This document shows, piece by piece, positions 1 through 64,000 of a DNA stretch of 64,000 nucleotides. Made by a program: the position numbers and the translations under genes. Every line of letters begins with the position of its first letter. Positions within the stretch are counted from its first letter, which is position 1. This DNA comes from Dictyostelium discoideum (Eukaryota), in NCBI GenBank assembly GCA_000004695.1, contig CM000151.3, positions 3,264,001 to 3,328,000 on the forward strand. The letters run 5' to 3'. The notes beneath the pieces were generated by a model. The model did no database searches. It saw only the letters and a program-made list of their open reading frames with translations, and was not told the DNA's origin.

Positions 1-2421
1 ATTAAACAACACTCATCATCATCATCACAAAAGAAAAATAAAAAAAATAAAAATAGTGGTGATCAAATTGTTTTATTAAAAGTTGATGGTGATTCATATC
101 AAATCGGAGCAAGAGTTATAATGAAATCATTGAAATTAGATTATGATATTGATAGTGAATTATTTAATCCAGAGACTGATGATATTAAGAATTCGTTAAT
201 GAGAAAGAGAGAAATTAAGAAATGGAAACATTTATTCATATTTTCAATATCATGGACATTGCCATTGATTATTATTGCAATGATATTGGTACCGATAAAG
301 AGTATTAAATTCTTACATTATCAATTAGCTGATGGGTTCCCAGTTGAAGCATTGATAGGTTTCATTTTAGCAACCCCTGTCCAATTTATAAGTGGTGCTA
401 CATTTTATAAAGTTTCATATGCTGCCGTTAAAAATTTACATGGTAATATGGATTTATTAGTTGCAGTTGGTTCAACATGTGCCTATGTTTATTCAGTAAT
501 TTCAATTATCATTGGTATAGTAAACCCAATGTATGAAGCAATGCATTTCTTTGAAACTTCTGCAAGTTTAATTACATTCATTATTCTTGGTAGATGGTTA
601 GAAAATATTGCAAAGGGTCATACTTCATCAGCAATTGTAAAATTAATGAATTTACAATCAAAAGAAACCACATTAGTTACATTAAGAAATCAAGATAATT
701 ACAATGGCTCATCAACTGCACCAATTATAATTGAATCTGAAGAAATTATACAATCATCATTAATTTCATATGGTGATTTATTAAAAGTTATACCAGGTCA
801 ATCAATTCCAACTGATGGTATTGTTATTAATGGTTCATCATCATGTGATGAAAGTATGATCACTGGTGAGAGTATACCAGTATTGAAGAAAGTTAATGAT
901 TCAGTTACTGGTGGTACATTGAATTTGGATGGTGTTTTAATTATTAAGGCAAATAAAATCGGTAGTGAGAATACATTATCACAAATCATTGGGTTAGTTC
1001 AACAAGCTCAAACTTCAAAAGCACCAATTCAACAATTAGCAGATACAATCTCAAAATATTTCGTACCAATCATTCTATTATTAGGTTTAATTACATTTGG
1101 TATTTGGATAGCTGTAACCGAGACAAATTCAGTATCTGCTGAATGGAGACATAATACATCACCATTCCTATACTCATTCTTAACTGCAATCTCTGTAATT
1201 GTAATTGCATGTCCATGTGCATTAGGTTTAGCAACCCCAACTGCTGTTATGGTTGGTACTGGTGTTGGTGCTTCAATTGGTATATTAATTAAAGGTGGTA
1301 AACCATTAGAAACTGCTCATAAAGCAACTGCAATTTTATTTGATAAAACTGGTACAATTACAACTGGTAAAATGAATGTAACTGATTATCGTGTAAACCA
1401 TCAATCAAACAACAACGATAACAACAACAACAACAACTCTGCTCCAAAAGAAGAAGAAGATAAATTATTTTTTAAAATTGTTGGTGCAGCTGAAAGTGGT
1501 TCAGAACATCCAATTGGTAAAGCAATTGTACAATTTTGCAAACAAACTTTAACCACCAAAGGTGCAGATCCAATTGGTTCGCCAATGATTCAAGATTATC
1601 AATTCCCACCAGTTTCAGATTTTAAAGGTATTGCTGGTAGAGGTTTATCATGTATTGTAGATTCATTAATTCAATGTAAAATTGGTAATTTATCATTTAT
1701 GAAAGATAATTCAATTAATGTACCAATTGAATTCGTTGAATTAGCTCAATCATGGGAAACAAATGGTAAAACTGTAATTTATGTTTCATATGGTGATAGC
1801 AATGATGACAATGATACCACTAGTACCACCACTATTTTATTTAAAGGTATAATGTCAATTTCAGATATACCAAGAGATGATTCAAAAAGAGCAATAAAGA
1901 AATTAAAATCAATGGGATTAAAATGTTACATGGTAACAGGTGATAATAAAAGAGCAGCTAAATTCATTGCAAATCAAGTTGGCATTGATGAAGATCATAT
2001 CTATTCAGAGGTTATACCAAAAGAGAAAGCAGAGAAAGTTTCAGATTTACAAGCTAGTGGTAATGTAGTTTGTTTCGTTGGTGATGGTGTTAATGATTCA
2101 CCTGCATTGTCACAAGCTGATGTTGGTATTTCAGTTGCAACTGGTACTGATATCGCTATTGAATCATCTTCAATCGTTTTATTGAAAAATTCACTCACTG
2201 ATGTTTATCGTTCAATTCATTTATCGAGAGTAGTTTTCCGTAGAATTAAAATTAATTTCACATTAGCTTTAATCTATAATCTTTGTGCTGTTCCACTAGC
2301 CGCTGGTTTATTTAGAGTAATCTTTGGTGTGTCTTTACCACCAATGGCTGCTGCTGCTGCAATGGTAGTTTCTTCATTATCAGTTTTATCTTCTTCATTA
2401 TTATTAAAACTTTATTCTTCA

Positions 2422-2430
<9 letters not shown>
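1..2430 (+). CDS. Copper/heavy-metal transporting P1B-type ATPase, 5'-truncated by window edge (C-terminal ~800 aa)
   Basis: The frame is open from nt 1 (no stop in 1-120 in the frame of the ORF at 121), so the true start lies upstream. It carries the TM6 'CPC' metal-binding motif (IACPCALGLATP), the P-type phosphorylation site DKTGTIT, the P1B-specific 'SEHPIG' HP motif, the hinge GDGVNDSPAL, and the TGES-like 'MITGES' actuator motif. An N/D-rich insert is present. Stop at 2428-2430. Confidence 0.9.
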
Positions 2431-2474
<44 letters not shown>

Positions 2475-2678
2475 AACTTTAATAACCTGAAATAAGATCA
2501 AAGAATAAAAATAAAATAAAAAAATAAAAATATAAAAATAAAAATACAAAAATAAAATCTAAAAATAAATAAATAAATGGTTTTTTTTATTAATATTTTC
2601 CCACTTTTTTTTTATTAGTGTGGCCTTGTTTTTTTTATTTTTTTTTTTTTTTTTTATTTTAAATTTTTATTAAAAAAA

Positions 2679-3797
2679 ATGCAATTTATAAAATCAAGTA
2701 TTGCATATTCATTTGCAAGTTATTCTAAAAATTTTATTAATAAAAATTTTAGTTATTTATGTATTGAACCAAATAAATATGATGAAAAATTTTCATTACA
2801 AGAATTAAAAGAAATTTATGAATCATTAACTATTGATGAAAAATATAAAGTTGAAACCATTTATTGGGAATTATGTAAAAAACAAGATTCAAGAATTGAT
2901 GGATTATTTTATGGTAAAAATCATTTATTTGAAAATTTAAAATTTACAATAAGATCATTACATAGATGTAATCATTTAAATGATTTAGAAAATAATAATA
3001 ATGAATTAATTAAAATTGAATTTACAAATAGATTTAAAAGAAATAAAACTACAAATTCAACACAGTATTATAGTTTAGGTGAAAAGATTGGTAAAGATTA
3101 TGAAATGGGACAAATTGGATATGTTAACGGTATGGGTAATTCAATAGGTTGGGCAGGTACAGATGCATCTAAAATTTCAGAATCAATGGTAGAAGGTATG
3201 AATTTACACTGTGTTTATTTACCATCTTATCAAATTTCACCAGATGATTATTCACCTTCACCAAATGATACAATTGGTTTCTGTATGGATACAATTAGAC
3301 ATTTAACTATAAATGGTGGTGAATTTTCAAAAACTTCAATCCTAATAGCTCAATTATGGATTGATTATCTATTTGATAATCCTAATAAATCATTTTTACA
3401 AATTTGTGCTTCTGATGGTGGTACATTCGTTACAAATGCTATTAAAATCATTATTAAATATTCACCAAATCTATTATCAAGAATTTCATTTCTATATTTA
3501 GCTCCAGGTTGCATTTTAATACCAAATGATTTTAATAATAATAATAATGATAATGATAATATTGAAATTTTAAAATCAAAACAAGTTTTAAATTTTATAA
3601 AATTAGAAGATACTTTAATTTCAAAATTTGCAACAGGTGCAAATCATTTAAATAATAGTAAATCAATGGAAAATATTATAATTGTACCTCATATTAATAA
3701 AAATGATCATCCTCATAATTTTTTAAATAATGATTATATAAATTCGGTTTTACCATTTATTAAGAATTGGAAAGAAACTGGAAAATTAATTTTATAA
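2679..3797 (+). CDS. Hypothetical protein (372 aa), possibly an alpha/beta-hydrolase-like fold; function unknown
   Basis: ATG verified at 2679 and the ORF is intact. It has Dictyostelium-like codon usage and N/D-rich tracts. A weak 'CASDGG' (x-S-x-G-like) motif is the only hint of function. No confident family assignment. Confidence 0.5.
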   Translation: MQFIKSSIAYSFASYSKNFINKNFSYLCIEPNKYDEKFSLQELKEIYESLTIDEKYKVETIYWELCKKQDSRIDGLFYGKNHLFENLKFTIRSLHRCNHLNDLENNNNELIKIEFTNRFKRNKTTNSTQYYSLGEKIGKDYEMGQIGYVNGMGNSIGWAGTDASKISESMVEGMNLHCVYLPSYQISPDDYSPSPNDTIGFCMDTIRHLTINGGEFSKTSILIAQLWIDYLFDNPNKSFLQICASDGGTFVTNAIKIIIKYSPNLLSRISFLYLAPGCILIPNDFNNNNNDNDNIEILKSKQVLNFIKLEDTLISKFATGANHLNNSKSMENIIIVPHINKNDHPHNFLNNDYINSVLPFIKNWKETGKLIL

Positions 3798-3867
3798 TTT
3801 TATGTACAAAAAAAAAAAGCAATCTCAAATCATTTTTTTCAACTTTATCAATATTTCCCCATCTTTC

Positions 3868-3870
<3 letters not shown>

Positions 3871-3945
<75 letters not shown>

Positions 3946-3946
3946 A
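3871..3946. repeat. (ATT)n trinucleotide microsatellite, ~25 units, intergenic
   Basis: Perfect 'attattatt...' run visible directly. It generates the mirror poly-L / poly-N shadow ORFs 3767..4012(+) and 3760..4002(-). Confidence 0.95.
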
Positions 3947-4079
3947 GTTTTTAATTTTAAAAATAAATTTAATTTAATTTTGTTATTAAAAAATATTTTC
4001 ACCTTTATTTAATTTTTTTTTTTATTTGAAATGATATTTTCAGATTTTTGTTTGAAAAAAAACAAAAAAAACAAAAAAA

Positions 4080-4130
<51 letters not shown>

Positions 4131-4573
4131 TCGCTCAATCTCTGGTTATTAACCAAAACTAATCAAACAATGGTTTGGGAAGTATTTACATTTAATGTTC
4201 TGGTATTTGAATTATTATTTTCAATTTTTTGAGCTGGTAGGAAAAAAAAAAAAAAAAAAATTTTAAAATAATCTAATTTTTTATTTATTTTTTTTTTTTT
4301 TTTCACTTCTTCATTTAAAAGGATTTGGTATTTTATAATTTTACATTTATTTTTTTTATTTTATTATTTTAGTAATAGTATTTCTTTTTTTTTGATTATT
4401 TAATTTAACAATAATTTTTTTTTTTTTTTTTTTAAATATATTTGGTCCCAAATTCTGCAAATTTTTTAAAAACATATTTTCACCAGTAAAAATTAAACGA
4501 TAGTCTTTTGGATATTTTTTTTATTTTTTTTTTAATTTTTTTTTTTTTTAAAAAAAATCACTATTATTATTAT

Positions 4574-4616
<43 letters not shown>

Positions 4617-4767
4617 ATCATTTTGTTTGCGTGATTCAAAACACACTGCGAAATACATAACATTACGTGTGGTTTTTTATTTTTATTATTTTTATTTTTT
4701 TTTTTATGTATACATAAAAAAAAAAATAAAATAAAATAAAAATAATAATAATTATAATAATAATAAA

Positions 4768-6483
4768 ATGTTTAGAATACTATTAAATGGTATTGCAAAA
4801 AAACCAAGCCAATTAATTGTTACTAGTAATAGTGGTGGTACTATTTTTGCAAATAGCGGTAATAATAATAACAATAATAACAATAATAATAATAATAATA
4901 ATGGTTTATCTTTTTTAAATTTATTTGGAAATAACACCGATAGCCAATCCAATAATACTACAATAAATAATTTTAAAAATGCATATAGAAATTTCTATAA
5001 ACTTCATTATTCCACATTAAATAAAAAGTCATCATCATCATCATCAAATTCTAAACAAACATCACAAACTAGCAACGATAGCAACAAGAATAATAGTAGT
5101 AGTAGTAGTGGTAATAATAAAAATAATAAAAATAAAAAGAATTATACAGTAAGAATAATAAATAATTTTGAAGTAAAGAAAATTACAAAACAAATTGAAT
5201 TGGAACCATTTAATATTGAAAATTATCAAAAACTATCAGAATTATTAGGAGCAAGAGATGTTGCAATCGTTAATGGTAGAGAGATTGGACAATTGGAAAT
5301 ATTTTTAGAGATATTAAATATTGAGCCAAAACAAGCCTTCATTCATTACTTTTTATATAGTTGGTTGAAAGATATTGAAGAGTGTGACGACGATTACGTA
5401 TTGACATTACTAGACGGTACAACAAAATTCACATTGAAGGAGTTGTTGATTAAAGAGATTGAAATCAGTCCATCATTTACACCACCCTATATTAAATTAA
5501 CAAATTATCAATCGACAATGTTACAAGATAGAATTGTGCTACCAATATTAATGAATGATAATAGATTCCAATGGGTTGGTTTAAACAAGTTGGAATTGTT
5601 TTTAAAGGTTTTAGATATGGAGCCAGGTAATTTAGTAGCCAATCATAATTTAGCAACCTTTTTATTAGTTAACAACCTTGGTGAAATTCAAATGATGAAT
5701 GGTGATAAACTTTCAACATTTGAAATTTGTAAAAACAATTATCAGTTAAATAAAAATACAACACCATTCTCTTCAATCTATTTATCTGAACAACCTGAAA
5801 TTACACCACAACAATCGATTAAAATTTTAACTGAAGCAATTTTACAATTTCCAAATGAACCAACTTTATATTTAAAATTATCAAATAAATTATTAAATAA
5901 TTATGATTTAGTTATAATTGATAATGGTGATGGTGATGATGAAAAATCAATAAAATTAAATAGATTACAATTACTTGGTATTGCAATTTCGATACAAGAG
6001 CAGTATATAATCGATAATAGTAATATTCAAACAATTCCAAATAGTTTTGCAGAATCTTATTTTAAACTTGGCTGTTATTTAGAGAATAGAAATCAATCAA
6101 TTAAATCAGTAGATAGTAATGGTAATTTCAATTGTTCATGGAATATAATATCATCATTTACAAGAGCATTAGAAATTAATCCAAATCATTTAGAATGTAA
6201 AAAATTATTAATTCAATCGATTGATAATAAAGAGGTTGTATTAATTGGTTCAAAATCTTACTCTAAATTAGATTTAATTTATTCAATGATTGAATCTTCA
6301 AAACAAAATTCAACCACTGATTATTATAAATTCATTTTCTCTTCATTATCAAATTATTATAAAGAAATTGATCATCAAAAATATTTAAAATTTAAAAATT
6401 TATTAAATAATGAAATTGGTAAATATAAAATTATATATATATATATTAATAATAATAATAATAATAATAATATAATTTTTTAA
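4768..6483 (+). CDS. Hypothetical N/S-rich protein (571 aa) with at least 3-4 copies of a ~65-aa helical repeat (TPR-like module)
   Basis: ATG verified at 4768. Repeat units run 'NYQKLSELL...GREIGQLEIFLEILNIEPKQAFIHYF', 'LLDGTTKFTLKELLIKEIEISPSFTPPYIKL' and 'ALEINPNHLECKKLL'. Poly-N and poly-S tracts near the N-terminus. The 3' end runs into an (AAT)n tract, so it may actually splice to the next ORF. Confidence 0.6.
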   Translation: MFRILLNGIAKKPSQLIVTSNSGGTIFANSGNNNNNNNNNNNNNNGLSFLNLFGNNTDSQSNNTTINNFKNAYRNFYKLHYSTLNKKSSSSSSNSKQTSQTSNDSNKNNSSSSSGNNKNNKNKKNYTVRIINNFEVKKITKQIELEPFNIENYQKLSELLGARDVAIVNGREIGQLEIFLEILNIEPKQAFIHYFLYSWLKDIEECDDDYVLTLLDGTTKFTLKELLIKEIEISPSFTPPYIKLTNYQSTMLQDRIVLPILMNDNRFQWVGLNKLELFLKVLDMEPGNLVANHNLATFLLVNNLGEIQMMNGDKLSTFEICKNNYQLNKNTTPFSSIYLSEQPEITPQQSIKILTEAILQFPNEPTLYLKLSNKLLNNYDLVIIDNGDGDDEKSIKLNRLQLLGIAISIQEQYIIDNSNIQTIPNSFAESYFKLGCYLENRNQSIKSVDSNGNFNCSWNIISSFTRALEINPNHLECKKLLIQSIDNKEVVLIGSKSYSKLDLIYSMIESSKQNSTTDYYKFIFSSLSNYYKEIDHQKYLKFKNLLNNEIGKYKIIYIYINNNNNNNNIIF

Positions 6484-6485
6484 TA

Positions 6486-6524
<39 letters not shown>

Positions 6525-6602
6525 AAAAGAAAATTAAAACTTATAAGATTAATAAACCAATATCCATTCTATAGTGAATATTATCATTTATTATATCAAG
6601 AA

Positions 6603-7355
6603 ATGAATAAAGATGAAAGTGTATTATTAAAAGGTAAAACCAACAACAATAACAATAACAATAGCAATAACAACAACAGCAATAATAAAAACAATAATAA
6701 AAATAACAATCAAGTAACAATGAATAGAATAGATGTATTATTAAAATCAATTGAATTAGATCCAAATAGACCAATGTTATATTATCAATTATCAGAGGAA
6801 TTAGATGATGATTTATCAACTATAACATTATTAGATGGTGTATCGGTGATGAATAAACAAGAATTACTATTGAAAGAGAGTCAAATTAATCCAAACTTTT
6901 CAAAGACTTATTACGCTTTATCAAAATTAATTCGTGAAGATAATGAAGATGATGTTAGAAATAAAATTGAATTCCTTAGTGTCGCACTATCATTAGATAC
7001 AAAGTATAGTCCAAACCTTTATTTAGAATTGGGTTTATTAATGAAAAGATATAATATCGATTCATTTAAATCACAATTATCAAGAAAACAAATGTTTATA
7101 AAATCCTTGGAACAAGAGGACCAATGTTTATCCGATTTTTCAAATGCTAAAAACTCATTGGCTTGGTATCATTTAGCTATGGAAATGAATGACCATGAGC
7201 TTTGTTTAGGTAAAACTAAAAAAGATATCATCTCTTTGATCGTCAATAAATTAGATCCAAATTTTACCCTTGCTCGTTTAGAATTTTTAAAGTTTGAAAT
7301 TAATGGTATAATTATTAAAAATCAAAACAATCAATTAGATACTGTTACTATGTAA
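6603..7355 (+). CDS. Paralog of the upstream repeat protein, or its downstream exon (250 aa) with the same helical repeat module
   Basis: ATG at 6603. Repeats 'IELDPNRPMLYYQLSEEL', 'LLDGVSVMNKQELLLKESQINPNFSKTYYAL' and 'LSLDTKYSPNLYLELGLL' match the module in 4768..6483. N-rich N-terminus. Confidence 0.55.
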   Translation: MNKDESVLLKGKTNNNNNNNSNNNNSNNKNNNKNNNQVTMNRIDVLLKSIELDPNRPMLYYQLSEELDDDLSTITLLDGVSVMNKQELLLKESQINPNFSKTYYALSKLIREDNEDDVRNKIEFLSVALSLDTKYSPNLYLELGLLMKRYNIDSFKSQLSRKQMFIKSLEQEDQCLSDFSNAKNSLAWYHLAMEMNDHELCLGKTKKDIISLIVNKLDPNFTLARLEFLKFEINGIIIKNQNNQLDTVTM

Positions 7356-7630
7356 TACACCAAAACACTAACCCCTTTTTTTTAATTATCTCATTTGAAG
7401 ATTATAATTACATTTTTCAAATTTTAAAATTAAAATTAAAAATAAAAAAAAAAAAAAAAAAAAAAAAAAACAATAATAATAATATCACAATCACAATCAC
7501 AATCACTATAATTATATTTATTTATTTAAAATAATAAAACACTGGAAACTGACATTCACAAATTTGGGTGTCAAAAAAAAAAAAAAATTAACTATTCTTA
7601 TATTTAAAAGTTTTTATTTTATTTTTTTAT

Positions 7631-11140
<3,510 letters not shown>

Positions 11141-11157
11141 TAAAAGTTGAATTAATT

Positions 11158-11466
11158 CTATAAAAATTTTTTTTCTGAATCTTTAGTGGAAGCAGTAATT
11201 TTAAATAATAATTCTATTCCATGTTGTGTAATATCGATCATTTCTTGTTTTGATTTTAATTTACAAATTAAAAGTTGATATTGTTTATTTTTTATCATCC
11301 ATTCTAAAGAGGTAATATATTTAAATTTTAATCTCATAAATCCATTGGTTGGATCACTTATTGTTGGTTGTTTAATCCAATTGGTTTTATGAATATGTTG
11401 AAAAATTAAATTAAATAAATATTTATTATGAATTACTTTCCAAAATAAAATTTCTATATCTTTCAT
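11158..11466 (-). CDS. Small ORF (102 aa), separate small gene or a 5' exon/pseudo-exon of the 7631..11140 gene
   Basis: ATG at 11466..11464. It ends 18 nt upstream of the large ORF in a different frame, and I could find no clean GT...AG intron. Low-complexity hydrophilic sequence. Confidence 0.3.
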   Translation of the reverse strand: MKDIEILFWKVIHNKYLFNLIFQHIHKTNWIKQPTISDPTNGFMRLKFKYITSLEWMIKNKQYQLLICKLKSKQEMIDITQHGIELLFKITASTKDSEKKFL

Positions 11467-12277
11467 ATTTAATTTTTTTTTTTTTTTCTTTTTTTTTATT
11501 ATTATTGTTATTATTATTTTTTTCTTTTTCTTTTTCTTTTTTTTTTTTTTTAAATTTTTAAAAAAACAAAAATAAAAAGAAAAAAAAAAAAAGCTTTTTT
11601 TTAAATATTCAAAAATCTTTTAAAAAATAGAGAAAAGAAAAAAAAAAAAACATTATCCAAATTTAATTTCTTTATTAACTAGGACATTTTTTATGTGAAA
11701 ATGCACTGTAGTAAGATTTCCTGAGTTTTGAGGATTTAATCAATGGATTTTGCCGTTTTTTTTTAAAAGCAAAAGATATTTTTTTAATTTTTTTTTTTTT
11801 TAATTTTTTTTTTTTTTTAATTTATTTTGCCTCCAATCACAAAATAAAAAAACATTTTTAAAATAAAAAAAAAAAAAAAAAAATAAAATTAATTGTTTAA
11901 TGAAAGATTAAAATAATAATACGATTCGTATTTTTTTTTTTCGCTTTACTCCAAAATATTTAAATTTTTTTTTAAAATTATTGTGTTTATTGTAAAGAAT
12001 AATTTTTTTTTTTTTTTTTTTTTTCTTTTTTTTTTTTTTTTCTAATTGTTGAGTTTTAATTATGGTTATAATTTTTCATTACATGTTGCTTGACTATAAT
12101 TCGTTTTTTTTTTTTTTGGGTTTTTGGGTTTTTGGTTAAAAATAGTACTAACGTGTTTTGATCATTGAGCGATTTGAAAACATTAATTTTTTAATTTTTT
12201 AATAATAATTAACACTTGTACGAAATAAAAAATAAAATTTTTTTTATTTATTTTTTTTTTTTTCCTTAAAACCCAAG

Positions 12278-12314
<37 letters not shown>

Positions 12315-12432
12315 TTTTGAATAAAAAATAATAAATTCAAAAAAATTAATTTGTTTTGTTATTTCCATCTTTAAAAAACAGGTTTATTTTTATTTTTTTT
12401 TAATTTTTAATCTTTAATATTATTATTATTAT

Positions 12433-12472
<40 letters not shown>

Positions 12473-12481
12473 CGATTTTTT

Positions 12482-12847
12482 TTATTTAAACAAATTTTGA
12501 ATTGAACAGTAGTTCGACTGTCTAGAGGAAATTATGGAATTTTTAGGATCTACCAAATGTTTAGGTTTTCTACCTCTTTTAAATTGATCTGGATTGGTAC
12601 AAGCGGGACATTCTTGGTCTTTGCAAAGATTTTTGTGACACTTTTCATGTCTACGACGGTGTTTTGTGTGGCAGAGGAAAGTGCAATCAGAGTGGCGGCA
12701 CATTACCATTGGTTTATTTGAAGCAGATTTATTTCTTACAGCACCTGCATGTTTCTTGGTAATATGTCTTGAGAGTGAGCTAGCGTAACCATAAGACATG
12801 CTGCAAAATTTTTGGGTACATTTGTAAGCACCTTTTTCAGTTTTCAT
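12482..12847 (-). CDS. Small Cys/His-rich protein (121 aa) with C2H2-like zinc-finger spacing
   Basis: ATG verified (cat at 12845-12847 on plus). Finger-like units are 'CTQKFCSMSYGYASSLSRHITKKH' (C-x4-C-x12-H-x5-H) and 'CRHSDCTFLCHTKHRRRHEKCH'. Its GC content is visibly higher than the surrounding intergenic DNA. Confidence 0.5.
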   Translation of the reverse strand: MKTEKGAYKCTQKFCSMSYGYASSLSRHITKKHAGAVRNKSASNKPMVMCRHSDCTFLCHTKHRRRHEKCHKNLCKDQECPACTNPDQFKRGRKPKHLVDPKNSIISSRQSNYCSIQNLFK

Positions 12848-13394
12848 TATTATTATTGTTATTTAAAAAAAAAATTAGAGATATATAGAAAAAAAAAAAA
12901 AAAAAAAAAAATAATATAGATTATAGAGATATATAATAAGAAAAATAAATAAAAATAAATAAATAAAATTGTTTAAAAAAAAAGTAATACATTTTTTTTT
13001 TTTATTTTTTATTTTTTTTTTTTCAAAATCATAGTTGTGTTGAATTTAATTAAAAACTAGTTAAATATGGGACTAAGATGTGGTAAATTTTTTTTTTCAT
13101 TTTTATTATCATTATTTTTTTGCACTGATAATTATTTGAAAAGGAATAAAATAATTGCGATATAATTTACAAATATAAATATATGTAAGTGAGTATACTA
13201 GTATTTTTTTTTTTTTTTTTAATTTTTTTTTTTTTTAAATTAATTAAAAAAGTGTTCAATTATATATTTATTTTGATTTTGATTTTAAGTTAAGTGAATT
13301 GAATTCTTCTTTTTAATAGTGCTTTTTTGATTTTTTTCACTATATATATTTTTTTTTTTACAATTTTTATTGTAAAGATATTTTTTTTTTTTTT

Positions 13395-13536
13395 TTTTTA
13401 AAATAAAAAAAGGTTTGAAACTATCATATCTGCCCAATATCTCTAGGGTTTTAAAAATTTCCATTCATATATTTTTTGTAATTATCTTTATTTAAGTTTT
13501 GTCTAATTAAATGCCTAGATAAAATGGAGTCCAAAG

Positions 13537-13568
<32 letters not shown>

Positions 13569-14409
13569 AAAAATAAATAAAATCATTTTATATCTTTCTC
13601 ATTGTTTGAATAAAAAACAAAACAAATTATTTTATATCTTTCTCATTGCTTAGATTGGGATTTTTATAATTATTTTTTTAAAATTAAATTGTTAAATTTT
13701 TTTTTACTGATCAAAATTTTTTCATATCTTTTGAAAAAAAAAAAATAAAAAAAATCTTAAAAATATAAATAATATTCATTTTAATTGTAACAACTGGTGG
13801 TCGGTGTCATCAGTGTTAGTTTTTCCTAATGATTTCTTTATTGTATTGGTTATTGCTGCTGAAGTTATTGGTGTTGTAATGTTGGGTGATGATGGTGGTG
13901 TCGAATGGTTATTTAATTGTTGTTGAGATTGTTGATTTATTAATTGAATGTGTTGTTGAAGAAGTTGATTTTGTTTATCTATTACCTGCTGCTGTTCCCT
14001 TATTTGACGTTGCTGTTCATTGAATGTTGATACCTGTGGTTGTTGTTGTTGTTCCTCATTATCCTGTTGTTGAGATTCATCATTAGCAATATATTCAATT
14101 TAATTGATGACCGTAGCCCTATCGCGTTTTTATTATTTTGTATATATTTATTACTGAGGTTGAATTAGAAACCTAGTTCTTTTTATAGTTAACAGATTTG
14201 AGCGAACTACTTCAACCTCAGCCGATAGGGTTAGATCCAATTTAAACTACAATATTATATTATTTTAATTTTATTCTAATTAATTATTATTTTCTTTTTA
14301 ATTAAATTATTTTTGAATTTATATTATTATTTTATGTGGTGATTTTGTGTGACATTTTTTTAATATCTGGTATCTAATATCTATTATGAAAACTTTTGTG
14401 AAATTAAAA

Positions 14410-14469
<60 letters not shown>

Positions 14470-14750
14470 AAAATTAAATTTAATTTAAAATTAATTAAAT
14501 TACAACGGGAGAAAACCCCTTTAAACAAAACAATAAGGATGGAGGTGGATTAAAAAAACTCTTTTTGTCCCATAGTAAAACACTATTTTTAGTCAAAAAA
14601 AAAAAAAAATCAAATAATTTCAAACATATTATTTAAAAGTTTAAATTTTTTTATTTTTTTTTTATATTTTTTATTTATTTTTTATATCTCCTACTTTTAT
14701 TAAATTAAAAAAAAATAATCCAAATTATTTTCTTTTTTAATTATTATTAC
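13395..14750. repeat. Composite dispersed-repeat block, copy 1 (modules R1, gene fragment, R2, R3), 3' of AACS-like gene A
   Basis: - R1 13395-13790: 'aaaggtttgaaactatcatatctgcccaatatct...aaatggagtccaaag...' recurs at 17826-18215.
- R2 14100-14530 recurs at 18840-19270. It holds nested inverted repeats: outer 'gtagccctatcg'/'cgatagggttag', inner 'ctgaggttgaa'/'ttcaacctcag', then a ~65-nt poly(T) tract.
- R3 14535-14750 ('ggaggtggattaaaaaaactcttt...ccaaattattttcttttttaattattatt') recurs at 18420-18660 and 19275-19490. Confidence 0.8.
13800..14100 (-). pseudogene. Orphan Q-rich coding fragment (~100 codons, no start) embedded in repeat block copy 1
   Basis: The reverse-strand translation is open: '...EYIANDESQQQDNEEQQQQPQVSTFNEQQRQIREQQQVIDKQNQLLQQHIQLINQQSQQQLNNHSTPPSSPNITTP...'. 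It has coding-like composition but no ATG, and it is absent from repeat block copy 2. Confidence 0.4.
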
Positions 14751-14807
14751 TCTTTTTTTTTTTTTTTTTTTTTAGAACAAAAACAATTTACAAAAACTTT
14801 GCTAAAA

Positions 14808-16823
14808 TTAATTTTTCATATATAACTCTTTGATTTTATAAAATAGTTCAGAGTCATTGACATCGTCTGGTAATTGATAGTTTGGATCATTTAATAAATT
14901 TGATAAAATTTGTCTTGGAATTTTACCAACTTTTGTTTTTGGTAATTGGTTAATAACTATTATTTTTTTTAAGACTGCCAGTGATTCAATATCTTGCGTG
15001 ATGATATTATTAATTTCATTTTGTAATTTATTTAAATCAATTGATGGATTTTCTTTTAATACCAATATACCAATCGGTGCAGTACGACAATCTGGACTTA
15101 AAATACCAATAGAACAACATTCTAAAACTGATGGATGTTTTAAAATTGATGTGTCAATTGTATTTAATTGAATTTTATTACAACTTATCTTAATTTGATC
15201 ATCTGATCTTGAAACAATTGTATAAAATCCTCTTTGATCTATATAACCTAAATCACCTGAATCATAGTAACCTGGAAACCTTGTAAATAGTTGTTTAAAC
15301 TTTTCATCATTTTTATAAAATGTAATTGCAAAACTGGGTGGCATTGGTAGTTTAAATGCAACTAAACCAATTTCATTTGAATTCAAAACTTCACCTTCTT
15401 CTGAAAGTATTGATGGTCTAATATAAATTGATGGTACGCCAGTGGCTCTATAAGGAATATTTAAAGCATGGACACTAATAAATGAAGTTACGCCAATTTC
15501 ACTTTGACCGTATACTCTTAAACATTTTATTTTTAACTTTTGTTCAATGTATTCTGGAATTGATTCTTCAATTACTTCACCGCCACACCATATTTCTTTT
15601 AAATTTGATAAATCATACTTAGAACGTACAATTGTTCCTTCAGGATCAGTTTTAATAAGGTATCTAAATACAGATGGGGATGGAAATGTATGTGTTACTT
15701 TATGTTTTACAATAGCTATCCATAAATCATCTTCTATATGTTCGTTTTTTATAATACCACCTTCATACATTACCAAGGTGTTTCCTCCAGATAATAAACC
15801 ATAAAAGAAACCATGAAATGATACCCACCCAATATTTGCATTTGAAAATACAATTTGAGGTATATCTGATTCTTTACGGAATGTATAGTATTTAATACCA
15901 ACCATATGCGGACCATTACTTCTTACAACAGCTTTGGTATTACCAGTTGTGCCACTTGTATAAAGTATATATAATGGATGACTTGATTCTACTGGTACAT
16001 ATTCATAAAATGGTGATTGATTATTTTCTTTTAATTTTTTAATTTCATCATACCAACTTAATGTATTTGGAATAGTTGGAATATTTTGAACTTTTTTTAA
16101 TTTTGTTTCATCCAAAACTTCATTTCTAAATAGAGTAATTACATTACTTGGTTTAAAAGTTGATAATTCAATTGCTTCTTTTAAATTTGGTGTAAATGTA
16201 ATGATTTCGTCATTAAAAATACCATAATTTGTTGTAATTATTAATTTTGGTGTAATTGTTTCGATTCTATCTATTAAACTTTTAACCGAATAACCATCGA
16301 ATAATGTACATTGAGTTGCACCAATACGAGCACATGATAACATTGCAATTAATGGTTCTAATGTATTTGCCATAAATATTAAAACATTATCATTTTTTGA
16401 AACATTTAAGTTTAAAAGAACTCTTGAAAATTTACATACTTTTTCATATAATTGATAATAGGTTAATTTAATTGTTTTCTTTAAATATGGACATTCATAA
16501 ATTAATGCATCTTGATCTCTTTTAGCAGGATTTTTAATATGAATGTCTAATAAATTATAACATGTATTTAATTCACCACCTTTAAACCAATCTGGATATA
16601 TTTCATCGCCACTATAAACTTTATCATACATTTTTTCCCTTTTATTTTTAAAAATCTTAGTTTTTGTTTTAATTTTAATATCTCTTTTTTAACAAAGAAA
16701 AAAAAAGATATATATTTACCAAAAAACATTCTTTTTAGCAACCTCATCCCAAAAAGCTTCTGGATTAGAATTTGAATAACTGTTATCATTTAAATAATCA
16801 AAAGGATCACTAAGTTTATACAT
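14808..16823 (-). CDS. Acetoacetyl-CoA synthetase-like AMP-binding enzyme, paralog A (2 exons)
   Basis: - Exon 2: 14808..16638, ORF of 607 aa.
- Exon 1: 16720..16823, MYKLSDPFDYLNDNSYSNSNPEAFWDEVAKKNVFW.
- Intron: 16639..16719 (GTAAAT...AG, phase 2), joining as W|EKMYDKVY.
- Motifs: PDWFKGGELN; P-loop YTSGTTGNTKAVVRSNG; YGQSEIG; FPGYYDSGD; SRSDDQIKI; A10 PKTKVGKIPR.
- Closest architecture is AACS (WFKG..LN, SSGTTGAPK, FSKFPG..GD). Confidence 0.85.
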
Positions 16824-17522
16824 ATTTGTTTTTAATTATTTAATAAAATGAAAATGAAAAATTAAATATAATAAAATACAAATGAAATATTAAAAAAAAA
16901 AAAGAAAAAAAAAATTAATAATACTAAATCATGGAAAAAAAAAATTTATACATAAAAATAAATTTTATTGCACCCGTCATTAAAAATTATTCATATTATG
17001 AATATCCTAAATTACAAAAAGTGAGTAAACTAGAATTATGAAATGAATAAAATTAAATAAAAAAAATATGTCCACTAATAATTTCAATTAAGATTATTTA
17101 AAAGATACATGAAAAAGGTTTATTTAAAATCTCCAAATTTATTCCTACTACTTTTTTTTACATATACCATAATTCATAATAAAAAAAAATAAGAAATTAA
17201 TGTCGCAATAAAAAATATAAATAAATAAAATAATATGGAGAATTTTTTGGGAAAGTGCAAAAATTCTAATGAAAAAAAAAAAAATTCTTATTGTTTGTTA
17301 GATAATATTTTTATATAATAAAATTTTTAATAAACTAATATCAATTTCTAATTAATAATTAATCACACTTTATTATTAAATTATCATAAAATAATTAAAA
17401 AGAATCTGGCCATAAAAAAAATATATTTTAATAAATTAAAAATTGAAAAAATCTTATATTATTTAATTAGAATTGAATATTAATTTGTCATTAAATTATA
17501 AAAAATTTATTGATTTACCATA

Positions 17523-17640
17523 TTGTGAGAAATTTTACTATTGTAATTTCTCATTTTTTAAAACATAAAACTATAATTTAATAATATACAACAATTAATA
17601 GGAAATAATACTATTGAAATTTCTCATTTTTTAAAACATT
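17523..17640. repeat. Tandem direct duplication (~60-bp unit x2)
   Basis: 'tattgtaatttctcattttttaaaacataaaactataatttaata' is followed by the near-identical 'tattgaaatttctcattttttaaaacattaaactatagtttaata'. Confidence 0.8.
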
Positions 17641-17825
17641 AAACTATAGTTTAATATATTGTAGATTATTAAAAACTATAATAAAATGATAAAAAATAAT
17701 GGGTGTACAATAAATATTTAAATAAAAAATATTAAAATATAAGAATTTTTATTTTTTTTTAAATAATTTAACATTTTACTAGGTTTTTTTTTCCCGTGCA
17801 AGATATTTTTTTTTTTTTTTTTTTA

Positions 17826-17961
17826 AATTAAAAAAAGGTTTGAAATTATCATATCTGCCCAATATCTATAGGGTTTTAAAAATTTTCATTCATATATTTT
17901 TTGTAATTATCTTTATTTAAGTTTTGTCTAATTAAATGCCTAGATAAAATGGAGTCCAAAG

Positions 17962-17999
<38 letters not shown>

Positions 18000-19148
18000 A
18001 AATATAAATAGAATCATTTTATATCTTTCTCATTGTTTGAATTAAAAACAAAACAAATTATTTTATATCTTTCTCATTGCTTAGATTGGGATTTTATAAT
18101 TATTTTTTTAAAATTAAATTGTTAAATTTTTTTTTACTGATCAAAATTTTTTCATATCTTTTGAAAAAAAAAAAATAAAAAAAAATCTTAAAAATATAAA
18201 TAAATATTCATTTTAATAACCAAACAGTCTAGTTTTTATTTTTATTTGCAGTTTTTTAAGAAAAAAAAATTTAAAAAAATTTATCTATTTTTCCTTATTT
18301 TCTCTATTTTTTTTTTTTTTTAAGGAATATCTCTTTAGTGGTGATAAAAAATAAAAAAAGGATAGAATCCAAAAAATATGGATAATTAATTAATAATTTG
18401 GATATATGTAAAATAATAAGGAAGGAGGTGGATTAAAAAAACTCTTTTCGTCCCATAGTAAAACACTATTTTTAGTCAAAAAAAAAAAATAATTAAAAAA
18501 AAAAAATCAAAAAAAAAAAAATCAAATAATTTCAAACATATTATTTAAAAGTTTAAATTTTTTTATTTTTTTTTTATATTTTTTATATATTTTTTATATC
18601 TCCTACTTTTATTAAATTAAAAAAAAAATAATCCAAATTATTTTCTTTTTTAATTATTATTGTTGGAGGGAATTTTCCATAAAATTTCACTACAGTAGCG
18701 TAGTGAATTTTATTATTTAATTTGACTACGCTGCTGTAGTGAATTCCTATTGACGGTGCGTTCATGAAGTTAAACCTGGGTGGTGTGTGTTACACAATAT
18801 ACCGTGTGAGAATTCACAATAAGCAAATATTTCAATTTTATTGATGTCGTAGCCTTATTGCGGTTTTAATATTTTGGAAAAAATTAAAAACAGAGGTTGA
18901 AATAGAAACCTTAGTTCTTTTTTAAGTTACAAAATTTGTGCGACTTCTTTCAACTCAACCGATAAAGTTAGAATCCATTTTAACTACCAAATTATATTAT
19001 TTTTATTTTATTCTTATTTATTATATATTTCTTTTTTAATTAAATATTTTTGAAATTATAATAATATTTTAAGTGGGGAATTTGTGTGACATTTTTTTTA
19101 TATTTTGGTTTTTAAATATTATAATGAAACTTTTTGTAAAATTAAATA

Positions 19149-19207
<59 letters not shown>

Positions 19208-19490
19208 AAAATTAAATTTAATTTAAAATTAATTAAATTACAACGGGAGAAAACCCCTTTAAACAAAACAATAAGGATGGAGGTGGATTAAAAAAACTCT
19301 TTTTGTCCCATAGTAAAACACTATTTTTAGTCAAAAAAAAAAAAAAATCAAATAATTTCAAACATATTATTTAAAAGTTTAAATTTTTTTATTTTTTTTT
19401 TATATTTTTTATTTATTTTTTATATCTCCTACTTTTATTAAATTAAAAAAAAATAATCCAAATTATTTTCTTTTTTAATTATTATTACTC
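17826..19490. repeat. Composite dispersed-repeat block, copy 2 (R1, R3, GC-rich hairpin element, R2, R3), 3' of AACS-like gene B
   Basis: Same modules as 13395-14750 but rearranged: R1 17826-18215, R3 18420-18660, R2 18840-19270, R3 19275-19490. From the poly(T) of R2 through the gene the two copies are nearly identical. The hairpin part of R2 is more diverged (about 85%). Confidence 0.8.
18668..18745. repeat. Near-perfect 17-22-bp inverted repeat (hairpin) in a GC-richer ~190-bp insertion unique to repeat copy 2
   Basis: 'cactacagtagcgtagtgaatt' - 16-nt spacer - 'ctacgctgctgtagtgaattc', with one mismatch in the stem. The flanking 18750-18850 is also GC-richer than its surroundings. Confidence 0.7.
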
Positions 19491-19545
19491 TTTTTTTTTT
19501 TTTTTTTTTTTAGAACAAAAACAATTTACAAAAACTTTGCTAAAA

Positions 19546-21561
19546 TTAATTTTTCATATATAACTCTTTGATTTTATAAAATAGTTCAGAGTCATTGACA
19601 TCGTCTGGTAATTGATAGTTTGGATCATTTAATAAATTTGATAAAATTTGTCTTGGAATTTTACCAACTTTTGTTTTTGGTAATTGGTTAATAACTATTA
19701 TTTTTTTTAAGACTGCCAGTGATTCAATATCTTGCGTGATGATATTATTAATTTCATTTTGTAATTTATTTAAATCAATTGATGGATTTTCTTTTAATAC
19801 CAATATACCAATCGGTGCAGTATGGCAATCTGGACTTAAAATACCAATAGAACAACATTCTAAAACTGATGGATGTTTTAAAATTGATGTGTCAATTGTA
19901 TTTAATTGAATTTTATTAAAACCTATCTTAATTTGATCATCTGATCTTGAAACAATTGTATAAAATCCTCTTTGATCTTTATAACCTAAATCACCTGAAT
20001 CGTAGTAACCTGGAAATCTTGTAAATAGTTGTTTAAACTTTTCATCATTTTTATAAAATGTAATTGTAAAACTGGGAGGCATTGGTAGTTTAAATGCAAC
20101 TAAACCAATTTCATTTGAATTCAAAACTTCACCTTCTTCTGAAAGTATTGATGGTCTAATATAAATTGATGGTACGCCAGTGGCTCTATAAGGAATATTT
20201 AAAGCATGGACACTAATAAATGAAGTTACGCCAATTTCACTTTGACCAAATACTCTTAAACATTTTATTTTTAACTTTTGTTCAATATATTCTGGAATTG
20301 ATTCTTCAATTACTTCACCACCACACCATATTTCTTTTAAATTTGATAAATCATACTTAGAACGTACAATTGTTCCTTCAGGATCAGTTTTAATAAGGTA
20401 TCTAAATACAGATGGGGATGGAAACGTATGTGTTACTTTATGTTTTACAATAGCTATCCATAAATCATCTTCCATATGTTTGTTTTTTATAATACCACCT
20501 TCATACATTACCAAGGTGTTTCCTCCAGATAATAAACCATAAAAGAAACCATGAAATGATACCCACCCAATATTTGTATGTGAAAATACAATTTGAGGTA
20601 TATCTGATTCTTTACGGAATGTATAGTATTTAATACCAACCATATGCGGACCATTACTTCTTACAACAGCTTTGGTATTACCAGTTGTGCCACTTGTATA
20701 AAGTATATATAATGGATGACTTGATTCTACTGGTACATATTCATAAAATGGTGATTGATTATTTTCTTTTAATTTTTTAATTTCATCATACCAACTTAAT
20801 GTATTTGGAATAGTTGGAATAGTTTGAACTTTTTTTAATTTTGTTTCATCCAAAACTTCATTTCTAAATAAAGTTATTACATTACTTGGTTTAAAAGTTG
20901 ATAATTCAATTGCTTCTTTTAAATTTGGTGTAAATGTAATGATTTCGTCATTTAAAATACCATAATTTGTTGTAATTATTAATTTTGGTGTAATTGTTTC
21001 GATTCTATCTATTAAACTTTTAACCGAAGAACCATCGAATAATGTACATTGAGTTGCACCAATACGAGCACATGATAACATTGCAATCAATGGTTCTAAT
21101 GTATTTGCCATAAATATTAAAACATTATCATTTTTTGAAACATTTAAATTTAAAAGTACTCTTGAAAATTCACATACTTTTTCATATAATTGATAATATG
21201 TTAATTTAATTGTTTTCTTTAAAAATGGACATTCATAAATTAATGCATCTTGATCTCTTTTAGCAGGATTTTTAATATGAATATCTAATAAATTATAACA
21301 TGTATTTAATTCACCACCTTTAAACCAATCTGGATATATTTCATCGCCACTATAAACTTTATCATACATTTTATCCCTTTTATTTTTAAAAATCTTAGTT
21401 TTTGTTTTAATTTTAATATCTCTTTTTTAACAAAGAAAAAAAAAGATATATATTTACCAAAAAACATTCTTTTTAGCAACCTCATCCCAAAAAGCTTCTG
21501 GATTAGACTTTGAATAACTATTATCATTTAAATAATCAAAAGGATCACTAAGTTTATACAT
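19546..21561 (-). CDS. AACS-like AMP-binding enzyme, paralog B (2 exons); recent duplicate of A
   Basis: - Exon 2: 19546..21376 (607 aa).
- Exon 1: 21458..21561, MYKLSDPFDYLNDNSYSKSNPEAFWDEVAKKNVFW.
- Intron: 21377..21457.
- About 14 aa differences from A (about 97.7% identity).
- Same motif set as A. Confidence 0.85.
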
Positions 21562-22263
21562 ATTTGTTATTAATTATTTAATAAAATGAAAATGAAAAAT
21601 TAAATATAATAGTGCACAAACTCTAATGAAAAAAAAAAAAAAAAAAAAAAATTCTTATTGTTTGTTAGATAATATTTTTATATAATTAAAAATAAAAAAT
21701 TTTAATTAAAATAAATTAAATTATTTCCACTAAAATATTTTAGAAATTCTACACACCCCAGTGTGTTTTTTAATTTAATTTAATTTATTTTAATTAAAAT
21801 TTTTATTTTTATGTTGTTTGTTAAAAATGCTAATAATAAGTAAATATTTTTTTAAAGTGCTTGTTACGATTAAAATTAATTTTTTTTTTAAAGATTTTTC
21901 AACATTTGAAACTTATTAAAAAAAAAAAAAATTTTAATCATTACAAACAATATTTATATTATTATTATTTTTTTTATTTAATATTGATTAATCACAGTTT
22001 ATGCATTAAAGGAAATAAACAATAATTTATATCCGTCCTTATTATTTTTTTTGAATTTTTAACCTTTTTTTTAAAACAAAACTTCTAATGTAATCAAAAG
22101 GTAAAACACTATTTTTTATCAAACCAATAAAAAAAAAAAAAATATAATTAAATTTTTTTATTTTTTTATTTATTAAATTTAAAAAATAAATAATTCAAAT
22201 TTTTTTTTTTTTATTATTTTTTTTTCAAAAAATAAAAACAAATTTTTAAATTAAGTTTACTAA

Positions 22264-24281
22264 CTATAAATTTTTCATATATAATTCTTTGATTTCATAA
22301 AATATTTCAGTGTCACTGACATTATGGGGTAGTTGATAATTTGAATCATTTAATAAATTTGACAAAATTAGTCTTGGAATTTTACCAACTTTTGTTTTTG
22401 GTAATTGGTTAACAATTAAAATTTTTCTTAAGACTGCACATGATTCAATATCTTGTGTAATGATATTATTAATTTCATTTTGTAATTTAATTAAATCAAT
22501 TGATTGATTTTCTTTTAATACTAATACACCAATTGGTACACTACGAATAACTGGATCATAAATACCAATCGAACAACATTCTAAAACTGATGGGTGTTTT
22601 AAAATTGACGTTTCAATTGTATTTAATTGAACTTTTTTATAACCGATTTTAATTTGATCATCTGATCTCGAAACAATTGTATAAAATCCTCTTTGATCTT
22701 TATAACCTAAATCACCGGTATTATAATAACCTGGGAATTTAGAAAATAATTGTTTAAACTTTTCATCATTTTTATAATATGTAGTTGCAAAACCTGGTGG
22801 CATTGGTAGTTTAATTGCAACAAAACCAATTTCATTTGAATTCAAAACTTTACCTTCTTCTGAAAGTATTGATGGTTTTATGAAAATTGATGGTATGCCA
22901 GTGGCTTTATAAGGCATATTTAAAGCATGAACACTAATAAATGAAGTTATGCCAATTTCACTTTGACCAAATACTCTTAAACATTTTATTTTTAACTTTT
23001 GTTCAATGTATTCTGGAATTGATTCTTCAATTACTTCACTACCACACCATATTTCTTCTAAATTTGATAAATCATACTTTGAACTGATGATTTTTCCTTC
23101 AGGATCAGTTTTAATAAGGTATCTAAATACAGATGGGGATGGAAATGTATGTGTTACTTTATGTTTTACAATTGTTTTCCATAAATCATCTTCAATATGT
23201 TTGTTATTTATAATACCACCTTCATACATTACAAATGTATTCCCTACAGATAGTAAACCATAAAAGAAACCGTGAAATGATACCCACCCAATATTTGAAT
23301 ATGAAAATACAATTTGAGGTATATCTGATTCTTTACGGAATCTATAATATCTAATACTAACCAAATGTGGACCATTACTTCTAACAACAGCTTTAGCATT
23401 ACCAGTTGTACCACTTGTATATAGTATATATAATGAATGACTTGATTCTACTGGTACATATTCATAAAATGGTGATTGATTATTTTCTTTAAGTTTTTTA
23501 ATTTCATCATACCAACTTAATGTATTTGGTATCGTTGGTATATCATTTACTTTTTTTAAATTTGTTTCATCCAAAACTTCATTTCTAAATAAAGTTATTA
23601 CATTACTTGGTTTAAAAGTTGATAATTCAATTGCTTCTTTTAAATTTGGTGTAAATGTAATGATTTCATCATTTGATATACCATAGTTTGTTGTAATTAT
23701 TAATTCTGGTGTAATTGTTTCGATTCTATCTATTAAACTTTTAACTGAATAACCATCGATTATTGTACAATGAGTTGCGCCAATACGAGCACATGATAAC
23801 ATTGCAATTAATGGTTCTAATGTATTTGACATATAAATTAAAACAACATCATTTTTTGAAACATTTAAATTTAAAAGTACTCTTGAAAATTCACATACTT
23901 TTTCATATAATTGATAATATGTTAATTTCTCAGTTTTCTTTAAAAATGGACATTCATAAATTATTGCATCTTGATCTCTTTTAGTAGGATTTTTTGTATG
24001 AATGTCTAATAAATTATAACATGTATTTAATTCACCACCTTTAAACCAATCTGGATAAATTTCATCACCACTATAAACTTTATCATACATTTTATCCCTT
24101 TATTTTAAAAATATTAGTTTTTGTTTTAATATTAAAATCTCTTTTTTTATAAAGAAAAAAAAAAAAGATATATTTACCAAAAAACATGCTTTTTTGCCAC
24201 TTCATCCCAAAAATCCTCAGGATAAGAATTTGCATAATTACTGTCATTTACATAATTAAAAGGATCACTAAGCTTATACAT
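22264..24281 (-). CDS. AACS-like AMP-binding enzyme, paralog C (2 exons)
   Basis: - Exon 2: 22264..24097 (608 aa).
- Exon 1: 24178..24281, MYKLSDPFNYVNDSNYANSYPEDFWDEVAKKHVFW.
- Intron: 24098..24177.
- P-loop GNAKAVV; A10 PKTKVGKIPR. Confidence 0.85.
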
Positions 24282-24662
24282 ATTAATTTTTAATTAATTA
24301 AATAAATTATAAAAAAAAAAAAAAAAAAATTTTAAAAATTAATTTTAAAATTAAATATAATATAAATTAAAATTAAAAAATTTAATTATATATAAAAAAT
24401 AAAAGATTTAAATAATGATATATATTTTAAAAAATAAAAGATAAAAAATAAATAAAAATAAATGGGGGTGTTAAAAAACAAAAAATAACCACAAACACTT
24501 CTTTAAACTGTTTTATTATTTAACAGTTTTTTATTAAATACAATTTTCATTAATTGACCAATTATTATAATCATTTTAAAATTTTCCAATTTTATTCACA
24601 ATATTTGAATCTATTTTATATCATTTAACATATATTTTGTAAATTAATTCGATTCAAAATTT

Positions 24663-24702
<40 letters not shown>

Positions 24703-24753
24703 AATAAATAAAAAATGAGTAATAAATGATTAAAAATAGTTATTTTTAACTTT

Positions 24754-26290
24754 TCATATATAATTCTTTAATTTCATAAAATATTTCAATGTCAATGATA
24801 TTATCTGGAAATTGAAAATTTGAATCATTAAAAACTTTGGTCTTGGAGTTTTACCAGCTTTGGTTTTTGGTAATTGATTAACAACTACAATTTTTCTCAA
24901 GACTGCTAACGATTCAATATCTTGTGTAATGATATTATTAATTTCAGATTGTAATTTATTTAAATCAATTGAGTTGATTGATCTTGTTTTTGCTTTAAAA
25001 CTTTTTTTCAATGTATTCTGGGATTGATTCTTCAATTACTTCACCTCCAACCATAAATTCTTTTAAATTTGATAAACCATACTTTGAACGTATAATTGTT
25101 CCTTCAGGATCAGTTTTAATAAAGTATCTAATAGTGCTTGCCAATGACAATGCATGTGTCACTTTATGTTTTTCAATGGTATTCCAAAAGTCAACTTCAA
25201 TATATTTGTTTTTTATAATACCACCTTCATACATTATAAATGTAGATCCAGATGACAACAAGCCTTATAGGGAACCATGAAATGATATCCATCCGACATT
25301 TGAAAATGTAAATAATTTTATATTTTCATATTTTTCTGAAATATATCTGTTAAAGTAATTCATACAAACTAAATTTGGACCATTACTTCTTACAACTGCT
25401 TTAGCATTACCAGTTGTACCACTTGAATAAATAATATATAGTGGATGACTTGATTCTACTGGTACATATTCATAAAATGGTGATTGATTATTTTCTTTAA
25501 GTTTTTTATTTTCATCATACCAACTTAATGTATTTGGTATCGTTGGTATATCTTTTACTTTCTTTAAATCTGATTCGCTTGTAATATCATTTCTAAATAA
25601 AGTAATTACATTACTTGGTTTAAAAGTTGATAATTCAATAGATTCTTTTAAATTTGTGATGAAATTAATGATTCCATCATTAAAAATACCATAGTTTGTT
25701 GTAATTATTAATTTTGGTGTAATTGTTTCAATTCTATCTATTAAACTTTTAACTGAATAACCATCGAATAATACACAATGAGTTGCACCATTATGAGTAC
25801 ATGATAAAATTGCAATTGGTGCTTCAACCGTATTTGCCATATATATTAAAACATTATCATTTTTTGAAATATTTAAATTTAAAAGTACTCTTGAAAATTC
25901 ACATACTTTTTCATATAATTGATGATATGTTAATTTTACAGTTTTCTTTAAATATGGACATTCATAAATTAATGCATCTTGATCTCTTTTTAATGGATTT
26001 TGAACTTGTTTATCTTTATTTTTAGACTTGTTTCATATAAATTATAACATGTATTTAATTCACCCTTTAAACCAATCTGGATACATTTCATCACCACTAT
26101 AAACTTTATCATACATTTTATCCCTTTTAAAAATATTAGTTTTTGTTTATATTTTTTATATAAAGAAAAAAATGTATTATCTTACCAAAAAACATTCTTT
26201 TTTGCAACTTCATCCCAAAAAGCCTCAGGAAAAGAATTTGCATAATTGAAATCATTTAAATTATTAAAAGGATCACTAAGTTTAAACATT
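24754..26290 (-). pseudogene. AACS-like pseudogene D: multiple frameshifts and an internal deletion
   Basis: - The homologous reading frame is split across ORFs 24754..25035, 24995..25261 and 25265..25840.
- Further frameshifted N-terminal pieces run to ~26110. One example is 'ccctttaaaccaatctgg', which lacks 2 nt relative to the 'ccacctttaaaccaatctgg' of intact copies.
- An exon-1-like segment survives at ~26185..26290 (MFKLSDPFNNLNDFNYANSFPEAFWDEVAKKNVFW).
- About 140 codons of the middle are missing. Confidence 0.8.
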
Positions 26291-26881
26291 CTTATTTTAT
26301 TAATTTAAAAAAAAAATTAAATTTAAAATTAAATATTAATAATTTATATAATTGTATTAAAAAAAAAAATTAAAAATTATAATTATAATAAAATAAAAAA
26401 AATAAAAATAACCAAAAAAAAAAGTAATTGGGGTGTAAAAAACAAATTACCACAAACACTTTTAATTTGTTTTGTAATTAAGAAATATTTTTATTATATA
26501 AAATATAAAACTTTTCTTAATGATAAAACAGATTAAAAGGAATTTTTACATTTGGATCTCAATTTTTTTCTTTCCAAATATTTTTCTTAGATTACTAATA
26601 CTGCAATATTAAATAAAAAAAGGAAAAATATCTTTAAAAAATTATAGAAAATTATTATAAAAAAAAAATGACTAAAAACATTGGTTATTGTAGAGTAAAA
26701 AATTAAAATATATGAATATTTAAATTTAAAGACAAAACAAAATATGATATATAAATAAAATTTTAATAATTATTTTATTTGCTAATGTTATTATTTTTTG
26801 TGAATTTTTAAAAATAATTTTAAAAACAAAAAAAAATGACAATAAATGATTAAAAAAAAAACTGTCAATTTTTTATAAAGA

Positions 26882-28902
26882 TTAATTTTTCATATATAAT
26901 TCTTTGATTTCATAAAATATTTCAACGTTATTGACATTATCAGGTAATTGAAAATTCGAGTCATTTAAAAACTTTGATATAATTGGTCTTGGAATTTTAC
27001 CAGTTTTTGTTTTTGGTAATTGATTAACGATTACAATTTTTCTTAAGACCGCTAATGATTCAATATCTTGTTTAATTATATAATTTATTTCATTTTGTAA
27101 TTTATTTAAATCAATTTGTTGAATTGATTGATCTTGTTGTTGTAGTTGTTTTAAAACCAATAAGGCTATTGGTACACTATAACAAGTTGGATCGTTAATA
27201 CCAATTGAACAACATTCTAAAACTAATGGATGTTTTAGTATTGATGTTTCAATTGTATTTAATTGAACTTTATTACCACTGATTTTAATTTGATCATCTG
27301 ATCTTGAAACAATTGTATAGAATCCATTTTCATCTTTAAAACCTAAATCACCAGGATTGTAGTAACCTGGAAATTTTGAAAATAATTGTTTAAACTTTTC
27401 ATCATTTTTATATAATGTAGTTGCAAAACTTGGTGGCATTGGTAATTTAAATGCGATTTCACCAATTTCGTTAACACCTAATTCTTTACCATCGTCTGAA
27501 AATATTGATGGTCTAATGAAAATTGATGGTAAACCAGTTGCGTAGTATGGGATATTAATATGATCAAAACAATATAAATAAGCTATACCAATTTCAGTTT
27601 GACCATATCCCCTTGTTGGTTTTATTTTTAACTTTTTTTCAATGTATTCTGGGATTGATTCTTCAATTACTTCACCTCCGACCCATATTTCTTTTAAATT
27701 TGATAAATCATACTTTGAACGTATAATTGTTCCTTCAGGATCAGTTTTAATAAAGTATCTAATAGTGTTTGCCAATGATAATGTATGTGTCGCTTTATGT
27801 TTTTCAATGGTATTCCAAAAGTCAACTTCAATATGTTTGTTTTTAATAATACCACCTTCATACATTACAAATGTAGATCCAAATGACAACATACCATATA
27901 GGAAACCATGAAATGATACCCATCCGACACTTGAAGTTGTCAATAATGTTGTACATTCATATTTTTCTGAAATATATCTGTCAAAGTAATTCATACAAAC
28001 TAAATTTGGACCATTACTTCTTACAACTGCTTTAGCATTACCAGTTGTACCACTTGAATAAATAATATATAGTGGATGACTTGATTCTACTGGAACATAT
28101 TCATAAAATGGTGATTGATTATTTTCCTTGAATTTTTTAATTTCATCATACCAACTTAATGTATTTGGTATCGTTGGTATATCTTTTACTTTCTTTAAAT
28201 CTGATTCGCTTGTAATATCATTTCTAAATAAAGTAATTACATTACTTGGTTTAAAAGTTGATAATTCAATTGCATCTTTTAAATTTGGTGTAAATGTAAT
28301 AATTTCATCATTAAAAATACCATAGTTTGTTGTAATTATTAATTTTGGTGTAATTGTTTCAATTCTATCTATTAAACTTTTAACTGAATAACCATCGAAT
28401 AATACACAATGAGTTGCACCAATACGAGCACATGATAACATTGCAATTAATGGTTCTAAAGTATTTGCCATATAAATTAAAACATTATCATTTTTTGAAA
28501 TATTTAAATTTAAAAGTACTCTTGAAAATTCACATACTTTTTCATATAATTGATAATATGTTAATTTTATAGTTTTCTTTAAATATGGACATTCATAAAT
28601 TAAAGCGTCTTGATCTCTTTTTAATGGATTTTGAACTTGAATATCTAAAACATTATAACATGTATTTAATTCACCACCTTTAAACCAATCTGGATACATT
28701 TCATCACCACTATAAACTTTATCATACATTTTATCCCTTTTAAATATATTAGTTTTTGTTTTTAATTTTTTTTTTTGTAGAAAAATGGATTATCTTACCA
28801 AAAAACATTCTTTTTTGCAACTTCATCCCAAAAAGCCTCAGGATAAGAATTTGCATAATTAAAATCATTTAAATAATTAAAAGGATTACTAAGTTTAAAC
28901 AT
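26882..28902 (-). CDS. AACS-like AMP-binding enzyme, paralog E (2 exons)
   Basis: - Exon 2: 26882..28736 (615 aa).
- Exon 1: 28799..28902, MFKLSNPFNYLNDFNYANSYPEAFWDEVAKKNVFW.
- P-loop YSSGTTGNAKAVV.
- Q-rich insert LKQLQQQDQSIQQIDLNKL before the A10 motif PKTKTGKIPR. Confidence 0.85.
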
Positions 28903-29183
28903 ATTTTAGGTTAAAATTAAATGAATAATTTATATAATTGTAATAAAAAACAATTAAAAATAATAAATAAAATAAAACAAGATTTGAAAAAAAAAAAAAA
29001 AAAAAAAAAAAAATTGGGGTGTTGAAAAAAAAAAACAAATAACTACAAACACTTTTGAGCTGTTTAATAATAAAAAAAACAAGATTTTAAAAAAAATTAA
29101 AAAAATAAAAAAATTTTAAACACAAATAAAAAAAAAAAAACAATAAATGGTTTTAAAAAAAAAAAACTTGTTTTTTATAAAGA

Positions 29184-31234
29184 CTAATTAATTTTCGTAT
29201 ATAATTCTTTGATTTCATAAAATATTTCAACATTACTGATGTTATCGGGTAATAGAAAATTTGAATCATTTAAAAACTTTGATATAATTGGTCTTGGAAT
29301 TTTACCAGTTTTTGTTTTTGGTAATTGATTAACAATTACAATTTTTCTTAAGACTGCTAATGATGCAATATCTTGTGTAATGATATTATTAATTTCAGAG
29401 TGTAATTTATTTAAATCTATTTGTCGAGTTGACTGATCTTGTTGCTGTTGTTGTTGTTGTTTTAAAACTAATAAGGCTATTGGTACACTATAACAAGTTG
29501 GATCGTTAATACCAATTGAACAACATTCTAAAACTGATGGATGTTTTAGTATTGATGTTTCAATTGTATTTAATTGAACTTTATTACCACTGATTTTAAT
29601 TTGATCATCTGATCTTGAAACAATTGTATAAAATCCATTTTCATCTTTAAAACCTAAATCACCAGGATTGTAGTAACCTGGAAATTTTGAAAATAATTGT
29701 TTAAACTTTTCATCATTTTTATAAAATGTAGTTGCAAAACTTGGTGGCATTGGTAATTTGAATGCGATTTCACCAATTTCGTTAACACCTAATTCTTTAC
29801 CATCGTCTGAAAATATTGATGGTCTAATGAAAATTGATGGTAAACCAGTTGCGTAGTATGGGATATTAATATGACCAAAACAATATAAATAAGTTATACC
29901 AATTTCAGTTTGACCATATCCCCTTGTTGATTTTATTTTTAACTTTTGTTCAATGTATTCTGAAATTGATTCTTCAATTGGTTCACCACCAATCCATATT
30001 TCTTTTAAATTTGATAAATCATACTTTGAACGAAGGATTGTTCCTTCAGGATCAGTTTTAATAAGGTATCTAATAGCGCTTGCCAATGATAATGCATGTG
30101 TTACTTTATGTTTTTCAATGGTATTCCAAAGGTCAACTTCAATATGTTTATTTTTTATAATACCACCTTCATACATTACAAATGTAGATCCAAATGACAA
30201 CATACCATATAGGAAACCATGAAATGATACCCATCCAACACTTGAAGTTGTCAATAATGTTGTACTTTGATTATTTTCTGAAATATATCGGTTAAAGTAA
30301 TTCAAACAAACCATATGTGAACCATTACTTCTTACAACTGCTTTAGAATTTCCAGTTGTACCACTTGTATATATTATGTATAATGGATGACTTGATTCTA
30401 CTGGAACATATTCATAAAATGGTGATTGATTATTTTCCTTGAATTTTTTAATTTCATCATACCAACTTAATGTATTTGGTATCGTTGGTATATCTTTTAC
30501 TTTCTTTAAATCTGATTCGCTTGTAATATCATTTCTAAATAAAGTAATTACATTACTTGGTTTAAAAGTTGATTGTTCAATTGCATCTTTTAAATTTGGT
30601 GTAAATGTAATGATTTCATCATTTAATATACCATAGTTTGTTGTAATTATTAATTTTGGTGTAATTGTTTCAATTCTATCTATTAAACTTTTAACCGAAT
30701 AACCATCGAATATTGTGCAATGAGTTGCACCAATACGAGCACATGATAACATTGCAATTAAAGGCTCCAATGTATTTGCCATATAAATTAAAACATTATC
30801 ATTTTTTGAAATATTTAAATTTAAAAGTACTCTTGAAAATTCACATACTTTTTCATATAATTGATAATATGTTAATTTAACAGTTTTCTTTAAATATGGA
30901 CATTCATAAATTAAAGCATCTTGATCTCTTTTTAATGGATTTTGAACTTGTCTATCTAAAACATTATAACATGTATTTAATTCACCACCTTTAAACCAAT
31001 CTGGATACATTTCATCACCACTATAAACTTTATCATACATTTTATCCCTTTTTTATTTTATTTTAAAAAAAAAAATTGTTATTTTAATTAGTAATTATTA
31101 ATATATAAAAAAAAATAAACAAATAATTACCATTTAATTAATTTCTTTGCAACTTCATCCCAAAAAGCTTCTGGCTCATTATTTGCATAAGTTTTATCAT
31201 TTAAATAATCAAATGGTTCGCTTAGTCTATACAT
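29184..31234 (-). CDS. AACS-like AMP-binding enzyme, paralog F (2 exons)
   Basis: - Exon 2: 29184..31047 (618 aa).
- Exon 1: 31131..31234, MYRLSEPFDYLNDKTYANNEPEAFWDEVAKKLIKW.
- Intron: 31048..31130 (donor GTAATT).
- P-loop GNSKAVV.
- Poly-Q insert (QQQQQQQDQSTRQIDLNKL). Confidence 0.85.
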
Positions 31235-31298
31235 TCTTTTAATATAAGTATTAATAATAATAAAAAAAAAAAAAACTATTGAATATGGAAGAAGAAAG

Positions 31299-31330
<32 letters not shown>

Positions 31331-31589
31331 AATAATAAAAAAAATGATATGTGATATTAATAAAATAAAATTAAAAATAACTAATAAATTTTATAGTATC
31401 ATTAATTGATCCAATAATTATTATTATTATTACTATTTACAAAACAAATATAAAAAAAGTCTGAATAATAACCACTGACACCCACATACACTGAAAAATA
31501 CAGAAATAGAAATAATAATTTAATAATAATTTTAATTGAAAAAAAAAAACAAACACATACCCAAAAATTCAAACTGTTTTATTTATAAA

Positions 31590-33967
31590 AGATTCTTTAA
31601 TTTCTAAAAATAATTCATAGTCATTAATATTACTTGGCAAAACAAAATTGATATCATTTAATAATTTTGATAATATTGATCTTGTATTTTTTCCACTTTT
31701 TGTCTTTGGTATTTTCTTAACAACTATTATTCTTCTTAATATTGATGATTATCAATATCATTTGAAATTATCATATTTATTTCTTTTTCTAATTCTTTTA
31801 ATTCAATTGGATTATTATTTTGATTATTTTGATTATTTTGATTATTTTGATTATTTTGATTATTTAATATTAGAATACCAATTGGTACAGTCAAGAATTC
31901 TACATCTTTAATACCAATACAACAACATTCTAAAACCAATGGATGTTTTAAAACTGAAATTTCAATTGTATTTAATTGTACTTTATTTGATTTAATTTTT
32001 ATTTGATCATCTGATCTTGAAACGATTGTAAAATTATTATCTTGGTCTTTAAATGCCAAATCACCTGAAAAATAATAATAACCTTTTTCCATATTCAATA
32101 AATTTGTTTTGAATAATTTTTTAAATTGTTCATTATTTTTATAAAAGGTTAATGCAAATCCAGGTGGTAAAGGTAATTTAAATACCAACTCTCCAATTTC
32201 ATTTTTATTTAATGATTTTTTACCACTACTCGTACCACTATCACTACCACTACTACTACCACTACAAACACTATTACCACCACCAACATCACTATTATTA
32301 TAACAAACTTCCTCTTCTTCTTCTTCAGAGAGTATGAATGATTTTAAAGAAGGAGTTGGCTGACCAATTACCATTATATTACCTCTACCACTACTACTAC
32401 CACTACCACTACCACTACCACTACCACTACCACTACCACTACCACAACCACTACCACTACCACTACCACTACCACTACCACTACCACTACCACTACCACT
32501 ACCACTACCACTACTGTTACTATTACTGCTAACATTGGATCTGTTTGATTTTTTAAAATCAAATAAATATATATTACCAGTTTCAGTTTGACCATATATA
32601 TTTGAAGCAGATTTTTTTAATTTGTTTTCAATATAATTTGCAACTGATTTTTCAACTACATCAGCACCAACTAAAATTGTATTTAAACTTGATAAATTAT
32701 AATTTGATAATATAAACTCTGCATTTGGGTCATCTTTAATTAAAAGTCTAATTGATTTAGGACCAATAAAAAATTTGTTTACCTTATGTTTTTCAATAAC
32801 TTTCCAAAGTTGATACTTGATTTGATTTAATTCACAAATTCCACCTTCAAACATTATAAAAATATTCCCTGTTGATAATAATGAATATAGAAAACCATGA
32901 AATGTTACCCAACCAATACTTGAATGTGAAAAGAATTTAATTAAATCTGAATTAGTATTATTATTATTAACTTCATCATTTAAAAACATACATCTACATG
33001 TATATTTAACACCAACTAAATGTGGACCATTACTTCTTACAACTGCTTTAGCGTTACCAGTTGTACCACTTGTATATAGAATATATAATGGATGACTTGA
33101 ATCTACTGGTATATAATCATAAAATGGTGATTGATTATTTTCTTTGAATTTTTTAATTTCATCATACCAACTTAATGTATTTGGTATCGTTGGTATTGTT
33201 TCAATTATTGTTTTTAAAGTTAAATTTGCATTATAATCACCATCATCTCTATTATGTATAATTATATGATTTGGTTTAAAATTTGATTGTTCAATTGCTT
33301 CTTTTAAATTTGGTGTAAATGTAATAATTTCATCATTTGAAATACCATAATTTGTTGTGATAATCAATTTTGGTGTAATTGTTTCAATTCGATCTATTAA
33401 ACTTTTAACTGAATAACCATCAAATAATGTACAATAAGTTGCACCAATACGAGCACATGATAACATTGCAATTGGTGCTTCAACTGTATTTGCCATATAA
33501 ATTATAACGTTATCATTTTTTGAAACATTTAAATTTAAAAGTGCTCTTGAAAATTCACATACTTTTTCATATAATTGATAGTATGTTAGTTTAATTGTTT
33601 TCTTTAAAAATGGACATTCATAAATTAATGCATCTTGATCTCTTTTTGCAGGATTTTTAATATGAATATCTAAAACGTTATAACATGTATTTAATTCACC
33701 ACCTTTAAACCAATCTGGATAAATTTCATCACCACTATAAACTTTATCATACATTCTATCCCTTTTTTTTTATTATTATTTAAAATTTTAAATTGTATGT
33801 GTTAAAAAATTATTTTATTTAAAAATACTTTTAAAAATTATAAAATTGTTACTGAATACAAACCAATGAACGAAATTCTTAGCAACTTCATCCCAAAATT
33901 CTATTGGTTGGTTATTTGAAAAGCTGAAGTCTTTGTCATAATTAAATGGTTCACTTAATCTATTCAT
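31590..33967 (-). CDS. AACS-like paralog G with large low-complexity insertions and an apparent 1-nt frameshift near the C-terminus (possible pseudogene)
   Basis: - Exon 2 ORF 31736..33761 (672 aa); exon 1 33864..33967, MNRLSEPFNYDKDFSFSNNQPIEFWDEVAKNFVHW.
- An (ACCACT)n hexanucleotide array at 32390-32520 encodes an (SG)n run of about 60 aa inside the core domain.
- A 9-mer 'gattatttt' x5 at 31800-31860 encodes a (QNN)n repeat.
- The ORF stops at 'NDIDNHQY*', but the conserved C-terminus (...SSILRRIIVVKKIPKTKSGK...NDYELFLEIKESFINKTV*) continues in another frame to ~31590. That implies a 1-nt indel near 31755. Confidence 0.6.
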
Positions 33968-34555
33968 TTTTTTTTATTATTATTATTGTATTATTCAATT
34001 AAATGATGATATATTTGAATTCATTTTTTTTTTTTTTTTTTTTTTTTTAATAAAAGGTTTAAAGAAAAAAAAACAAAAAAAACAAATGAATTTATTATAT
34101 TATTTATATATTTTTAACATTGTTCTTTAATTTATTAATAAAATAATAAACTTCAAACAATTTTTTTTTTTTTTTTTAGTTATTTTTTATTTGGGCACCA
34201 AAAATAAAAATTTAGGTGTTTTTTGATGTTGAAACTTTTTTTTTAATAACTATTACCAACATAATATATTTTCGTCTTTAAAAAAAAAAAAAATCAGTTT
34301 TTTTTTTTTTTTTTTAATGACCTGTTTTTTGTCTTTTCGGAATTTGAGGTGTTTTTATTTTCAAATAAAAAAATGGCTTTTTAAAAAAAAATAATAAAAA
34401 AAAAAGTGAAAATAAAAATAATAACCAGATTGGTCATTAACCCTTTTGTAATATTATTAGTGCAAACAAGATTCGGATGAAAAGCTTTTTTATTTTTTTT
34501 TTTTAATTTTTTTTGGAAGTTTGGATAAATTATTTAAAATTAAAATAAGAGGAAT

Positions 34556-35315
34556 TTATGGACCACCACAAGAACCAGATTGACAAACAGATTTACCTTT
34601 TGCAATATTTTTAGTACAATCAAGGTTTGGATTTAAAGCTTTGAAACGAGTTTCACTTAAAAGGAACATTGAAGCAGCAGATGAACAAGACATACTTGAT
34701 GGAATTTGACAAGTGTTACCACATTCATTACCTTGATCAACACAATTATCAGGTGTTTTTAAACATGCTCCAGTGGTGCCATTAAAGAAAGCGGTTGTAT
34801 CAACGGCATAGGTTGAAAGTGGATCAATGATAAATTGGGTTGATGAAAGTGTTAAAGCAACCTCACAATTGGTAGTACCAGAATGAATAGTACTTGGACC
34901 AATCCAAGCATCCATATGATATTTTCCATTACTGTCCCATTCATTTTCACATTCTTCACATGAATCTTCCATAATGAAATATTTCTTATAAGCTGCTACA
35001 TATACTTTCTTACCAGCTGATAACCATGCAGTTGATGCTGCAACTGTGATTGGATTAGCATATGTACCTAAACCACCTGCACTAGAATGTAATCCTGGAT
35101 ATGCAATTTCACCACTTGGTGGACAATTATCACCAGCAGCATAAAATGTTAATTCACCAGTAACTATACATATTTTAAAAAATAAAATAAAATAAATCTT
35201 AATATATTTTTTTTTTTTTTAATTTTACAAAATTAAAATTTTTACCTTTTTTTTCTGCTTGAGAAGAAATAAATAAAACTGATGCAAGGAATAATAATGA
35301 TTTGAGTAATTTCAT
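34556..35315 (-). CDS. Secreted RlpA-like double-psi beta-barrel (DPBB / expansin-Barwin-like) protein with Cys-rich C-terminal extension; 2 exons
   Basis: - Exon 1 35246..35315: MKLLKSLLFLASVLFISSQAEKK, a signal peptide.
- Intron 35163..35245 (GTAAAA...TATAG).
- Exon 2 34556..35162: VTGELTFYAAGDNCPPSGEIAYPG...AYKKYFIMEDSCEECENEWDSNGKYHMDAWIG...
- The 'D.C..C......H.D.w' signature matches DPBB_1.
- An 8-Cys tail ends ...CQSGSCGGP.
- The listed 138-aa ORF starts at an internal Met. Confidence 0.65.
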
Positions 35316-35588
35316 TTTTTTTATTTTAATAATTAAATGATTTTTGTTTATGATTTTTTTTTTCAAAAAAAGTCCAGTATTTATACTAAAAAAAAAAATA
35401 AAAAAAAAAACTTATTATCTTTTATTATTATTTTAATAATTTTATTGTAATCATTTTGTTAAAAAAAAAAAAAAAAAATTAATTGAACTAATATTATTCT
35501 TTTTAGACTTTTAACTATATAAATCAAAAGCTATAGATTTAAAAATCTTTTTTATCATTTTCTTATCTAAATTGTAACCTTTTAAAAT

Positions 35589-35623
<35 letters not shown>

Positions 35624-35955
35624 CACAAACAAGATTCTTTAATGTGAAATTAGTTATCGGGGGAGCTATTCCAAAAACAAAAATAAAAAATAAAAATAAA
35701 TAAAATAAAAAATAAACAAATGGTATTAAATTAATATCAATAATTTGGATTAAAATTGATTAGTTTTTTTTTTTGAAAAAAAAAAAATAAAATCTCGACT
35801 AAACCACAGTCCAAAAATTGGTTCAGTGAAATTGAATTAAAAAAAAAAAAGTGATGATAGAAATTCTGACTATTATTAGTGATTTTTAGAATATCCAATC
35901 AACCTCCTTTGTAGTTTTTTTTTTTTTTTTAAAAAATAATAAAAATTATAATGAC

Positions 35956-35956
<1 letters not shown>

Positions 35957-36043
<87 letters not shown>
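35957..36043. repeat. (ATA)n/(AAT)n microsatellite, ~28 units, intergenic
   Basis: A perfect 'ataataata...' run is visible between the DPBB gene and the lipase gene. Confidence 0.95.
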
Positions 36044-36046
<3 letters not shown>

Positions 36047-36431
36047 TAAATCAGAGAATTAAACTAAAAATATTTATCAAATTGAGAAAAAATAAATTTC
36101 GTTTTTAAACTTTTTAAGGTTATTCGCATATAAAAAAAAGAGACCACAAGATATTTTTCACTTAATGATGAAAATTTTACATCCACCCTTATTTTTTTTT
36201 TAATTTTTTTTTTTTTTTAATTTTTTTTTTCTCGCTTTGAGTCAAAACCACTTATTTTTATTACAACTTTTTTTAATTTTTAATTTTTAATCAAGATCAC
36301 TTAATTAATCACTTTTTTTAAAGTTTTTTAATTTCTTATTATGTTTTTTTTTTTATTATTATCTCATTAAAAATAAAAAATAAAGATAAAAAAAAAAAAA
36401 TAAAAAAAAAAAAAATAAATAAAATAAATAA

Positions 36432-37293
36432 ATGTCATATTACAAAGATGAAATTTTAAACTCTTTAAATTTATCAGATTTTTGTTATGAAAAAGATGAT
36501 TCAACAATAATTAAAAAATTTAATGAAAATTTTGAAACTCATGATATTGAAAGAGTAATTAGAGGTGAGATTGAATGTAGTGGTCAAGTTTTTATAATTG
36601 GATATCGTGAAAAAGATATTAATAATAATAGTGAATTTAAAAGAAGGAATACCTATTATGTATCATTTAGAGGTACAGAATTTAATTTTAGTGATATTAC
36701 AACCGATTTAAATAGTATTAAAGAATTTAAAGAAAAACAAGGTACATATCATAAAGGATTTCTTAAAAGGACAATAGGATTTCCAATTCAAATTATAATT
36801 CAATGGTTAGAGAATGGTGATAATGTAATATTCTCAGGACATAGTTTAGGTGGATCAGTATCACAAATTTTAACAATATCTATAATTTTACAAATATCAA
36901 AAAATAAACTTGAAACCATTTTAAAAAATTCACAAATTCTATGTATTACATTTGGGTCACCATTAATTGGAAATACTGATTTATTAAAAACATTAGAAGA
37001 TAATCAAATTTTAAATTATAATATATTTCATTCAATTATTCATAGAAATGATCCAATACCAAAATTGCAAGGTTTAAATAATTTTGTTAATAATAATATG
37101 TTATCAATTGCAAAGAATACAATTTGTTGGTTATTTGAATTTGATAGAATTAAAATTGATGGAATTATAAATTCATTTTATCAAACATTATCAGAATCTT
37201 CAAAATCTAGTTTAAATTCAAAATTTAATTTTATGGCAGATTTAAATTCAGTAATTGGTTTATATCATATCATTCAACATGATTTATATATTG

Positions 37294-37376
<83 letters not shown>

Positions 37377-37880
37377 TATAGTTTTATAAAATCATTATGC
37401 CATAAAAATGATTTAAATGAATTAAATGAATTTTTTAAATTTAATCATGAAAATTTCTCAAAAATTCTATTTCATAAATTATCAACTTATAGAGATATTT
37501 TGATTTATGAATTAATAACATCAAAAGTATTAAAAAATTCAACAACAACAACAACAATAATATCAAATAAAGTAAAACCAATGGTAGATTTAATTCCTAT
37601 TATTAAAAGTGTTTCAATTAACAAAAGTAATAAAAAAAATGAATTGATTACAATTGTTGGTGAAAATTTATGTTTTATTTCTATAAATACATTGAAATTA
37701 ATTTATAGTGATGGAACAAAGGATATTTTATTGAAATCAATAATTCAAAAGAGTAATAATCAAATTGTTATTGACGCTACTGACATACCAACTGGCAATT
37801 TAAAATCACTTCAATTTAAATCAAATTTTAAATATAATAACACAAGTAGTAATAATGAAATTTATTTACAACAAATTTAA
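36432..37880 (+). CDS. Class-3 (fungal-type) lipase domain protein (482 aa) with internal poly-N tract
   Basis: ATG at 36432. Lipase_3 signatures are 'YVSFRGTEFNFSDITTDL' (RGT motif) and the nucleophile elbow 'FSGHSLGGSV' (GHSLGG). A 32-residue poly-N run is encoded by (AAT)n at 37300-37375. Confidence 0.8.
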
Positions 37881-37908
37881 TTTTTTTTTTAGCTACTCAT
37901 AATTCTGG

Positions 37909-37924
<16 letters not shown>

Positions 37925-37945
<21 letters not shown>

Positions 37946-38170
37946 AAGTAATTGGGTACCGTGACCGACTGACAACAAGCACATCATAAACCTTACTTTT
38001 CGCCGCTTTAGTGCTGGAAATTTTATATCCGACCTGCCAACTTTTTAGATACTTTTTTTTTTTTTTCAAATGCACGAGTTTTTTGGGCATTAAGTTTTTT
38101 CGTCTTAGAGGGGTTGCCGGAAAAAAAAAAGTGAAAAAATACTTTTTTTTTTCCACCTTACCAAACCTAA
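37925..38170. other. ~250-bp GC-enriched island between lipase and Cys-rich-protein genes; candidate ncRNA or TE remnant
   Basis: 'gggtaccgtgaccgactgacaacaagcacatcataaaccttacttttcgccgctttagtgctgg...cgtcttagaggggttgccgg' stands out against >85% AT flanks. The overlapping ORFs 37893..38192(-) and 38011..38361(+) are poly-F/K low-complexity and not credible proteins. Confidence 0.3.
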
Positions 38171-38299
38171 AAATATTGGATAAAATAAACAAATTTTTGA
38201 AAAAAAAAAAAAAAAAAAAAATATTTGTTTATCTAATGCATTATAAAAATAATAATAATAATTATAATTATTATTTAAAAAAAAGGAGAAAGGTTAAAA

Positions 38300-38893
38300 A
38301 TGAAATTTTTTATTTTAATTTTTATTTGTTTAATGGTTACAACATATGTTTTTGGATTTAAATATACAAAAATTGAAGTCCATAATTTATATGATGACAA
38401 TTGTTCATTGCAACCCTATGAAATTGTTTATCAATTAAATGGATGGTGCGTAGATGGTAATACTAATATCGAATGTAACGAAGATGGAACAGTGATTACA
38501 CAAAATGTTTTTGGTACTAATAGTGGTTGTAAAGGTGCAAAAACAGGTAATATTACAAATGCCAGTGGTACATGTGCATTTGAGAATGTAGTTTATTCAT
38601 GTGTTGATGATTTCGAAATTCCTGAAAATACATTAGTCAGTGTAGTTACAAATGGTAAATGTGAAAATGATCCAAGTTGGAAAGATGATATTGGTTTAAT
38701 TGGTTATGAATACTTGAATCAATGTATTCAAAATTATAAAGGTGCTTTTGAATTAACTTGTAATTCTTCAATTCCATATAAAAATATTTACAATTCCACA
38801 AGTGTTTGTAATACTGTTCCAACTGGTTATGGATGGTTTAGTCCAAATGAATGTTCAAAAAATGATCCAACTTTTTACTATTGTAATGTTTAA
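38300..38893 (+). CDS. Small secreted Cys-rich protein (197 aa), unknown function
   Basis: ATG at 38300. It has an N-terminal signal peptide (MKFFILIFICLMVTTYVFG) and at least 14 Cys residues in a pattern suggesting disulfide-rich extracellular domains. No recognised family. Confidence 0.6.
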   Translation: MKFFILIFICLMVTTYVFGFKYTKIEVHNLYDDNCSLQPYEIVYQLNGWCVDGNTNIECNEDGTVITQNVFGTNSGCKGAKTGNITNASGTCAFENVVYSCVDDFEIPENTLVSVVTNGKCENDPSWKDDIGLIGYEYLNQCIQNYKGAFELTCNSSIPYKNIYNSTSVCNTVPTGYGWFSPNECSKNDPTFYYCNV

Positions 38894-38922
38894 AAATTTA
38901 AAACAAATTTTAAATAAATAAA

Positions 38923-38956
<34 letters not shown>

Positions 38957-39395
38957 TAGCGTTTTAAAACACCACTATTTTTATTTTTTATTTGCATTAA
39001 AATGAATTTAAATAAAAAAAAAAAAAATGAAAAATAAAAATAAAATTTGAAAAAACAGATAAAGATGAAGATATGGATAATTAATTTATTTTATTTTATT
39101 TTATTTATTTTTTTTTTCAAACCTAAAAATATTCCAAAACATTCTTTACGACTTTTTTTTAGGTCAAACGAATCCCGAAAAACAAAAGAAGAAAAAAATT
39201 AAAATAAAATCGAAAAATAATAAAATTAAAAATAAAATAAATTAAAATAAAAATAAAAAAAAAAAAAAAAATTAAAATAAAAACGTGCTAAAAAAAAAAA
39301 AAAAAAAACTAGTCTTTAAAGTTATTTATATATACAATCCTAGGTGACAACATTATTATAGGGATGAATTAATTACAACAAATAAATATTCAAAC

Positions 39396-40331
<936 letters not shown>

Positions 40332-40461
40332 TTAAATTAATAATAATAATAATAATAAATAATAATAATAATAAATAATAATAATAATAAATAATAATAA
40401 TAAATAATAATAATAGTTAGTAATAATAAAATAAAAAAATTTAAATTATATGTTATACACC

Positions 40462-40468
40462 CCCACAA
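40462..40468 (+). promoter_or_regulatory. DUSE-like motif (CCCACAA) of the type found ~60 bp upstream of Dictyostelium ncRNA genes
   Basis: 'acaCCCCCACAAtttg' lies in the HPP-AACS intergenic region, and a T11 run follows at 40631-40641. See the findings. Weak on its own. Confidence 0.25.
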
Positions 40469-40774
40469 TTTGTAATTATCCTTATTTTTTAATTTATTTT
40501 TTATTTTATCTGATTGGTTCAAAATTTAAATAAAGATAATAATAATAAAAAAAAATTAAAAATAAATTAATTAATATTGTATATCGCAGTTAATAGTGGT
40601 TATAAATCTACACCAGATTTAATAATTGTTTTCCACCTTTTTTTTTTTTACTTTTATTATTTATTTTATTTTATTATTTAGTTATTATTTTTTTTAAACT
40701 TTTTTTATATAAAACTATTATTTGTTTTATTTTAATATCATTTTATTTAATAATACATATATTACCTTATAAAA

Positions 40775-42775
40775 ATGTATAAGTTTAATTATGAAAATGA
40801 TATTGATTTTGCAAATAACCAACCAATAGAATTTTGGGATGAAGTTGCAAAGGATTTAGTTCATTGGTAAGTTTTTTTTATTTTTCTAAATTGTCTTGAC
40901 AAAAAACTAATAATTTAAAAATAAAAGGGATAAAATGTATGAAAAAGTTTATAGTGATGATGAAATATATCCAGATTGGTTTAAAGGTGGTGAATTAAAT
41001 ACATGTTATAATGTTTTAGATATTCATATTAAAAATCCAGAAACAAGAGATCAAGATGCATTAATTTATGAATGTCCATATTTAAAGAAAACTGTAAAAT
41101 TAACTTATTATCAATTATATGAAAAAGTATGTGAATTTTCAAGAGTACTTTTAAATTTAAATATATCAAAAAATGATAATGTTTTAATTTATATGTCAAA
41201 TACATTAGAACCATTAATTGCAATGTTATCATGTGCTCGTATTGGTGCAACTCATTGTGTGTTATTCGATGGTTATTCAGTTAAAAGTTTAATAGATAGA
41301 ATTGAAACAATTACACCAAAATTAATAATTACAACAAATTATGGTATTTTTAATGATGAAATTATTAATTTCATACCAAATTTAAAAGAATCAATTGAAT
41401 TATCAACTTTTAAACCAAGTAATGTAATTACTTTATTTAGAAATGATATTACAAGCGAATCAGATTTAAAGAAAGTAAATGATATACCAACGATACCAAA
41501 TACATTAAGTTGGTATGATGAAATTAAAAAATTCAAAGAAAATAATCAATTACCATTTTATGAATATGTACCAGTAGAATCAAGTCATCCATTATATATA
41601 CTATATACAAGTGGTACAACTGGTAATTCTAAAGGGGCTGTTAGAAGTAATGGTCCACATTTAGTTGGTATTAAATATCAAACATTGATACAAAAGGGTA
41701 AAACAAAAGTAGTATTTTATCATACAAGTGTTGGGTGGATATCAATTCATAATGCTTTTAATGGTTTATTATCACTTGGATATACATTGGTTATGTTTGA
41801 AGGTGGGCTTACTAAAACAAAACATATGGAAGATGATATTTGGGAAGTTATTGAAAGAAATAAAGTAACTTGTGCATCCATAATGGCTAAAGCAATTAGA
41901 TACTTAATTAAAGTTGATCCTGAATGTAAAAATTTACATTCAAAGTATGATTTATCAAATTTAAAAGAAATAATAGTTGGTGGAGAACCAATTGAAGAAT
42001 CAATTCCAAATTATATTCAAGAGAAATTAAAAGTAAAGTCAATTCGTGTATACGGTCAAACTGAAACTGGAGCATGTTATTTTTATTGTTATGATTATAA
42101 AAATTTAAAAATTCCTATTAACACAAGTGGCTTTCCATTTTCATCTTTAAAAGCAATGATTTTTTCAGATGATGGCAAAGAATTAGGTGTTAATGAAATT
42201 GGAGAGCTTGTATTTAAATTACCATTACCACCAAGTTTTGCAACTACATTTTATAAAAATGATGAAAAGTTTAAACAATTATTTACAAAATTCCCAGGTT
42301 ACTATAACCCTGGTGATTTAGGATTTAAAGATGAAAATAATTGTTATGGTGTTGTTTCAAGATCAGATGATCAAATTAAAATCAGTGGTAATAAAGTTCA
42401 ATTAAATAAAATTGAAACATCAATTTTAAAACATCCATTAGTTTTAGAATGTTGTTCAATAGGTATTTATAATCCAGATTGTTATAATGTACCAATAGCT
42501 TTTTTAGTTTTAAAACAACAAGAAGATCAATCAATTCAACAAATTGATTTAAATAAATTACAATCTGAAATTAATATAATCATTTCAAAAGATATAGAAA
42601 ATTTTGCAATTTTAAGAAAAACTTTAATAGTTACACAAATACCGAAAACCAAAGCTGGTAAAATTCAAAGACAAATCATTTCTAAATATTTAAATGATAT
42701 AAATTATGAATTACCAGATAATGTTTGTGATGTTGAAATCTTTTATAAAATCAAGGATTTATATAATAATGTTAA

Positions 42776-42779
<4 letters not shown>
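40775..42779 (+). CDS. AACS-like AMP-binding enzyme, paralog H (2 exons)
   Basis: - Exon 1: 40775..40866, MYKFNYENDIDFANNQPIEFWDEVAKDLVHW(+tg).
- Intron: 40867..40927 (GTAAGT...AAAAG).
- Exon 2: 40928..42779, ...W|DKMYEKVYSDDEIYPDWFKGGELN...
- P-loop YTSGTTGNSKGAV; YGQTETG; A10 PKTKAGKIQR. Confidence 0.85.
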
Positions 42780-42841
<62 letters not shown>

Positions 42842-42899
42842 GTAATAATAATAATAATAATAAAAATAAAATAATAATAATAATAATAAAATAATAATA

Positions 42900-43265
42900 A
42901 TAGGTTCATTTGCAGCATCTACTGTATTAATTTTTGGAGCACCAAATCACCATTAGCTCAACCAAGAAATTTAGTATTTCGACATATAGGTTCAATCATT
43001 AGAGTGCATTTGGTTTATACAAATGCTCAAACTGAAGTAGCACTCTTTAGCGGTCAGTTTAGCAATTGTCGGGATGCATTTCACAAAATCAATACATCCA
43101 CCCGGTGGTGCCACTGCCTTAATTTGTGTTATGAGTGCTGAACAATGCTGAAGAGGTTTTTATTATATATCCTTACCTGTGGCATCGGGTTCTTTAGGAA
43201 TGTTACTAACCTCATTAATTGTTAATAATTTTACAAGAAAGAGAAAGTATCTGTATTTTGGTGGT
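42900..43265 (+). pseudogene. Degenerate duplicate of the 3' half of the HPP-family gene
   Basis: 'ggttcatttgcagcatctactgtattaatttttggagcaccaaatcaccattagctcaaccaag...atacatccacccggtggtgccactgcc...' aligns to 39948-40330 but carries indels and stops. The same (AAT)n follows and a DUSE-like remnant sits at 43383. It is part of a tandemly duplicated [HPP 3' + AACS] unit. Confidence 0.8.
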
Positions 43266-43761
43266 AATTAAATTAATAATAATAATAATAATAAATAATA
43301 ATAATAATAATAAATAATAATAATAATAATAATAATAAAAATAAAAATAGCTAGTAATAATAAAATAAAAATATTTAAATTATATCTTATACACCCCAAT
43401 TTGTAATTCATCTTTATTTTTTTATTTTATCTTATTGGTTCAAAATTTAAATAAAGATAAGATACATAATAAAATTTTTTAAAAAATTAAATACATGTTA
43501 TAATGTTTTAGATATTCATATGAAAAATCCATTAAAAATAGATCAAGATGCATTAATTTATGAATGTCCGTATTAAAGTTTTTTTTTTTCAATGTTTTTG
43601 AACCAATAGGATAATATTAATTATTACAAATATATGTAAAAAAAGGTTATAAATCCCATACCCAATTTGTTAATTGTTTTAAACTTTTTTTTTTTTATGT
43701 ACCATTATTTTTTTTTTTATTATTATTTTATTTTATTAATATCGTTTAATTTAATAAAAAA

Positions 43762-45770
43762 ATGTATAAATTTAACTATGAAAATGAAATTGATTTAGCA
43801 AATAACAGACCAATAGAATTTTGGGATGAAGTTGCAAAGGATTTAGTTTATTGGTAAGTTTTTATTTCTTTTTTTTATTTTTTCAATTGTCATTGCAAAA
43901 AACTAATAATTTAAAATTAAAAAAAAAGGGATAGAATGTATGATAAAGTTTATAGTGGTGATGAAATTTATCCAGATTGGTTTAAAGGTGGTGAATTAAA
44001 TACATGTTATAATGTTTTAGATATTCATATAAAAAATCCAGAAACAAGAGATCAAACTGCATTAATTTATGAATGTCCATTTTTAAACAAAAATATAAAA
44101 TTAACCTATTATCAATTTTATGAAAAAGTATGTGAATTTTCAAGAGTACTTTTAAATTTAAATATATCAAAAAATGATAATGTTTTAATTTATATGTCAA
44201 ATACAATTGAAGCACCAATTGCAATGTTATCATGTGCTCGTATTGGTGCAACTCATTGTGTGTTATTCGATGGTTATTCAGTTAAAAGTTTAATAGATAG
44301 AATTGAAACAATTACACCAAAATTAATAATTACAACAAATTATGGTATTTTTAATGATGAAATTATTACATTTACACCAAATTTAAAAGATGCAATTGAA
44401 TTATCAACTTTTAAACCAAGTAATGTAATTACTTTATTTAGAAATGATATTACAAGCGAATCAGATTTAAAGAAAGTAAATGATATACCAACGATACCAA
44501 ATACATTAAGTTGGTATGATGAAATTAAAAAATTCAAAGAAATTAATCAATTACCATTTTATGAATATGTTCCAGTAGAATCAAGTCATCCATTATATAT
44601 AATATATACAAGTGGCACAACTGGTAGTGCTAAAGCAGTTGTTAGAAGTAATGGTCCATATATGGTAGGTATTAAATATCAAACATTGATACAAAAGGGT
44701 AAAATAAAAGTTGTGTTTTCTCATACAAGTATTGGCTGGGTATCATTTCATAATCTATTATATGGTTTATTTTCAGTTGGATATACATTAGTTATGTCTG
44801 AAGGAGGAGTGACAAAACCAAAACATATGGAAGATGATATTTGGGAAATTATTGAAAGAAATGAAGTAAGTTGTGCATTCACAATGGCTAAAGCAATTAG
44901 ATACTTAATTAAAGTTGATCCTGATTGTAAAAATTTACATTCAAAGTATGATTTATCTAATTTAAAAGAAATGGTACTTGGTGGAGAACCAATTGAAGAA
45001 TCAATTTCAAATTATATTCAGGAGAAATTAAAAGTTCAATCAACTCGTGTATATGGTCAAACTGAAACAGGTGTCGTTTATTTTTAGGTTTTGATAATAA
45101 AAATTTAAAAATTCCAATTAATACATGTGGAGTTTCATTTCCATCTTTAAAAGCAAAGGTTTTTTCAGATGATGGTAAGGAATTACCTTTGTATGAAATT
45201 GGTGAGCTTGTATTTAAATTACCTTTACCACCAGGTTTTACAACTACATTTTATAAAAATGATGAAAAGTTTAAACAATTATTTACAAAATTTCCAGGTT
45301 ACTATTACCCTGGTGATTTAGGATTTAAAGATGAAAATAATTGTTATGGTGTTGTTTCAAGATCAGATGATCAAATTAAAATCAGTGGTAATAAAGTTCA
45401 ATTAAATAAAATTGAAACATCAATTTTAAAACATCCATTAGTTTTAGAATGTTGTTCAATAGGTATTAATAATCCAGATTGTTATAATGTACCAATTGGT
45501 ATATTAGTTTTAAAACAACAAGAAGAAAATCAATCAATTCGACAAATTGATTTAAATAAATTACAATCTGAAATTAATACAATAATATCAAAGGATATAG
45601 AAAATTTTGCAATTTTAAGAAAAATTTTAATAGTTCCACAATTACCAAAAACTAAAGTTGGTAAAACTCAAAGACAAATCATTTCTAAATATTTAAATGA
45701 TACAAATTTTCAATTACCAGATAATGTTTGTGATGTTGAAATCTTTTATAAAATTAAAGATTTATAATAA
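43762..45770 (+). pseudogene. AACS-like pseudogene I (duplicate of H) with in-frame TAG and frameshift
   Basis: - Exon 1 (43762..43853) and its intron are intact.
- Exon 2 from 43929 reads through to 'YGQTETGVVYF*' at 45087. There H has 'tatttttattgttatgattat', I has 'tatttttaggttttgataat': a TAG plus a 1-nt deletion.
- The homologous C-terminus continues in another frame (ORF 45189..45767).
- An orphan fragment of the AACS N-terminus (NTCYNVLDIHMKNPLKIDQDALIYECPY*) also sits at 43470-43570. Confidence 0.75.
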
Positions 45771-45775
45771 TGTTA

Positions 45776-45875
<100 letters not shown>

Positions 45876-46728
45876 GAGTATCTTTTGAAAGTTTGTTTTT
45901 ACTAAAAAATTTAAAAATTTTCAAATTTAATATTAAATAAAATTACCAAAAATTAAAAAAGTAAAATATTAACCTCTAATATGGAAAAATTATTAAAAAC
46001 ATTTTTTTTTAATTAGGATTAGAATAGTGTTAAATTAAAAAATTAAAAAAATAAGAAATAAGTTAATATAAAATTCAACCCAATGTATATATAAATTACC
46101 CATTGTGGTTTTTACCCCCTCCCCCATGTGTTTTTTTATATTTTAATTTTTAATTAAAAGAATTATTATTAATTTTTTAAAAATTAAAAAAAAAAAAAAA
46201 AAAGATAATAATATAAAATTCAAGTACTTGAAAAGGTAAAAAAAAAACAAAATAAAAAAAAAAAGATTAAAAATGATTTACCTACATAGAAAGGGGGTAA
46301 TAATTTCACCATTAAGGGACAGACATAAATGAAATCAATTAATATTTAAAAAAAAAACAATATATTTTCATTTTTTCATTTTGATTATTAATAATTAAAA
46401 ATACAATTTACTTTTTTAAAGTACATAAAAATACCTTTTTTAAAAATAATTTCAAAAAAGTAATATCTATAGGCTTAATTAGAATGAAATTAAATAATAT
46501 TTTAATTATTAAAAAGTCTAAAGATATCTCAAAACAATTAAATGACGTCGTAAAATTTTTATTTTTTAAATTTTTTTTTTTATTAAATGTAAATATTATA
46601 TGAAGAGTTATCAATTTTAAATTATAAAAAAAAAAAAAAAAAAAACTTATATTTACATTTTTTATATAATCCAATATTATTGAAAATTTTAATAATAAAA
46701 ATATATTTTTATAAAAACTATTAAAATA

Positions 46729-48764
46729 ATGTATACATTAAGCCAACCATTCAATTATGAAAATGATTATAAATTCTCAATAAACACCGACCCAATTTCA
46801 TTTTGGGATCAAGTAGCCACTAAATATGTTTATTGGTATGCATACAATAAAAAAAAACATAATTAGTTAAATAAATAATTAAATTTTTTATAAATATAAT
46901 TTAAAAATAAAAAAGGGATAAAATGTATGATAAAGTTTATAGTGGTAATGAAATTTATCCAGATTGGTTTAAAGGTGGTGAATTAAATACATGTTATAAT
47001 TTATTAGATAGACAAGTTCAGAATCCATTAAAAAAAGATCAAGTTGCATTAATTTATGAATGTCCATATTTAAAGAAAACTGTAAAATTAACTTATTATC
47101 AATTATATGAAAAAGTATGTGAATTTTCAAGAGTACTTTTGAATTTAAATGTTTCAAAAAATGATAATGTTTTAATTTATATGGCAAATACAGTTGAAGC
47201 ACCAATTGCAATGTTATCATGTGCTCGTATTGGTGCAACTCATTGTGCTTTATTCGATGGTTATTCAGTTAAAAGTTTAATAGATAGAATTGAAACAATT
47301 ACACCAAAATTAATAATTACAACAAATTTGGGAGTTGGACTTGATGAAATTGTTGATATTACTACAAATTTAAAAGAAGCAATTGAATTATCAACTTTTA
47401 AGCCTGACAATGTAATAACACTTTATAGAAATGATATTGTTTATAATAATAATAATTTCCAAACAATAATACCAAATTCATTAAATTGGGAAGAAGAAAT
47501 TAAAAAAATTAAAATTAATAATCAATCACCATTTTATGATTATGTACCAGTAGAATCAAGTCATCCAATCTATTTAATTTATACAAGTGGTACAACTGGT
47601 AATTCTAAACCAGTTGTAAGAAGTAATGGTAGTAATTTGGTTGGACTTTTATATCATTGGAATTGTTTAAGTTCAAAGGTTAATAATGATGAAAATGTAG
47701 TTTTATTTTCTGCAACTAGTGTTGGATGGGTGTCATTCCATATGTTCTTTTATGCATCATTATCAAAAGGAAATACATTTGTAATGTTTGAAGGTGGTTT
47801 CTTAAAACAAAATAATGTTGAAGATGACATTTGGGCAACCATTGAAAAACATAATGTAAACATTTATTTAGCATTACCAATTGTAATGAGATATCTTAAG
47901 AAAATGGATCCCAATGCTGAAAGATTACATTCAAAATATGATATATCACGTTTAAAGCAAGTTTGGATTGGTGCTGAAGTTATTGAAAAATCAATTCAAG
48001 ATTATATTGAAAATAAATTAAATGCTGAATCAATTGGTTTATATGGTCAAACTGAAAGTGGAATGATGTATATTTATGAATATTCAAGTATAAATAAAAC
48101 ATATGATACAGTAGGTATACCATCACCATTTATTAAACCATCAATATTATCTGAAGATGGTAAAGAGTTGGGTGTTAATGAAATTGGTGAATTCTCTCTC
48201 AAATTACCATTACCACCTGGATTTGCGACTACATTTTATAAAAATGATGAACAATATAAAAAATTATTTTCAAAATTTCCAGGTTATTATAATTCTGGTG
48301 ATTTAGGTTATAAAGATGAAAATGGATATTATGGTATTGTTTCAAGAGCTGATGATCAAATTAAAATTAGTGGTAATAAAGTTCAACTAAATACAATTGA
48401 ATCATCAATTTTGAAACATCCAAATGTTATTGAATGTTGTTCAATTGGTATTAATGATTATGATTGTTATAAAGCACCAATTGGTATATTGGTTTTAAAA
48501 AAACAAGATTCAATTTTAGATTTCAATCAATTAAAAAATGAAATTAATAATATTATTAATGATGATATTGAAAGTTATGCTGAACTAAAACAAATTATCA
48601 TTGTAAATCAATTACCAAAAACTAAAAGTGGTAAAATTCAAAGACATATACTTTCTAATTATTTAAATAACAATAATTTTAAATTACCAGATAATATTGA
48701 AAATCTTCAATTATTTTATAACATAAAAGATTCTTTTATTAAAAACTCAAATAAAAATATTTAA
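46729..48764 (+). CDS. AACS-like AMP-binding enzyme, paralog J (2 exons), most divergent intact copy
   Basis: - Exon 1: 46729..46835, MYTLSQPFNYENDYKFSINTDPISFWDQVATKYVYW.
- Intron: 46836..46915 (GTATGC...AAAAG).
- Exon 2: 46916..48764 (613 aa).
- P-loop YTSGTTGNSKPVV; YGQTESG; A10 PKTKSGKIQR. Confidence 0.85.
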
Positions 48765-49339
48765 TCCAAAAAAAAATTTTAATCTATAATAAAAATAAAT
48801 AAATATATATATTTTTATAATTCAATTATTTATTTTTTGTTCAATATAAAAGTAATTTTATAAGTAAGAGTTTTTTTTCACATAAAAATATTCCACACAG
48901 ACACAGTGCGTGTTTTTTAATTTAACCCCTTTAATACATTTACTTATTTTTATTTGTATTGAAAATTTTTGTGGTTGGTTGTTTATAACCCGAAACTTTT
49001 TTAATATATTTTATTAAAAGACAAAAAAATAAACAAATAATTAAAATTCCACAATAAACAAGTATTTTTTTTTTTTCATCTTTGATAAAATATATCCATC
49101 TATAATTTCTTTTTATTTTAATTCATTATTTTCTTTAAAAGGATAAATAATGAAAAAGTTTTATTTTAAATTTCCACATTTTATGTTTTCCACTTTTTTT
49201 TTTTCACATAAAATTTATTTTTACTTTTAAATTTTATTTTTTTTAAAAAATAAAATATAATGATTTTTAAATTTTTTTTTTTTTATTAATTAATTACAAA
49301 AACTTGAAAAAACAACGAAAAAACAACGAAAAAAATAAA

Positions 49340-49700
49340 ATGTTTAAATTAAGTGATCCTTTTGATTATGAAAATGATTACAATTTCTCTCAAATTAATC
49401 CAATTTAATTTTGGGACGAAGCTCACTGGTATGCACTTCACAAAAAAAAAAAAAAAAAAAAAAAAAAACAAATTTTAACATATAATAAATAAAAAAAAAA
49501 AAAAAAAGGGATAAAATGTATGATAAAGTTTATAGTGGTGATGAAATTTATCCAGATTGGTTTAAAGGTGGTGAATTAAATACATGTTATAATTTAATAG
49601 ATATTCATATTAAAAATCCATTAAAAAGAGAATAAGATGTATTAATTTATGAATGTCCATTTTTAAAGAAAACAATTAAAAGAGTTTCAGACCAATTTTT
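49340..49700 (+). pseudogene. Truncated AACS-like gene fragment K (exon 1 + first ~55 codons of exon 2, with stop)
   Basis: - 'atgtttaaattaagtgatccttttgattatgaaaatgattacaatttctctcaaattaatccaatttaattttggga': an in-frame TAA sits in the exon-1-like part.
- After an intron-like segment comes 'MYDKVYSGDEIYPDWFKGGELNTCYNLIDIHIKNPLKRE*'.
- Homology is lost after ~49700. Confidence 0.75.
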
Positions 49701-49862
49701 TTCTTTTTTAAATTTGCTGATTAATTTTTATTAAGATTTTTTGACAAAAAAAAAAAAAAAAATCTTCGATAAAATAAAAAAAAAAAAAAAAAAGATTAAT
49801 AAACTTTTTTTTTTTTTTTTTTTTTTTTTAATTTTATTTTATTAAAATAATTTTGGAAAAAA

Positions 49863-51894
49863 ATGAAATTAAGTGATCCTTTTGATTATGAAAATGATCT
49901 AAAATATGCAGAATCCCAACCTGTTTCATTTTGGGATGACATTGCCAAAAAATATATACATTGGTAAGTTTAAAAATTTTGTAAAATAAATTATTAATAA
50001 TTTAAAAAATATAATAAAATTCCAATTATACCAATAAATAATTTAAAAAAAAAGGGATAAAATGTATGATAAAGTTTATAGTGGTGATGAAATGTATCCA
50101 GATTGGTTTAAAGGTGGTGAATTAAATACATGTTATAATGTTTTAGATATTCAAGTTCAAAATCCATTAAAAAGAGATCAAGACGCATTAATTTATGAAT
50201 GTCCATTTTTAAAGAAAACTGTTAAATTAACTTATTATCAATTATATGAAAAAGTATGTGAATTTTCAAGAGTACTTTTAAATTTAAATATTTCAAAAAA
50301 TGATAATATTTTAATATTTATGGCAAATACAGTTGAAGCACCAATTGCAATGTTATCATGTGCTCGTATTGGTGCAACTCATTGTGTACTATTCGATGGC
50401 TATTCAACAAAAAGTTTAATAGATAGAATTGAAGCTGTAAGACCAAAAGTTATTATTACCTCAAATTATGGTATTTTAAATGAGGAAATTATTACATTTA
50501 CACCAAATTTAATTGAAGCAATTGAAATATCAACTTTTAAACCAGATCATGTAATTACACATAATAGAGATTTAATTAGTTCCGATGCACAATTATCAAT
50601 AATTGAAACTATACCTACTGTACCATCTTCTTTGGATTGGGACTTGGAAATCAACAAAATTAAAGAAAACAATCAAACACCATTCTATGAATATGTTACA
50701 GTAGAATCAAGTCATCCACTTTACATTATTTATACAAGTGGTACAACTGGTAATTCAAAAGGAGTTGTTAGAAGTAATGGTCCACATTTAGTTTGTTTTG
50801 GTTATCTTTGGCCATCAATTGTTCAAAAAAATACTACTTTCTTTTCTCATACTAGTATAGGATGGGTATCGTTTCATTCATTTTTGTATGCTTCATTATT
50901 ACATGGATGTTCATTTGTGATGTTTGAAGGTGGAATTGTAAAACCAAAACATATGGAAGATGATATTTGGTCAATTGTTGAAAAGCATAAAGTTAGTGCA
51001 TTTCTAACATTAGCAAAAACAATAAGATATTTAAATAAAGTTGATCCAGATGCAAAACAAATACATTCAAAATATGATATTTCAAGTTTAAAATCAATTT
51101 GGAATGGTGGTGAAGTTATTGAAGATTCAATTCCAGAATATATTGAAAACAAACTAAAATCAAGACCATCTATTGGATATGGTCAAACTGAAACTGGTTA
51201 TTTGTATTTATTCGATTACATAAAATCAAAAAAAAATCCATACAACACAGTTGGTCCACCATCACCATTTGTCTACCCATCAATTTTATCAGAAGATGGT
51301 ATTGAATTACCAGTGAATCAAATTGGTGAAATCGTATTCAAATTACCATTACCACCTGGATTCGCTTCAACATTTTATAAAAATGATGAACAATTTAAAA
51401 AAGTTTTAACAAAATTCCCAGGTTATTATAGTAGTGGTGATTTAGGTTATAAAGATGAAAATGGATATTATGCTATCGTTTCAAGAGCAGATGATCAAAT
51501 TAAAATTGGTGGTAATAAAGTTCAATTAAACACAATTGAAACATCAATTTTAAAACATCCAAATGTTATTGAATGTTGTTCAATTGGTATTTACAATCCA
51601 GATTGTTATAATAAACCAATTGGTTTATTAACTTTAAAACAACAAGATTCAAATGTCGACTTAATTCAATTAAAAAATGAAATTAATAGTATCATCACAC
51701 AAGATATTGATAAATTTGCTCAATTAACACATATAATAATTGTTGAACAATTACCAAAAACTAAAAGTGGTAAAATCCAAAGATTAATCATTTCTAAATT
51801 TTTAAATGATAATAATTTTAAATTACCTGATCATGTATTTGAAAGTCAACAAATATATACAGATATTAAAAATTTATATTTAAATAATTTATAA
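49863..51894 (+). CDS. AACS-like AMP-binding enzyme, paralog L (2 exons)
   Basis: - Exon 1: 49863..49963, MKLSDPFDYENDLKYAESQPVSFWDDIAKKYIHW.
- Intron: 49964..50054 (GTAAGT...AAAAG).
- Exon 2: 50055..51894 (610 aa).
- P-loop YTSGTTGNSKGVV; YGQTETG; A10 PKTKSGKIQR. Confidence 0.85.
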
Positions 51895-52024
51895 TTCTTA
51901 TTTATTTAGATTAAATTAATTAAAATTAAGTACAAATAAATAAATAAATAAATAAATTATAAAAATGACATTCTTTTTTTTTGTTTTGTTTTTTGTTTTT
52001 TATTGTATATATAATTCCTTTTAT

Positions 52025-55000
52025 TTATGTTTTGTTTGTACTAGTTTGACTATTAATACTATTATTATTATTATTATTATTATCTTGTAATTGATGACAT
52101 GAATAAATTTGTGGTGATGGATAAACGAATATCTTTTCATTTTTAGTTTTTGGATAAGAAATATTTGAATTATTTATACCGACTAAAGTTACTTTTGGAA
52201 TTGGTAATGAGCCAGAGGAGATTGGAATTAAACCACAACTAAATTTAAGCTTTTCACCAACTGTATCACTATTAAATGAAAATGTATGTTTACTCTTACC
52301 AGATATCATCCAAATTTGTGAATCAGCAACTATATGATATTGTAATTGTTGTTGTTTTTGTTGTTTTTCATTACCGTTATCATTATTACTTTCTTTTTGT
52401 TGTTGTTGTTGTTGTTTTAAATTTGTAATTTCAATTTCAAAAAGAACTATTGTACCAACATAAGCCCTACTTTGAATTGATAGATCTATTTGATAAAGAT
52501 AAGTTGGAAGCTCGATTTTAATTGGCCAACTAAATTCGTTTTGATCTCTCCATAATGATTTACATTCTCTAATTAATGGTCTATCTAAATCTTGTTGAGG
52601 CATTTTACTTGTATATTTTATCTTTAATTTCAAATCATTTTTACTATGGTTGTTGTTATTGTTGTTGTTGTTATTGTTTCCATTACTATTACTACTATCA
52701 GTTGCTGATGAAGGTGATGTTGATGATGATAAAGATTCATTTTCATACTTTTTAATTTCAAAAATTAATGAAACTAATTGGCCAGGGTATAAATTTAAAT
52801 TTGGTGCTAATGAATGATTATGATCTTTTACTAAATAATATAAATTTGGTTGTTGTGAAGATTTTGAAGAGATTGATGAGATTGATGAACTTGAAGATGA
52901 TAATGATAATTGCTGCTGTTGTTGTAATTGTTGTTGTAATTGTTGTTGTTCAGGTGATTGATATTCTGAATCACAACCTTCTAAAGAATAAGAATTAAAT
53001 TGAATCATATTTGGAGAATTACATTGTATAATAGTTTTTAAGAATAATCTATTATTTACATTAATGACAGATTCATCGATTGTCAATGGATTAATGAATA
53101 AAATTGAAGAGACCAATGATGATGAAAATTTTTCTTTGGTTTGTTTTTGATGTTGTAATTCGATTCTAATTTGATGAGTGCAAGTATCGGTATTTACAGC
53201 CATCAATGGTAAATAGAATTCCAATGTTTGATTATAACCAATTTGAGATAATGGTAACTTATCATTAATTAAATTTATTGTTCTTGAGGAAGTTTCACAA
53301 GTTTTATCGTCACTCTGTATGATGATTACTGATGAAGTTGGTATTATAGTTGCACCAGTTGGTGAAGTGAATGTTAATACACCCGCTTCAATCGTATCGG
53401 AATGAGTATGTAATTTAATTCCAACATATTGAATACTATAAAATAATAATGGACTATTTGCAAATGATTCTAAAGTTATTTGTGATTCACTATCAATAAC
53501 TTTAATTTCACCTGGTAATGTAGTTGTTGTTGTATTTGTACCACCACCACCACCACCAATAGCTGTATCAGCATTACGTAATGAATAACCAAATGAAAGG
53601 TTATCAATTTTTAACCAAATTGAATCTTTAACAAAGGTTGCTTTAGTTGTACCAACTGCTGTGAATTGGAAATTGTTTACACCTGGTTCAACAAGGAAAT
53701 CATTCAATTGAAATACTAATTTATCACCGAAACCACTCTTTACAAAACTAACTGCACCATTATTAAATCTAATTGGTGATATTAAATTACTCTTTATTCT
53801 AACATTGATTTTAATTGTTTCAAAATATCTATAAACTGTTTCTTTAAATGTAACTTTACATTTAAATAATGGTATCATTGGTTGAACAACTTTTTTTTAA
53901 AAAAAAAAAAAAAAAAAAAAATTAATAATAGTTTTTTTATAACAAAATTATTATTAAATAAAACCTACTATTTAATTCAGGTTTTCGAGAAATTTGAATA
54001 ATTTCAGATAAATAATGATCTTTTTCAAATCTATTTGTTAATAAACCAGGAGCTAATAAACCAACACAAGTTGTTACATAATCAACTAAATGACCCAACT
54101 GCTTTTGACAATAGGATAATCTAGTTTTAACGGCATATTCTATATAGGACCAATGTTCTCTAGAGTAAAGATTTGAAATTGATTTGAAAAGATTCTCTGC
54201 AATTTGAAATTCTTTTAATTTGAAATTTAAATTTGCAATTGCAAATGTTAATCTACTAATACTTCTCATTCTATTAGATTGAATATACAATTTCTCAATT
54301 TGACCTAACAATTCGAAATAAAGTTGAGTGAATTGTTTCGATGATTGAAGTGAGACTTGTAATGGCTGATAACTAAATGCTGTCATTGAATCAACTTCAA
54401 TCTTTTTATTCTCTACACTCTTAAATATAACTTCTTCTACATTTTGAAAGAACATTTCACTATTATAATCATCAACTGGTAAATATCCAATAATTATTGC
54501 CAATTCTTCTAACTGGAAAAAAATAAAAATATATTAATATAAAATAATTAAAAAAAAAACCAATAATAATAATAATAACAATGAATTATGAATTAACTAC
54601 TCTTTGAGCTGAACTAAATAATAAATCACCAACTAAAAAATCTAAACTTTCTCTATCTTGTTTTTCAGTTAATCTTTCAGAGAGATCACTTGTTAAATTT
54701 AAAGAAGGTGTACGAATATAATGTTGAGTATTTAAAGCACCTGATAATTGTGCAGATTGTAAATTGTTTAAAGATTGTGAACCTGATAAACCTGCTATAA
54801 TCGTTGATCCACCTGCACTTAATGAAGCTATACCACTATTACTTGGCATTGGTGTATTTTTACCATTTGCTGCTGTAGTTGCTGATGTCGATGATGGTGT
54901 ATTACTACTACTACTACCAAAAGGTCCAAATGCACCAAATAATTTTGAAATGGGTGTAGTTGAACTAATTGATTTCACAACTTTTTGTGCACTACCATTT

Positions 55001-56736
55001 ATAGTTTGTTGCTGTTGTTGTTGTTGTAATTGTTGTTGAAGTTGTAATTGTTGTTGCTGTTGCTGTTGTTGTTGTTGAGCACCATTTACAATCTTATCGA
55101 ATGAATCTTGACATGCTTTAATCAATTCCATACTTGTACTGAATATCCATGATTCTTTAAACATTGGTGCAAATGAATTTGGATATTGTTTAATTATCAT
55201 TGACATTGATGTAATAAATGATATTGATTTCGTTGCTGCTTCAATTGGTTTTTGTAATAAAAATAATAACTATATATACACACACACGCACAATTAGTAA
55301 AAGAATATTAATAATATTATTTATTGATTTTGCTAATTATAACTTACTTTTGATTGTCTTGCAAATAAATAAACTTTAAAATCAAATAAACTAATTTTAT
55401 TTTCATAAATTAACTTTCTATAATTTTTAAAGGAAGTATCTAAAATGTTACCATTACAATGAATACTATTTGGTTGTAAAACTTCATCAGTGATTTGATC
55501 AAATTGTGACCTATTATTTGGATCACCGAAAAGTACTTCCAATTCAAAATATTGCATTAATGCATCCTCATATAATTGAGCACGTTCATAGATTAATGCT
55601 AAACCTTCCTTTATGAAAAAAAAGTTTTGATAACTCCAACCTGGTGTTGTCCTCTTTGCATCCATTTTTCTAATTTCATCTTCATAGGTTGTTAAATATT
55701 GTTCTGCTGATGAAATTATACCCTCTTTCATTTTAATTAGAAAATCATCCCATAAATCATCTTGTTGTTTCGTACTTGTTGACAAACCTGTTCCACTACT
55801 ACCACCACCATTATCATTATCTTTATCTTTATTATTGCCGCTGCTTGTATTATTTGTATCTAAAAATCTTAATTGACAACAACGATCTCGTTTAACATTG
55901 AAATCATTTTTAATTCTATCGAAAACAGTTCTTGTTAATTTTGAAGTTAATTCGCTAAATCTTTTTGGACCTAATGAAACATAAACTATTAACCACTCTT
56001 GTTGACGTTCAGTCATTTGAGTTACCCATTGTTTTATTTTAGCACGTACAACATTCTTATAGGTATCAGGATCATCACAATGTACCAAATACAAATAGAG
56101 GTATGGTTTCTTGTATAGATTTTGATTATCATAATGTGCCTTTACACGTTCATCATTATATTGTAATATTTCAATTGGCATCTTCTCCACTACTTTTGTA
56201 TGTCCTGTTTTAGTTTTCCATGATATATTCTTTAACGGTAAATGATTTGGTAATTCTGCTTCAATATATTTCCAAATTGATGATTCATCTTGATCTAAAA
56301 AAAAAAAAAAAAAAAATTAAAAAATTAAAAATTAAATTAATACTGAAACTATATTGGGGTGGGTTGAGGGGTAATTATATGTATATATCCATAAATTTAT
56401 ATAAATATTATATTTTTTTTAATATAACATACATGAAATTGTAATATGTTCAATTATATCAATATTTGTATTATTTAATGAAGATGATGAAGAAGAATGT
56501 TGAAGTGAAAATTGTGTTGGAGTATTTAAAGTAGATGACGATGATAATGGTTGTGTTGATGGTTTTAAATTATTACTACTACTACTATTACTATTACTAA
56601 TTGATGATGCTGATGATGATGATAGTGTTGGAGATGTTACATTGCCACCACCACCACCGCCTCCACTATCATTAACTGATGCTGTCGATGATGTTGATCC
56701 ATTTAAATTCATAGAATTTGGTGATACATTAGACAT
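52025..56736 (-). CDS. trappc10: TRAPP complex subunit 10 (TRAPPC10 / Trs130) orthologue, at least 5 exons
   Basis: - E1 56433..56736 (ATG verified; S/G-rich N-terminus); intron GTATGT..AG.
- E2 55348..56294: ...LPLKNISWKTKTGHTKVVEKMPIEILQYND...YLYLVHCDDPDTYKNVVRAKIKQWV...WLIVYV...VFDRIKNDFNVKRDRCCQL...TTPGWSYQNFFFIKEGLALIYE...ALMQYFELEVLF...YLFARQSK. This aligns with human TRAPPC10 'HIYWTECCDTEVYKATVKDDLTKWQ/WLIVIV/IVDKIRNDFCNKQSDRCVVL/TEPGWSFCEYFMVQEELAFVFE/ALVQYDELDALF/YLFSRQCT'.
- E3 ~54590..55269 (LLFLLQKPIEAA..., matching human LLLFLQRPWEVAQRA). Its downstream splice junction is uncertain.
- E4 ~53940..54513 (...SREHWSYIEYAVKTRLSYCQKQLGHLVDY, matching human EGWALPITHTRKQLAECQKHLGQIENY). 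Its downstream splice junction is uncertain.
- E5 52025..~53890. Confidence 0.8.
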
Positions 56737-56861
56737 TATAACCTTTTTATTTTATTTTTTATGTTTTTTTTTTATATAGTTTTTTTTTTTTTTTTTTTTT
56801 ATAAAATTTTAAAAAATATACATTAGAAAATCTAGAAAAATAATTCTACAATAAATTTTTT

Positions 56862-56893
<32 letters not shown>

Positions 56894-57259
56894 TTTTTTC
56901 TTTTTTTTAAAAAATTAAGTTTACACACATATATAAAATTATTTAAATTTATTAGAGAAAATGAAAATTTAAATTCTTTTTTTTTGTTTTTTTGTGTCAA
57001 TTAAAAAATAAAAAATAAATTAATATTCAAATTTTTAAAAAATTAAAAAAAAAAAAAAATTAAAAAATAAAAAAAAAAAGATTAAAAAAAAAAATTGATA
57101 TTATTTTTTCATTGTTCAGTCCAAAATTGGTTTTGTTTATTTTTTTTATTTTTGGTTTTTTTTTAAAATTTTTTTTTTTTTTTTTTTTTGGTGTATATAA
57201 AACTTTATTTATATAATTTTATTTTTTGTTTTTTTTTTTTTTTTTTTTTTTTAGTTTTA

Positions 57260-57290
<31 letters not shown>

Positions 57291-57421
57291 ATTTTTTATT
57301 TGTATGGGTTTTTGGAAGGAAAAAAATTAAAAAAATTTGAAAATGATATCTTTATTTAATAAATGATCGGGATGATATCTTCTGATTTTATTATATTAAT
57401 AATATTATTATTATTTTGACT

Positions 57422-58184
57422 CTATCTGTGACTTGGATTTCTACTATTACTGCTACTATTATTATTCGTTGGAAAATTATTTTTATTTTGTTGTGATTGT
57501 GGTGGTCTATTTCCGCCTCCGCCCTGTTGAGGTAAAGTATTTCTATTTTGTGGATAATTATTGTTGCCACCATTAACAAAACTACCACCAGGTGGTTGAA
57601 CTTGTGGTGGTTGGCCATAAGGTCCTTTATTAAATGGTTGTTGAGTCGAACTTGATGTTGATGATGATGATGGTGGTGGTGGTGGTGGTTGATTATAATC
57701 TGTTCTTTGTTTTTTAAAATTATTACTATTATTACTACCACTACCATTTTGATAAGGTGGTGGTTGATTATTATTATTATTATGATTGTTGTGATGATTT
57801 ACATTTGCGCCTTGATATTGTGATTGTTGATGTTGATTTTGTGGTTGTTGTTGTTGTTGTTGTTGATTTTGTTGTTGATTTTGATTTTGATTCTGTTGTC
57901 TTAATCTTTTCTTTGTTCTATATTCATGACAAGATGGATATTGAGGTAAATCTTTTGGATTAACTGGCATTGGATCAGTCCAAAAATATTGATGATCTAA
58001 TGCTTCAGATGCCGTAATTCTTTTTTTTGGATCCATACATAATAATTTATCTAGTAAATCAAATGCTTCTTTTGTAAAAAATGATGGATTTTCACTTTGT
58101 TTTTAAATTAATAAATAATTAAAAAAAAAATTTTAAAAAAAAGATAAATTAGTTAGTAATGATTAAAATAAAAAGAAATAATAA

Positions 58185-58226
<42 letters not shown>

Positions 58227-59747
58227 TGACAATTTACTGTTGATAAAAATCTTTTAAACTTAAACTATTATATTCTCTTTTTGGTTTTAAAGCATCCCAA
58301 AATGGTAAATCCATTGCTTCTGGCCAATTATTTGCATTTGGTGAACCACAAACTTGATAAATTTTATCTAATTGATCGATTGAATTCCTACCAGGAAAGA
58401 GGGTTTTCTTTGATAATAGTTCAGCCATAATGCAACCAACAGACCACATATCAATCTCTGGACCATAATGAAAGGTGCCCAATAAAAGTTCAGGTGGTCT
58501 ATACCAAAGGGTGATGACACGATTGGTTAGAATTTGTTTTTTCTCACTCGAATTGAATGGTCTTGCAAGACCAAAATCTGCCAACTTCAAAATACCATTA
58601 TTATCAAGTAACAAATTTGACCCTTTAATATCTCTATGTAAAACGTTATTACGATGACAATAATCTAAACCCTCCAACAACTGTTTTAAATAACATTTAA
58701 TTTGACCTGGTGCAAAATATTTAAATGCTGGTGAATCCATTAACCCATTTAAATCATGATCCATATATTCAAATACCATATAAACACTACCCTTATGATT
58801 ATTGGATGCACTTGCTTTAGAAGTTACAACCTCCTTTAAATTTACAACATTTGCATGATTTAATTCTTTTAAAATTTTAATTTCTCTAATTGCTGTAATT
58901 GGAAACTTAAAAAAAAAAATTATATTTAATAAATAATATAAAATTAATATTATAAATTATATATACACACACATATATATATATTTTTTATTTATTTACT
59001 TACTCCTTCAACTTCATTATCCATAATAACTTTTTTTAACGCAACAATATCACCATTTGATTTATTTTTTGCTTTATAAACTTGACCAAATGTACCTTCA
59101 CCAATTTGTTCTATTTTTTCATGAGAATCAACACTTCTTGAACCCCAAACACTATCACTATTATTATATCGAATATTATCCATATTTGAAACTGAATTTA
59201 TTATACCTGTTAACATTGCCGTCGTAATTACTGTTCCATGTATGGTCGGTGCTTTATTTATTGGATTTGGATTTGGGTTTGGATTTGGGTTTGGATTTGG
59301 ATTTGGGTTTGGGTTTGAATTTATTGTTGAGGATGAAGATGTTGTTGATTCCTCTTTATGAGTTGACCCATTTTGTGGTAAATTATTATTATTATTATTA
59401 TTACTACTACTATTACTATTATTATTAATATTATTATTAATATTATTATTATTATTAATATTATTATTAATATTATTATTATTATTATTAATAATATTAT
59501 TACCACTACTATTATTATTAGTTGTAGATTCTCTGCTATTATTATTATTATTATTATTATTATTGTTACTATTATTACTATTATTATTATTATTATTATT
59601 ATTTATATTAGGTTTTTCAATAATTTCTTCTTTTATTGTTGTAGATTCTTCTTTTATTGCTTCATGTTGTTGTTTTTCTAAAATTTCTTCTTTTTTTATA
59701 TTTTCGGTTGTATTATTTTCTATGTTGTTGTTTGTTGTAGTGTCCAT
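57422..59747 (-). CDS. Cyclin-dependent kinase of the CDK9/CDK12 (PITALRE) subfamily, 3 exons, with N-terminal poly-N and C-terminal Q/P-rich tails
   Basis: - E1 59004..59747: N-rich region, then kinase subdomain I-II '[26 protein letters not shown]...EVEG'; donor GTAAGT.
- E2 58238..58905: '[23 protein letters not shown]...VFEYMDHDL...[28 protein letters not shown]...[10 protein letters not shown]...[12 protein letters not shown]'; donor GTAAAT.
- E3 57422..58094: '...[30 protein letters not shown]', then a Q/N/P-rich tail.
- The EG|[12 protein letters not shown] junction matches CDK9 'EGFPITALREIKIL'. Confidence 0.85.
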
Positions 59748-60540
59748 AATAATAATAATAATAAAAACTCTTTCTTCTTAATTTTCTACATACACCATAC
59801 AAAAACTCATATAAAAAATAAAAAAAAAATTAAAAAAAAAAATAAAAAAATTAAAAAAAAAAAAATTAAAAAAATTAAAAAAAAAAAATAAGAAAAAATT
59901 AAAAAAAAAAAAATGAAAATAAAAAAAGTTCCAAAGTATTCAAATAAAATAAACTTTCAAAAAAAAATCCTTACTTAATTATCCCTTTTTTTTTTTTAAA
60001 AAAAAACATTTTATTTTTTTTTTATAATATATTTATATAAAAAAAAAGGACTTCCTAAAACTTTGTTTGATTTATTTTCTTTAGAATATATTCTTTTGTA
60101 AATTTGACCAATTTTTTATCAAGATTATAGAAATAATTGAAAGCAAGAAAAAAACTAAATAAATAAAAAAAATAAAAAAAAGAAATAAAAAATGAAAAAT
60201 TAAATAAATAAATAAATTAATAAATAAAAATAAATAAATTTTAAAATAAAAATAAATAAAAAAATATAATAAAATAAATAAATAAAAAAAAAGAGAGAGA
60301 AGAGATAAAATGTGTTAAATAATATATTATTTTTTTATTTATTTTTTAAAAGTTAGTAATACAATTTTTTGACATAACAATTAATTGTTTTTTTTTTTTT
60401 ATTGGCGAAGAGAAGAGAAAATGAGGGGACAGGGGGAAGGGGGTGTGGTTATTATTATAATTATTATTATTTACTATTTTTATTAAAAAAAAAAAAAAAA
60501 CCTTAAAAGAAAAATAAAAAAAAAAAAATAAAGTTATTTA

Positions 60541-60541
60541 T

Positions 60542-60594
<53 letters not shown>
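60541..60594. repeat. (GATT)n tetranucleotide microsatellite, ~13 units
   Basis: 'tgattgattgattgattgattgatt...' is seen directly, immediately 3' of the 60668..63700 gene. Confidence 0.95.
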
Positions 60595-60595
<1 letters not shown>

Positions 60596-60667
60596 TTTTT
60601 TTTTTTTTTTTTTTATATGTAGGAGTTATGTATATATATATGTGAGTGTTATTTTTTTTTTTTTTTT

Positions 60668-63600
60668 TTAACTTGTACTTGATAAATTACAAAATAAAGT
60701 TGAAGGTAAATAATTTGTTACAAAAGAAAAGAAATTTTGCATACCACCCCAACTACTAGTATTGGTAGATTCTTTACCAGTGACCATCTCTTTATTCTTA
60801 TCCAATTGGCTAGAGAGTTGTTTTTCCAATGTTTTAGAATGTTGTCTTTCCTCTTGTAATAATTTTTGTAAACGCTGTAATTCCAATGAACTATTCTTTT
60901 TAAATTCTTCCAATGCTTTCTCTGCCTCTGTAATTAACATTTGTGCTGATTCATTTTGTTCCTCCATTTCTGATGTATGTAATCTAATAATATCTGATTT
61001 CTTTAATCTTCTAATACTACCCACATTAAATTGATCCTGTATTAATTGACTTGATGTTAAACCATTACCACCTATATTATTAAAACTATTACTGCTAATT
61101 GTATTATAACCTAAATTACTATTACTATTGCTATTACTATTGCTATTTCCTGCTATATTTGTCGATGATGATGATGATGTGTTATTATTATTATTATTAT
61201 TATTATTTAATGGAGAATTAACGGTATTGGATGTAGTGGTAGTAGTTGTAGTTGTTGTTGTAATAGGATTATTTAAACTAAATGGTGATAATAAAGCAGC
61301 AGCAGTACTTGTTGAAGGAGTTGATGAATAAATTGGTGCTGATGATGGAGCTGTTGTTGTTGTTGTAGATTTAATTGATGGTGATGAAGTTCTAATATAA
61401 TTTGGTGAAAATAATGATTTAATAGATTGTTCCTTTGATGGTGTTGCATTTAATGAAATTGATAAATTACCACTACTAATTTGATTTGGTAATGGTGGAG
61501 TCATTGGTGACATCATTTGAATTGGTTGTGGTCCATCTGAAACTTTTGAAATTAATTGTGAAATTGGTGGTGACGATAATAATGTTGGTGAATCAAATGA
61601 TTGATTATGTGATGGAGAATCAAAAGAACCCTCAGATGGTAATTGATAATCGAATCCACTTAATTGTTTCTTTAAAGAATCTAATTCTGATGAACCATCA
61701 TCATTATCATTATTATCATTATCATTATTGTTATTATCATAATTTATTGAATTTTGTTGTGATAATGGTGGAGTAGTAGTACCCTGTTGTTGTTTATTTA
61801 ATTCTTCAAATTCAGATTGTAAAGATTGTGGTGAATTTGTACCACTTGTGTAATAATATGGTTGTTGATATTGTTTTTCTTGTTTTTCTTGTAATTGTAA
61901 TTGTTGTTGTTTTAAAAACATTGAGAAATTATTATTTGCATGAATGGTTGAATATTTATCGATTTCGAATTTATCTGATTTTTGTCTACTTAGGACTTGT
62001 TTTGCTCTATCAATTGTTGGTTTTATTCTTTTACTTGTGAAATTAATTGAACCACCAGCACCACTTGGTGAATTTGTGCCACTACCTCCGCCGCCGCCTT
62101 CTTGTAGGGTGTCATCACTGAATGTTACCATCATTGATAATTTATTATTAATATTTTGTTGTGTTTTTAATAAAAGTTTTAATTTTTTAAGTTCCAATTC
62201 TTTCAATACATTCGATTCCATTGCTTCACGTAATCTATCTTTTTCTTGATCGATACTTTCACGTAACAATTCTTCATTCAAAGTTAATTTTGATAATTGA
62301 TTTTTTAAATTTTGATTTTGTACCATTAAATCTTTATTAGCGTCTCTCATACCATCGACGAATCTAGCCTCCTTTCTAAGCTTATCAATTTCTTGATCTT
62401 TTTTCTTTAATGTTGAGTCTTGAATTTGTCTAGATTTCTCCAACATTGATAACTCACTTTGATATGACTCAACTTCTTTCTCTAAAATTTTATATGAATC
62501 TTGAAGTTGATCAACAATTTGTGTATTCTTTGAATTCCATTGACTAATATTATTAGTTGATGTATTATTGATATTGGTATTACTATTACTATTAGTATTA
62601 TTATTATTATTAATTTTAACATTTGGTGGACTTGTATTACCACTACCACGTGAATTTATATTAAATTGATTTTCTTTTTTTTCATTATTATATCGCTGTT
62701 GTTGTAGATTTTCCTCACCATCATCATTATAAGTTAACTTTGGTGACATTGGATGATTTAAACCACCAAAACTTGATAAAAATAAATTTGCATCAATACA
62801 ATCATCTTTATCAGTTGGTAAATCATGTAAATGCATTAATAACTTTTGTTTTGGTATTTCTTTACCATAATTTAATTTTGTAATTAACTGATTAAATTGC
62901 TCAAATGTTACCATTGGTTTCGCTGTAAATAATCTATTAAATTTATTTGATGATCCACCACCACCACTTTTTGATGGACTATTATTTAAATGTGAAAATA
63001 CCATATTACTACCACCACCACCGCTGTTTGGTGAATCATTATTATTTAGTGAATTATTACCACCAGAAATTAATGGTGATAAAAATTTTGGTGTGATATT
63101 ATACTTTTTCAATAAGTCAATTGGTACCTTAAATTTTGGTAATTTTAATTTCTCAATTTGTTTCTCACGTAATTTTTTTGGATCTTCACCATCCATATAA
63201 CTTGCCATAGATTCTAAAAATGATTGAAGATCAACAAATGTATTATCTTCTTCAATTTGTTTCTTTTCATTTAATATTAAATCTTCAAATGATGAATCAT
63301 CTTCAAAATCACTACCACCTGTATTTTCTTGATCATCACCCTCTTGTTGTTCGTCTTCATTTTCGTCTTCGTCATCATCATTTTTTGGTTGTTCAGCTCT
63401 ATGAACAATTCTTAAAAAATTTAATAATTTACCAATTAATGGATTGGTTTCACTTGATTCACCAGTTAATGATTCAATCTCTTGTCTTAATTGTGTTATT
63501 GATATAATTCCATTCTCTTCAGTATCAATAGTTTTAAAAACCTGTTCCATTTGATTTATAAAATCTCCACCTGGTGATGCTCCAATATTATTTGATGATG

Positions 63601-63700
63601 ATCCAATTCCACCAAAACTACCACTTAAATTTTGATTCAATTGAATTTCATCCATTAATTCTTTTTCTTCATCATCTGATGATGAATTTGTTGAATACAT
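60668..63700 (-). CDS. Large hypothetical coiled-coil protein (1010 aa), S/T/N-rich, function unknown
   Basis: ATG verified (cat at 63698-63700). Features:
- an acidic N-terminal region (DDDEDENEDEQQEGDDQEN);
- a weak EF-hand-like stretch 'DTEENGIISITQL';
- long heptad-like segments (e.g. 'LEKEVESYQSELSMLEKSRQIQDSTLKKKDQEIDKLRKEARF...' and a C-terminal 'EAEKALEEFKKN...LQRLQKLLQEERQ');
- poly-T/S/N tracts. Confidence 0.65.
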   Translation of the reverse strand: MYSTNSSSDDEEKELMDEIQLNQNLSGSFGGIGSSSNNIGASPGGDFINQMEQVFKTIDTEENGIISITQLRQEIESLTGESSETNPLIGKLLNFLRIVHRAEQPKNDDDEDENEDEQQEGDDQENTGGSDFEDDSSFEDLILNEKKQIEEDNTFVDLQSFLESMASYMDGEDPKKLREKQIEKLKLPKFKVPIDLLKKYNITPKFLSPLISGGNNSLNNNDSPNSGGGGSNMVFSHLNNSPSKSGGGGSSNKFNRLFTAKPMVTFEQFNQLITKLNYGKEIPKQKLLMHLHDLPTDKDDCIDANLFLSSFGGLNHPMSPKLTYNDDGEENLQQQRYNNEKKENQFNINSRGSGNTSPPNVKINNNNNTNSNSNTNINNTSTNNISQWNSKNTQIVDQLQDSYKILEKEVESYQSELSMLEKSRQIQDSTLKKKDQEIDKLRKEARFVDGMRDANKDLMVQNQNLKNQLSKLTLNEELLRESIDQEKDRLREAMESNVLKELELKKLKLLLKTQQNINNKLSMMVTFSDDTLQEGGGGGSGTNSPSGAGGSINFTSKRIKPTIDRAKQVLSRQKSDKFEIDKYSTIHANNNFSMFLKQQQLQLQEKQEKQYQQPYYYTSGTNSPQSLQSEFEELNKQQQGTTTPPLSQQNSINYDNNNNDNDNNDNDDGSSELDSLKKQLSGFDYQLPSEGSFDSPSHNQSFDSPTLLSSPPISQLISKVSDGPQPIQMMSPMTPPLPNQISSGNLSISLNATPSKEQSIKSLFSPNYIRTSSPSIKSTTTTTAPSSAPIYSSTPSTSTAAALLSPFSLNNPITTTTTTTTTTSNTVNSPLNNNNNNNNNTSSSSSTNIAGNSNSNSNSNSNLGYNTISSNSFNNIGGNGLTSSQLIQDQFNVGSIRRLKKSDIIRLHTSEMEEQNESAQMLITEAEKALEEFKKNSSLELQRLQKLLQEERQHSKTLEKQLSSQLDKNKEMVTGKESTNTSSWGGMQNFFSFVTNYLPSTLFCNLSSTS

Positions 63701-64000
63701 TTTATTTTTTTTTTTTTTTTTTTTATAATCGTAGTTGCCTGATAAACTTTTTTTTTTTTATTTTAATAATTTAAAAAAAAAAAAAATATGGAATGAAATG
63801 AAAAAAAAAAAAAAAAAATGAAAAAAAATATATATATTTACAAAAGTGATTATTATCACTCTCTATAAGAAATTAATTGTTTATTATTATAAAGAAAGGA
63901 AAAAAAAAAAAAATGTTAATAATTAATTTTTATTGATATTTGAATTTATTATAAAGAAATGAATGATAAAGAAATTACTAATAATAATAATAATAATAAT

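Follow-up and report, generated by a model that had tools for sequence, protein, structure and literature searches.

The 64-kb window analysed here, a stretch of the Dictyostelium discoideum AX4 reference, contains two neighbouring genes, A and B, that are almost the same at the base level, and this raises the question of whether they are a young tandem duplication, an old pair kept alike by gene conversion, or one gene that the assembly wrote twice. We consider it highly probable that A and B arose when a ~3.9-kb unit was duplicated once in tandem, a real event that took place in the NC4 lineage after its split from one-copy Central American isolates and was followed by independent divergence. 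Part of the sequence beside gene B may be an error of the reference assembly, and we weigh this possibility separately. For comparison we used GCA_054883475.1, a Nanopore+Illumina assembly that is independent of the AX4 reference and probably derives from strain AX2-214 (hereafter the AX2-like assembly); the strain identities of the other assemblies compared here are those we infer.

The strongest repeat in a self-BLAST of the window pairs 14004-16916 with 18750-21653 (95.6% over 2924 columns, E=0, 4650 bits). Within it lies an ungapped core at a fixed offset of 4738 bp that extends from the 3' flank across both exons and the 81-nt intron to 50 bp upstream of exon 1, with 34 mismatches in 2463 positions and no indels (98.6%), in full agreement with the near-identity that the initial annotation had described from the poly(T) tract through exon 1 and ~50 bp beyond. 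The introns do not differ at any of their 81 positions. Homology ends sharply at 13375/17800 and at ~17318/21687, delimiting two directly oriented, neighbouring units of ~3.9 kb each, yet the units do not abut, as 481 bp intervene:

13375-17318, minus strand: duplication unit A (~3.9 kb), with distal module, 3' flank, gene A and 495 bp upstream
17800-21687, minus strand: duplication unit B (~3.9 kb in the AX4 reference, ~3.2 kb in the AX2-like assembly)
17319-17799, no strand: 481-bp spacer between the units
14411-16873, no strand: ungapped near-identical core of A (partner 19149-21611)
13375-13785, no strand: distal duplicated module (partner 17800-18217)
14808-16823, minus strand: gene A (DDB_G0273365/DDB_G0273687, Q557A9), 644-aa protein
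16720-16823, 16639-16719 and 14808-16638: exon 1, GT-AG intron (81 nt) and exon 2 of gene A
19546-21561, minus strand: gene B (DDB_G0273229/DDB_G0273689, Q557A8), 644-aa protein
21458-21561, 21377-21457 and 19546-21376: exon 1, intron and exon 2 of gene B (the model of A shifted by +4738)

The distal module, previously only implied, aligns with 403 matches, 7 mismatches and 9 gap columns, and its part at 13375-13593 is ancestral 3' flank that is also found in the wild isolate L002, but next to the core, identity in the AX4 reference drops to ~78% (14004-14410 against 18750-19148).

The two-exon, one-intron gene model proposed earlier is correct for both copies. Their proteins are near-identical, as stated, although the count of about 14 differences in 607 residues should read 15 of 607 for the ORFs, and is 17 of 644 over the full length. 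Both ORFs are intact, with the motifs YTSGTTG and PKTKVGK present in the translation, and both copies are under ordinary purifying selection (A-B dN/dS 0.27). By domain architecture, A and B are predicted ANL-superfamily acyl-CoA synthetases: ACAS_N, AMP-binding and AMP-binding_C score 60, 174 and 47 bits in the gene A protein (Pfam gathering cut-offs 27, 29.9 and 24.5). This is the domain order of Acs and PrpE, and the A/B proteins match the AcsA and PrpE models, as well as solved Acs structures, over their full length. Unlike Acs and PrpE themselves, they score less than half of the equivalog cut-offs and do not reach those for acetate/propionate-CoA ligase (341 vs 725 bits for TIGR02188, AcsA; 328 vs 955 for NF007815, PrpE; 281 vs 827 for TIGR02316). 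No paper in the literature searched names the A/B gene IDs.

The AX2-like assembly carries the genes in the order E, D, pseudogene, C, B, A and a 121-aa gene. It is base-identical to the window across genes A and B, and outside a 727-bp block discussed below the two assemblies are 99.6-99.9% identical; at a cluster of differences between them (13288-13333), L002 splits 6 to 7 between the two and favours neither. Because both genes and all 34 A-B differences recur in an independent Nanopore assembly, the duplication is not an assembly artefact. Where the initial annotation had allowed for long reads resolving to a single copy, the long-read assembly holds two.

A and B lie at the edge of an 11-member array on chromosome 2 and are its youngest pair. 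Their dS of ~0.04 (0.041-0.042) is the lowest of 36 array pairs, the next youngest pair (D-E) standing at 0.12 and all others at 0.19-0.54, and nucleotide and protein trees alike place them as sister genes. In a neighbour-joining tree, (A,B) is sister to g644 of the diverged wild isolates L002 and L003, C groups with g646, and the gene from a cf. discoideum genome falls outside. Both isolates end the array with g648, g644 and the 121-aa gene, so that a single A/B ortholog sits between the C ortholog and the 121-aa gene, and no second protein at least 89% identical to A was found in either of them (for L003, gene regions were compared via alignment and flanks over ~3 kb only). The cf. discoideum genome, which ends with a 645-aa gene and the 121-aa gene, has one gene for the entire A/B/C clade. 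Since the isolates have one A/B ortholog and cf. discoideum one gene for all of A, B and C, the array edge appears to have grown from one gene to two and then to three, although the one-copy state of the outgroups could instead reflect loss. The dS ranking, the sister relationship and the two single-ortholog isolates thus support the earlier proposal of a duplication far more recent than the remaining array.

How recent the event was depends on the scale. The dS of A and B to the single orthologs in L002 and L003 is 0.19-0.22 and equal for both copies, which would put the age of the duplication at about 20% of that of the split from these isolates. At the published D. discoideum rate of 2.5e-11 substitutions/site/generation (PMC7466956, PMC9849192), a dS of 0.04 corresponds to roughly 4-8e8 cell generations; at hundreds of millions of generations, the initial label "very recent" holds relative to the array only. 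All 34 differences, 33 of which are coding, could be polarised, 18 being derived in A and 16 in B, and this even split, together with the dN/dS, is consistent with plain divergence after a single duplication. The locus offers a clean, dated case of a metabolic gene family growing stepwise in tandem, with 1, 2 and 3 copies in three lineages related to one another, seen in an organism with very low measured point mutation and duplication rates.

Outside the genes, the two units have been remodelled in several ways, which involve the following features:

16872-17255, no strand: 384-bp segment upstream of gene A, absent from B
14597-14748, no strand: element E, 153 bp, in the 3' flank (other copies at 19335-19486 and 18509-18661)
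18666-18753, no strand: partial copy (right arm and inner left arm) of a putative palindromic MITE-like element
13786-14540, minus strand: A-specific copy, 755 bp, of a dispersed segment that is found on another chromosome

The "~380-bp indel" noted earlier measures 384 bp, and the downstream alignment resumes beyond it as claimed (17256-17318 vs 21612-21687, 61 matches and 2 mismatches). Since the segment has a counterpart upstream of the single ortholog in L002 (77% identical), it is ancestral and was deleted from the promoter region of B. With 384 bp of conserved promoter-proximal DNA missing from one copy, the pair could serve to study whether regulation is the first thing to diverge in young duplicates.

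On the 3' side, unit B of the AX4 reference has two copies of element E, one 98.7% identical to that of A (18509-18661) and one 100% identical (19335-19486), the latter inside the AX4-only block. The distal E of B and the next ~60 bp match A up to the start of the dispersed element. The palindrome is complete in the AX2-like assembly (locus L001, 8056-8163), where it spans ~104 bp with 55-nt arms that are 95% complementary and with the 5-bp target duplication ATAAT on either side; element E of A has the site without the insertion, GAGTAATAATAATT. Judged by its inverted repeats, target-site duplication and empty paralogous site, this insertion in the flank of B appears to be MITE-like; it occurs once within the window and the loci compared. 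The dispersed segment of A corresponds to a small Q-rich gene, ACTFIT_010762, of which it covers the upstream region and a 5' coding fragment that lacks the start; the fragment is 95.5% identical, and the remainder 84%, with gaps related to polyT. The interval between 3' flank and module is not collinear, A having the 755-bp dispersed element and B ~200 unrelated bp (18218-18425). These showed no clear homology to the dispersed element of A, to loci L005 and L006 or to B-prox (z -1.4 to 0.6, apart from 2.7 against L005, where the score stayed below that of the best shuffle). Likewise, the 481-bp spacer showed no homology to the distal flank of A, the L002 flanks or the C-B intergenic region (z <=0.7 against shuffles). 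A tRNA scan of the window and an Rfam scan of the window and L001 gave no match, which leaves neither a known ncRNA nor a retroelement that targets tRNA genes to account for the flanks.

We propose that an intron-containing ACS/PrpE-like gene, together with a short promoter and some 1-2 kb of its 3' flank, would have been duplicated as one unit in the lineage leading to NC4, the parent of AX2 and AX4, after divergence from the Central American isolates, and that this would be the latest step in the expansion from one to three genes beside the 121-aa gene. The copies would then have acquired point substitutions independently, about 17 per copy, while their flanks would have been altered by the promoter-proximal 384-bp deletion in B, the palindromic insertion in B and the arrival of a dispersed element in A. 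The duplication may have formed by unequal sister-chromatid or homolog exchange, or by a replication-based process that left the 481 bp as junction filler. A single-step duplication does not predict the spacer, the non-collinear flank or the ~78% segment, and for these later events or assembly error must be invoked.

One block 3' of gene B overlaps the perfectly identical part of the flank:

18754-19480, no strand: 727-bp block beyond the 3' end of gene B, part of the AX4 reference but absent from the AX2-like assembly
14411-15084, no strand: 674-bp tract that the AX4 reference repeats without a mismatch at 19149-19822, with a T55 of equal length in both

From the gene outward, the block consists of sequence identical to the flank of A (19207-19480), the T55 tract (19152-19206) and a ~78% identical member of a dispersed-repeat family (18754-19148). 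The initial annotation had warned of assembly trouble in this region, and this is borne out in part: both genes proved sound, but this block, with the identical 3' flank that had been stressed, is the part that the second assembly lacks.

We give an even chance to the reading that the duplication is real and the block is a mis-assembly of the Sanger-era AX4 reference, in which reads from the flank of A and from another dispersed-repeat member were joined across T55 and the hairpin; the perfect non-coding 3' flank and the equal-length T55 would then be artefacts. The block is missing from an assembly that otherwise agrees closely with the window, and both internal joins fall at features that Sanger reads could not cross, the T55 tract and the 104-bp palindrome. 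At the partial palindrome the two lab strains differ at 6 of 80 bp, a divergence that a rate of 2.5e-11 substitutions/site/generation (PMC7466956) makes impossible. Copies of the repeat family to which the ~78% part belongs lie on other chromosomes, and the T55 tracts of A and B are exactly equal in length even though the tract of A is 14 nt shorter in the AX2-like assembly. Set against this, three mis-joins are required, and the source of 18754-19148 was not found among the loci compared: two other loci of the family, L005 and L006, were rejected as donors, the best match being 82% in L006. The error, or a strain-specific deletion, could also lie on the side of the AX2-like assembly, and AX4 has two copies of the whole region, which possibly differ.

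A biological origin of the 727-bp difference is possible but less probable. It would have ectopic recombination or conversion via A and another repeat copy rebuild the 3' flank of B in AX3/AX4, or a deletion occur in AX2, after AX2 separated from AX3/AX4 or in NC4 sublines, and the locus would then still be unstable. A stretch of 674 bp identical to A that ends exactly at a homopolymer has the look of a very recent conversion tract, and D. discoideum lab stocks do accumulate duplications and deletions (PMC2643946). However, the AX4 structure offers no route to the complete palindrome of AX2 and its 5-bp target duplication, and would itself have to arise by two or more ectopic joins in the space of a few decades; spontaneous duplication and deletion rates are low (1-4e-8 per gene per generation; PMC9849192). 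We regard as unlikely the broader version of this idea, that the array edge is a recurrent and still active rearrangement hotspot, with two successive gene gains (one, two and three genes in cf. discoideum, the Central American isolates and NC4) and a 3' flank of B that truly differs between AX2 and AX4, rebuilt within decades by ectopic recombination among A, the dispersed repeat family and the palindromic MITE-like element.

The 674-bp tract also bears on the initial suggestion of ongoing gene conversion. Conversion is common in tandem arrays of this kind. An old duplication predating the L002/L003 split could have been homogenised by conversion, with the wild isolates losing one copy by unequal crossing-over, a history that we hold to be improbable. 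The AX4 reference does present mosaic identity (100% over 674 bp, 78% over ~400 bp, 98% in the module), and the perfect run, which like an interlocus conversion tract ends abruptly at a homopolymer, exceeds the expectation under uniform divergence (P=6e-4). Nonetheless, the block missing from the second assembly contains the ~78% segment and half of the perfect run; only 14743-15084 has a counterpart in its B copy, so that without unconfirmed sequence the evidence for later conversion falls to 342 bp confirmed in both assemblies (P=0.085). Conversion would also be expected to leave phylogenetic mosaicism or a donor signature from other paralogs, but in all 200-bp windows the outgroup genes lie at equal distance from A and from B, and the derived changes are balanced. 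Derived states coincide with paralog C at only 8 of the 34 differences, without runs, and conversion from C was rejected as the source of the A/B differences, which do not track it. The non-coding pieces outside the core (the module, E plus flank with 3 mismatches over ~215 bp, and the upstream segment) have diverged by ~1.5%, the same as the gene, and the extra copy is absent from two isolates and the cf. discoideum genome. Ongoing conversion between A and B is thus weakly supported. Finally, assemblies are known to produce tandem copies as alike as these by error, and the two compared are locally discordant here, but the chance that the entire pair is one true copy written twice is negligible, given the C-B-A-121aa order in GCA_054883475.1, the exact recurrence of 34 fixed differences (17 amino-acid changes), and the distinct upstream regions (384-bp deletion) and flanks of A and B.

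A single real duplication followed by independent divergence makes A and B an evolutionarily young tandem duplication of an ordinary kind, which changes no general concept and is of practical value to users of the D. discoideum reference, who should treat 18754-19480 as unverified sequence. Among dictyostelid multigene arrays with young tandem duplicates, those of the tgr genes, for which Holland et al. 2025 (PMC12745789) compared this set of genomes, resemble the A/B array in their direct neighbours, in copy number that varies between close genomes, in pseudogenes beside intact copies and in birth-and-death dynamics. Unlike the tgr genes, the A/B family consists of metabolic rather than recognition proteins, and A and B are under purifying selection (dN/dS 0.27) with no sign of diversifying selection or shuffling. 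Outside dictyostelids, the closest relatives of A and B are bacterial propionyl-CoA synthetases (33-36% identity), and group-4 dictyostelids have at least 10 family copies per genome.

The A/B duplication is also distinct from the ~750-kb inverted duplication on chromosome 2 of AX3/AX4 (Bloomfield et al. 2008, PMC2643946; cited in PMC12745789). The latter is of laboratory age, inverted, about 200 times larger and made of copies that are identical in the reference, whereas the A/B pair is direct, 3.9 kb long, separated by 34 substitutions and present too in the AX2-like assembly, which is without the large duplication. Because the A/B locus lies inside the large duplication, AX4 has four gene copies, and A and B each carry two DDB_G gene IDs and two GenBank protein accessions, as expected. 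With four near-identical copies in AX4, knock-outs, RNA-seq mapping and variant calling at this locus need the 34 paralog-specific sites.

We show that A and B, neighbouring acyl-CoA-synthetase-like genes on the minus strand (14808-16823 and 19546-21561), are a real, ordinary young tandem gene duplicate within a growing array of enzyme genes, in a model organism whose genome is well annotated. The strongest repeat of the window in self-BLAST pairs 14004-16916 with 18750-21653 (95.6% over 2924 columns). Within it, 14411-16873 and 19149-21611 align at a fixed offset of 4738 bp with 34 mismatches and zero indels, bearing out the near-identity of gene, intron and flank described in the initial annotation, and 14411-15084 is 100% identical between the copies, including a T55 tract of matching length. 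Coding differences at 33 sites change 17 of 644 amino acids, 15 of them inside the 607-residue reading frame for which about 14 had been counted. The suspected ~380-bp indel is real and measures 384 bp (16872-17255, A only), with the alignment resuming beyond it, and a second duplicated module pairs 13375-13785 with 17800-18217 (7 mismatches) before homology stops sharply at 13375/17800 and ~17318/21687. The overall observation is therefore confirmed, except that about 400 bp (14004-14410 and 18750-19148) are just 78% identical and a 481-bp AT-rich spacer (17319-17799) separates the units.

The reconstructed 644-aa proteins exactly match proteins of the 8.48-Mb AX4 chromosome 2, Q557A9 (A; DDB_G0273365/DDB_G0273687) and Q557A8 (B; DDB_G0273229/DDB_G0273689). 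The window has ~21% G+C and long homopolymers, and both genes are intact, spliceable and constrained, with this structure:
minus strand, A and B: exon 1 of 104 nt, GT-AG intron of 81 nt, exon 2 of 1831 nt

The intron shows no difference between the copies. Both proteins carry ACAS_N, AMP-binding and AMP-binding_C domains and are related to acetyl-/propionyl-CoA synthetases, with scores far under equivalog cut-offs; Acs-type enzymes are their closest solved structures, and bacterial propionyl-CoA synthetases (33-36% identity) their closest non-dictyostelid sequences. For each protein, gene IDs and GenBank accessions come in pairs, which is the signature of genes within the ~750-kb inverted duplication known on chromosome 2 of AX3/AX4 (PMC2643946; PMC12745789). 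We infer from this doubling that A and B lie inside that duplication, so that AX4 would have four gene copies; this laboratory-age event is separate from the A/B duplication, of which the searchable literature yielded no description.

An assembly artefact, in which long reads would show one copy, is rejected by a second genome. Assembly GCA_054883475.1 (tag ACTFIT) fits, by accession series and labels, the Nanopore and Illumina set of Holland et al. 2025 (PMC12745789) and is very probably AX2-214, because its identity to AX4 is 99.6-99.9% and the locus occurs in it just once. It keeps the order of the window (paralogs E and D, pseudogene, C, B, A, 121-aa gene), without base differences over A, B and their upstream regions. 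Since an independent assembly is base-identical over both genes, all 34 differences are real paralog-specific variants.

Comparison with other isolates dates the event. Two assemblies labelled D. discoideum (tags ACTFIR and ACTFIW), by elimination probably the isolates CR116C and OT3A from Costa Rica and Mexico, are ~7-8% diverged at this locus and carry one gene (g644) in place of A and B, plus one C ortholog. A and B are 0.016 apart over the gene and equidistant from g644 (0.069/0.068 and 0.075/0.075), while distances group C with g648/g646; a protein NJ tree is concordant. In cf. discoideum (GCA_054859205.1) a single gene beside the 121-aa gene represents the entire A/B/C clade. The stretch from the array pseudogene to the 121-aa gene holds one gene in cf. 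discoideum, two in the wild isolates and three in AX2/AX4; therefore, the array grew stepwise at one edge.

The A-B pair has dS 0.042, dN 0.011 and dN/dS 0.27 (NG86), with dS to the orthologs of 0.19-0.22. All 34 differences could be polarised: A carries the derived state at 18 of them and B at 16 (derived replacements, as raw counts, 7 and 10), and non-coding pieces distant from the gene diverge by the same ~1.5%. This pattern is that of a single duplication followed by independent, clock-like divergence. The duplication is about one-fifth as old as the split from the wild isolates, or roughly 4-8e8 cell generations at the published substitution rate of 2.5e-11 per site and generation (PMC7466956, PMC9849192); it is young relative to the array and not recent in absolute terms. 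Ongoing gene conversion, proposed as an alternative, draws support from a 674-bp perfect A-B run (P=6e-4) when 18754-19480 is included; without that block the longest run is 342 bp (P=0.085). Evidence for later conversion therefore depends on unverified sequence, and against it stand the 18:16 balance and the absence of runs among the 8 of 34 differences that coincide with paralog C.

Since no repeat or microhomology was found at the breakpoints apart from AT-rich sequence, we can only infer the mechanism: the simplest explanation would be that ~3.9 kb were copied, either through unequal exchange or in a replication-based process that left the 481 bp between the units as filler. The spacer, for which no homolog was detected in either flank or the outgroup locus compared, may be such filler. 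Relative to the wild isolates, each AX4 unit has over 1 kb of additional 3' flank, common to the two, separating the stop codon from ancestral flank that begins near 13593; the insertion is therefore older than the duplication. The 384 bp that only A has upstream are ancestral, being 77% identical to sequence 5' of the single ortholog in the ACTFIR assembly, and are promoter-proximal DNA lost from B at 21611/21612, so that B may be regulated differently. In A, 13786-14540 (minus strand) repeats a segment that lies on another chromosome (locus L005, 5443-6327; 95.5% in the gene-fragment part, 84% in the rest), comprising the upstream sequence and the 5' portion of the coding region of ACTFIT_010762, a small Q-rich gene (DDB_G0271474-like family). 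The copy, whose identity is also given as 95-97%, holds an open 107-codon fragment with no start codon; the dispersed family has copies on other chromosomes and a further member at locus L006 (3518-3813). B's distal flank (18420-18661) matches A's at ~98.6% up to the exact start of this element in A, and from that point ~200 unrelated bp lead to the module.

The expectation that this region is prone to mis-joins is partly borne out: 727 bp 3' of gene B (18754-19480) may be mis-assembled, and the genes themselves are confirmed. Of the two assemblies, the AX4 reference alone has this block. There (L001 8056-8163) the AX2-like assembly carries a palindrome of ~104 bp, with arms of 55 nt and a target duplication of 5 bp (ATAAT), inserted into a 153-bp 3'-flank element; this is a MITE-like insertion, and its empty site is visible in A. 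All that AX4 retains of the palindrome is the right arm and the inner part of the left (18666-18753), which mismatches the AX2-like copy at 6 positions. Three parts make up the block: 274 bp equal to A's flank, a T55 that matches A's in length, and a ~395-bp, 78%-diverged dispersed-family member. We consider a reference mis-assembly most likely, with about even confidence: the block is joined internally at a 55-nt homopolymer and at a hairpin, both difficult for Sanger reads, and 6 mismatches in 80 bp between sister laboratory strains cannot come from point mutation at the measured rate. A real AX3/AX4- or AX2-specific rearrangement comes next, as a tentative possibility, and the remaining probability falls to an error in the Nanopore assembly. 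Users of the AX4 reference should be warned about these 727 bp. The T55 tracts (14414-14468 and 19152-19206) have exactly the same length in the reference; the AX2-like assembly shows A's tract 14 nt shorter. Dense clusters of substitutions and small indels between the assemblies (12465-12488, 13288-13333 and 18666-18747) exceed what mutation between sister laboratory strains could produce and point to local sequence errors in one assembly.

The array comprises seven minus-strand copies (A to F plus a pseudogene) and four plus-strand copies, in two head-to-head sub-arrays flanking a lipase and an HPP-family gene:
14808-33754, minus strand, sub-array of acyl-CoA-synthetase genes
24754-26289, minus strand, array pseudogene, broken in AX4 (ORFs of 93 and 191 aa)
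36432-37880, class-3 lipase gene between the sub-arrays
39396-40331, HPP-family membrane-protein gene between the sub-arrays
40935-51894, plus strand, sub-array of acyl-CoA-synthetase genes
43936-45767, plus strand, broken array member (ORFs of 383 and 192 aa in AX4)

A and B are clearly its youngest pair: their dS of about 0.04 (0.041) is the lowest, against 0.12 for D-E, ~0.20 for A/B-C and 0.26-0.54 for other pairs, upholding the earlier proposal of a duplication much younger than the rest. The 24754-26289 member is also fragmented in the ACTFIR assembly (199 and 180 aa), and the ACTFIW assembly has an intact 650-aa gene there (L003 4233-6269); such broken and intact states across genomes are birth-and-death turnover of the array. 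Its boundary is marked by the Cys/His-rich 121-aa ORF (12482-12847), which has no Pfam match and is conserved next to this edge in each of the four genomes compared. Paralog F (31736-33754) carries, within the enzyme fold, a long run of Gly/Ser dipeptides as well as insertions rich in Asn and Gln, and its ORF stops without the usual C-terminal motif; it may contain an extra intron or be decaying.

Follow-up and report, generated by a model that had tools for sequence, protein, structure and literature searches.

The closest described relatives of the proteins considered here are propionyl-CoA synthetases of the PrpE/ACSS3 type (Dinoroseobacter shibae PrpE, 5GXD; E. coli PrpE), which are their best match in sequence and fold, followed by acetyl-CoA synthetase (Acs). 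The effect on chain length of replacing the acetate-pocket Trp of such enzymes with Gly is documented (PMC10455477; PMC8383264), and G524 (Acs numbering) is described as strictly conserved and required to open the pantetheine tunnel (PMC10455477). Two Dictyostelium genes, DDB_G0273223 (aslO-1) and DDB_G0273227 (aslI-1), are listed as “putative acetyl-CoA synthetase” and were detected in vegetative cells (PMC7078664, Table S1).

The 64-kb window (the whole stretch of DNA that was analyzed) of D. discoideum AX4 chromosome 2 contains the main chromosomal cluster of Dictyostelium asl genes. The array is an ordinary fast-evolving gene family, and its members are already named asl (acetyl-CoA-synthetase-like) in dictyBase, with the label “putative acetyl-CoA synthetase.” With two copies as queries, tblastn located 12 paralogs in the 37 kb between 14808 and 51894 (Table 1), in two divergent arms (A to G, minus strand; H to L, plus strand) separated by a central island of 6.8 kb (33968-40774), exactly the layout originally predicted. 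Eight copies (A, B, C, E, F, H, J, and L) are intact. The original prediction correctly recognized D and I as pseudogenes and K as a fragment but took G, which has a C-terminal frameshift, to be intact. Every copy but K has a 5′ exon of ∼35 codons and an intron of 61 to 91 nt upstream of the ORF, and true gene spans therefore begin 160 to 200 nt farther out than the ORFs. In A, exon 1 (16823-16720) and an intron (16719-16639) precede exon 2, which runs to the stop codon at 14808; this splice model matches P0034 exactly, and PF00501, PF13193, and PF16177 are found in the product. L is a 100% match to P0001, and the 5′ exon of E was assigned by analogy with annotated copies. A 30-codon scrap between H and I was absent from the copy list of the original prediction.

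Table 1. Features of the asl array and its central island (window positions)
Feature	Positions	Strand	Description
A/B segmental duplication	13375-21653		Self-blastn, 95-96% DNA identity
A	gene 14808-16823; ORF 14808-16631	-	Intact, 644 aa; DDB_G0273365 = DDB_G0273687
B	gene 19546-21561; ORF 19546-21369	-	Intact, 644 aa, 98% identical to A; DDB_G0273229 = DDB_G0273689
C	gene 22264-24281; ORF 22264-24090	-	Intact, 645 aa; DDB_G0273305 = DDB_G0273691
D	gene 24749-26289; tblastn 24749-26116	-	Pseudogene; tblastn pieces in different frames
E	gene 26882-28902; ORF 26882-28729	-	Intact, about 652 aa
F	gene 29184-31234; ORF 29184-31040	-	Intact, about 655 aa, 93% identical to E
G	gene 31569-33967; tblastn 31584-33754	-	Most divergent copy, 61-64% identity; Ser/Gly-rich insertion
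Island gene 1	34556-35316	-	Cys-rich protein, signal-peptide-like N-terminal exon
Island gene 2	36432-37880	+	Class-3 lipase domain, PF01764 (E = 3.7e-18); poly-Asn tract
Island gene 3 (DDB_G0273217)	38300-38893	+	Secreted Cys-rich, counting-factor-associated CfaA_B_C family, PF11912 (E = 2.8e-26)
Island gene 4	39396-40331	+	HPP-family membrane protein, PF04982 (E = 2.6e-53); poly-Asn N-terminus
H	gene 40775-42779; ORF 40935-42779	+	Intact, 647 aa; DDB_G0273215 = DDB_G0273709
30-codon scrap	43484-43573	+	Homologous to ORF residues 20-49; tblastn 80-83% identity
I	gene 43762-45767; tblastn 43936-45767	+	Pseudogene in AX4
J	gene 46729-48764; ORF 46923-48764	+	Intact, about 650 aa; orthologs P0012, P0018, P0036
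K	49516-49728	+	Fragment, 75 codons (residues 1-75 only)
L	gene 49863-51894; ORF 50062-51894	+	Intact, 646 aa; DDB_G0273211 = DDB_G0273717

Expansion or collapse of repeats during assembly, raised with the original prediction as grounds for abandoning it, could be suspected from the near identity of proteins A and B and from the location of the window within a region that AX4 carries twice. The chance of such an artefact is practically nil, since the independent assembly GCA_054883475.1 is colinear with window positions 4772 to 55770 at 99.6 to 99.9% identity. It reproduces the gene order, both A and B, the D fragments (called as 294 and 152 aa), and the lesion in I, and its sole difference is the absence of 727 bp (18754-19480). 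This assembly refutes the artefact reading. The A and B units also differ at 4 to 5% of DNA positions, and D. dimigraforme and a further D. discoideum assembly have syntenic arrays.

The damaged copies differ in their lesions. In D, exon 1 and residues 1 to 367 are recognizable, residues ∼368 to 526 are deleted, and the rest is frameshifted, leaving a longest ORF of 191 aa. The lesion in I is a frameshift with a TAG stop at 45085-45090, directly after the A5 motif; elsewhere I is 87% identical to H. The P0035 gene model of GCA_054883475.1 skips this shared lesion, and GCA_054859355.1 has a 648-aa gene in the corresponding slot. K is interrupted by an in-frame stop and lacks a recognizable 5′ exon. 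In G, the reading frame shifts at ∼31745-31750, so that the C-terminal ∼57 residues, among them the catalytic A10 motif PKTKSGK, are no longer in frame, and the copy is probably decaying; the G slot in the other assembly was called as a product of 709 aa (37 + 672 aa).

The array had been predicted to encode acetoacetyl-CoA synthetase (AACS)-like proteins, with PF00501, PF16177, and AACS as the expected best hits. The domains were found (PF00501 in all copies, PF13193 in most, and PF16177 wherever the N terminus is intact), but the best hits were to a different adenylate-forming subfamily, PrpE/Acs, an outcome that the original prediction had named as refuting it, and AACS scored far lower. 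NCBIfam acetate-CoA/propionate-CoA ligase models gave 266 to 354 bits (about 310 to 350 for the Acs models and NF007815 and 266 to 306 for TIGR02316) versus 145 to 200 bits for AACS models. A phmmer search of the PDB gave 315 bits for PrpE (5GXD), 261 for yeast ACS1, and 83 for AACS (4WD1), and Foldseek with an AF2 model of L (pLDDT, 91) ranked 5GXD top, followed by Acs structures, with no AACS structure among the top 50 hits. The nearest nondictyostelid sequences are bacterial propionyl-CoA synthetases (36 to 37% identity), and a neighbor-joining tree nests the array proteins inside a dictyostelid PrpE/ACSS3-type clade. An AACS-like identity was rejected on the NCBIfam scores, PDB search, and Foldseek ranking. 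AACS (4WD1; TIGR01217) shares the ANL superfamily and an ACAS_N-type N terminus with the array proteins but is clearly more distant; the argument that housekeeping AACS is normally single copy is beside the point because the best hits fall outside AACS, the relevant ancestor being a PrpE/ACSS3-type gene. The array genes descend from a propionyl/acetyl-CoA synthetase and not from an acetoacetyl-CoA synthetase.

Like PrpE, the array proteins have the ACAS_N, AMP-binding, and AMP-binding_C architecture, the same C-terminal tail past the A10 motif, and all adenylation motifs. Unlike PrpE, to which they are only 31 to 37% identical, they score far under the NCBIfam equivalog cutoffs of 827 and 955, lack the N-terminal extension, occur as 12 tandem copies rather than one, and have Trp414→Gly, Ala386→Gly, Gly312→Phe, and His525-Arg526→Asn-Lys changes and loss of Arg584. 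The ACAS_N domain is shared with Acs, and the model of L has TM-scores of 0.85 to 0.89 to adenylation-conformation Acs structures, but the scores (316 to 350 bits) fall under the TIGR02188 cutoff of 725, and the acetate-pocket Trp414 and Val386 and CoA-binding Arg191, Arg194, and Arg584 of Acs are replaced. With medium-chain acyl-CoA synthetases (Methanosarcina MacsMa, 3ETC; ACSM type), the array shares Gly at the Trp414 position and an A8 motif of Gly-x-Lys rather than Gly-His-Arg, features that accompany larger acyl substrates. Macs are not family-level relatives, however (97 bits for 3ETC and 128 to 159 for the MbcS model), and the Macs proteins compared lack the ACAS_N domain. The array family probably works like the medium-chain enzymes.

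The P-loop, E417, D500, R515, D517, and K609 are conserved in all intact copies, each of which is predicted to encode a two-domain ANL-superfamily enzyme with all adenylation motifs. All copies have W414G and V386G, a medium-chain signature (position 386 is Val in Acs, Ala in PrpE, and Gly in the array), with R526K and G312F (Ile in H) as further changes; Phe in place of Gly312 could take up some of the room that the two Gly substitutions create. None of the copies conserves the CoA-contacting R191, R194, and R584, and the A8 glycine G524, otherwise near universal, is replaced by Cys in A, Phe in B, Tyr in C, and Ser in G. The predicted enzymes are probably cytosolic and would catalyze the usual two steps (carboxylate + ATP → acyl-AMP + PPi; acyl-AMP + CoA → acyl-CoA + AMP), CoA ligation being assumed for A, B, C, and G. 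On the basis of four aligned positions, the substrates are probably acids larger than propionate, i.e., branched, medium-chain, or substituted acids. Paralogs probably also differ in substrate range, since it is the pocket-bearing segment that holds most of the amino acid divergence. The birth-and-death dynamics would resemble those of families handling variable environmental or dietary compounds.

The family originated within group-4 Dictyostelium when a dictyostelid PrpE/ACSS3-type propionyl-CoA synthetase gene was duplicated. Tandem duplication later enlarged it in the D. discoideum species complex, and frameshifts and deletions have cost it members (D, I, K, and probably G). Neighbor-joining support, the only tree method used and one in which long branches could distort deep nodes, was 99% for all dictyostelids, 100% for group 4, and 100% for the array family with D. 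purpureum 92742. A canonical PrpE/ACSS3-type copy persists in D. purpureum, Heterostelium, and Acytostelium, and all array copies lack the N-terminal extensions present in the canonical W414 orthologs. Each of the L, J, H/I, and ABC+EF lineages is represented by orthologs in some or all of four sister species (D. citrinum, D. dimigraforme, D. firmibasis, and D. cf. discoideum), while A/B, E/F, and H/I are recent pairs (dS of 0.04, 0.12, and 0.13), as anticipated from the proposal of long-running duplication. Paralog protein identities range from 61 to 98%; the upper value, that of A and B, agrees with the original prediction, but J or L versus A, put at ∼50%, measured 64 to 65%. The A/B duplication unit is 4.4 to 4.7 kb (segments 13375-13785 and 14004-16916 recur at 17800-18217 and 18750-21653). 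In another D. discoideum assembly, ACTFIW_011947, which falls in the cluster of A, is the only A/B-type gene, there is one extra E-like gene, and an intact 650-aa gene occupies the position of D, but the closest DNA matches of D itself are the E-type genes.

Gene conversion homogenizes the 5′ third of the genes: the first ∼180 to 240 codons are near uniform, even across the oppositely oriented arms. pS was 0.14 to 0.27 in codons 1 to 240 versus 0.40 to 0.50 in codons 241 to 540, E and H have 96% nucleotide identity in the 5′ part versus 69% in the pocket part, and E and I share an identical 140-nt tract. pN peaks (0.26 to 0.36) at codon columns 241 to 480, making the pocket region the fastest diverging. 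dN/dS was 0.10 to 0.31 for orthologs (0.10 for L, the most constrained copy, and 0.26 for the C lineage) and 0.25 to 0.60 for paralogs (highest for G against other copies, 0.47 to 0.59), values that are probably overestimated, as NG86 dS is compressed by extreme A+T codon bias. Only 4 of 273 columns conserved within lineages had at least three lineage states, which is as compatible with ongoing drift or relaxed constraint as with fixed specialization. The neofunctionalization originally proposed is plausible and in part supported, by the enlarged-pocket signature common to all copies and the concentration of amino acid change in the pocket-bearing segment, but few sites are fixed differently between lineages.

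As a whole, the locus is fairly probably best explained as the main asl cluster, derived from a PrpE/ACSS3-type gene, expanded in tandem, and encoding predicted acyl-CoA synthetases for acids larger than propionate. A reading of the array as mainly an amplification for dosage, or as neutrally redundant propionate/acetate activation, with most copies becoming pseudogenes, would account for the 4 of 12 members that are broken (D, I, K, and G), the high paralog dN/dS, the few sites fixed differently between lineages, and the differing copy content of strains. We nevertheless consider it unlikely: the Trp conferring C2/C3 specificity is gone from all copies, eight ORFs of >600 codons are still open in a genome of ∼22% GC, ortholog dN/dS is 0.10 to 0.31, and at least four species retain orthologs of distinct lineages. 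The dictyostelid lineage has many polyketide synthase (PKS) genes, and a family confined to it, with a pocket larger than in Acs and PrpE that makes nonacetate acyl-CoAs plausible, might have diversified as AACS-like enzymes that provide these synthases with unusual starter or extender acyl-CoAs. This reading, which takes up the PKS link of the original prediction, is quite improbable, as the AACS part fails the NCBIfam, PDB, and Foldseek tests and, in the only expression data found, which leave out development, expression is vegetative and mildly lower on bacteria rather than developmental and PKS-like; the 64-kb window contains no PKS genes, and no paper linking the array genes to polyketides was found.

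It is also rather unlikely that part of the family (A, B, and C in particular) now consists of acyl-adenylate ligases forming no CoA thioester, with a carrier protein, amine, or water as acceptor. The replaced G524 in A, B, C, and G, the arginines missing from all copies, and the difference between A and B at exactly the 523/524 equivalents are consistent with such ligases, but medium-chain Macs uses CoA without the Acs arginines and its G459A variant is still active (PMC10455477). Further, the A10 lysine and hinge Asp are kept, there is no FAAL-type insertion, and the C lineage is under constraint.

Among the labels originally given to the central island, Lipase_3 and HPP were borne out and the “Cys-rich” protein proved to be a CfaA_B_C family member, while DPBB is unconfirmed, a Pfam search with island gene 1 giving no match. 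A published quantitative PCR primer matches 38396-38416, within DDB_G0273217. Other neighbors in the window encode a P-type ATPase, a TPR protein, and TRAPPC10.

All twelve acyl-CoA-synthetase-like (asl) paralogs of the array (A to L) were recovered from the ORF list and by tblastn with copies E and L, with the seven copies A to G encoded by the minus strand and the five copies H to L by the plus strand. The array is real, and the account of its structure in the original prediction was essentially right, including the outward transcription of both arms from a central island, which measures 6.8 kb. A homologous scrap of 30 codons, absent from the original list of members, was also found. The window has a G+C content of ∼21%, and no tRNA genes were found within it. 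The ORFs of the array copies all begin with MYDKVYSG, an internal sequence, and they match Pfam ACAS_N only from profile position 29 onward; the ORFs lack the N terminus because it is encoded by a separate exon of ∼35 codons located 160 to 200 nt upstream. This 5′ exon is joined through an intron of 61 to 91 nt (donor GTAA(A/G/T)N, acceptor AG), and the spliced models match the deposited proteins exactly for A, B, C, H, and L. The ORF of copy L is 100% identical to AX4 protein DDB_G0273211 from the 8.48-Mb chromosome 2 record of D. discoideum.

The intact genes are A, B, C, E, F, H, J, and L, eight in all. Copy D has an internal deletion and frameshifts (tblastn), copy I is interrupted by a frameshift and a TAG stop, and fragment K comprises 75 codons with an in-frame stop and lacks the 5′ exon. 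Copy G, previously taken as intact, carries a frameshift that puts its last ∼57 residues, including the catalytic A10 motif, out of frame. It also carries a long (Ser-Gly)n insertion, which, like the poly-Asn tracts of two island proteins, is typical of Dictyostelium low-complexity expansions.

Features of the array, its central island, and its flanks (window positions)
Feature	Position	Strand	Remarks
Cys/His-rich ORF	12482-12847	-	121 aa
Stretch 3′ of A	about 14008-14735		Paralogous to the stretch 3′ of B
A8 motif of A	about 15190	-	Cys at position 524
Stretch 3′ of B	18754-19480		727 bp
A8 motif of B	about 19930	-	Phe at position 524
A8 motif of C	about 22650	-	Tyr at position 524
E, first 180 codons	28729-28190	-	
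G, frameshift	∼31745-31750	-	
G, (Ser-Gly)n insertion	about 32250-32560	-	
Central island	33968-40774		Four genes
Island gene 1, Cys-rich protein			Signal-peptide-like N-terminal exon; no Pfam match
Island Lipase_3 protein	36432-37880		Long internal poly-Asn tract
Island CfaA_B_C protein	38300-38893	+	DDB_G0273217
qPCR primer match	38396-38416		Published primer for DDB_G0273217
Island HPP membrane protein	39396-40331		Poly-Asn tract at N terminus
H, first 180 codons	40935-41474	+	
Homologous scrap	43484-43573		30 codons
I, frameshift and TAG stop	45085-45090	+	
L, ORF	50062-51894	+	
TRAPPC10-like gene	52025-56190	-	Four consecutive ORFs

An assembly artefact is ruled out by two observations: the A and B units differ at 4 to 5% of DNA positions, and an independent, near-identical assembly (GCA_054883475.1) is colinear with window positions 4772 to 55770 at 99.6 to 99.9% and contains A as well as B, the fragments of D, and the I lesion. 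The sole difference is that the 727-bp stretch 3′ of B is missing from that assembly, in which the paralogous stretch 3′ of A is present; either the locus is structurally polymorphic or this stretch was assembled differently. The two arms and their flanks recur, with a different gene content, in another D. discoideum assembly that is more divergent (GCA_054859355.1; about 92 to 94% DNA identity). Its plus arm holds four called full-length genes, including a 648-amino-acid gene in the slot of I, and six full-length genes are visible in its minus arm, including a 650-amino-acid gene in the slot of D, one extra E-like gene, and a single A/B-type gene. The closest DNA matches to copy D in this assembly are the E-type genes, and one-to-one orthology of D with a gene there could not be established, since gene conversion blurs the signal. 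In D. dimigraforme, six plus-arm genes lie beside a large minus-strand gene at the place that TRAPPC10 occupies in the window. Every AX4 array protein checked has two gene IDs and two accessions (e.g., DDB_G0273211 = DDB_G0273717). Chromosome 2 of Ax3/Ax4 carries a 750-kb inverted duplication (PMC2643946), and the paired identifiers place the window within it, so that the whole array is present twice in these strains and care is needed in knockouts and RNA-seq mapping.

The array proteins had been described as acetoacetyl-CoA-synthetase (AACS)-like. This label has to be abandoned, as the best matches in NCBIfam, the PDB, and Foldseek are to another adenylate-forming subfamily, an outcome that the original prediction had itself set against the label. 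For the five copies scored with NCBIfam, the top models were those for acetate-CoA ligase and propionate-CoA ligase (266 to 354 bits), with AACS models at 145 to 200 bits; models for acetyl-CoA synthetase (Acs) and propionyl-CoA synthetase (PrpE) scored about 1.3 to 2.4 times higher than AACS models. No copy tested reached a curated cutoff: scores were 316 to 350 bits for the Acs models TIGR02188 and NF001208 (cutoffs, 725 and 657), 309 to 354 and 266 to 306 bits for the PrpE models NF007815 and TIGR02316 (equivalog cutoffs, 955 and 827), 145 to 170 and 174 to 200 bits for the AACS models TIGR01217 and NF002937 (cutoffs, 520.9 and 639 bits), and 128 to 159 bits for the MbcS model (cutoff, 850). 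A phmmer search of PDB sequences ranked the PrpE structure of Dinoroseobacter shibae best (5GXD; 315 bits), with yeast ACS1 at 261, the Methanosarcina medium-chain enzyme MacsMa (3ETC) at 97, and AACS (4WD1) at 83 bits. With the AlphaFold2 model of copy L (mean pLDDT, 91.2), Foldseek returned 5GXD first and then Acs structures, with TM-scores of 0.85 to 0.89 against Acs structures in the adenylation conformation and no AACS among the top 50 results. The nearest nondictyostelid sequences are bacterial propionyl-CoA synthetases (36 to 37% identity). PF00501 matches all full-length copies at 159 to 195 bits, above the gathering score, PF13193 matches the six intact copies scanned (A, C, E, H, J, and L) and the C-terminal piece of I at 47 to 62 bits, and PF16177 is also present; by these domains, the array proteins are assigned to the ANL superfamily of adenylate-forming enzymes. 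The corrected description is that the array genes are derived from PrpE/ACSS3, not from AACS.

Canonical PrpE/ACSS3-type proteins were found in D. purpureum (76217), Heterostelium, and Acytostelium, and the search for them also turned up further divergent D. purpureum paralogs. The canonical orthologs keep the motifs YWQTE, GHR, and PKTRSGK, and those with a complete N terminus carry an N-terminal extension, whereas the array proteins do not. Neighbor-joining trees group the dictyostelid sequences (bootstrap, 99%), the group-4 sequences (100%), and the array family with D. purpureum 92742 (100%), and they place the array family within the dictyostelid PrpE-type clade. D. purpureum 92742 is a single gene, for which synteny with the array flanks was tested and not found. 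The lineages of the family are L, J, H/I, ABC+EF, a chromosome 1 pair (DDB_G0267544 and DDB_G0268272), and a “K-like” lineage, each with orthologs in all or a subset of D. citrinum, D. dimigraforme, D. firmibasis, and D. cf. discoideum, and A/B, E/F, and H/I are young duplicate pairs. The locus is best read as a lineage-specific birth-and-death expansion of PrpE/ACSS3-derived ligases that lack the extension of the canonical orthologs and, as predicted from their residues, have an enlarged pocket of the medium-chain type.

This prediction comes from alignment of the copies to E. coli Acs and PrpE, with numbering after E. coli Acs, which is equal in length to the S. enterica enzyme. The A3 P-loop, A5 Glu417, A7 Asp500, A8 Arg515, the hinge Asp517, and A10 Lys609 are kept in A, B, C, E, F, H, J, and L; A10 is out of frame in G, and D and I are disrupted copies. 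In all ten alignable copies, Trp414, which the canonical dictyostelid orthologs retain, and Val386 (Ala in PrpE) are replaced by Gly, so that neither the small acyl pocket of PrpE (Trp414 and Ala386) nor that of Acs (Trp414 and Val386) is present. Gly312 is replaced by Phe in all copies but H (Ile), Thr311 is replaced by Ser in most, Arg526 is replaced by Lys, and there is no conservation of Arg191, Arg194, and Arg584. Acs is limited to acetate by Trp414 (Trp416 in Methanothermobacter), a position occupied by Gly in medium-chain enzymes, and replacing this W by G in Acs admits C4 to C8 and branched acids (PMC10455477, PMC8383264). Array copies carry, in W414G and V386G, changes that experiments on Acs tie to longer and branched substrates. 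Like medium-chain enzymes, they have Gly where Acs has the pocket Trp, together with a Gly-x-Lys A8 motif (PMC10455477), but they do not belong to that group by sequence (97 bits for 3ETC versus 315 for PrpE).

The A8 glycine at position 524 is retained by E, F, H, I, J, and L and is replaced by Cys in A, Phe in B, Tyr in C, and Ser in G. This glycine is near universal in the ANL superfamily, where it opens the pantetheine tunnel (PMC10455477). One reading, which we consider unlikely, is that the asl array is a fast-diversifying set of presequence-less PrpE-derived ligases with enlarged pockets and split jobs, some making unusual acyl-CoAs for secondary metabolism (e.g., polyketide synthase starter units) and A, B, and C, without the tunnel glycine, acting as CoA-independent acyl-adenylate ligases that load another acceptor. 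The proposed link to polyketide synthases finds no support in the local context of the array. MacsMa, with Gly-x-Lys in A8 and without the Acs arginines, still uses CoA, and its G459A variant stays active (PMC10455477). A and B are 98% identical, and their 15 residue differences include the equivalents of positions 191, 304/305, 413, and 523/524. Peroxisomal targeting was considered by reading the sequences only, and the C termini (-MKN, -KNL, -KIN, -NVK, -KNI, and -NNL) do not fit the PTS1 pattern [SAC][KRH][LM]. If the split-job reading were true, it would document recruitment and radiation of an enzyme of primary metabolism, PrpE/ACSS3, within a few closely related amoeba species; the array is otherwise an ordinary lineage-specific enzyme family expansion.

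Pairwise protein identities among the paralogs range from 61 to 98%. The dN/dS ratios (0.25 to 0.60 between paralogs; for orthologs in GCA_054859355.1, 0.10 for L and 0.16 to 0.31 for the others) indicate purifying but fairly weak constraint, although these ratios are probably too high owing to extreme codon bias. The divergence is strongly mosaic: synonymous difference is 0.14 to 0.27 in codons 1 to 240 versus 0.40 to 0.50 in codons 241 to 540, and nonsynonymous difference peaks at 0.26 to 0.36 in columns 241 to 480, the segment with positions 310 to 312, 386, and 414. Over the first 180 codons, E and H, which lie in opposite arms, have 96% nucleotide identity, equal to that of E and F, and in the pocket segment only 69%. 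Together with identical tracts of 140 nt between E and I and 125 nt between E and L, this pattern points to gene conversion between the inverted arms, and the locus offers a clear small-scale case of this process combined with birth-and-death evolution. Only 4 of 273 within-lineage-conserved columns have at least three lineage-specific residues, and fixed specialization of the lineages is therefore not claimed.

A literature search with gene IDs and family names for Dictyostelium found no study discussing the array genes. The array is already catalogued under the asl name: DDB_G0273223 (aslO-1) and DDB_G0273227 (aslI-1), both listed as “putative acetyl-CoA synthetase” (PMC7078664, Table S1), are very probably array members, given that H and B have IDs on either side of theirs. 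Both decrease mildly (log2 fold changes of −0.85 and −1.76, respectively) in the sheet that also lists the Klebsiella pneumoniae-induced DDB_G0273217 (PMC7078664). The latter, marker “K5” (log2 fold change of +2.6 on exposure of amoebae to K. pneumoniae [PMC7078664]), is the island gene that had been predicted as a Cys-rich protein and is now assigned to the CfaA_B_C (counting factor-associated) family. The predicted lipase and HPP membrane protein were likewise found in the island; the DPBB label for island gene 1 was not borne out, with no Pfam match even at an E value of 1. The array turns “hypothetical proteins” of a model organism into a concrete biochemical question, with eight intact close relatives that differ mainly in the pocket region.

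The Cys/His-rich ORF at the minus-arm flank has C-x-C...H-x-x-x-H patterns and no Pfam match and is called in two other assemblies as a gene directly adjoining the last array member. Directly 3′ of copy L, four ORFs (617, 188, 206, and 285 amino acids) are exons of one TRAPPC10-like gene, the product of which has 1,442 to 1,462 amino acids in other assemblies. In GCA_054859355.1, three family members (about 658, 659, and 667 amino acids) form a second cluster (locus L003, positions 7237 to 15323) on the contig of the array, ∼1 Mb away from it; in D. cf. discoideum, D. citrinum, and D. firmibasis, intact members of the lineage to which these three belong reside in the array. The 70 residues of fragment K do not tell the lineages apart; the DNA upstream of K matches the L003 genes over a longer stretch (425 nt, 83%), and it is weakly suggested that K in AX4 may be a relic of the “DdW_11572/3” lineage.

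Follow-up and report, generated by a model that had tools for sequence, protein, structure and literature searches.

A proline-less A3/P-loop in a tandem array of Dictyostelium discoideum adenylate-forming enzymes, probably derived from a single ancestral loss

A tandem array of genes for adenylate-forming enzymes on chromosome 2 of Dictyostelium discoideum AX4 (DDB_G0273365, DDB_G0273229, DDB_G0273305, DDB_G0273215, DDB_G0273211, and others) carries an A3/P-loop from which the canonical proline is missing. The array is included in the window, the stretch of 64,000 nucleotides that was analyzed as a whole, and the Pro-less loop can probably be considered the product of a single ancestral loss followed by drift under relaxed constraint, in enzymes that otherwise appear intact and catalytically competent.

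The reverse complement of nucleotides 15900-15965, translated in frame 0, reads LYTSGTTGNTKAVVRSNGPHMV; in this loop of DDB_G0273365 Thr stands for the canonical Pro and Ala for the canonical Gly that follows the Lys. A six-frame scan of the window revealed 11 copies of the loop, all with the structure G-[N/S]-[T/A/S]-K-[A/G/P] (Table 1): GNAKA is found four times, GNTKA and GNSKG twice each, and GNSKA, GNSKP and GSAKA once each. None of them matches the strict A3 signature [ST]-[ST]-G-[ST]-[ST]-G-x-P-K-G. The sequence-only reading had described a G-N-[TAS]-K-[AGP] loop throughout the array, and this was borne out, with all 11 loop-bearing copies lacking Pro, apart from small deviations: Ser replaces Asn in the copy split by a frameshift, two copies have YSSGTTG instead of YTSGTTG, and one has the variant ...KGAVRSNG. 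The PROSITE pattern PS00455 allows [PASLIVM] at the Pro position; it is matched by seven of nine copies and not by the two with GNTK. As the copies are 64-98% identical to each other, a common loop is expected by descent, and their likeness reflects homology rather than chance. What descent would not lead one to expect is how far the array departs from the parent family: Pro is present in none of the 11 array copies and in all 132 bacterial PrpE-like matches.

Table 1. Positions in the window of the array genes, their P-loops, and the motifs of DDB_G0273365.
Feature	Positions	Strand	P-loop (six-frame scan)	Remarks
DDB_G0273365, 644 aa	14808-16823	-	GNTKA 15930-15959	exon 1 16719-16823, intron 16638-16718, exon 2 14808-16637
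A3/P-loop motif YTSGTTGNTKAVVRSNG	15912-15962	-		DDB_G0273365
A4 pocket IGWVSFHG	15810-15833	-		DDB_G0273365
CGGEV	15573-15587	-		DDB_G0273365; Gly at Acs V386 equivalent
A5 YGQSEIG	15492-15512	-		DDB_G0273365
A7 GD	15243-15269	-		DDB_G0273365
A8	15174-15212	-		DDB_G0273365
A10 PKTKVGKIPR	14913-14942	-		DDB_G0273365
DDB_G0273229, paralogue	19546-21561	-	GNTKA 20668-20697	
DDB_G0273305, paralogue	22264-24281	-	GNAKA 23389-23418	
Decayed pseudogene copy	24755-26286	-	GNAKA 25397-25426	damaged; internal stops and internal deletion
Intact paralogue	26882-28899	-	YSSGTTGNAKA 28028-28057	
Intact paralogue	29184-31228	-	GNSKA 30339-30368	
Most divergent copy	31581-33961	-	GNAKA 33044-33073	damaged; long Ser/Gly low-complexity insert after A5, 3' frameshift before A10, IPKTKSGK readable in another frame
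DDB_G0273215, paralogue	40775-42779	+	GNSKGA 41607-41636	A10 PKTKAGK
Second gene fragment, 30 aa	43484-43573			
Frameshift-split copy	43771-45767	+	GSAKA 44608-44637	damaged; break just after A5, ORFs 43936-45087 and 45189-45767
Intact paralogue	46738-48764	+	GNSKP 47583-47612	
N-terminal fragment of further copy, ~110 aa	49343-49728	+		without P-loop
DDB_G0273211, 646 aa	49863-51894	+	GNSKG 50734-50763	exon 1 49863-49964, exon 2 50056-51894

Damage is seen in three of the 11 copies, all of which still have the loop. DDB_G0273365, whose translation from the window is identical to protein P0034, shows 98% identity to DDB_G0273229, with a dS of 0.04. A class-3 lipase gene sits between the two sub-arrays; gene order is a weak functional clue in a eukaryote. 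A search of the literature on these loci found nothing relevant and no biochemical or expression data.

Homology searches and structure modelling, for which DDB_G0273211 served as the query, show that the array enzymes are diverged relatives of the propionyl-/acetyl-CoA synthetases (PrpE/ACS) and not acetoacetyl-CoA synthetases (AACS), the label under which they had been placed from the sequence alone. The AACS structure 4wd1 shares with them the ANL superfamily and the type of N-terminal extension, but is a much weaker match (80 bits) than PrpE (5gxd, 310 bits) or ACS (about 246 bits), and the scores against the AACS models TIGR01217 (145-150, cut-off 521) and NF002937 (174-183, cut-off 639) are likewise far too low, so that the PDB and NCBIfam scores together rule out this assignment. 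The scores against the PrpE equivalogs NF007815 (309-354, cut-off 955) and TIGR02316 (266-306, cut-off 827) and against the acetate-CoA ligase model TIGR02188, AcsA (316-342, cut-off 725) also lie below the cut-offs. The intact copies do possess the AMP-binding domain of the ANL superfamily (PF00501, 159-195 bits, cut-off 29.9) and AMP-binding_C (PF13193, 47-62 bits, cut-off 24.5), as well as ACAS_N (PF16177, 28.3-30 bits, cut-off 27), which places them in the ACS/PrpE/ACSS group. In the ORF the ACAS_N profile is matched only from position 29 onward; a short upstream exon supplies the initial 34-35 residues of the protein. A structural check had also been proposed: the AlphaFold model of DDB_G0273211 has a confident ACS-like fold (pLDDT 91; 77 for the P-loop block) that can be laid over ACS structures in their adenylation conformation with an rmsd of 2.7-3.7 A, while on the loop itself this ligand-free model says nothing decisive. 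The genes of this D. discoideum array should not be named acetoacetyl-, acetyl- or propionyl-CoA synthetases.

The best match in both sequence and structure is PrpE of the ACSS3 type, represented by the Dinoroseobacter shibae enzyme (5gxd). The array proteins share with it the three domains ACAS_N, AMP-binding and AMP-binding_C, the VVR.NG.H segment that follows the loop, and the A5 Glu, A7 Asp, A8 Arg and A10 Lys. On the other hand, their identity to PrpE is only 31-38%, and they differ from it in the loop (GxPKG to GN[SAT]K[AGP]), in the segments WWQTE (YGQ[ST]E in the array), A-G-E (G-G-E) and GHRLSTG (GNK[VI]QLN), in the loss of the Arg equivalent to R584, and in about 100 columns in which PrpE shows a conservation of 97% or more. 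The AMP-forming acetyl-CoA synthetases (Salmonella Acs, 1pg4; yeast ACS1, 1ry2; Cryptococcus Acs1, 5k8f) have the same fold, core motifs and A10 lysine, but in the array their acetate pocket is replaced (Trp414 to Gly, Val386 to Gly, and GW-V-T-GH to GW-V-S-F-H).

The A5 Glu, A7 Asp, A8 Arg and A10 Lys, which are 100% conserved in the ANL superfamily (PMC6122825), are present in all eight intact copies, in agreement with the earlier observation that the catalytic lysine and the GD motif are kept; closer alignment uncovered no loss of the lysine. Further forms of A5 (FGQSEIG and YGQTESG) and A10 (PKTKAGK) occur in the array. The YGQ[ST]E motif had been listed among the retained features as well, and here the alignment says otherwise: PrpE and ACS have WWQTE, and in eight of eight intact copies of the array the gatekeeper Trp, residue 414 in Salmonella Acs (Trp414), has given way to Gly (Y/F-G-Q-S/T-E). 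This Trp defines the short-chain acyl-CoA synthetases (PMC6122825, PMC8383264), a class outside which the array enzymes thus fall; it is specific to that class (SACS), and other superfamily members have Gly there in 93% of cases (PMC6122825). In the Acs of M. thermautotrophicus the Trp-to-Gly change admits chains of up to 7 carbons and branched acids (PMC8383264). Since both the gatekeeper Trp and the neighboring Ala/Val are replaced by Gly, the substrates of the array enzymes are predicted to be carboxylic acids that exceed acetate and propionate in size, and the change in the acyl pocket would be functionally larger than that in the loop. The arginines R526 and R584 of Acs, which have a role in binding the CoA phosphate (PMC10455477), correspond in the array to Lys and to Thr, Lys, Ser or Asn, respectively. 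A functional analogue is MacsMa, the medium-chain acyl-CoA synthetase of Methanosarcina acetivorans (3etc), an Acs-related enzyme with Gly for the gatekeeper Trp and Lys in place of the CoA-binding arginines that uses larger and branched acids. The array resembles it in the gatekeeper Gly and in the Lys at the R526 equivalent, but in sequence MacsMa is no more than distantly related (97 bits, residues 206-577), and nothing points to a common origin of these changes.

That the loop is specific to a lineage, as had been proposed, was confirmed when it was sought in other dictyostelids. Pro is absent from all 44 proteins of the array clade, which come from D. discoideum, D. citrinum, D. dimigraforme and D. 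firmibasis, and is kept by all dictyostelid homologues examined outside this clade: five of D. purpureum (DICPUDRAFT_92742, 80061, 83657, 75854 and 154330), two of Polysphondylium violaceum (CYY_003942 and CYY_007104), and the D. firmibasis out-paralogues 002871 and 009636. In DICPUDRAFT_92742, the closest homologue from D. purpureum, the loop is GKPKG, so that a related species whose single-copy homologue has the array loop, which would have deprived the array of its distinction, was not encountered. Further afield, Pro is found in 94 of 96 diverse single-domain representatives (50% identity) and in 211 of 215 NRPS A-domains. It is 88% conserved across the ANL superfamily, and natural Pro-less members therefore exist (PMC6122825). 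Those that we found, GKSKG (P0270) and GKAKP (P0315, a millipede 'ACSS3' that, unlike the array, has no catalytic lysine), are isolated sequences, whereas in the array the Pro-less state is fixed throughout a gene family that spans several species and has retained this lysine. The replacement of the first basic or small residue of the loop by Asn, to which the sequence-only reading had drawn attention, carries little weight: the x position varies freely in PrpE (K/I/M/Q/L/E/T/H) and GNPKG, with Asn and Pro together, occurs in other relatives, which rules out Asn as a special residue.

In a bootstrapped neighbor-joining (NJ) phylogeny, the only kind of tree built, the array clade together with a chromosome-1 clade was monophyletic in 100% of the bootstraps, with D. 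purpureum 92742 as their sister in 98%. The chromosome-1 subclade, with loops KPKS, KSKS and IAKS, is nested within the Pro-less clade, where 100% of the bootstraps join it to a GNSKA protein as its sister. The placement of the chromosome-1 KPKS paralogues as a basal, Pro-retaining sister is ruled out, on NJ only, as the main array was monophyletic in just 0-3% of the bootstraps. Among the 44 proteins the former Pro site is occupied by Ser (29), Ala (8), Cys (3), Thr (2), Val (1) and Tyr (1), and the former Gly site by Ala (26), Gly (10), Pro (7) and Ser (1). The entropies of these sites, at the 79th and 75th percentiles, rank both within the top quarter of the protein for variability, and the array loop is thus not a newly fixed, conserved motif. 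The S, G, T, G, K and R of the loop are invariant in the array clade, and the x position is Asn in 40 of the 44 proteins. A search for a compensating or co-varying site that tracks Pro yielded none; besides the column of Pro itself it picked out just two, whose association was weak and non-exclusive.

These data fit one ancestral loss that was then inherited. The array is a clade of recent origin that grew by tandem amplification within the propionyl-/acetyl-CoA synthetase lineage. In the ancestor of this clade G-x-P-K-G probably changed once to G-N-[S/A/T]-K-[A/G/P], when the D. purpureum homologue had already split off but the tandem expansion had not yet begun, so that all copies inherited the change. 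The two altered positions would then have drifted among small residues, with a return to Pro in one daughter clade, while the phosphate-contacting part of the loop (S-G-T-T-G and the Lys) and the other catalytic residues stayed invariant. Their high variability and the Pro of the nested chromosome-1 subclade argue for relaxed constraint on a permissive background rather than for a precisely tuned new ATP site. We infer that the intact copies still use ATP to form an acyl-adenylate, from which the acyl group is transferred to a thiol acceptor, with CoA as the most likely one, and we also infer that the loop change was neutral. Loss of Pro is not neutral in general, since the Pro168Ala mutant of 4-chlorobenzoate:CoA ligase (CBL) has no detectable activity (PMC6122825, Table 2), and some compensation would have been needed.

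The same mutant shows that the residue matters mechanistically. In an alternative reading the loop was re-tuned adaptively, removal of the rigid Pro and of the Gly after it altering ATP binding or pyrophosphate release (for example affinity, nucleotide preference, or the rate of domain alternation) as part of a new function of the expanded family. We consider this unlikely, although the loop change coincides with the tandem expansion, Asn has been retained at the x position, and the segment after the Lys has been remodelled too (G to A/P, GG to G[P/S]). Pro has also not come back in any of the 44 proteins of the four species even though it is one nucleotide away from the TCN, GCN or ACN codons of the site, and it could be that Pro is now disfavored in this clade. 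However, the two altered sites are among the most variable, with six different residues at the former Pro site, which is not what a tuned site would look like; Pro is present anew in the nested subclade, a co-varying partner was not found in the search described above, and the loop also occurs in the pseudogene copies, so that its presence in every copy reflects descent.

Nor do we favor decay, in which the array would consist of weakly active, inactive or pseudoenzyme copies turning over by duplication and loss. This seems quite improbable even with three of the 11 copies damaged, two further gene fragments, the altered PrpE columns, the missing CoA-phosphate arginines of the Acs type, and the inactivity of the CBL mutant. 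Pairwise dN/dS reaches 0.59 and yet remains below 1 for all 28 pairs (0.25-0.59; 0.25 for the youngest), eight copies have kept all universal catalytic residues and the loop residues that contact phosphate, the model folds confidently, the active MacsMa likewise has Lys at the equivalents of both R526 and R584, and multi-copy sets are kept on single contigs in D. discoideum, D. citrinum, D. dimigraforme and D. firmibasis. The dN/dS values, the damaged copies and the changed PrpE-invariant columns do leave room for a reduced or altered activity. It is also rather doubtful that the array represents recently diversified activating enzymes for medium-chain, branched or aromatic acids in which the Pro-less, more flexible loop and the lost CoA-phosphate arginines amount to a real mechanistic shift; this shift could consist of altered ATP/PPi kinetics or of an acceptor other than free CoA, and possible roles are the supply of starter units for the large polyketide/secondary metabolism of Dictyostelium or the handling of acids from bacterial prey.

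The array loop amounts to a variant, confined to one lineage, within an enzyme class that is well understood, and it leaves the current understanding of this class unchanged. It can be regarded as a natural experiment in which a whole gene family lives without the Pro, the site has varied freely, and Pro is found again in one branch. The array could reveal which sequence backgrounds make Pro dispensable, which would be useful for the engineering of adenylation enzymes.

The P-loop observation is real and lineage-specific. A six-frame scan of the window (G+C content of approximately 22%) identified 11 loop copies, eight of them intact and three damaged, in two divergently oriented sub-arrays. 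The reverse complement of nucleotides 15900-15965 translates to LYTSGTTGNTKAVVRSNGPHMV, and one window ORF is 100% identical to DDB_G0273211 of D. discoideum AX4. Instead of the canonical G-x-P-K-G, all 11 copies, pseudogenes included, have G-[N/S]-[T/A/S]-K-[A/G/P]; therefore the non-canonical loop reported for the whole array in the sequence-only reading is confirmed, with minor departures from the consensus given there. The copies at 14808-16823 and 19546-21561 show 98% protein identity and a dS of 0.04, indicating that a unit of about 4.7 kb was duplicated very recently; in both, Gln replaces the PrpE-invariant His of ARIGATHC. In the most divergent copy (31581-33961) the long insert separates A5 from A6, and a frameshift upstream of A10 leaves IPKTKSGK in a different reading frame. 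The N-terminal fragments are debris from array turnover. Three genes unrelated to the array lie between the sub-arrays, and the presence of a class-3 lipase adjoining acyl-activating enzymes is a suggestive, unproven functional hint.

Features of the array region (positions in the window)
Feature	Position	Strand	Remarks
Sub-array 1	14.8-34.0 kb	−	7 loop copies
DDB_G0273365	exon 1 16719-16823; exon 2 14808-16637	−	81-nt intron
P-loop motif of DDB_G0273365	15912-15962	−	exon 2
CoA-site region	15174-15212	−	A8; example of the CoA-site changes
Recently duplicated copies	14808-16823 and 19546-21561	−	
Decayed pseudogene copy	24755-26286	−	loop still present
Damaged copy	31581-33961	−	Ser/Gly low-complexity insert, 3' frameshift
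Class-3 lipase	36432-37880		between sub-arrays
Counting-factor-associated CfaA/B/C family protein	38300-38893		between sub-arrays
HPP-family membrane protein	39396-40331		between sub-arrays
Sub-array 2	40.8-51.9 kb	+	4 loop copies
N-terminal gene fragments	43484-43573 and 49343-49728	+	between intact genes
Frameshift-split copy	43771-45767	+	sole copy with GSAK

The array copies include the Pfam domains ACAS_N, AMP-binding and AMP-binding_C. The closest solved structure is Dinoroseobacter shibae PrpE (5gxd, 310 bits); acetyl-CoA synthetases come next at about 246 bits, and the acetoacetyl-CoA synthetase structure 4wd1 reaches only 80 bits. The top-ranked NCBIfam models are acetate- and propionate-CoA ligases, every score being far under the curated cut-off, with still lower scores for the AACS models. 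The array genes are diverged PrpE/ACS-type enzymes; the AACS label assigned previously was wrong, and the functional annotation is corrected accordingly. A confident AlphaFold model of DDB_G0273211 (pLDDT 91.1, pTM 0.91; 77 for the P-loop block) superimposed on adenylation-conformation ACS structures with an rmsd of 2.7-3.7 Å. Among the matches listed after the dictyostelids, the next-best were propionyl-CoA synthetases of bacterial or unlabelled metagenomic origin (35-38% identity) rather than named eukaryotic ACSS3, which may simply reflect database composition. A search of the accessible literature library found no publication on the array loci.

The acyl pocket is the most informative change in these enzymes. 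In the array WWQTE becomes Y/F-G-Q-S/T-E, A-G-E (V-G-E in ACS) becomes G-G-E, and GWVVGHS becomes GWVSFH. What had been described as a kept YGQ[ST]E motif is in fact a replacement by Gly of the second Trp of WWQTE, which corresponds to Trp414 of Salmonella Acs. Trp414 is a signature of short-chain enzymes, whereas 93% of the remaining superfamily members have Gly there (PMC6122825), and M. thermautotrophicus Acs with a Trp to Gly substitution accepts chains of up to 7 carbons as well as branched acids (PMC8383264). The change is evidence against acetate or propionate use, and specificity for acetoacetate likewise lacks support. Nor are the arginines that bind the CoA phosphate in Acs conserved (R584 equivalent T, K, S or N; R526 equivalent K), and FTP stands where PrpE has YKP. 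Since the active medium-chain enzyme MacsMa has Lys at both arginine positions and binds CoA differently (PMC10455477), CoA would still be the default inference for the thiol acceptor. The pocket and CoA-site changes are common to the array, D. purpureum 92742 (DICPUDRAFT_92742) and D. firmibasis 002871 and so are older than the loss of Pro, which is the latest layer of divergence. The array departs from bacterial PrpE at about 100 columns that are at least 97% conserved there, and the P-loop change is one component of this broad divergence.

A Pro-less loop is unusual for the PrpE/ACS family. Pro was present in 132/132 PrpE-like proteins from bacteria in which the loop could be recognised, in 94/96 single-domain representatives of a 50%-identity library (the exceptions being GKSKG and GKAKP) and in 211/215 NRPS adenylation domains. 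Across the superfamily this Pro is 88% and the Lys 97% conserved, and Pro168Ala abolished detectable activity in 4-chlorobenzoate:CoA ligase (PMC6122825). After the Lys, Gly stands in 100% of the PrpE set; the array copies have A, G or P there. The Asn pointed out in the sequence-only reading is unremarkable, as PrpE proteins vary freely at the residue preceding Pro (K 87, I 14, M 13, Q 8, others) and several relatives have Asn before a retained Pro. The exception GKAKP, an independent Pro-less loop, is that of P0315, a Chamberlinius hualienensis (millipede) protein annotated as mitochondrial ACSS3, in which the A10 lysine is missing as well (TSSSKLAR). In the representative library, the 1019-aa ACS homologue P0302 has an insert of about 390 residues exactly inside its P-loop (TSG / insert / TTGMPKG); beginning with Cys and ending in His-Asn, it looks like an intein.

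As to whether the loop is family-wide or array-specific, it is common to 44/44 recovered array-clade proteins (D. discoideum strains, D. citrinum, D. dimigraforme and D. firmibasis) and occurs in none of the nine dictyostelid homologues examined outside the clade. These are D. purpureum 92742 (GKPKG; the closest, 46-47% identity), 80061 (SKPKG), 83657 (GEPKG), 75854 (NKPKA) and 154330 (GEPKG), P. violaceum CYY_003942 (GNPKG) and CYY_007104 (SQPKG), and D. firmibasis 002871 (GNPKC) and 009636 (GTPKC). The array and chromosome-1 clades were monophyletic in 100% of NJ bootstraps, with D. purpureum 92742 as sister in 98%. This distribution makes conservation across the array a single event followed by inheritance; the simplest reading is that Pro was lost once, after the D. 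purpureum split and before the tandem expansion.

In the 44 proteins, six loop residues (S, G, T, G, K, R) never vary. The specially conserved new ATP loop previously proposed is not supported: the former Pro site (S29/A8/C3/T2/V1/Y1) and Gly site (A26/G10/P7/S1) lie at the 79th and 75th percentiles of per-site entropy, and no other alignment column was found to co-vary with Pro presence. The window codons at the former Pro site (ACC, GCT, TCT, TCA) are each a single first-base change from CCN. Furthermore, the chromosome-1 paralogues (DDB_G0267544, DDB_G0268272 and orthologues), with KPKS, KSKS or IAKS, are nested within the Pro-less clade, where their sister is a GNSKA protein of D. firmibasis (100% of NJ bootstraps); their placement as basal sister of the array received only 0-3%. 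A regain of Pro in this group is therefore probable, the alternative being several separate losses, and the site toggles either way. The pattern at the two formerly invariant positions, Pro and Gly, is that of relaxed constraint, not of a newly optimised motif, and adaptive re-tuning of the P-loop is unlikely. Functional decay of the enzymes could account for the damaged copies, but 8/8 intact copies retain the A5 Glu, A7 Asp, A8 Arg and A10 Lys that are invariant in the superfamily, the last as the sequence-only reading had stated, and pairwise dN/dS is 0.25-0.59 in 28/28 pairs (Nei-Gojobori), i.e., purifying yet fairly relaxed selection; we consider decay quite improbable. The reading we favor, and think reasonably likely, is that a PrpE-derived synthetase family, neofunctionalised before the Pro loss and recently amplified, would have tolerated a drifting change affecting the structural half of its P-loop. 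Alongside the corrected annotation, the array is chiefly of value as a natural experiment on how dispensable the P-loop proline is. In the D. discoideum chromosome-1 paralogues A10 reads PISMGGK or PISINGK, compared with PKTKSGK, and one P-loop is TSGTTAKPKS, its second Gly replaced by Ala.

Follow-up and report, generated by a model that had tools for sequence, protein, structure and literature searches.

A truncated remnant, very probably of a miniature Tdd-4 transposon derivative, behind an acetyl-CoA-synthetase-like gene of Dictyostelium discoideum

Genes and sequence features of the locus

The DNA analysed here, a stretch of 64,000 nucleotides referred to as the window, is from Dictyostelium discoideum and lies inside a tandem array of acetyl-CoA-synthetase-like genes. 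Its GC content is about 20% and it contains long A/T runs, including poly-T tracts of more than 55 nt at 19150-19207 and 14405-14470. The ORF at 19546-21369 (minus strand) is 100% identical to DDB_G0273229 of D. discoideum AX4, and the ORF at 14808-16631 (minus strand) is 98% identical to DDB_G0273365 of the same strain; both encode acetyl-CoA-synthetase-like AMP-binding proteins. They belong to a tandem pair of duplicated units, copy 1 (about 13375-16916) and copy 2 (about 17800-21653). Since the genes are on the minus strand, the hairpin described in this report lies downstream of the copy-2 gene. The raw 607-aa and 121-aa ORFs had no exact match among recorded proteins, as the real genes contain introns or start elsewhere, and a tRNA/tmRNA scan of the DNA found none. 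The array comprises about 12 acetyl-CoA-synthetase-like paralogues in two divergently oriented tandem blocks, at 14.8-33.8 kb (minus) and 40.9-51.9 kb (plus). Fragmented copies are also present, e.g. at 25265-25840 and 43936-45767.

Concerning the relation of the two tandem genes, their 3' ends and flank are 100% identical over about 680 bp (14400-15080 versus 19140-19818), with only about 78% identity in the intergenic DNA that adjoins this tract. The tract marks a sharp, recent gene conversion between the tandem paralogues.

Behind the copy-2 gene, an inverted-repeat search finds two arms of 35 nt (18676-18710 and 18719-18753) that are 80% complementary, and the core of the hairpin is a 19-bp stem, one G.U pair included. 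The RNA fold of 18670-18760 has a free energy of -34.4 kcal/mol, whereas shuffled sequences average -13.4 (z -7.5) and none of 200 is as good; the minus-strand fold is similarly stable (z -7.4). The initial annotation had pointed to a strong inverted repeat in a GC-richer segment. Both observations hold: the repeat is far beyond chance, and GC reaches 29-37% over 18650-18850 as compared to 5-23% in the flanks. Its details were less exact. The two 22-bp strings quoted as reverse complements fail to pair over their full length, since their 'gtgaatt' tails are direct repeats, and the spacer, given as 16 nt, is 21 nt long between AAATTTCACTACAGTAGCGTAGT (18683-18705) and ACTACGCTGCTGTAGTGAATT (18727-18747).

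The features of the site are given below. L001 denotes the orthologous locus in D. discoideum assembly GCA_054883475.1, reached via protein P0001, and L006 and L009 are two loci with ends of the transposon Tdd-4; TSD stands for target-site duplication, TIR for terminal inverted repeat.

18415-18660, minus strand: P', a paralogue of the 3' flank found behind the acetyl-CoA-synthetase-like genes, and the DNA that received the element (sequence identity)
18656-18660, no strand: left TSD copy, ATTAT (ATTAT is on both sides in L001)
18661-18743, plus strand: very probable truncated mini-Tdd-4, positions 1-83 of a 108-bp element (blastn against the 108-bp element)
18661-18707, plus strand: left arm, matching the 47 terminal nt of Tdd-4, TGTTGGAGGGAATTTTCCATAAAATTTCACTACAGTAGCGTAGTGAA (45/47 against the ends at L006 9431 and L009 9642)
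18686-18707, plus strand: 22-nt subterminal motif TTCACTACAGTAGCGTAGTGAA (pattern scan)
18708-18721, plus strand: 14-nt spacer TTTTATTATTTAAT, the hairpin loop (the same spacer lies between the 22-nt motifs of Tdd-4)
18722-18743, minus strand: right-arm remnant, the inverted 22-nt motif with 2 mismatches (pattern scan and alignment)
18744-18830, minus strand: X1', decayed N-terminal part of a Q-rich ORF fragment (alignment to copy 1, 14003-14090)
14743-14747, no strand: ATTAT, the empty target site of the paralogous copy-1 flank (multiple alignment of flanks)
19481-19485, no strand: ATTAT as empty target site, in the flank that immediately follows the copy-2 gene (multiple alignment of flanks)

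The receiving flank P' is 97-98.7% identical to the flank copies 14532-14747 and 19270-19485 and 100% identical to L001 12191-12436. By blastn the 108-bp element matches the window at 18661-18753 (element 1-93, 93.5%). The last 10 nt of this match are explained better by the neighbouring X1 homology, which starts at about 18744-18749, and the element-derived part is therefore 18661-18743. The window copy lacks the right TSD copy and, in the right arm, the outermost 25 nt; X1' is joined directly to the truncated element at 18743/18744. The segment first delimited as 18660-18850 thus begins at 18661, and its element-derived part stops at 18743, not at 18850.

The same segment had been described as having no counterpart in copy 1. 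This is correct for 18218-18749 only, as 18750-18850 aligns, gapped and diverged, to copy 1 14004-14132 (77% over 131 columns, E 8e-13). The reading frame of X1' in copy 2 is interrupted by stops, while on translation the copy-1 frame is open for about 105 codons. The second 'symmetric' block of the initial annotation is a decayed ORF fragment, because X1' is broken by stops; of the 'gaattc...gaattc' symmetry there remains only an 8-bp pair, GTGAATTC/GAATTCAC, 63 nt apart within this remnant. In copy 1, the corresponding X1 (13786-14100, minus strand) is an unannotated frame of about 105 Q-rich codons (IEYIANDESQQQDNEEQQQQPQ...) that is cut off at the boundary of the duplicated segment A; it is probably a gene fragment or pseudogene. 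Beside it, 14113-14232 forms a nested inverted repeat, AGCCCTATCG...CGATAGGGTT around CTGAGGTTGAA...TTCAACCTCAG, whose RNA fold has a z of -3.8 in copy 1 and which is degraded in copy 2 (18846-18965, z 0.1). It has no Rfam match at gathering threshold, and may be a structured RNA or what is left of a further palindromic element.

An intact 108-bp palindrome in L001 and the ends of Tdd-4

At the same site as the window hairpin, L001 holds an intact palindrome of 108 bp (L001 12083-12190), composed of 47-bp arms with one mismatch and a 14-nt centre and bounded by the termini TGTTG...CAACA. Its sequence is TGTTGTAGGGAATTTTCCATAAAATTTCACTACAGTAGCGTAGTGAA-TTTTATTATTTAAT-TTCACTACGCTACTGTAGTGAAATTTTATTGAAAATTCCCTACAACA, and folded as DNA it reaches -51 kcal/mol (z -18.5). 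It is located 66 nt past the stop codon of the orthologue of DDB_G0273229, the copy-2 gene, and its position relative to this gene is exactly that of the empty site 19481-19485 in the window. Copies of the 5-bp sequence ATTAT border the intact element on both sides, and the empty site, ...AATTATTATTACTC..., follows copy 1 in each of the two strains and, in the window, also the copy-2 gene. ATTAT on both sides together with empty paralogous sites is what an insertion with a target-site duplication of 5 bp leaves behind. The search for such duplications that had been proposed at the outset is in this way answered by the intact allele, while the window has kept the left copy only.

The ends TGTTG...CAACA and the 5-bp TSD led us to suspect an integrase-type element. 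Tdd-4 is a cut-and-paste DNA transposon of D. discoideum (Bao, Kapitonov and Jurka 2010, PMC2836005), reportedly the subject of a study by Wells in 1999. It falls into the Ginger2/Tdd group, and its DDE transposase is retroviral-integrase-like. TDD-4 and TDD-5 of D. discoideum make 5-bp TSDs, the termini of Ginger2/Tdd elements show the pattern TGTNR, as do the ends of Gypsy LTRs, and the TIR of TDD-4 is listed with 260 bp (PMC2836005, the last in its Table 2). In agreement with the TGTNR...CA termini of the group, the 108-bp element starts with TGTTG and, in the intact allele, ends with CAACA; it has a 5-bp TSD in L001, and its ends are those of TDD4-transposase-bearing elements at L006 9431 and L009 9642. 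These elements were found with the TDD4 transposase core XP_629668 (supplementary file 1 of PMC2836005) as query, which identified protein P0069 with 98% identity. L006 and L009 are the loci of P0069 and of P0091, a protein from the cluster of P0069, and are of the same strain as L001.

The left ends of Tdd-4 start at L006 9431 and L009 9642, and from each it is about 580-630 nt downstream to coding sequence that runs in the same orientation and is 94-98% identical to TDD4 (94-96% by tblastn). Because the bases preceding the left ends differ between the two loci, the element starts at TG. At both left ends TGTTGTAGGGAATTTTCAATAAAAT is followed by tandem units of 36 bp, each composed of the 22-nt TTCACTACAGTAGCGTAGTGAA and the 14-nt TTTTATTATTTAAT. 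There are two units in L006 (22-nt motif at 9456 and 9492) and three in L009 (9667, 9703 and 9739), i.e. the unit number is variable between the left ends L006 9431-9513 and L009 9642-9760. Two other readings of the palindrome were ruled out by these ends: a CACTA element with a 3-bp TSD, since the Tdd-4 ends at both loci begin exactly at TGTTG after unrelated bases, and a 110-bp PIF/Harbinger element with a TTA TSD, for which the exact start at TGTTG is likewise decisive.

Aligned with the left ends of Tdd-4, the right arm of the palindrome, once reverse-complemented, agrees at 47 of 47 positions, and the first 64 nt agree at 63 of 64. The 108-bp element therefore consists of Tdd-4 left end 1-61 and the inverted terminal 47 nt. 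An integrase-like transposase (H2C2 + DDE) is absent from the 108 bp, of which 83 bp are in the window. In translated search, the stop-free frame of the element had no protein relative and brought up no candidate for an ORF called over another copy. As it has no transposase gene, the element is a non-autonomous derivative and not an autonomous member of the family. The right end of full Tdd-4 would be an inverted copy of the left end (in this group a TIR of 145-260 bp), going by the 260-bp TIR of the literature and by relatives. In one relative, at L010 12586 (minus strand), the right end is inverted and shares the terminal motif, and a Tdd-like relative in L007 (3733-12193) has the ends TGTTGTAG...CTACAACA and the 5-bp TSD TCATT.

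History of the site and competing explanations

We regard the window hairpin, with high though not complete confidence, as a dead, right-truncated and immobile remnant of a 108-bp two-ended Tdd-4 derivative. A full-length Tdd-4 would have given rise to the derivative through loss of its interior between subterminal 22-nt repeats, either in situ or before mobilisation in trans. The junction of the 61-nt and 47-nt parts (..GTGAATTTTATTATTTAATTTCACTACGCTACTG..) lies at the expected start of the second direct 22-nt motif, and both junction partners begin with TTCACTAC. This microhomology of 8 bp fits abortive (interrupted) gap repair or slippage. The 22-nt motifs may be transposase-binding sites, with cleavage presumably at the TG/CA ends and integration via cuts staggered by 5 bp. 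In the window, a second event would have cut the element at 18743/18744, either by deletion from a three-unit ancestor or by an insertion of about 730 bp, and would have joined it to the decayed ORF fragment and then to the second gene-flank copy. Since the right terminus and the right TSD are lost, the window copy is unable to transpose. The hairpin potential would be a by-product of the inverted termini, and the palindrome may represent a fragile site for rearrangement.

This bears on the origins that had initially been suggested. The notion of a transposon terminal hairpin is correct in that both arms are Tdd-4 terminal sequence, but the hairpin is not the end of a larger element here. Like an excision footprint, it is a transposon-end remnant at an insertion site between TSD copies. 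Classical footprints, however, comprise a few bp, whereas 61 + 47 nt of both ends are kept here; for this reason interrupted gap repair or internal deletion fits, and end-joining after excision does not. An excision footprint of the classical few-bp type is therefore not the explanation of this two-ended internal-deletion derivative with a lost right tip. Nor is the segment unique in the genome and free of a TSD: the intact allele has the duplication, and the arm recurs at Tdd-4 ends.

Window and L001 are identical over 13404-18665 and 19490-22500 save for homopolymer lengths (one poly-T run and one extra T). At 12008-13403 about 20 SNPs are found in 1.4 kb, from which it follows that the window and L001 are different strains; this block is followed by more than 5 kb without substitutions, a mosaic haplotype pattern. 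Tract lengths differ by 8-14 nt between the assemblies at window 14414-14427, 12303-12310 and 12435-12442. Within the element, three bases are changed in 83 nt, while the 5-kb flank is identical, and a plain deletion fails to account for this. The window has about 730 extra bp (18744-19480), namely the X1' tail, B' and the second flank copy P, in that order; they stand where L001 has the right tip of the element with its right TSD copy. B' is only about 78% identical to B of copy 1 and hence an old paralogue rather than a recent copy. The most economical model starts from a three-unit ancestor, geneY-P-B'-X1'-...-geneX-[element]-P'-x-A-...-gene1. From it, the window haplotype would derive by a deletion from X1' into the right arm of the element, and the L001 haplotype by unequal crossover between geneY and geneX. 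The alternative history is an insertion of the about 730 bp into an L001-like haplotype.

It is possible, though we lean against it, that the 108-bp element is a true miniature inverted-repeat transposable element (MITE), moved recently in trans by the Tdd-4 transposase and inserted as a unit. This would refine the reading as a Tdd-4 derivative rather than contradict it. Size, 47-bp TIRs, 5-bp TSD and absent coding capacity fit a MITE, for which short and non-coding is the rule. The arms are 100% identical to Tdd-4 ends beside coding sequence that is 94-98% TDD4-like, suggesting recent origin; the site differs between two close strains; and short non-autonomous Ginger2 derivatives exist elsewhere (Ginger2-1N1_NV, 252 bp, more than 50 copies; PMC2836005). 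Against this, the 61|47 junction occurs at one locus only in about 330 kb of Dictyostelium DNA (the window and L001-L003 and L005-L013), and an in-situ internal deletion of a full-length insertion yields the same structure. Allowing up to 3 mismatches, no further copies of the element were found in the 64-kb window. Exact-pattern scans of prokaryotic genomes and viral contigs gave no match, and a single exact match in metagenomes, in a contig of 45% GC, was discarded as chance. In the literature searched, no MITE family was found for D. discoideum. A bolder version appears rather unlikely to us: mini-Tdd-4 would be a currently mobilisable Tdd/Ginger2 MITE, intact or truncated depending on the strain, its 47-bp palindrome would be the fragile site that drove the 730-bp difference, and in the 3' UTR, in the other strain, it could also supply the DrnB pathway with hairpin small RNAs.

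Palindromes are unstable in E. coli, and palindrome-stimulated deletions in plasmid clones are well known. The truncated form with its about 730 bp might accordingly be a cloning or assembly artefact of the reference, the true genome being intact as in L001, and indeed over 13404-22500 the window and L001 differ only in or beside the palindrome, apart from homopolymer lengths. We nevertheless consider an artefact quite improbable. The extra segment 18754-19140 is unique and about 78% identical to its paralogue 14004-14400, and therefore exists in the genome and was not made by repeat collapse. Moreover, the two assemblies are from different strains (about 20 SNPs in 12008-13403), which makes a real polymorphism plausible, and an artefact leaves the three base changes in the arms unexplained.

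Still less probable is a small hairpin ncRNA, as proposed in the initial annotation, or a miRNA precursor whose stem is kept for processing by the Dicer DrnB. An RNA hairpin is stable on both strands, there is a weak, sub-threshold resemblance to generic miRNA models (mir-3129, 28.5 bits versus a gathering score of 90), and D. discoideum miRNAs from a DNA-transposon-derived repeat, thug-S, are a reported precedent (PMC4894637, PMC6161686). However, Rfam gave nothing at gathering threshold over the whole window, and by E-value only sub-threshold generic miRNA/snoRNA matches in 18300-19100. Six 12-13-mers over the arms were searched in the supplements of PMC6161686, PMC11014262 and PMC4894637, all of which do contain miRNA sequences, and none of the six was present. 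The hairpin is absent from the paralogous flanks, and no copy was seen in the loci of the divergent strains ACTFIW, ACTFIR and ACTFIY, whose 3' flanks are too diverged for site-by-site alignment. The two hairpin-bearing alleles differ structurally, and the complementarity is fully explained by transposon TIRs. With no Rfam family at threshold and no trace in the searched miRNA tables or at paralogous sites, the ncRNA proposal is not borne out. A DUSE-like motif, TCCCATAG at about 18453, was considered as ncRNA promoter and dropped; it lies about 230 nt away, within the duplicated 3' flank of the gene.

A palindrome made locally by inverted duplication in break repair, without any transposon origin, would suit a rearrangement junction that abuts the palindrome and a right arm that in part superficially resembles copy-1 sequence (TACCTGCTGCTGT), but it appears effectively refuted, as the local alignment of the element with copy-1 X1 scores 20, which 125 of 500 shuffles reach, the same 47-64 nt are at two unlinked Tdd-4 ends, and the intact allele is bounded by TG..CA ends and a TSD of 5 bp. 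A derivation of the right arm from the neighbouring X1 was rejected for the same similarity, which is not above shuffles.

Comparison with known elements and Tdd-like relatives

The mini element resembles Tdd-4 in its terminal 47 nt, which are identical to the left ends, in its TGTNR and TG..CA ends, in the AT-rich 5-bp TSD and in the shared 22-nt subterminal motif and 14-nt spacer. Unlike Tdd-4, which is 3.8 kb in size and has the 22-nt motif two to three times in tandem per end, the mini element is 108 bp long (83 bp in the window), has no transposase gene and keeps one motif per end; the window copy moreover is without the right terminus. With MITEs such as Ginger2-1N1_NV (252 bp, 52-bp TIRs; PMC2836005 Table 2) it shares short, non-coding structure, partner-derived TIRs, a TSD and a hairpin. 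MITE families are multicopy, whereas mini-Tdd-4 is known from one locus. The hairpins of the thug-S miRNAs (PMC4894637, PMC6161686) are, like it, foldable and derived from a DNA transposon in the same species. Its parent, in contrast, is Tdd-4, and it is not in the searched published miRNA tables.

What lies behind the copy-2 gene adds a copy or derivative to a transposon family already known; it is an ordinary transposon fossil and not a new RNA gene. An odd GC-rich hairpin is explained as a fragment of a known-family transposon and a candidate ncRNA is removed, which adds little beyond annotation. Points of interest to the specialist are that two-ended miniatures derive from Tdd-4, with 8 bp of microhomology at the deletion junction, that close D. 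discoideum strains have a structural difference with a breakpoint inside a palindrome, and that a 16-nt terminal motif, TGTTGTAGGGAATTTT, is common to several Tdd-like families. Should further copies exist, Dictyostelium would have in this element a MITE linked to a DNA transposon of the integrase type.

The 16-nt tip occurs, with 0-1 mismatch, in at least three otherwise divergent Tdd-like element types. The sites L006 12971, L007 842 and L008 9644 represent one related type, and L007 3733 (plus) and 12193 (minus) are the two ends of another. Transposases adjoining these ends in the Tdd-like relatives are 44-70% identical to TDD4. In addition, three short Logan contigs assembled from public sequencing runs, L011-L013 (SRR26869243, SRR26869247 and SRR26869268), carry the N-terminal region of the Tdd-4 transposase (96% over aa 1-51). 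Around the Tdd-4 copy in L006 there is an inverted duplication of 696 bp (8735-9430 versus 12276-12971, 98.1%) with a second Tdd-like terminus at its edge, an arrangement suggestive of Tdd insertions that were nested or self-targeted.
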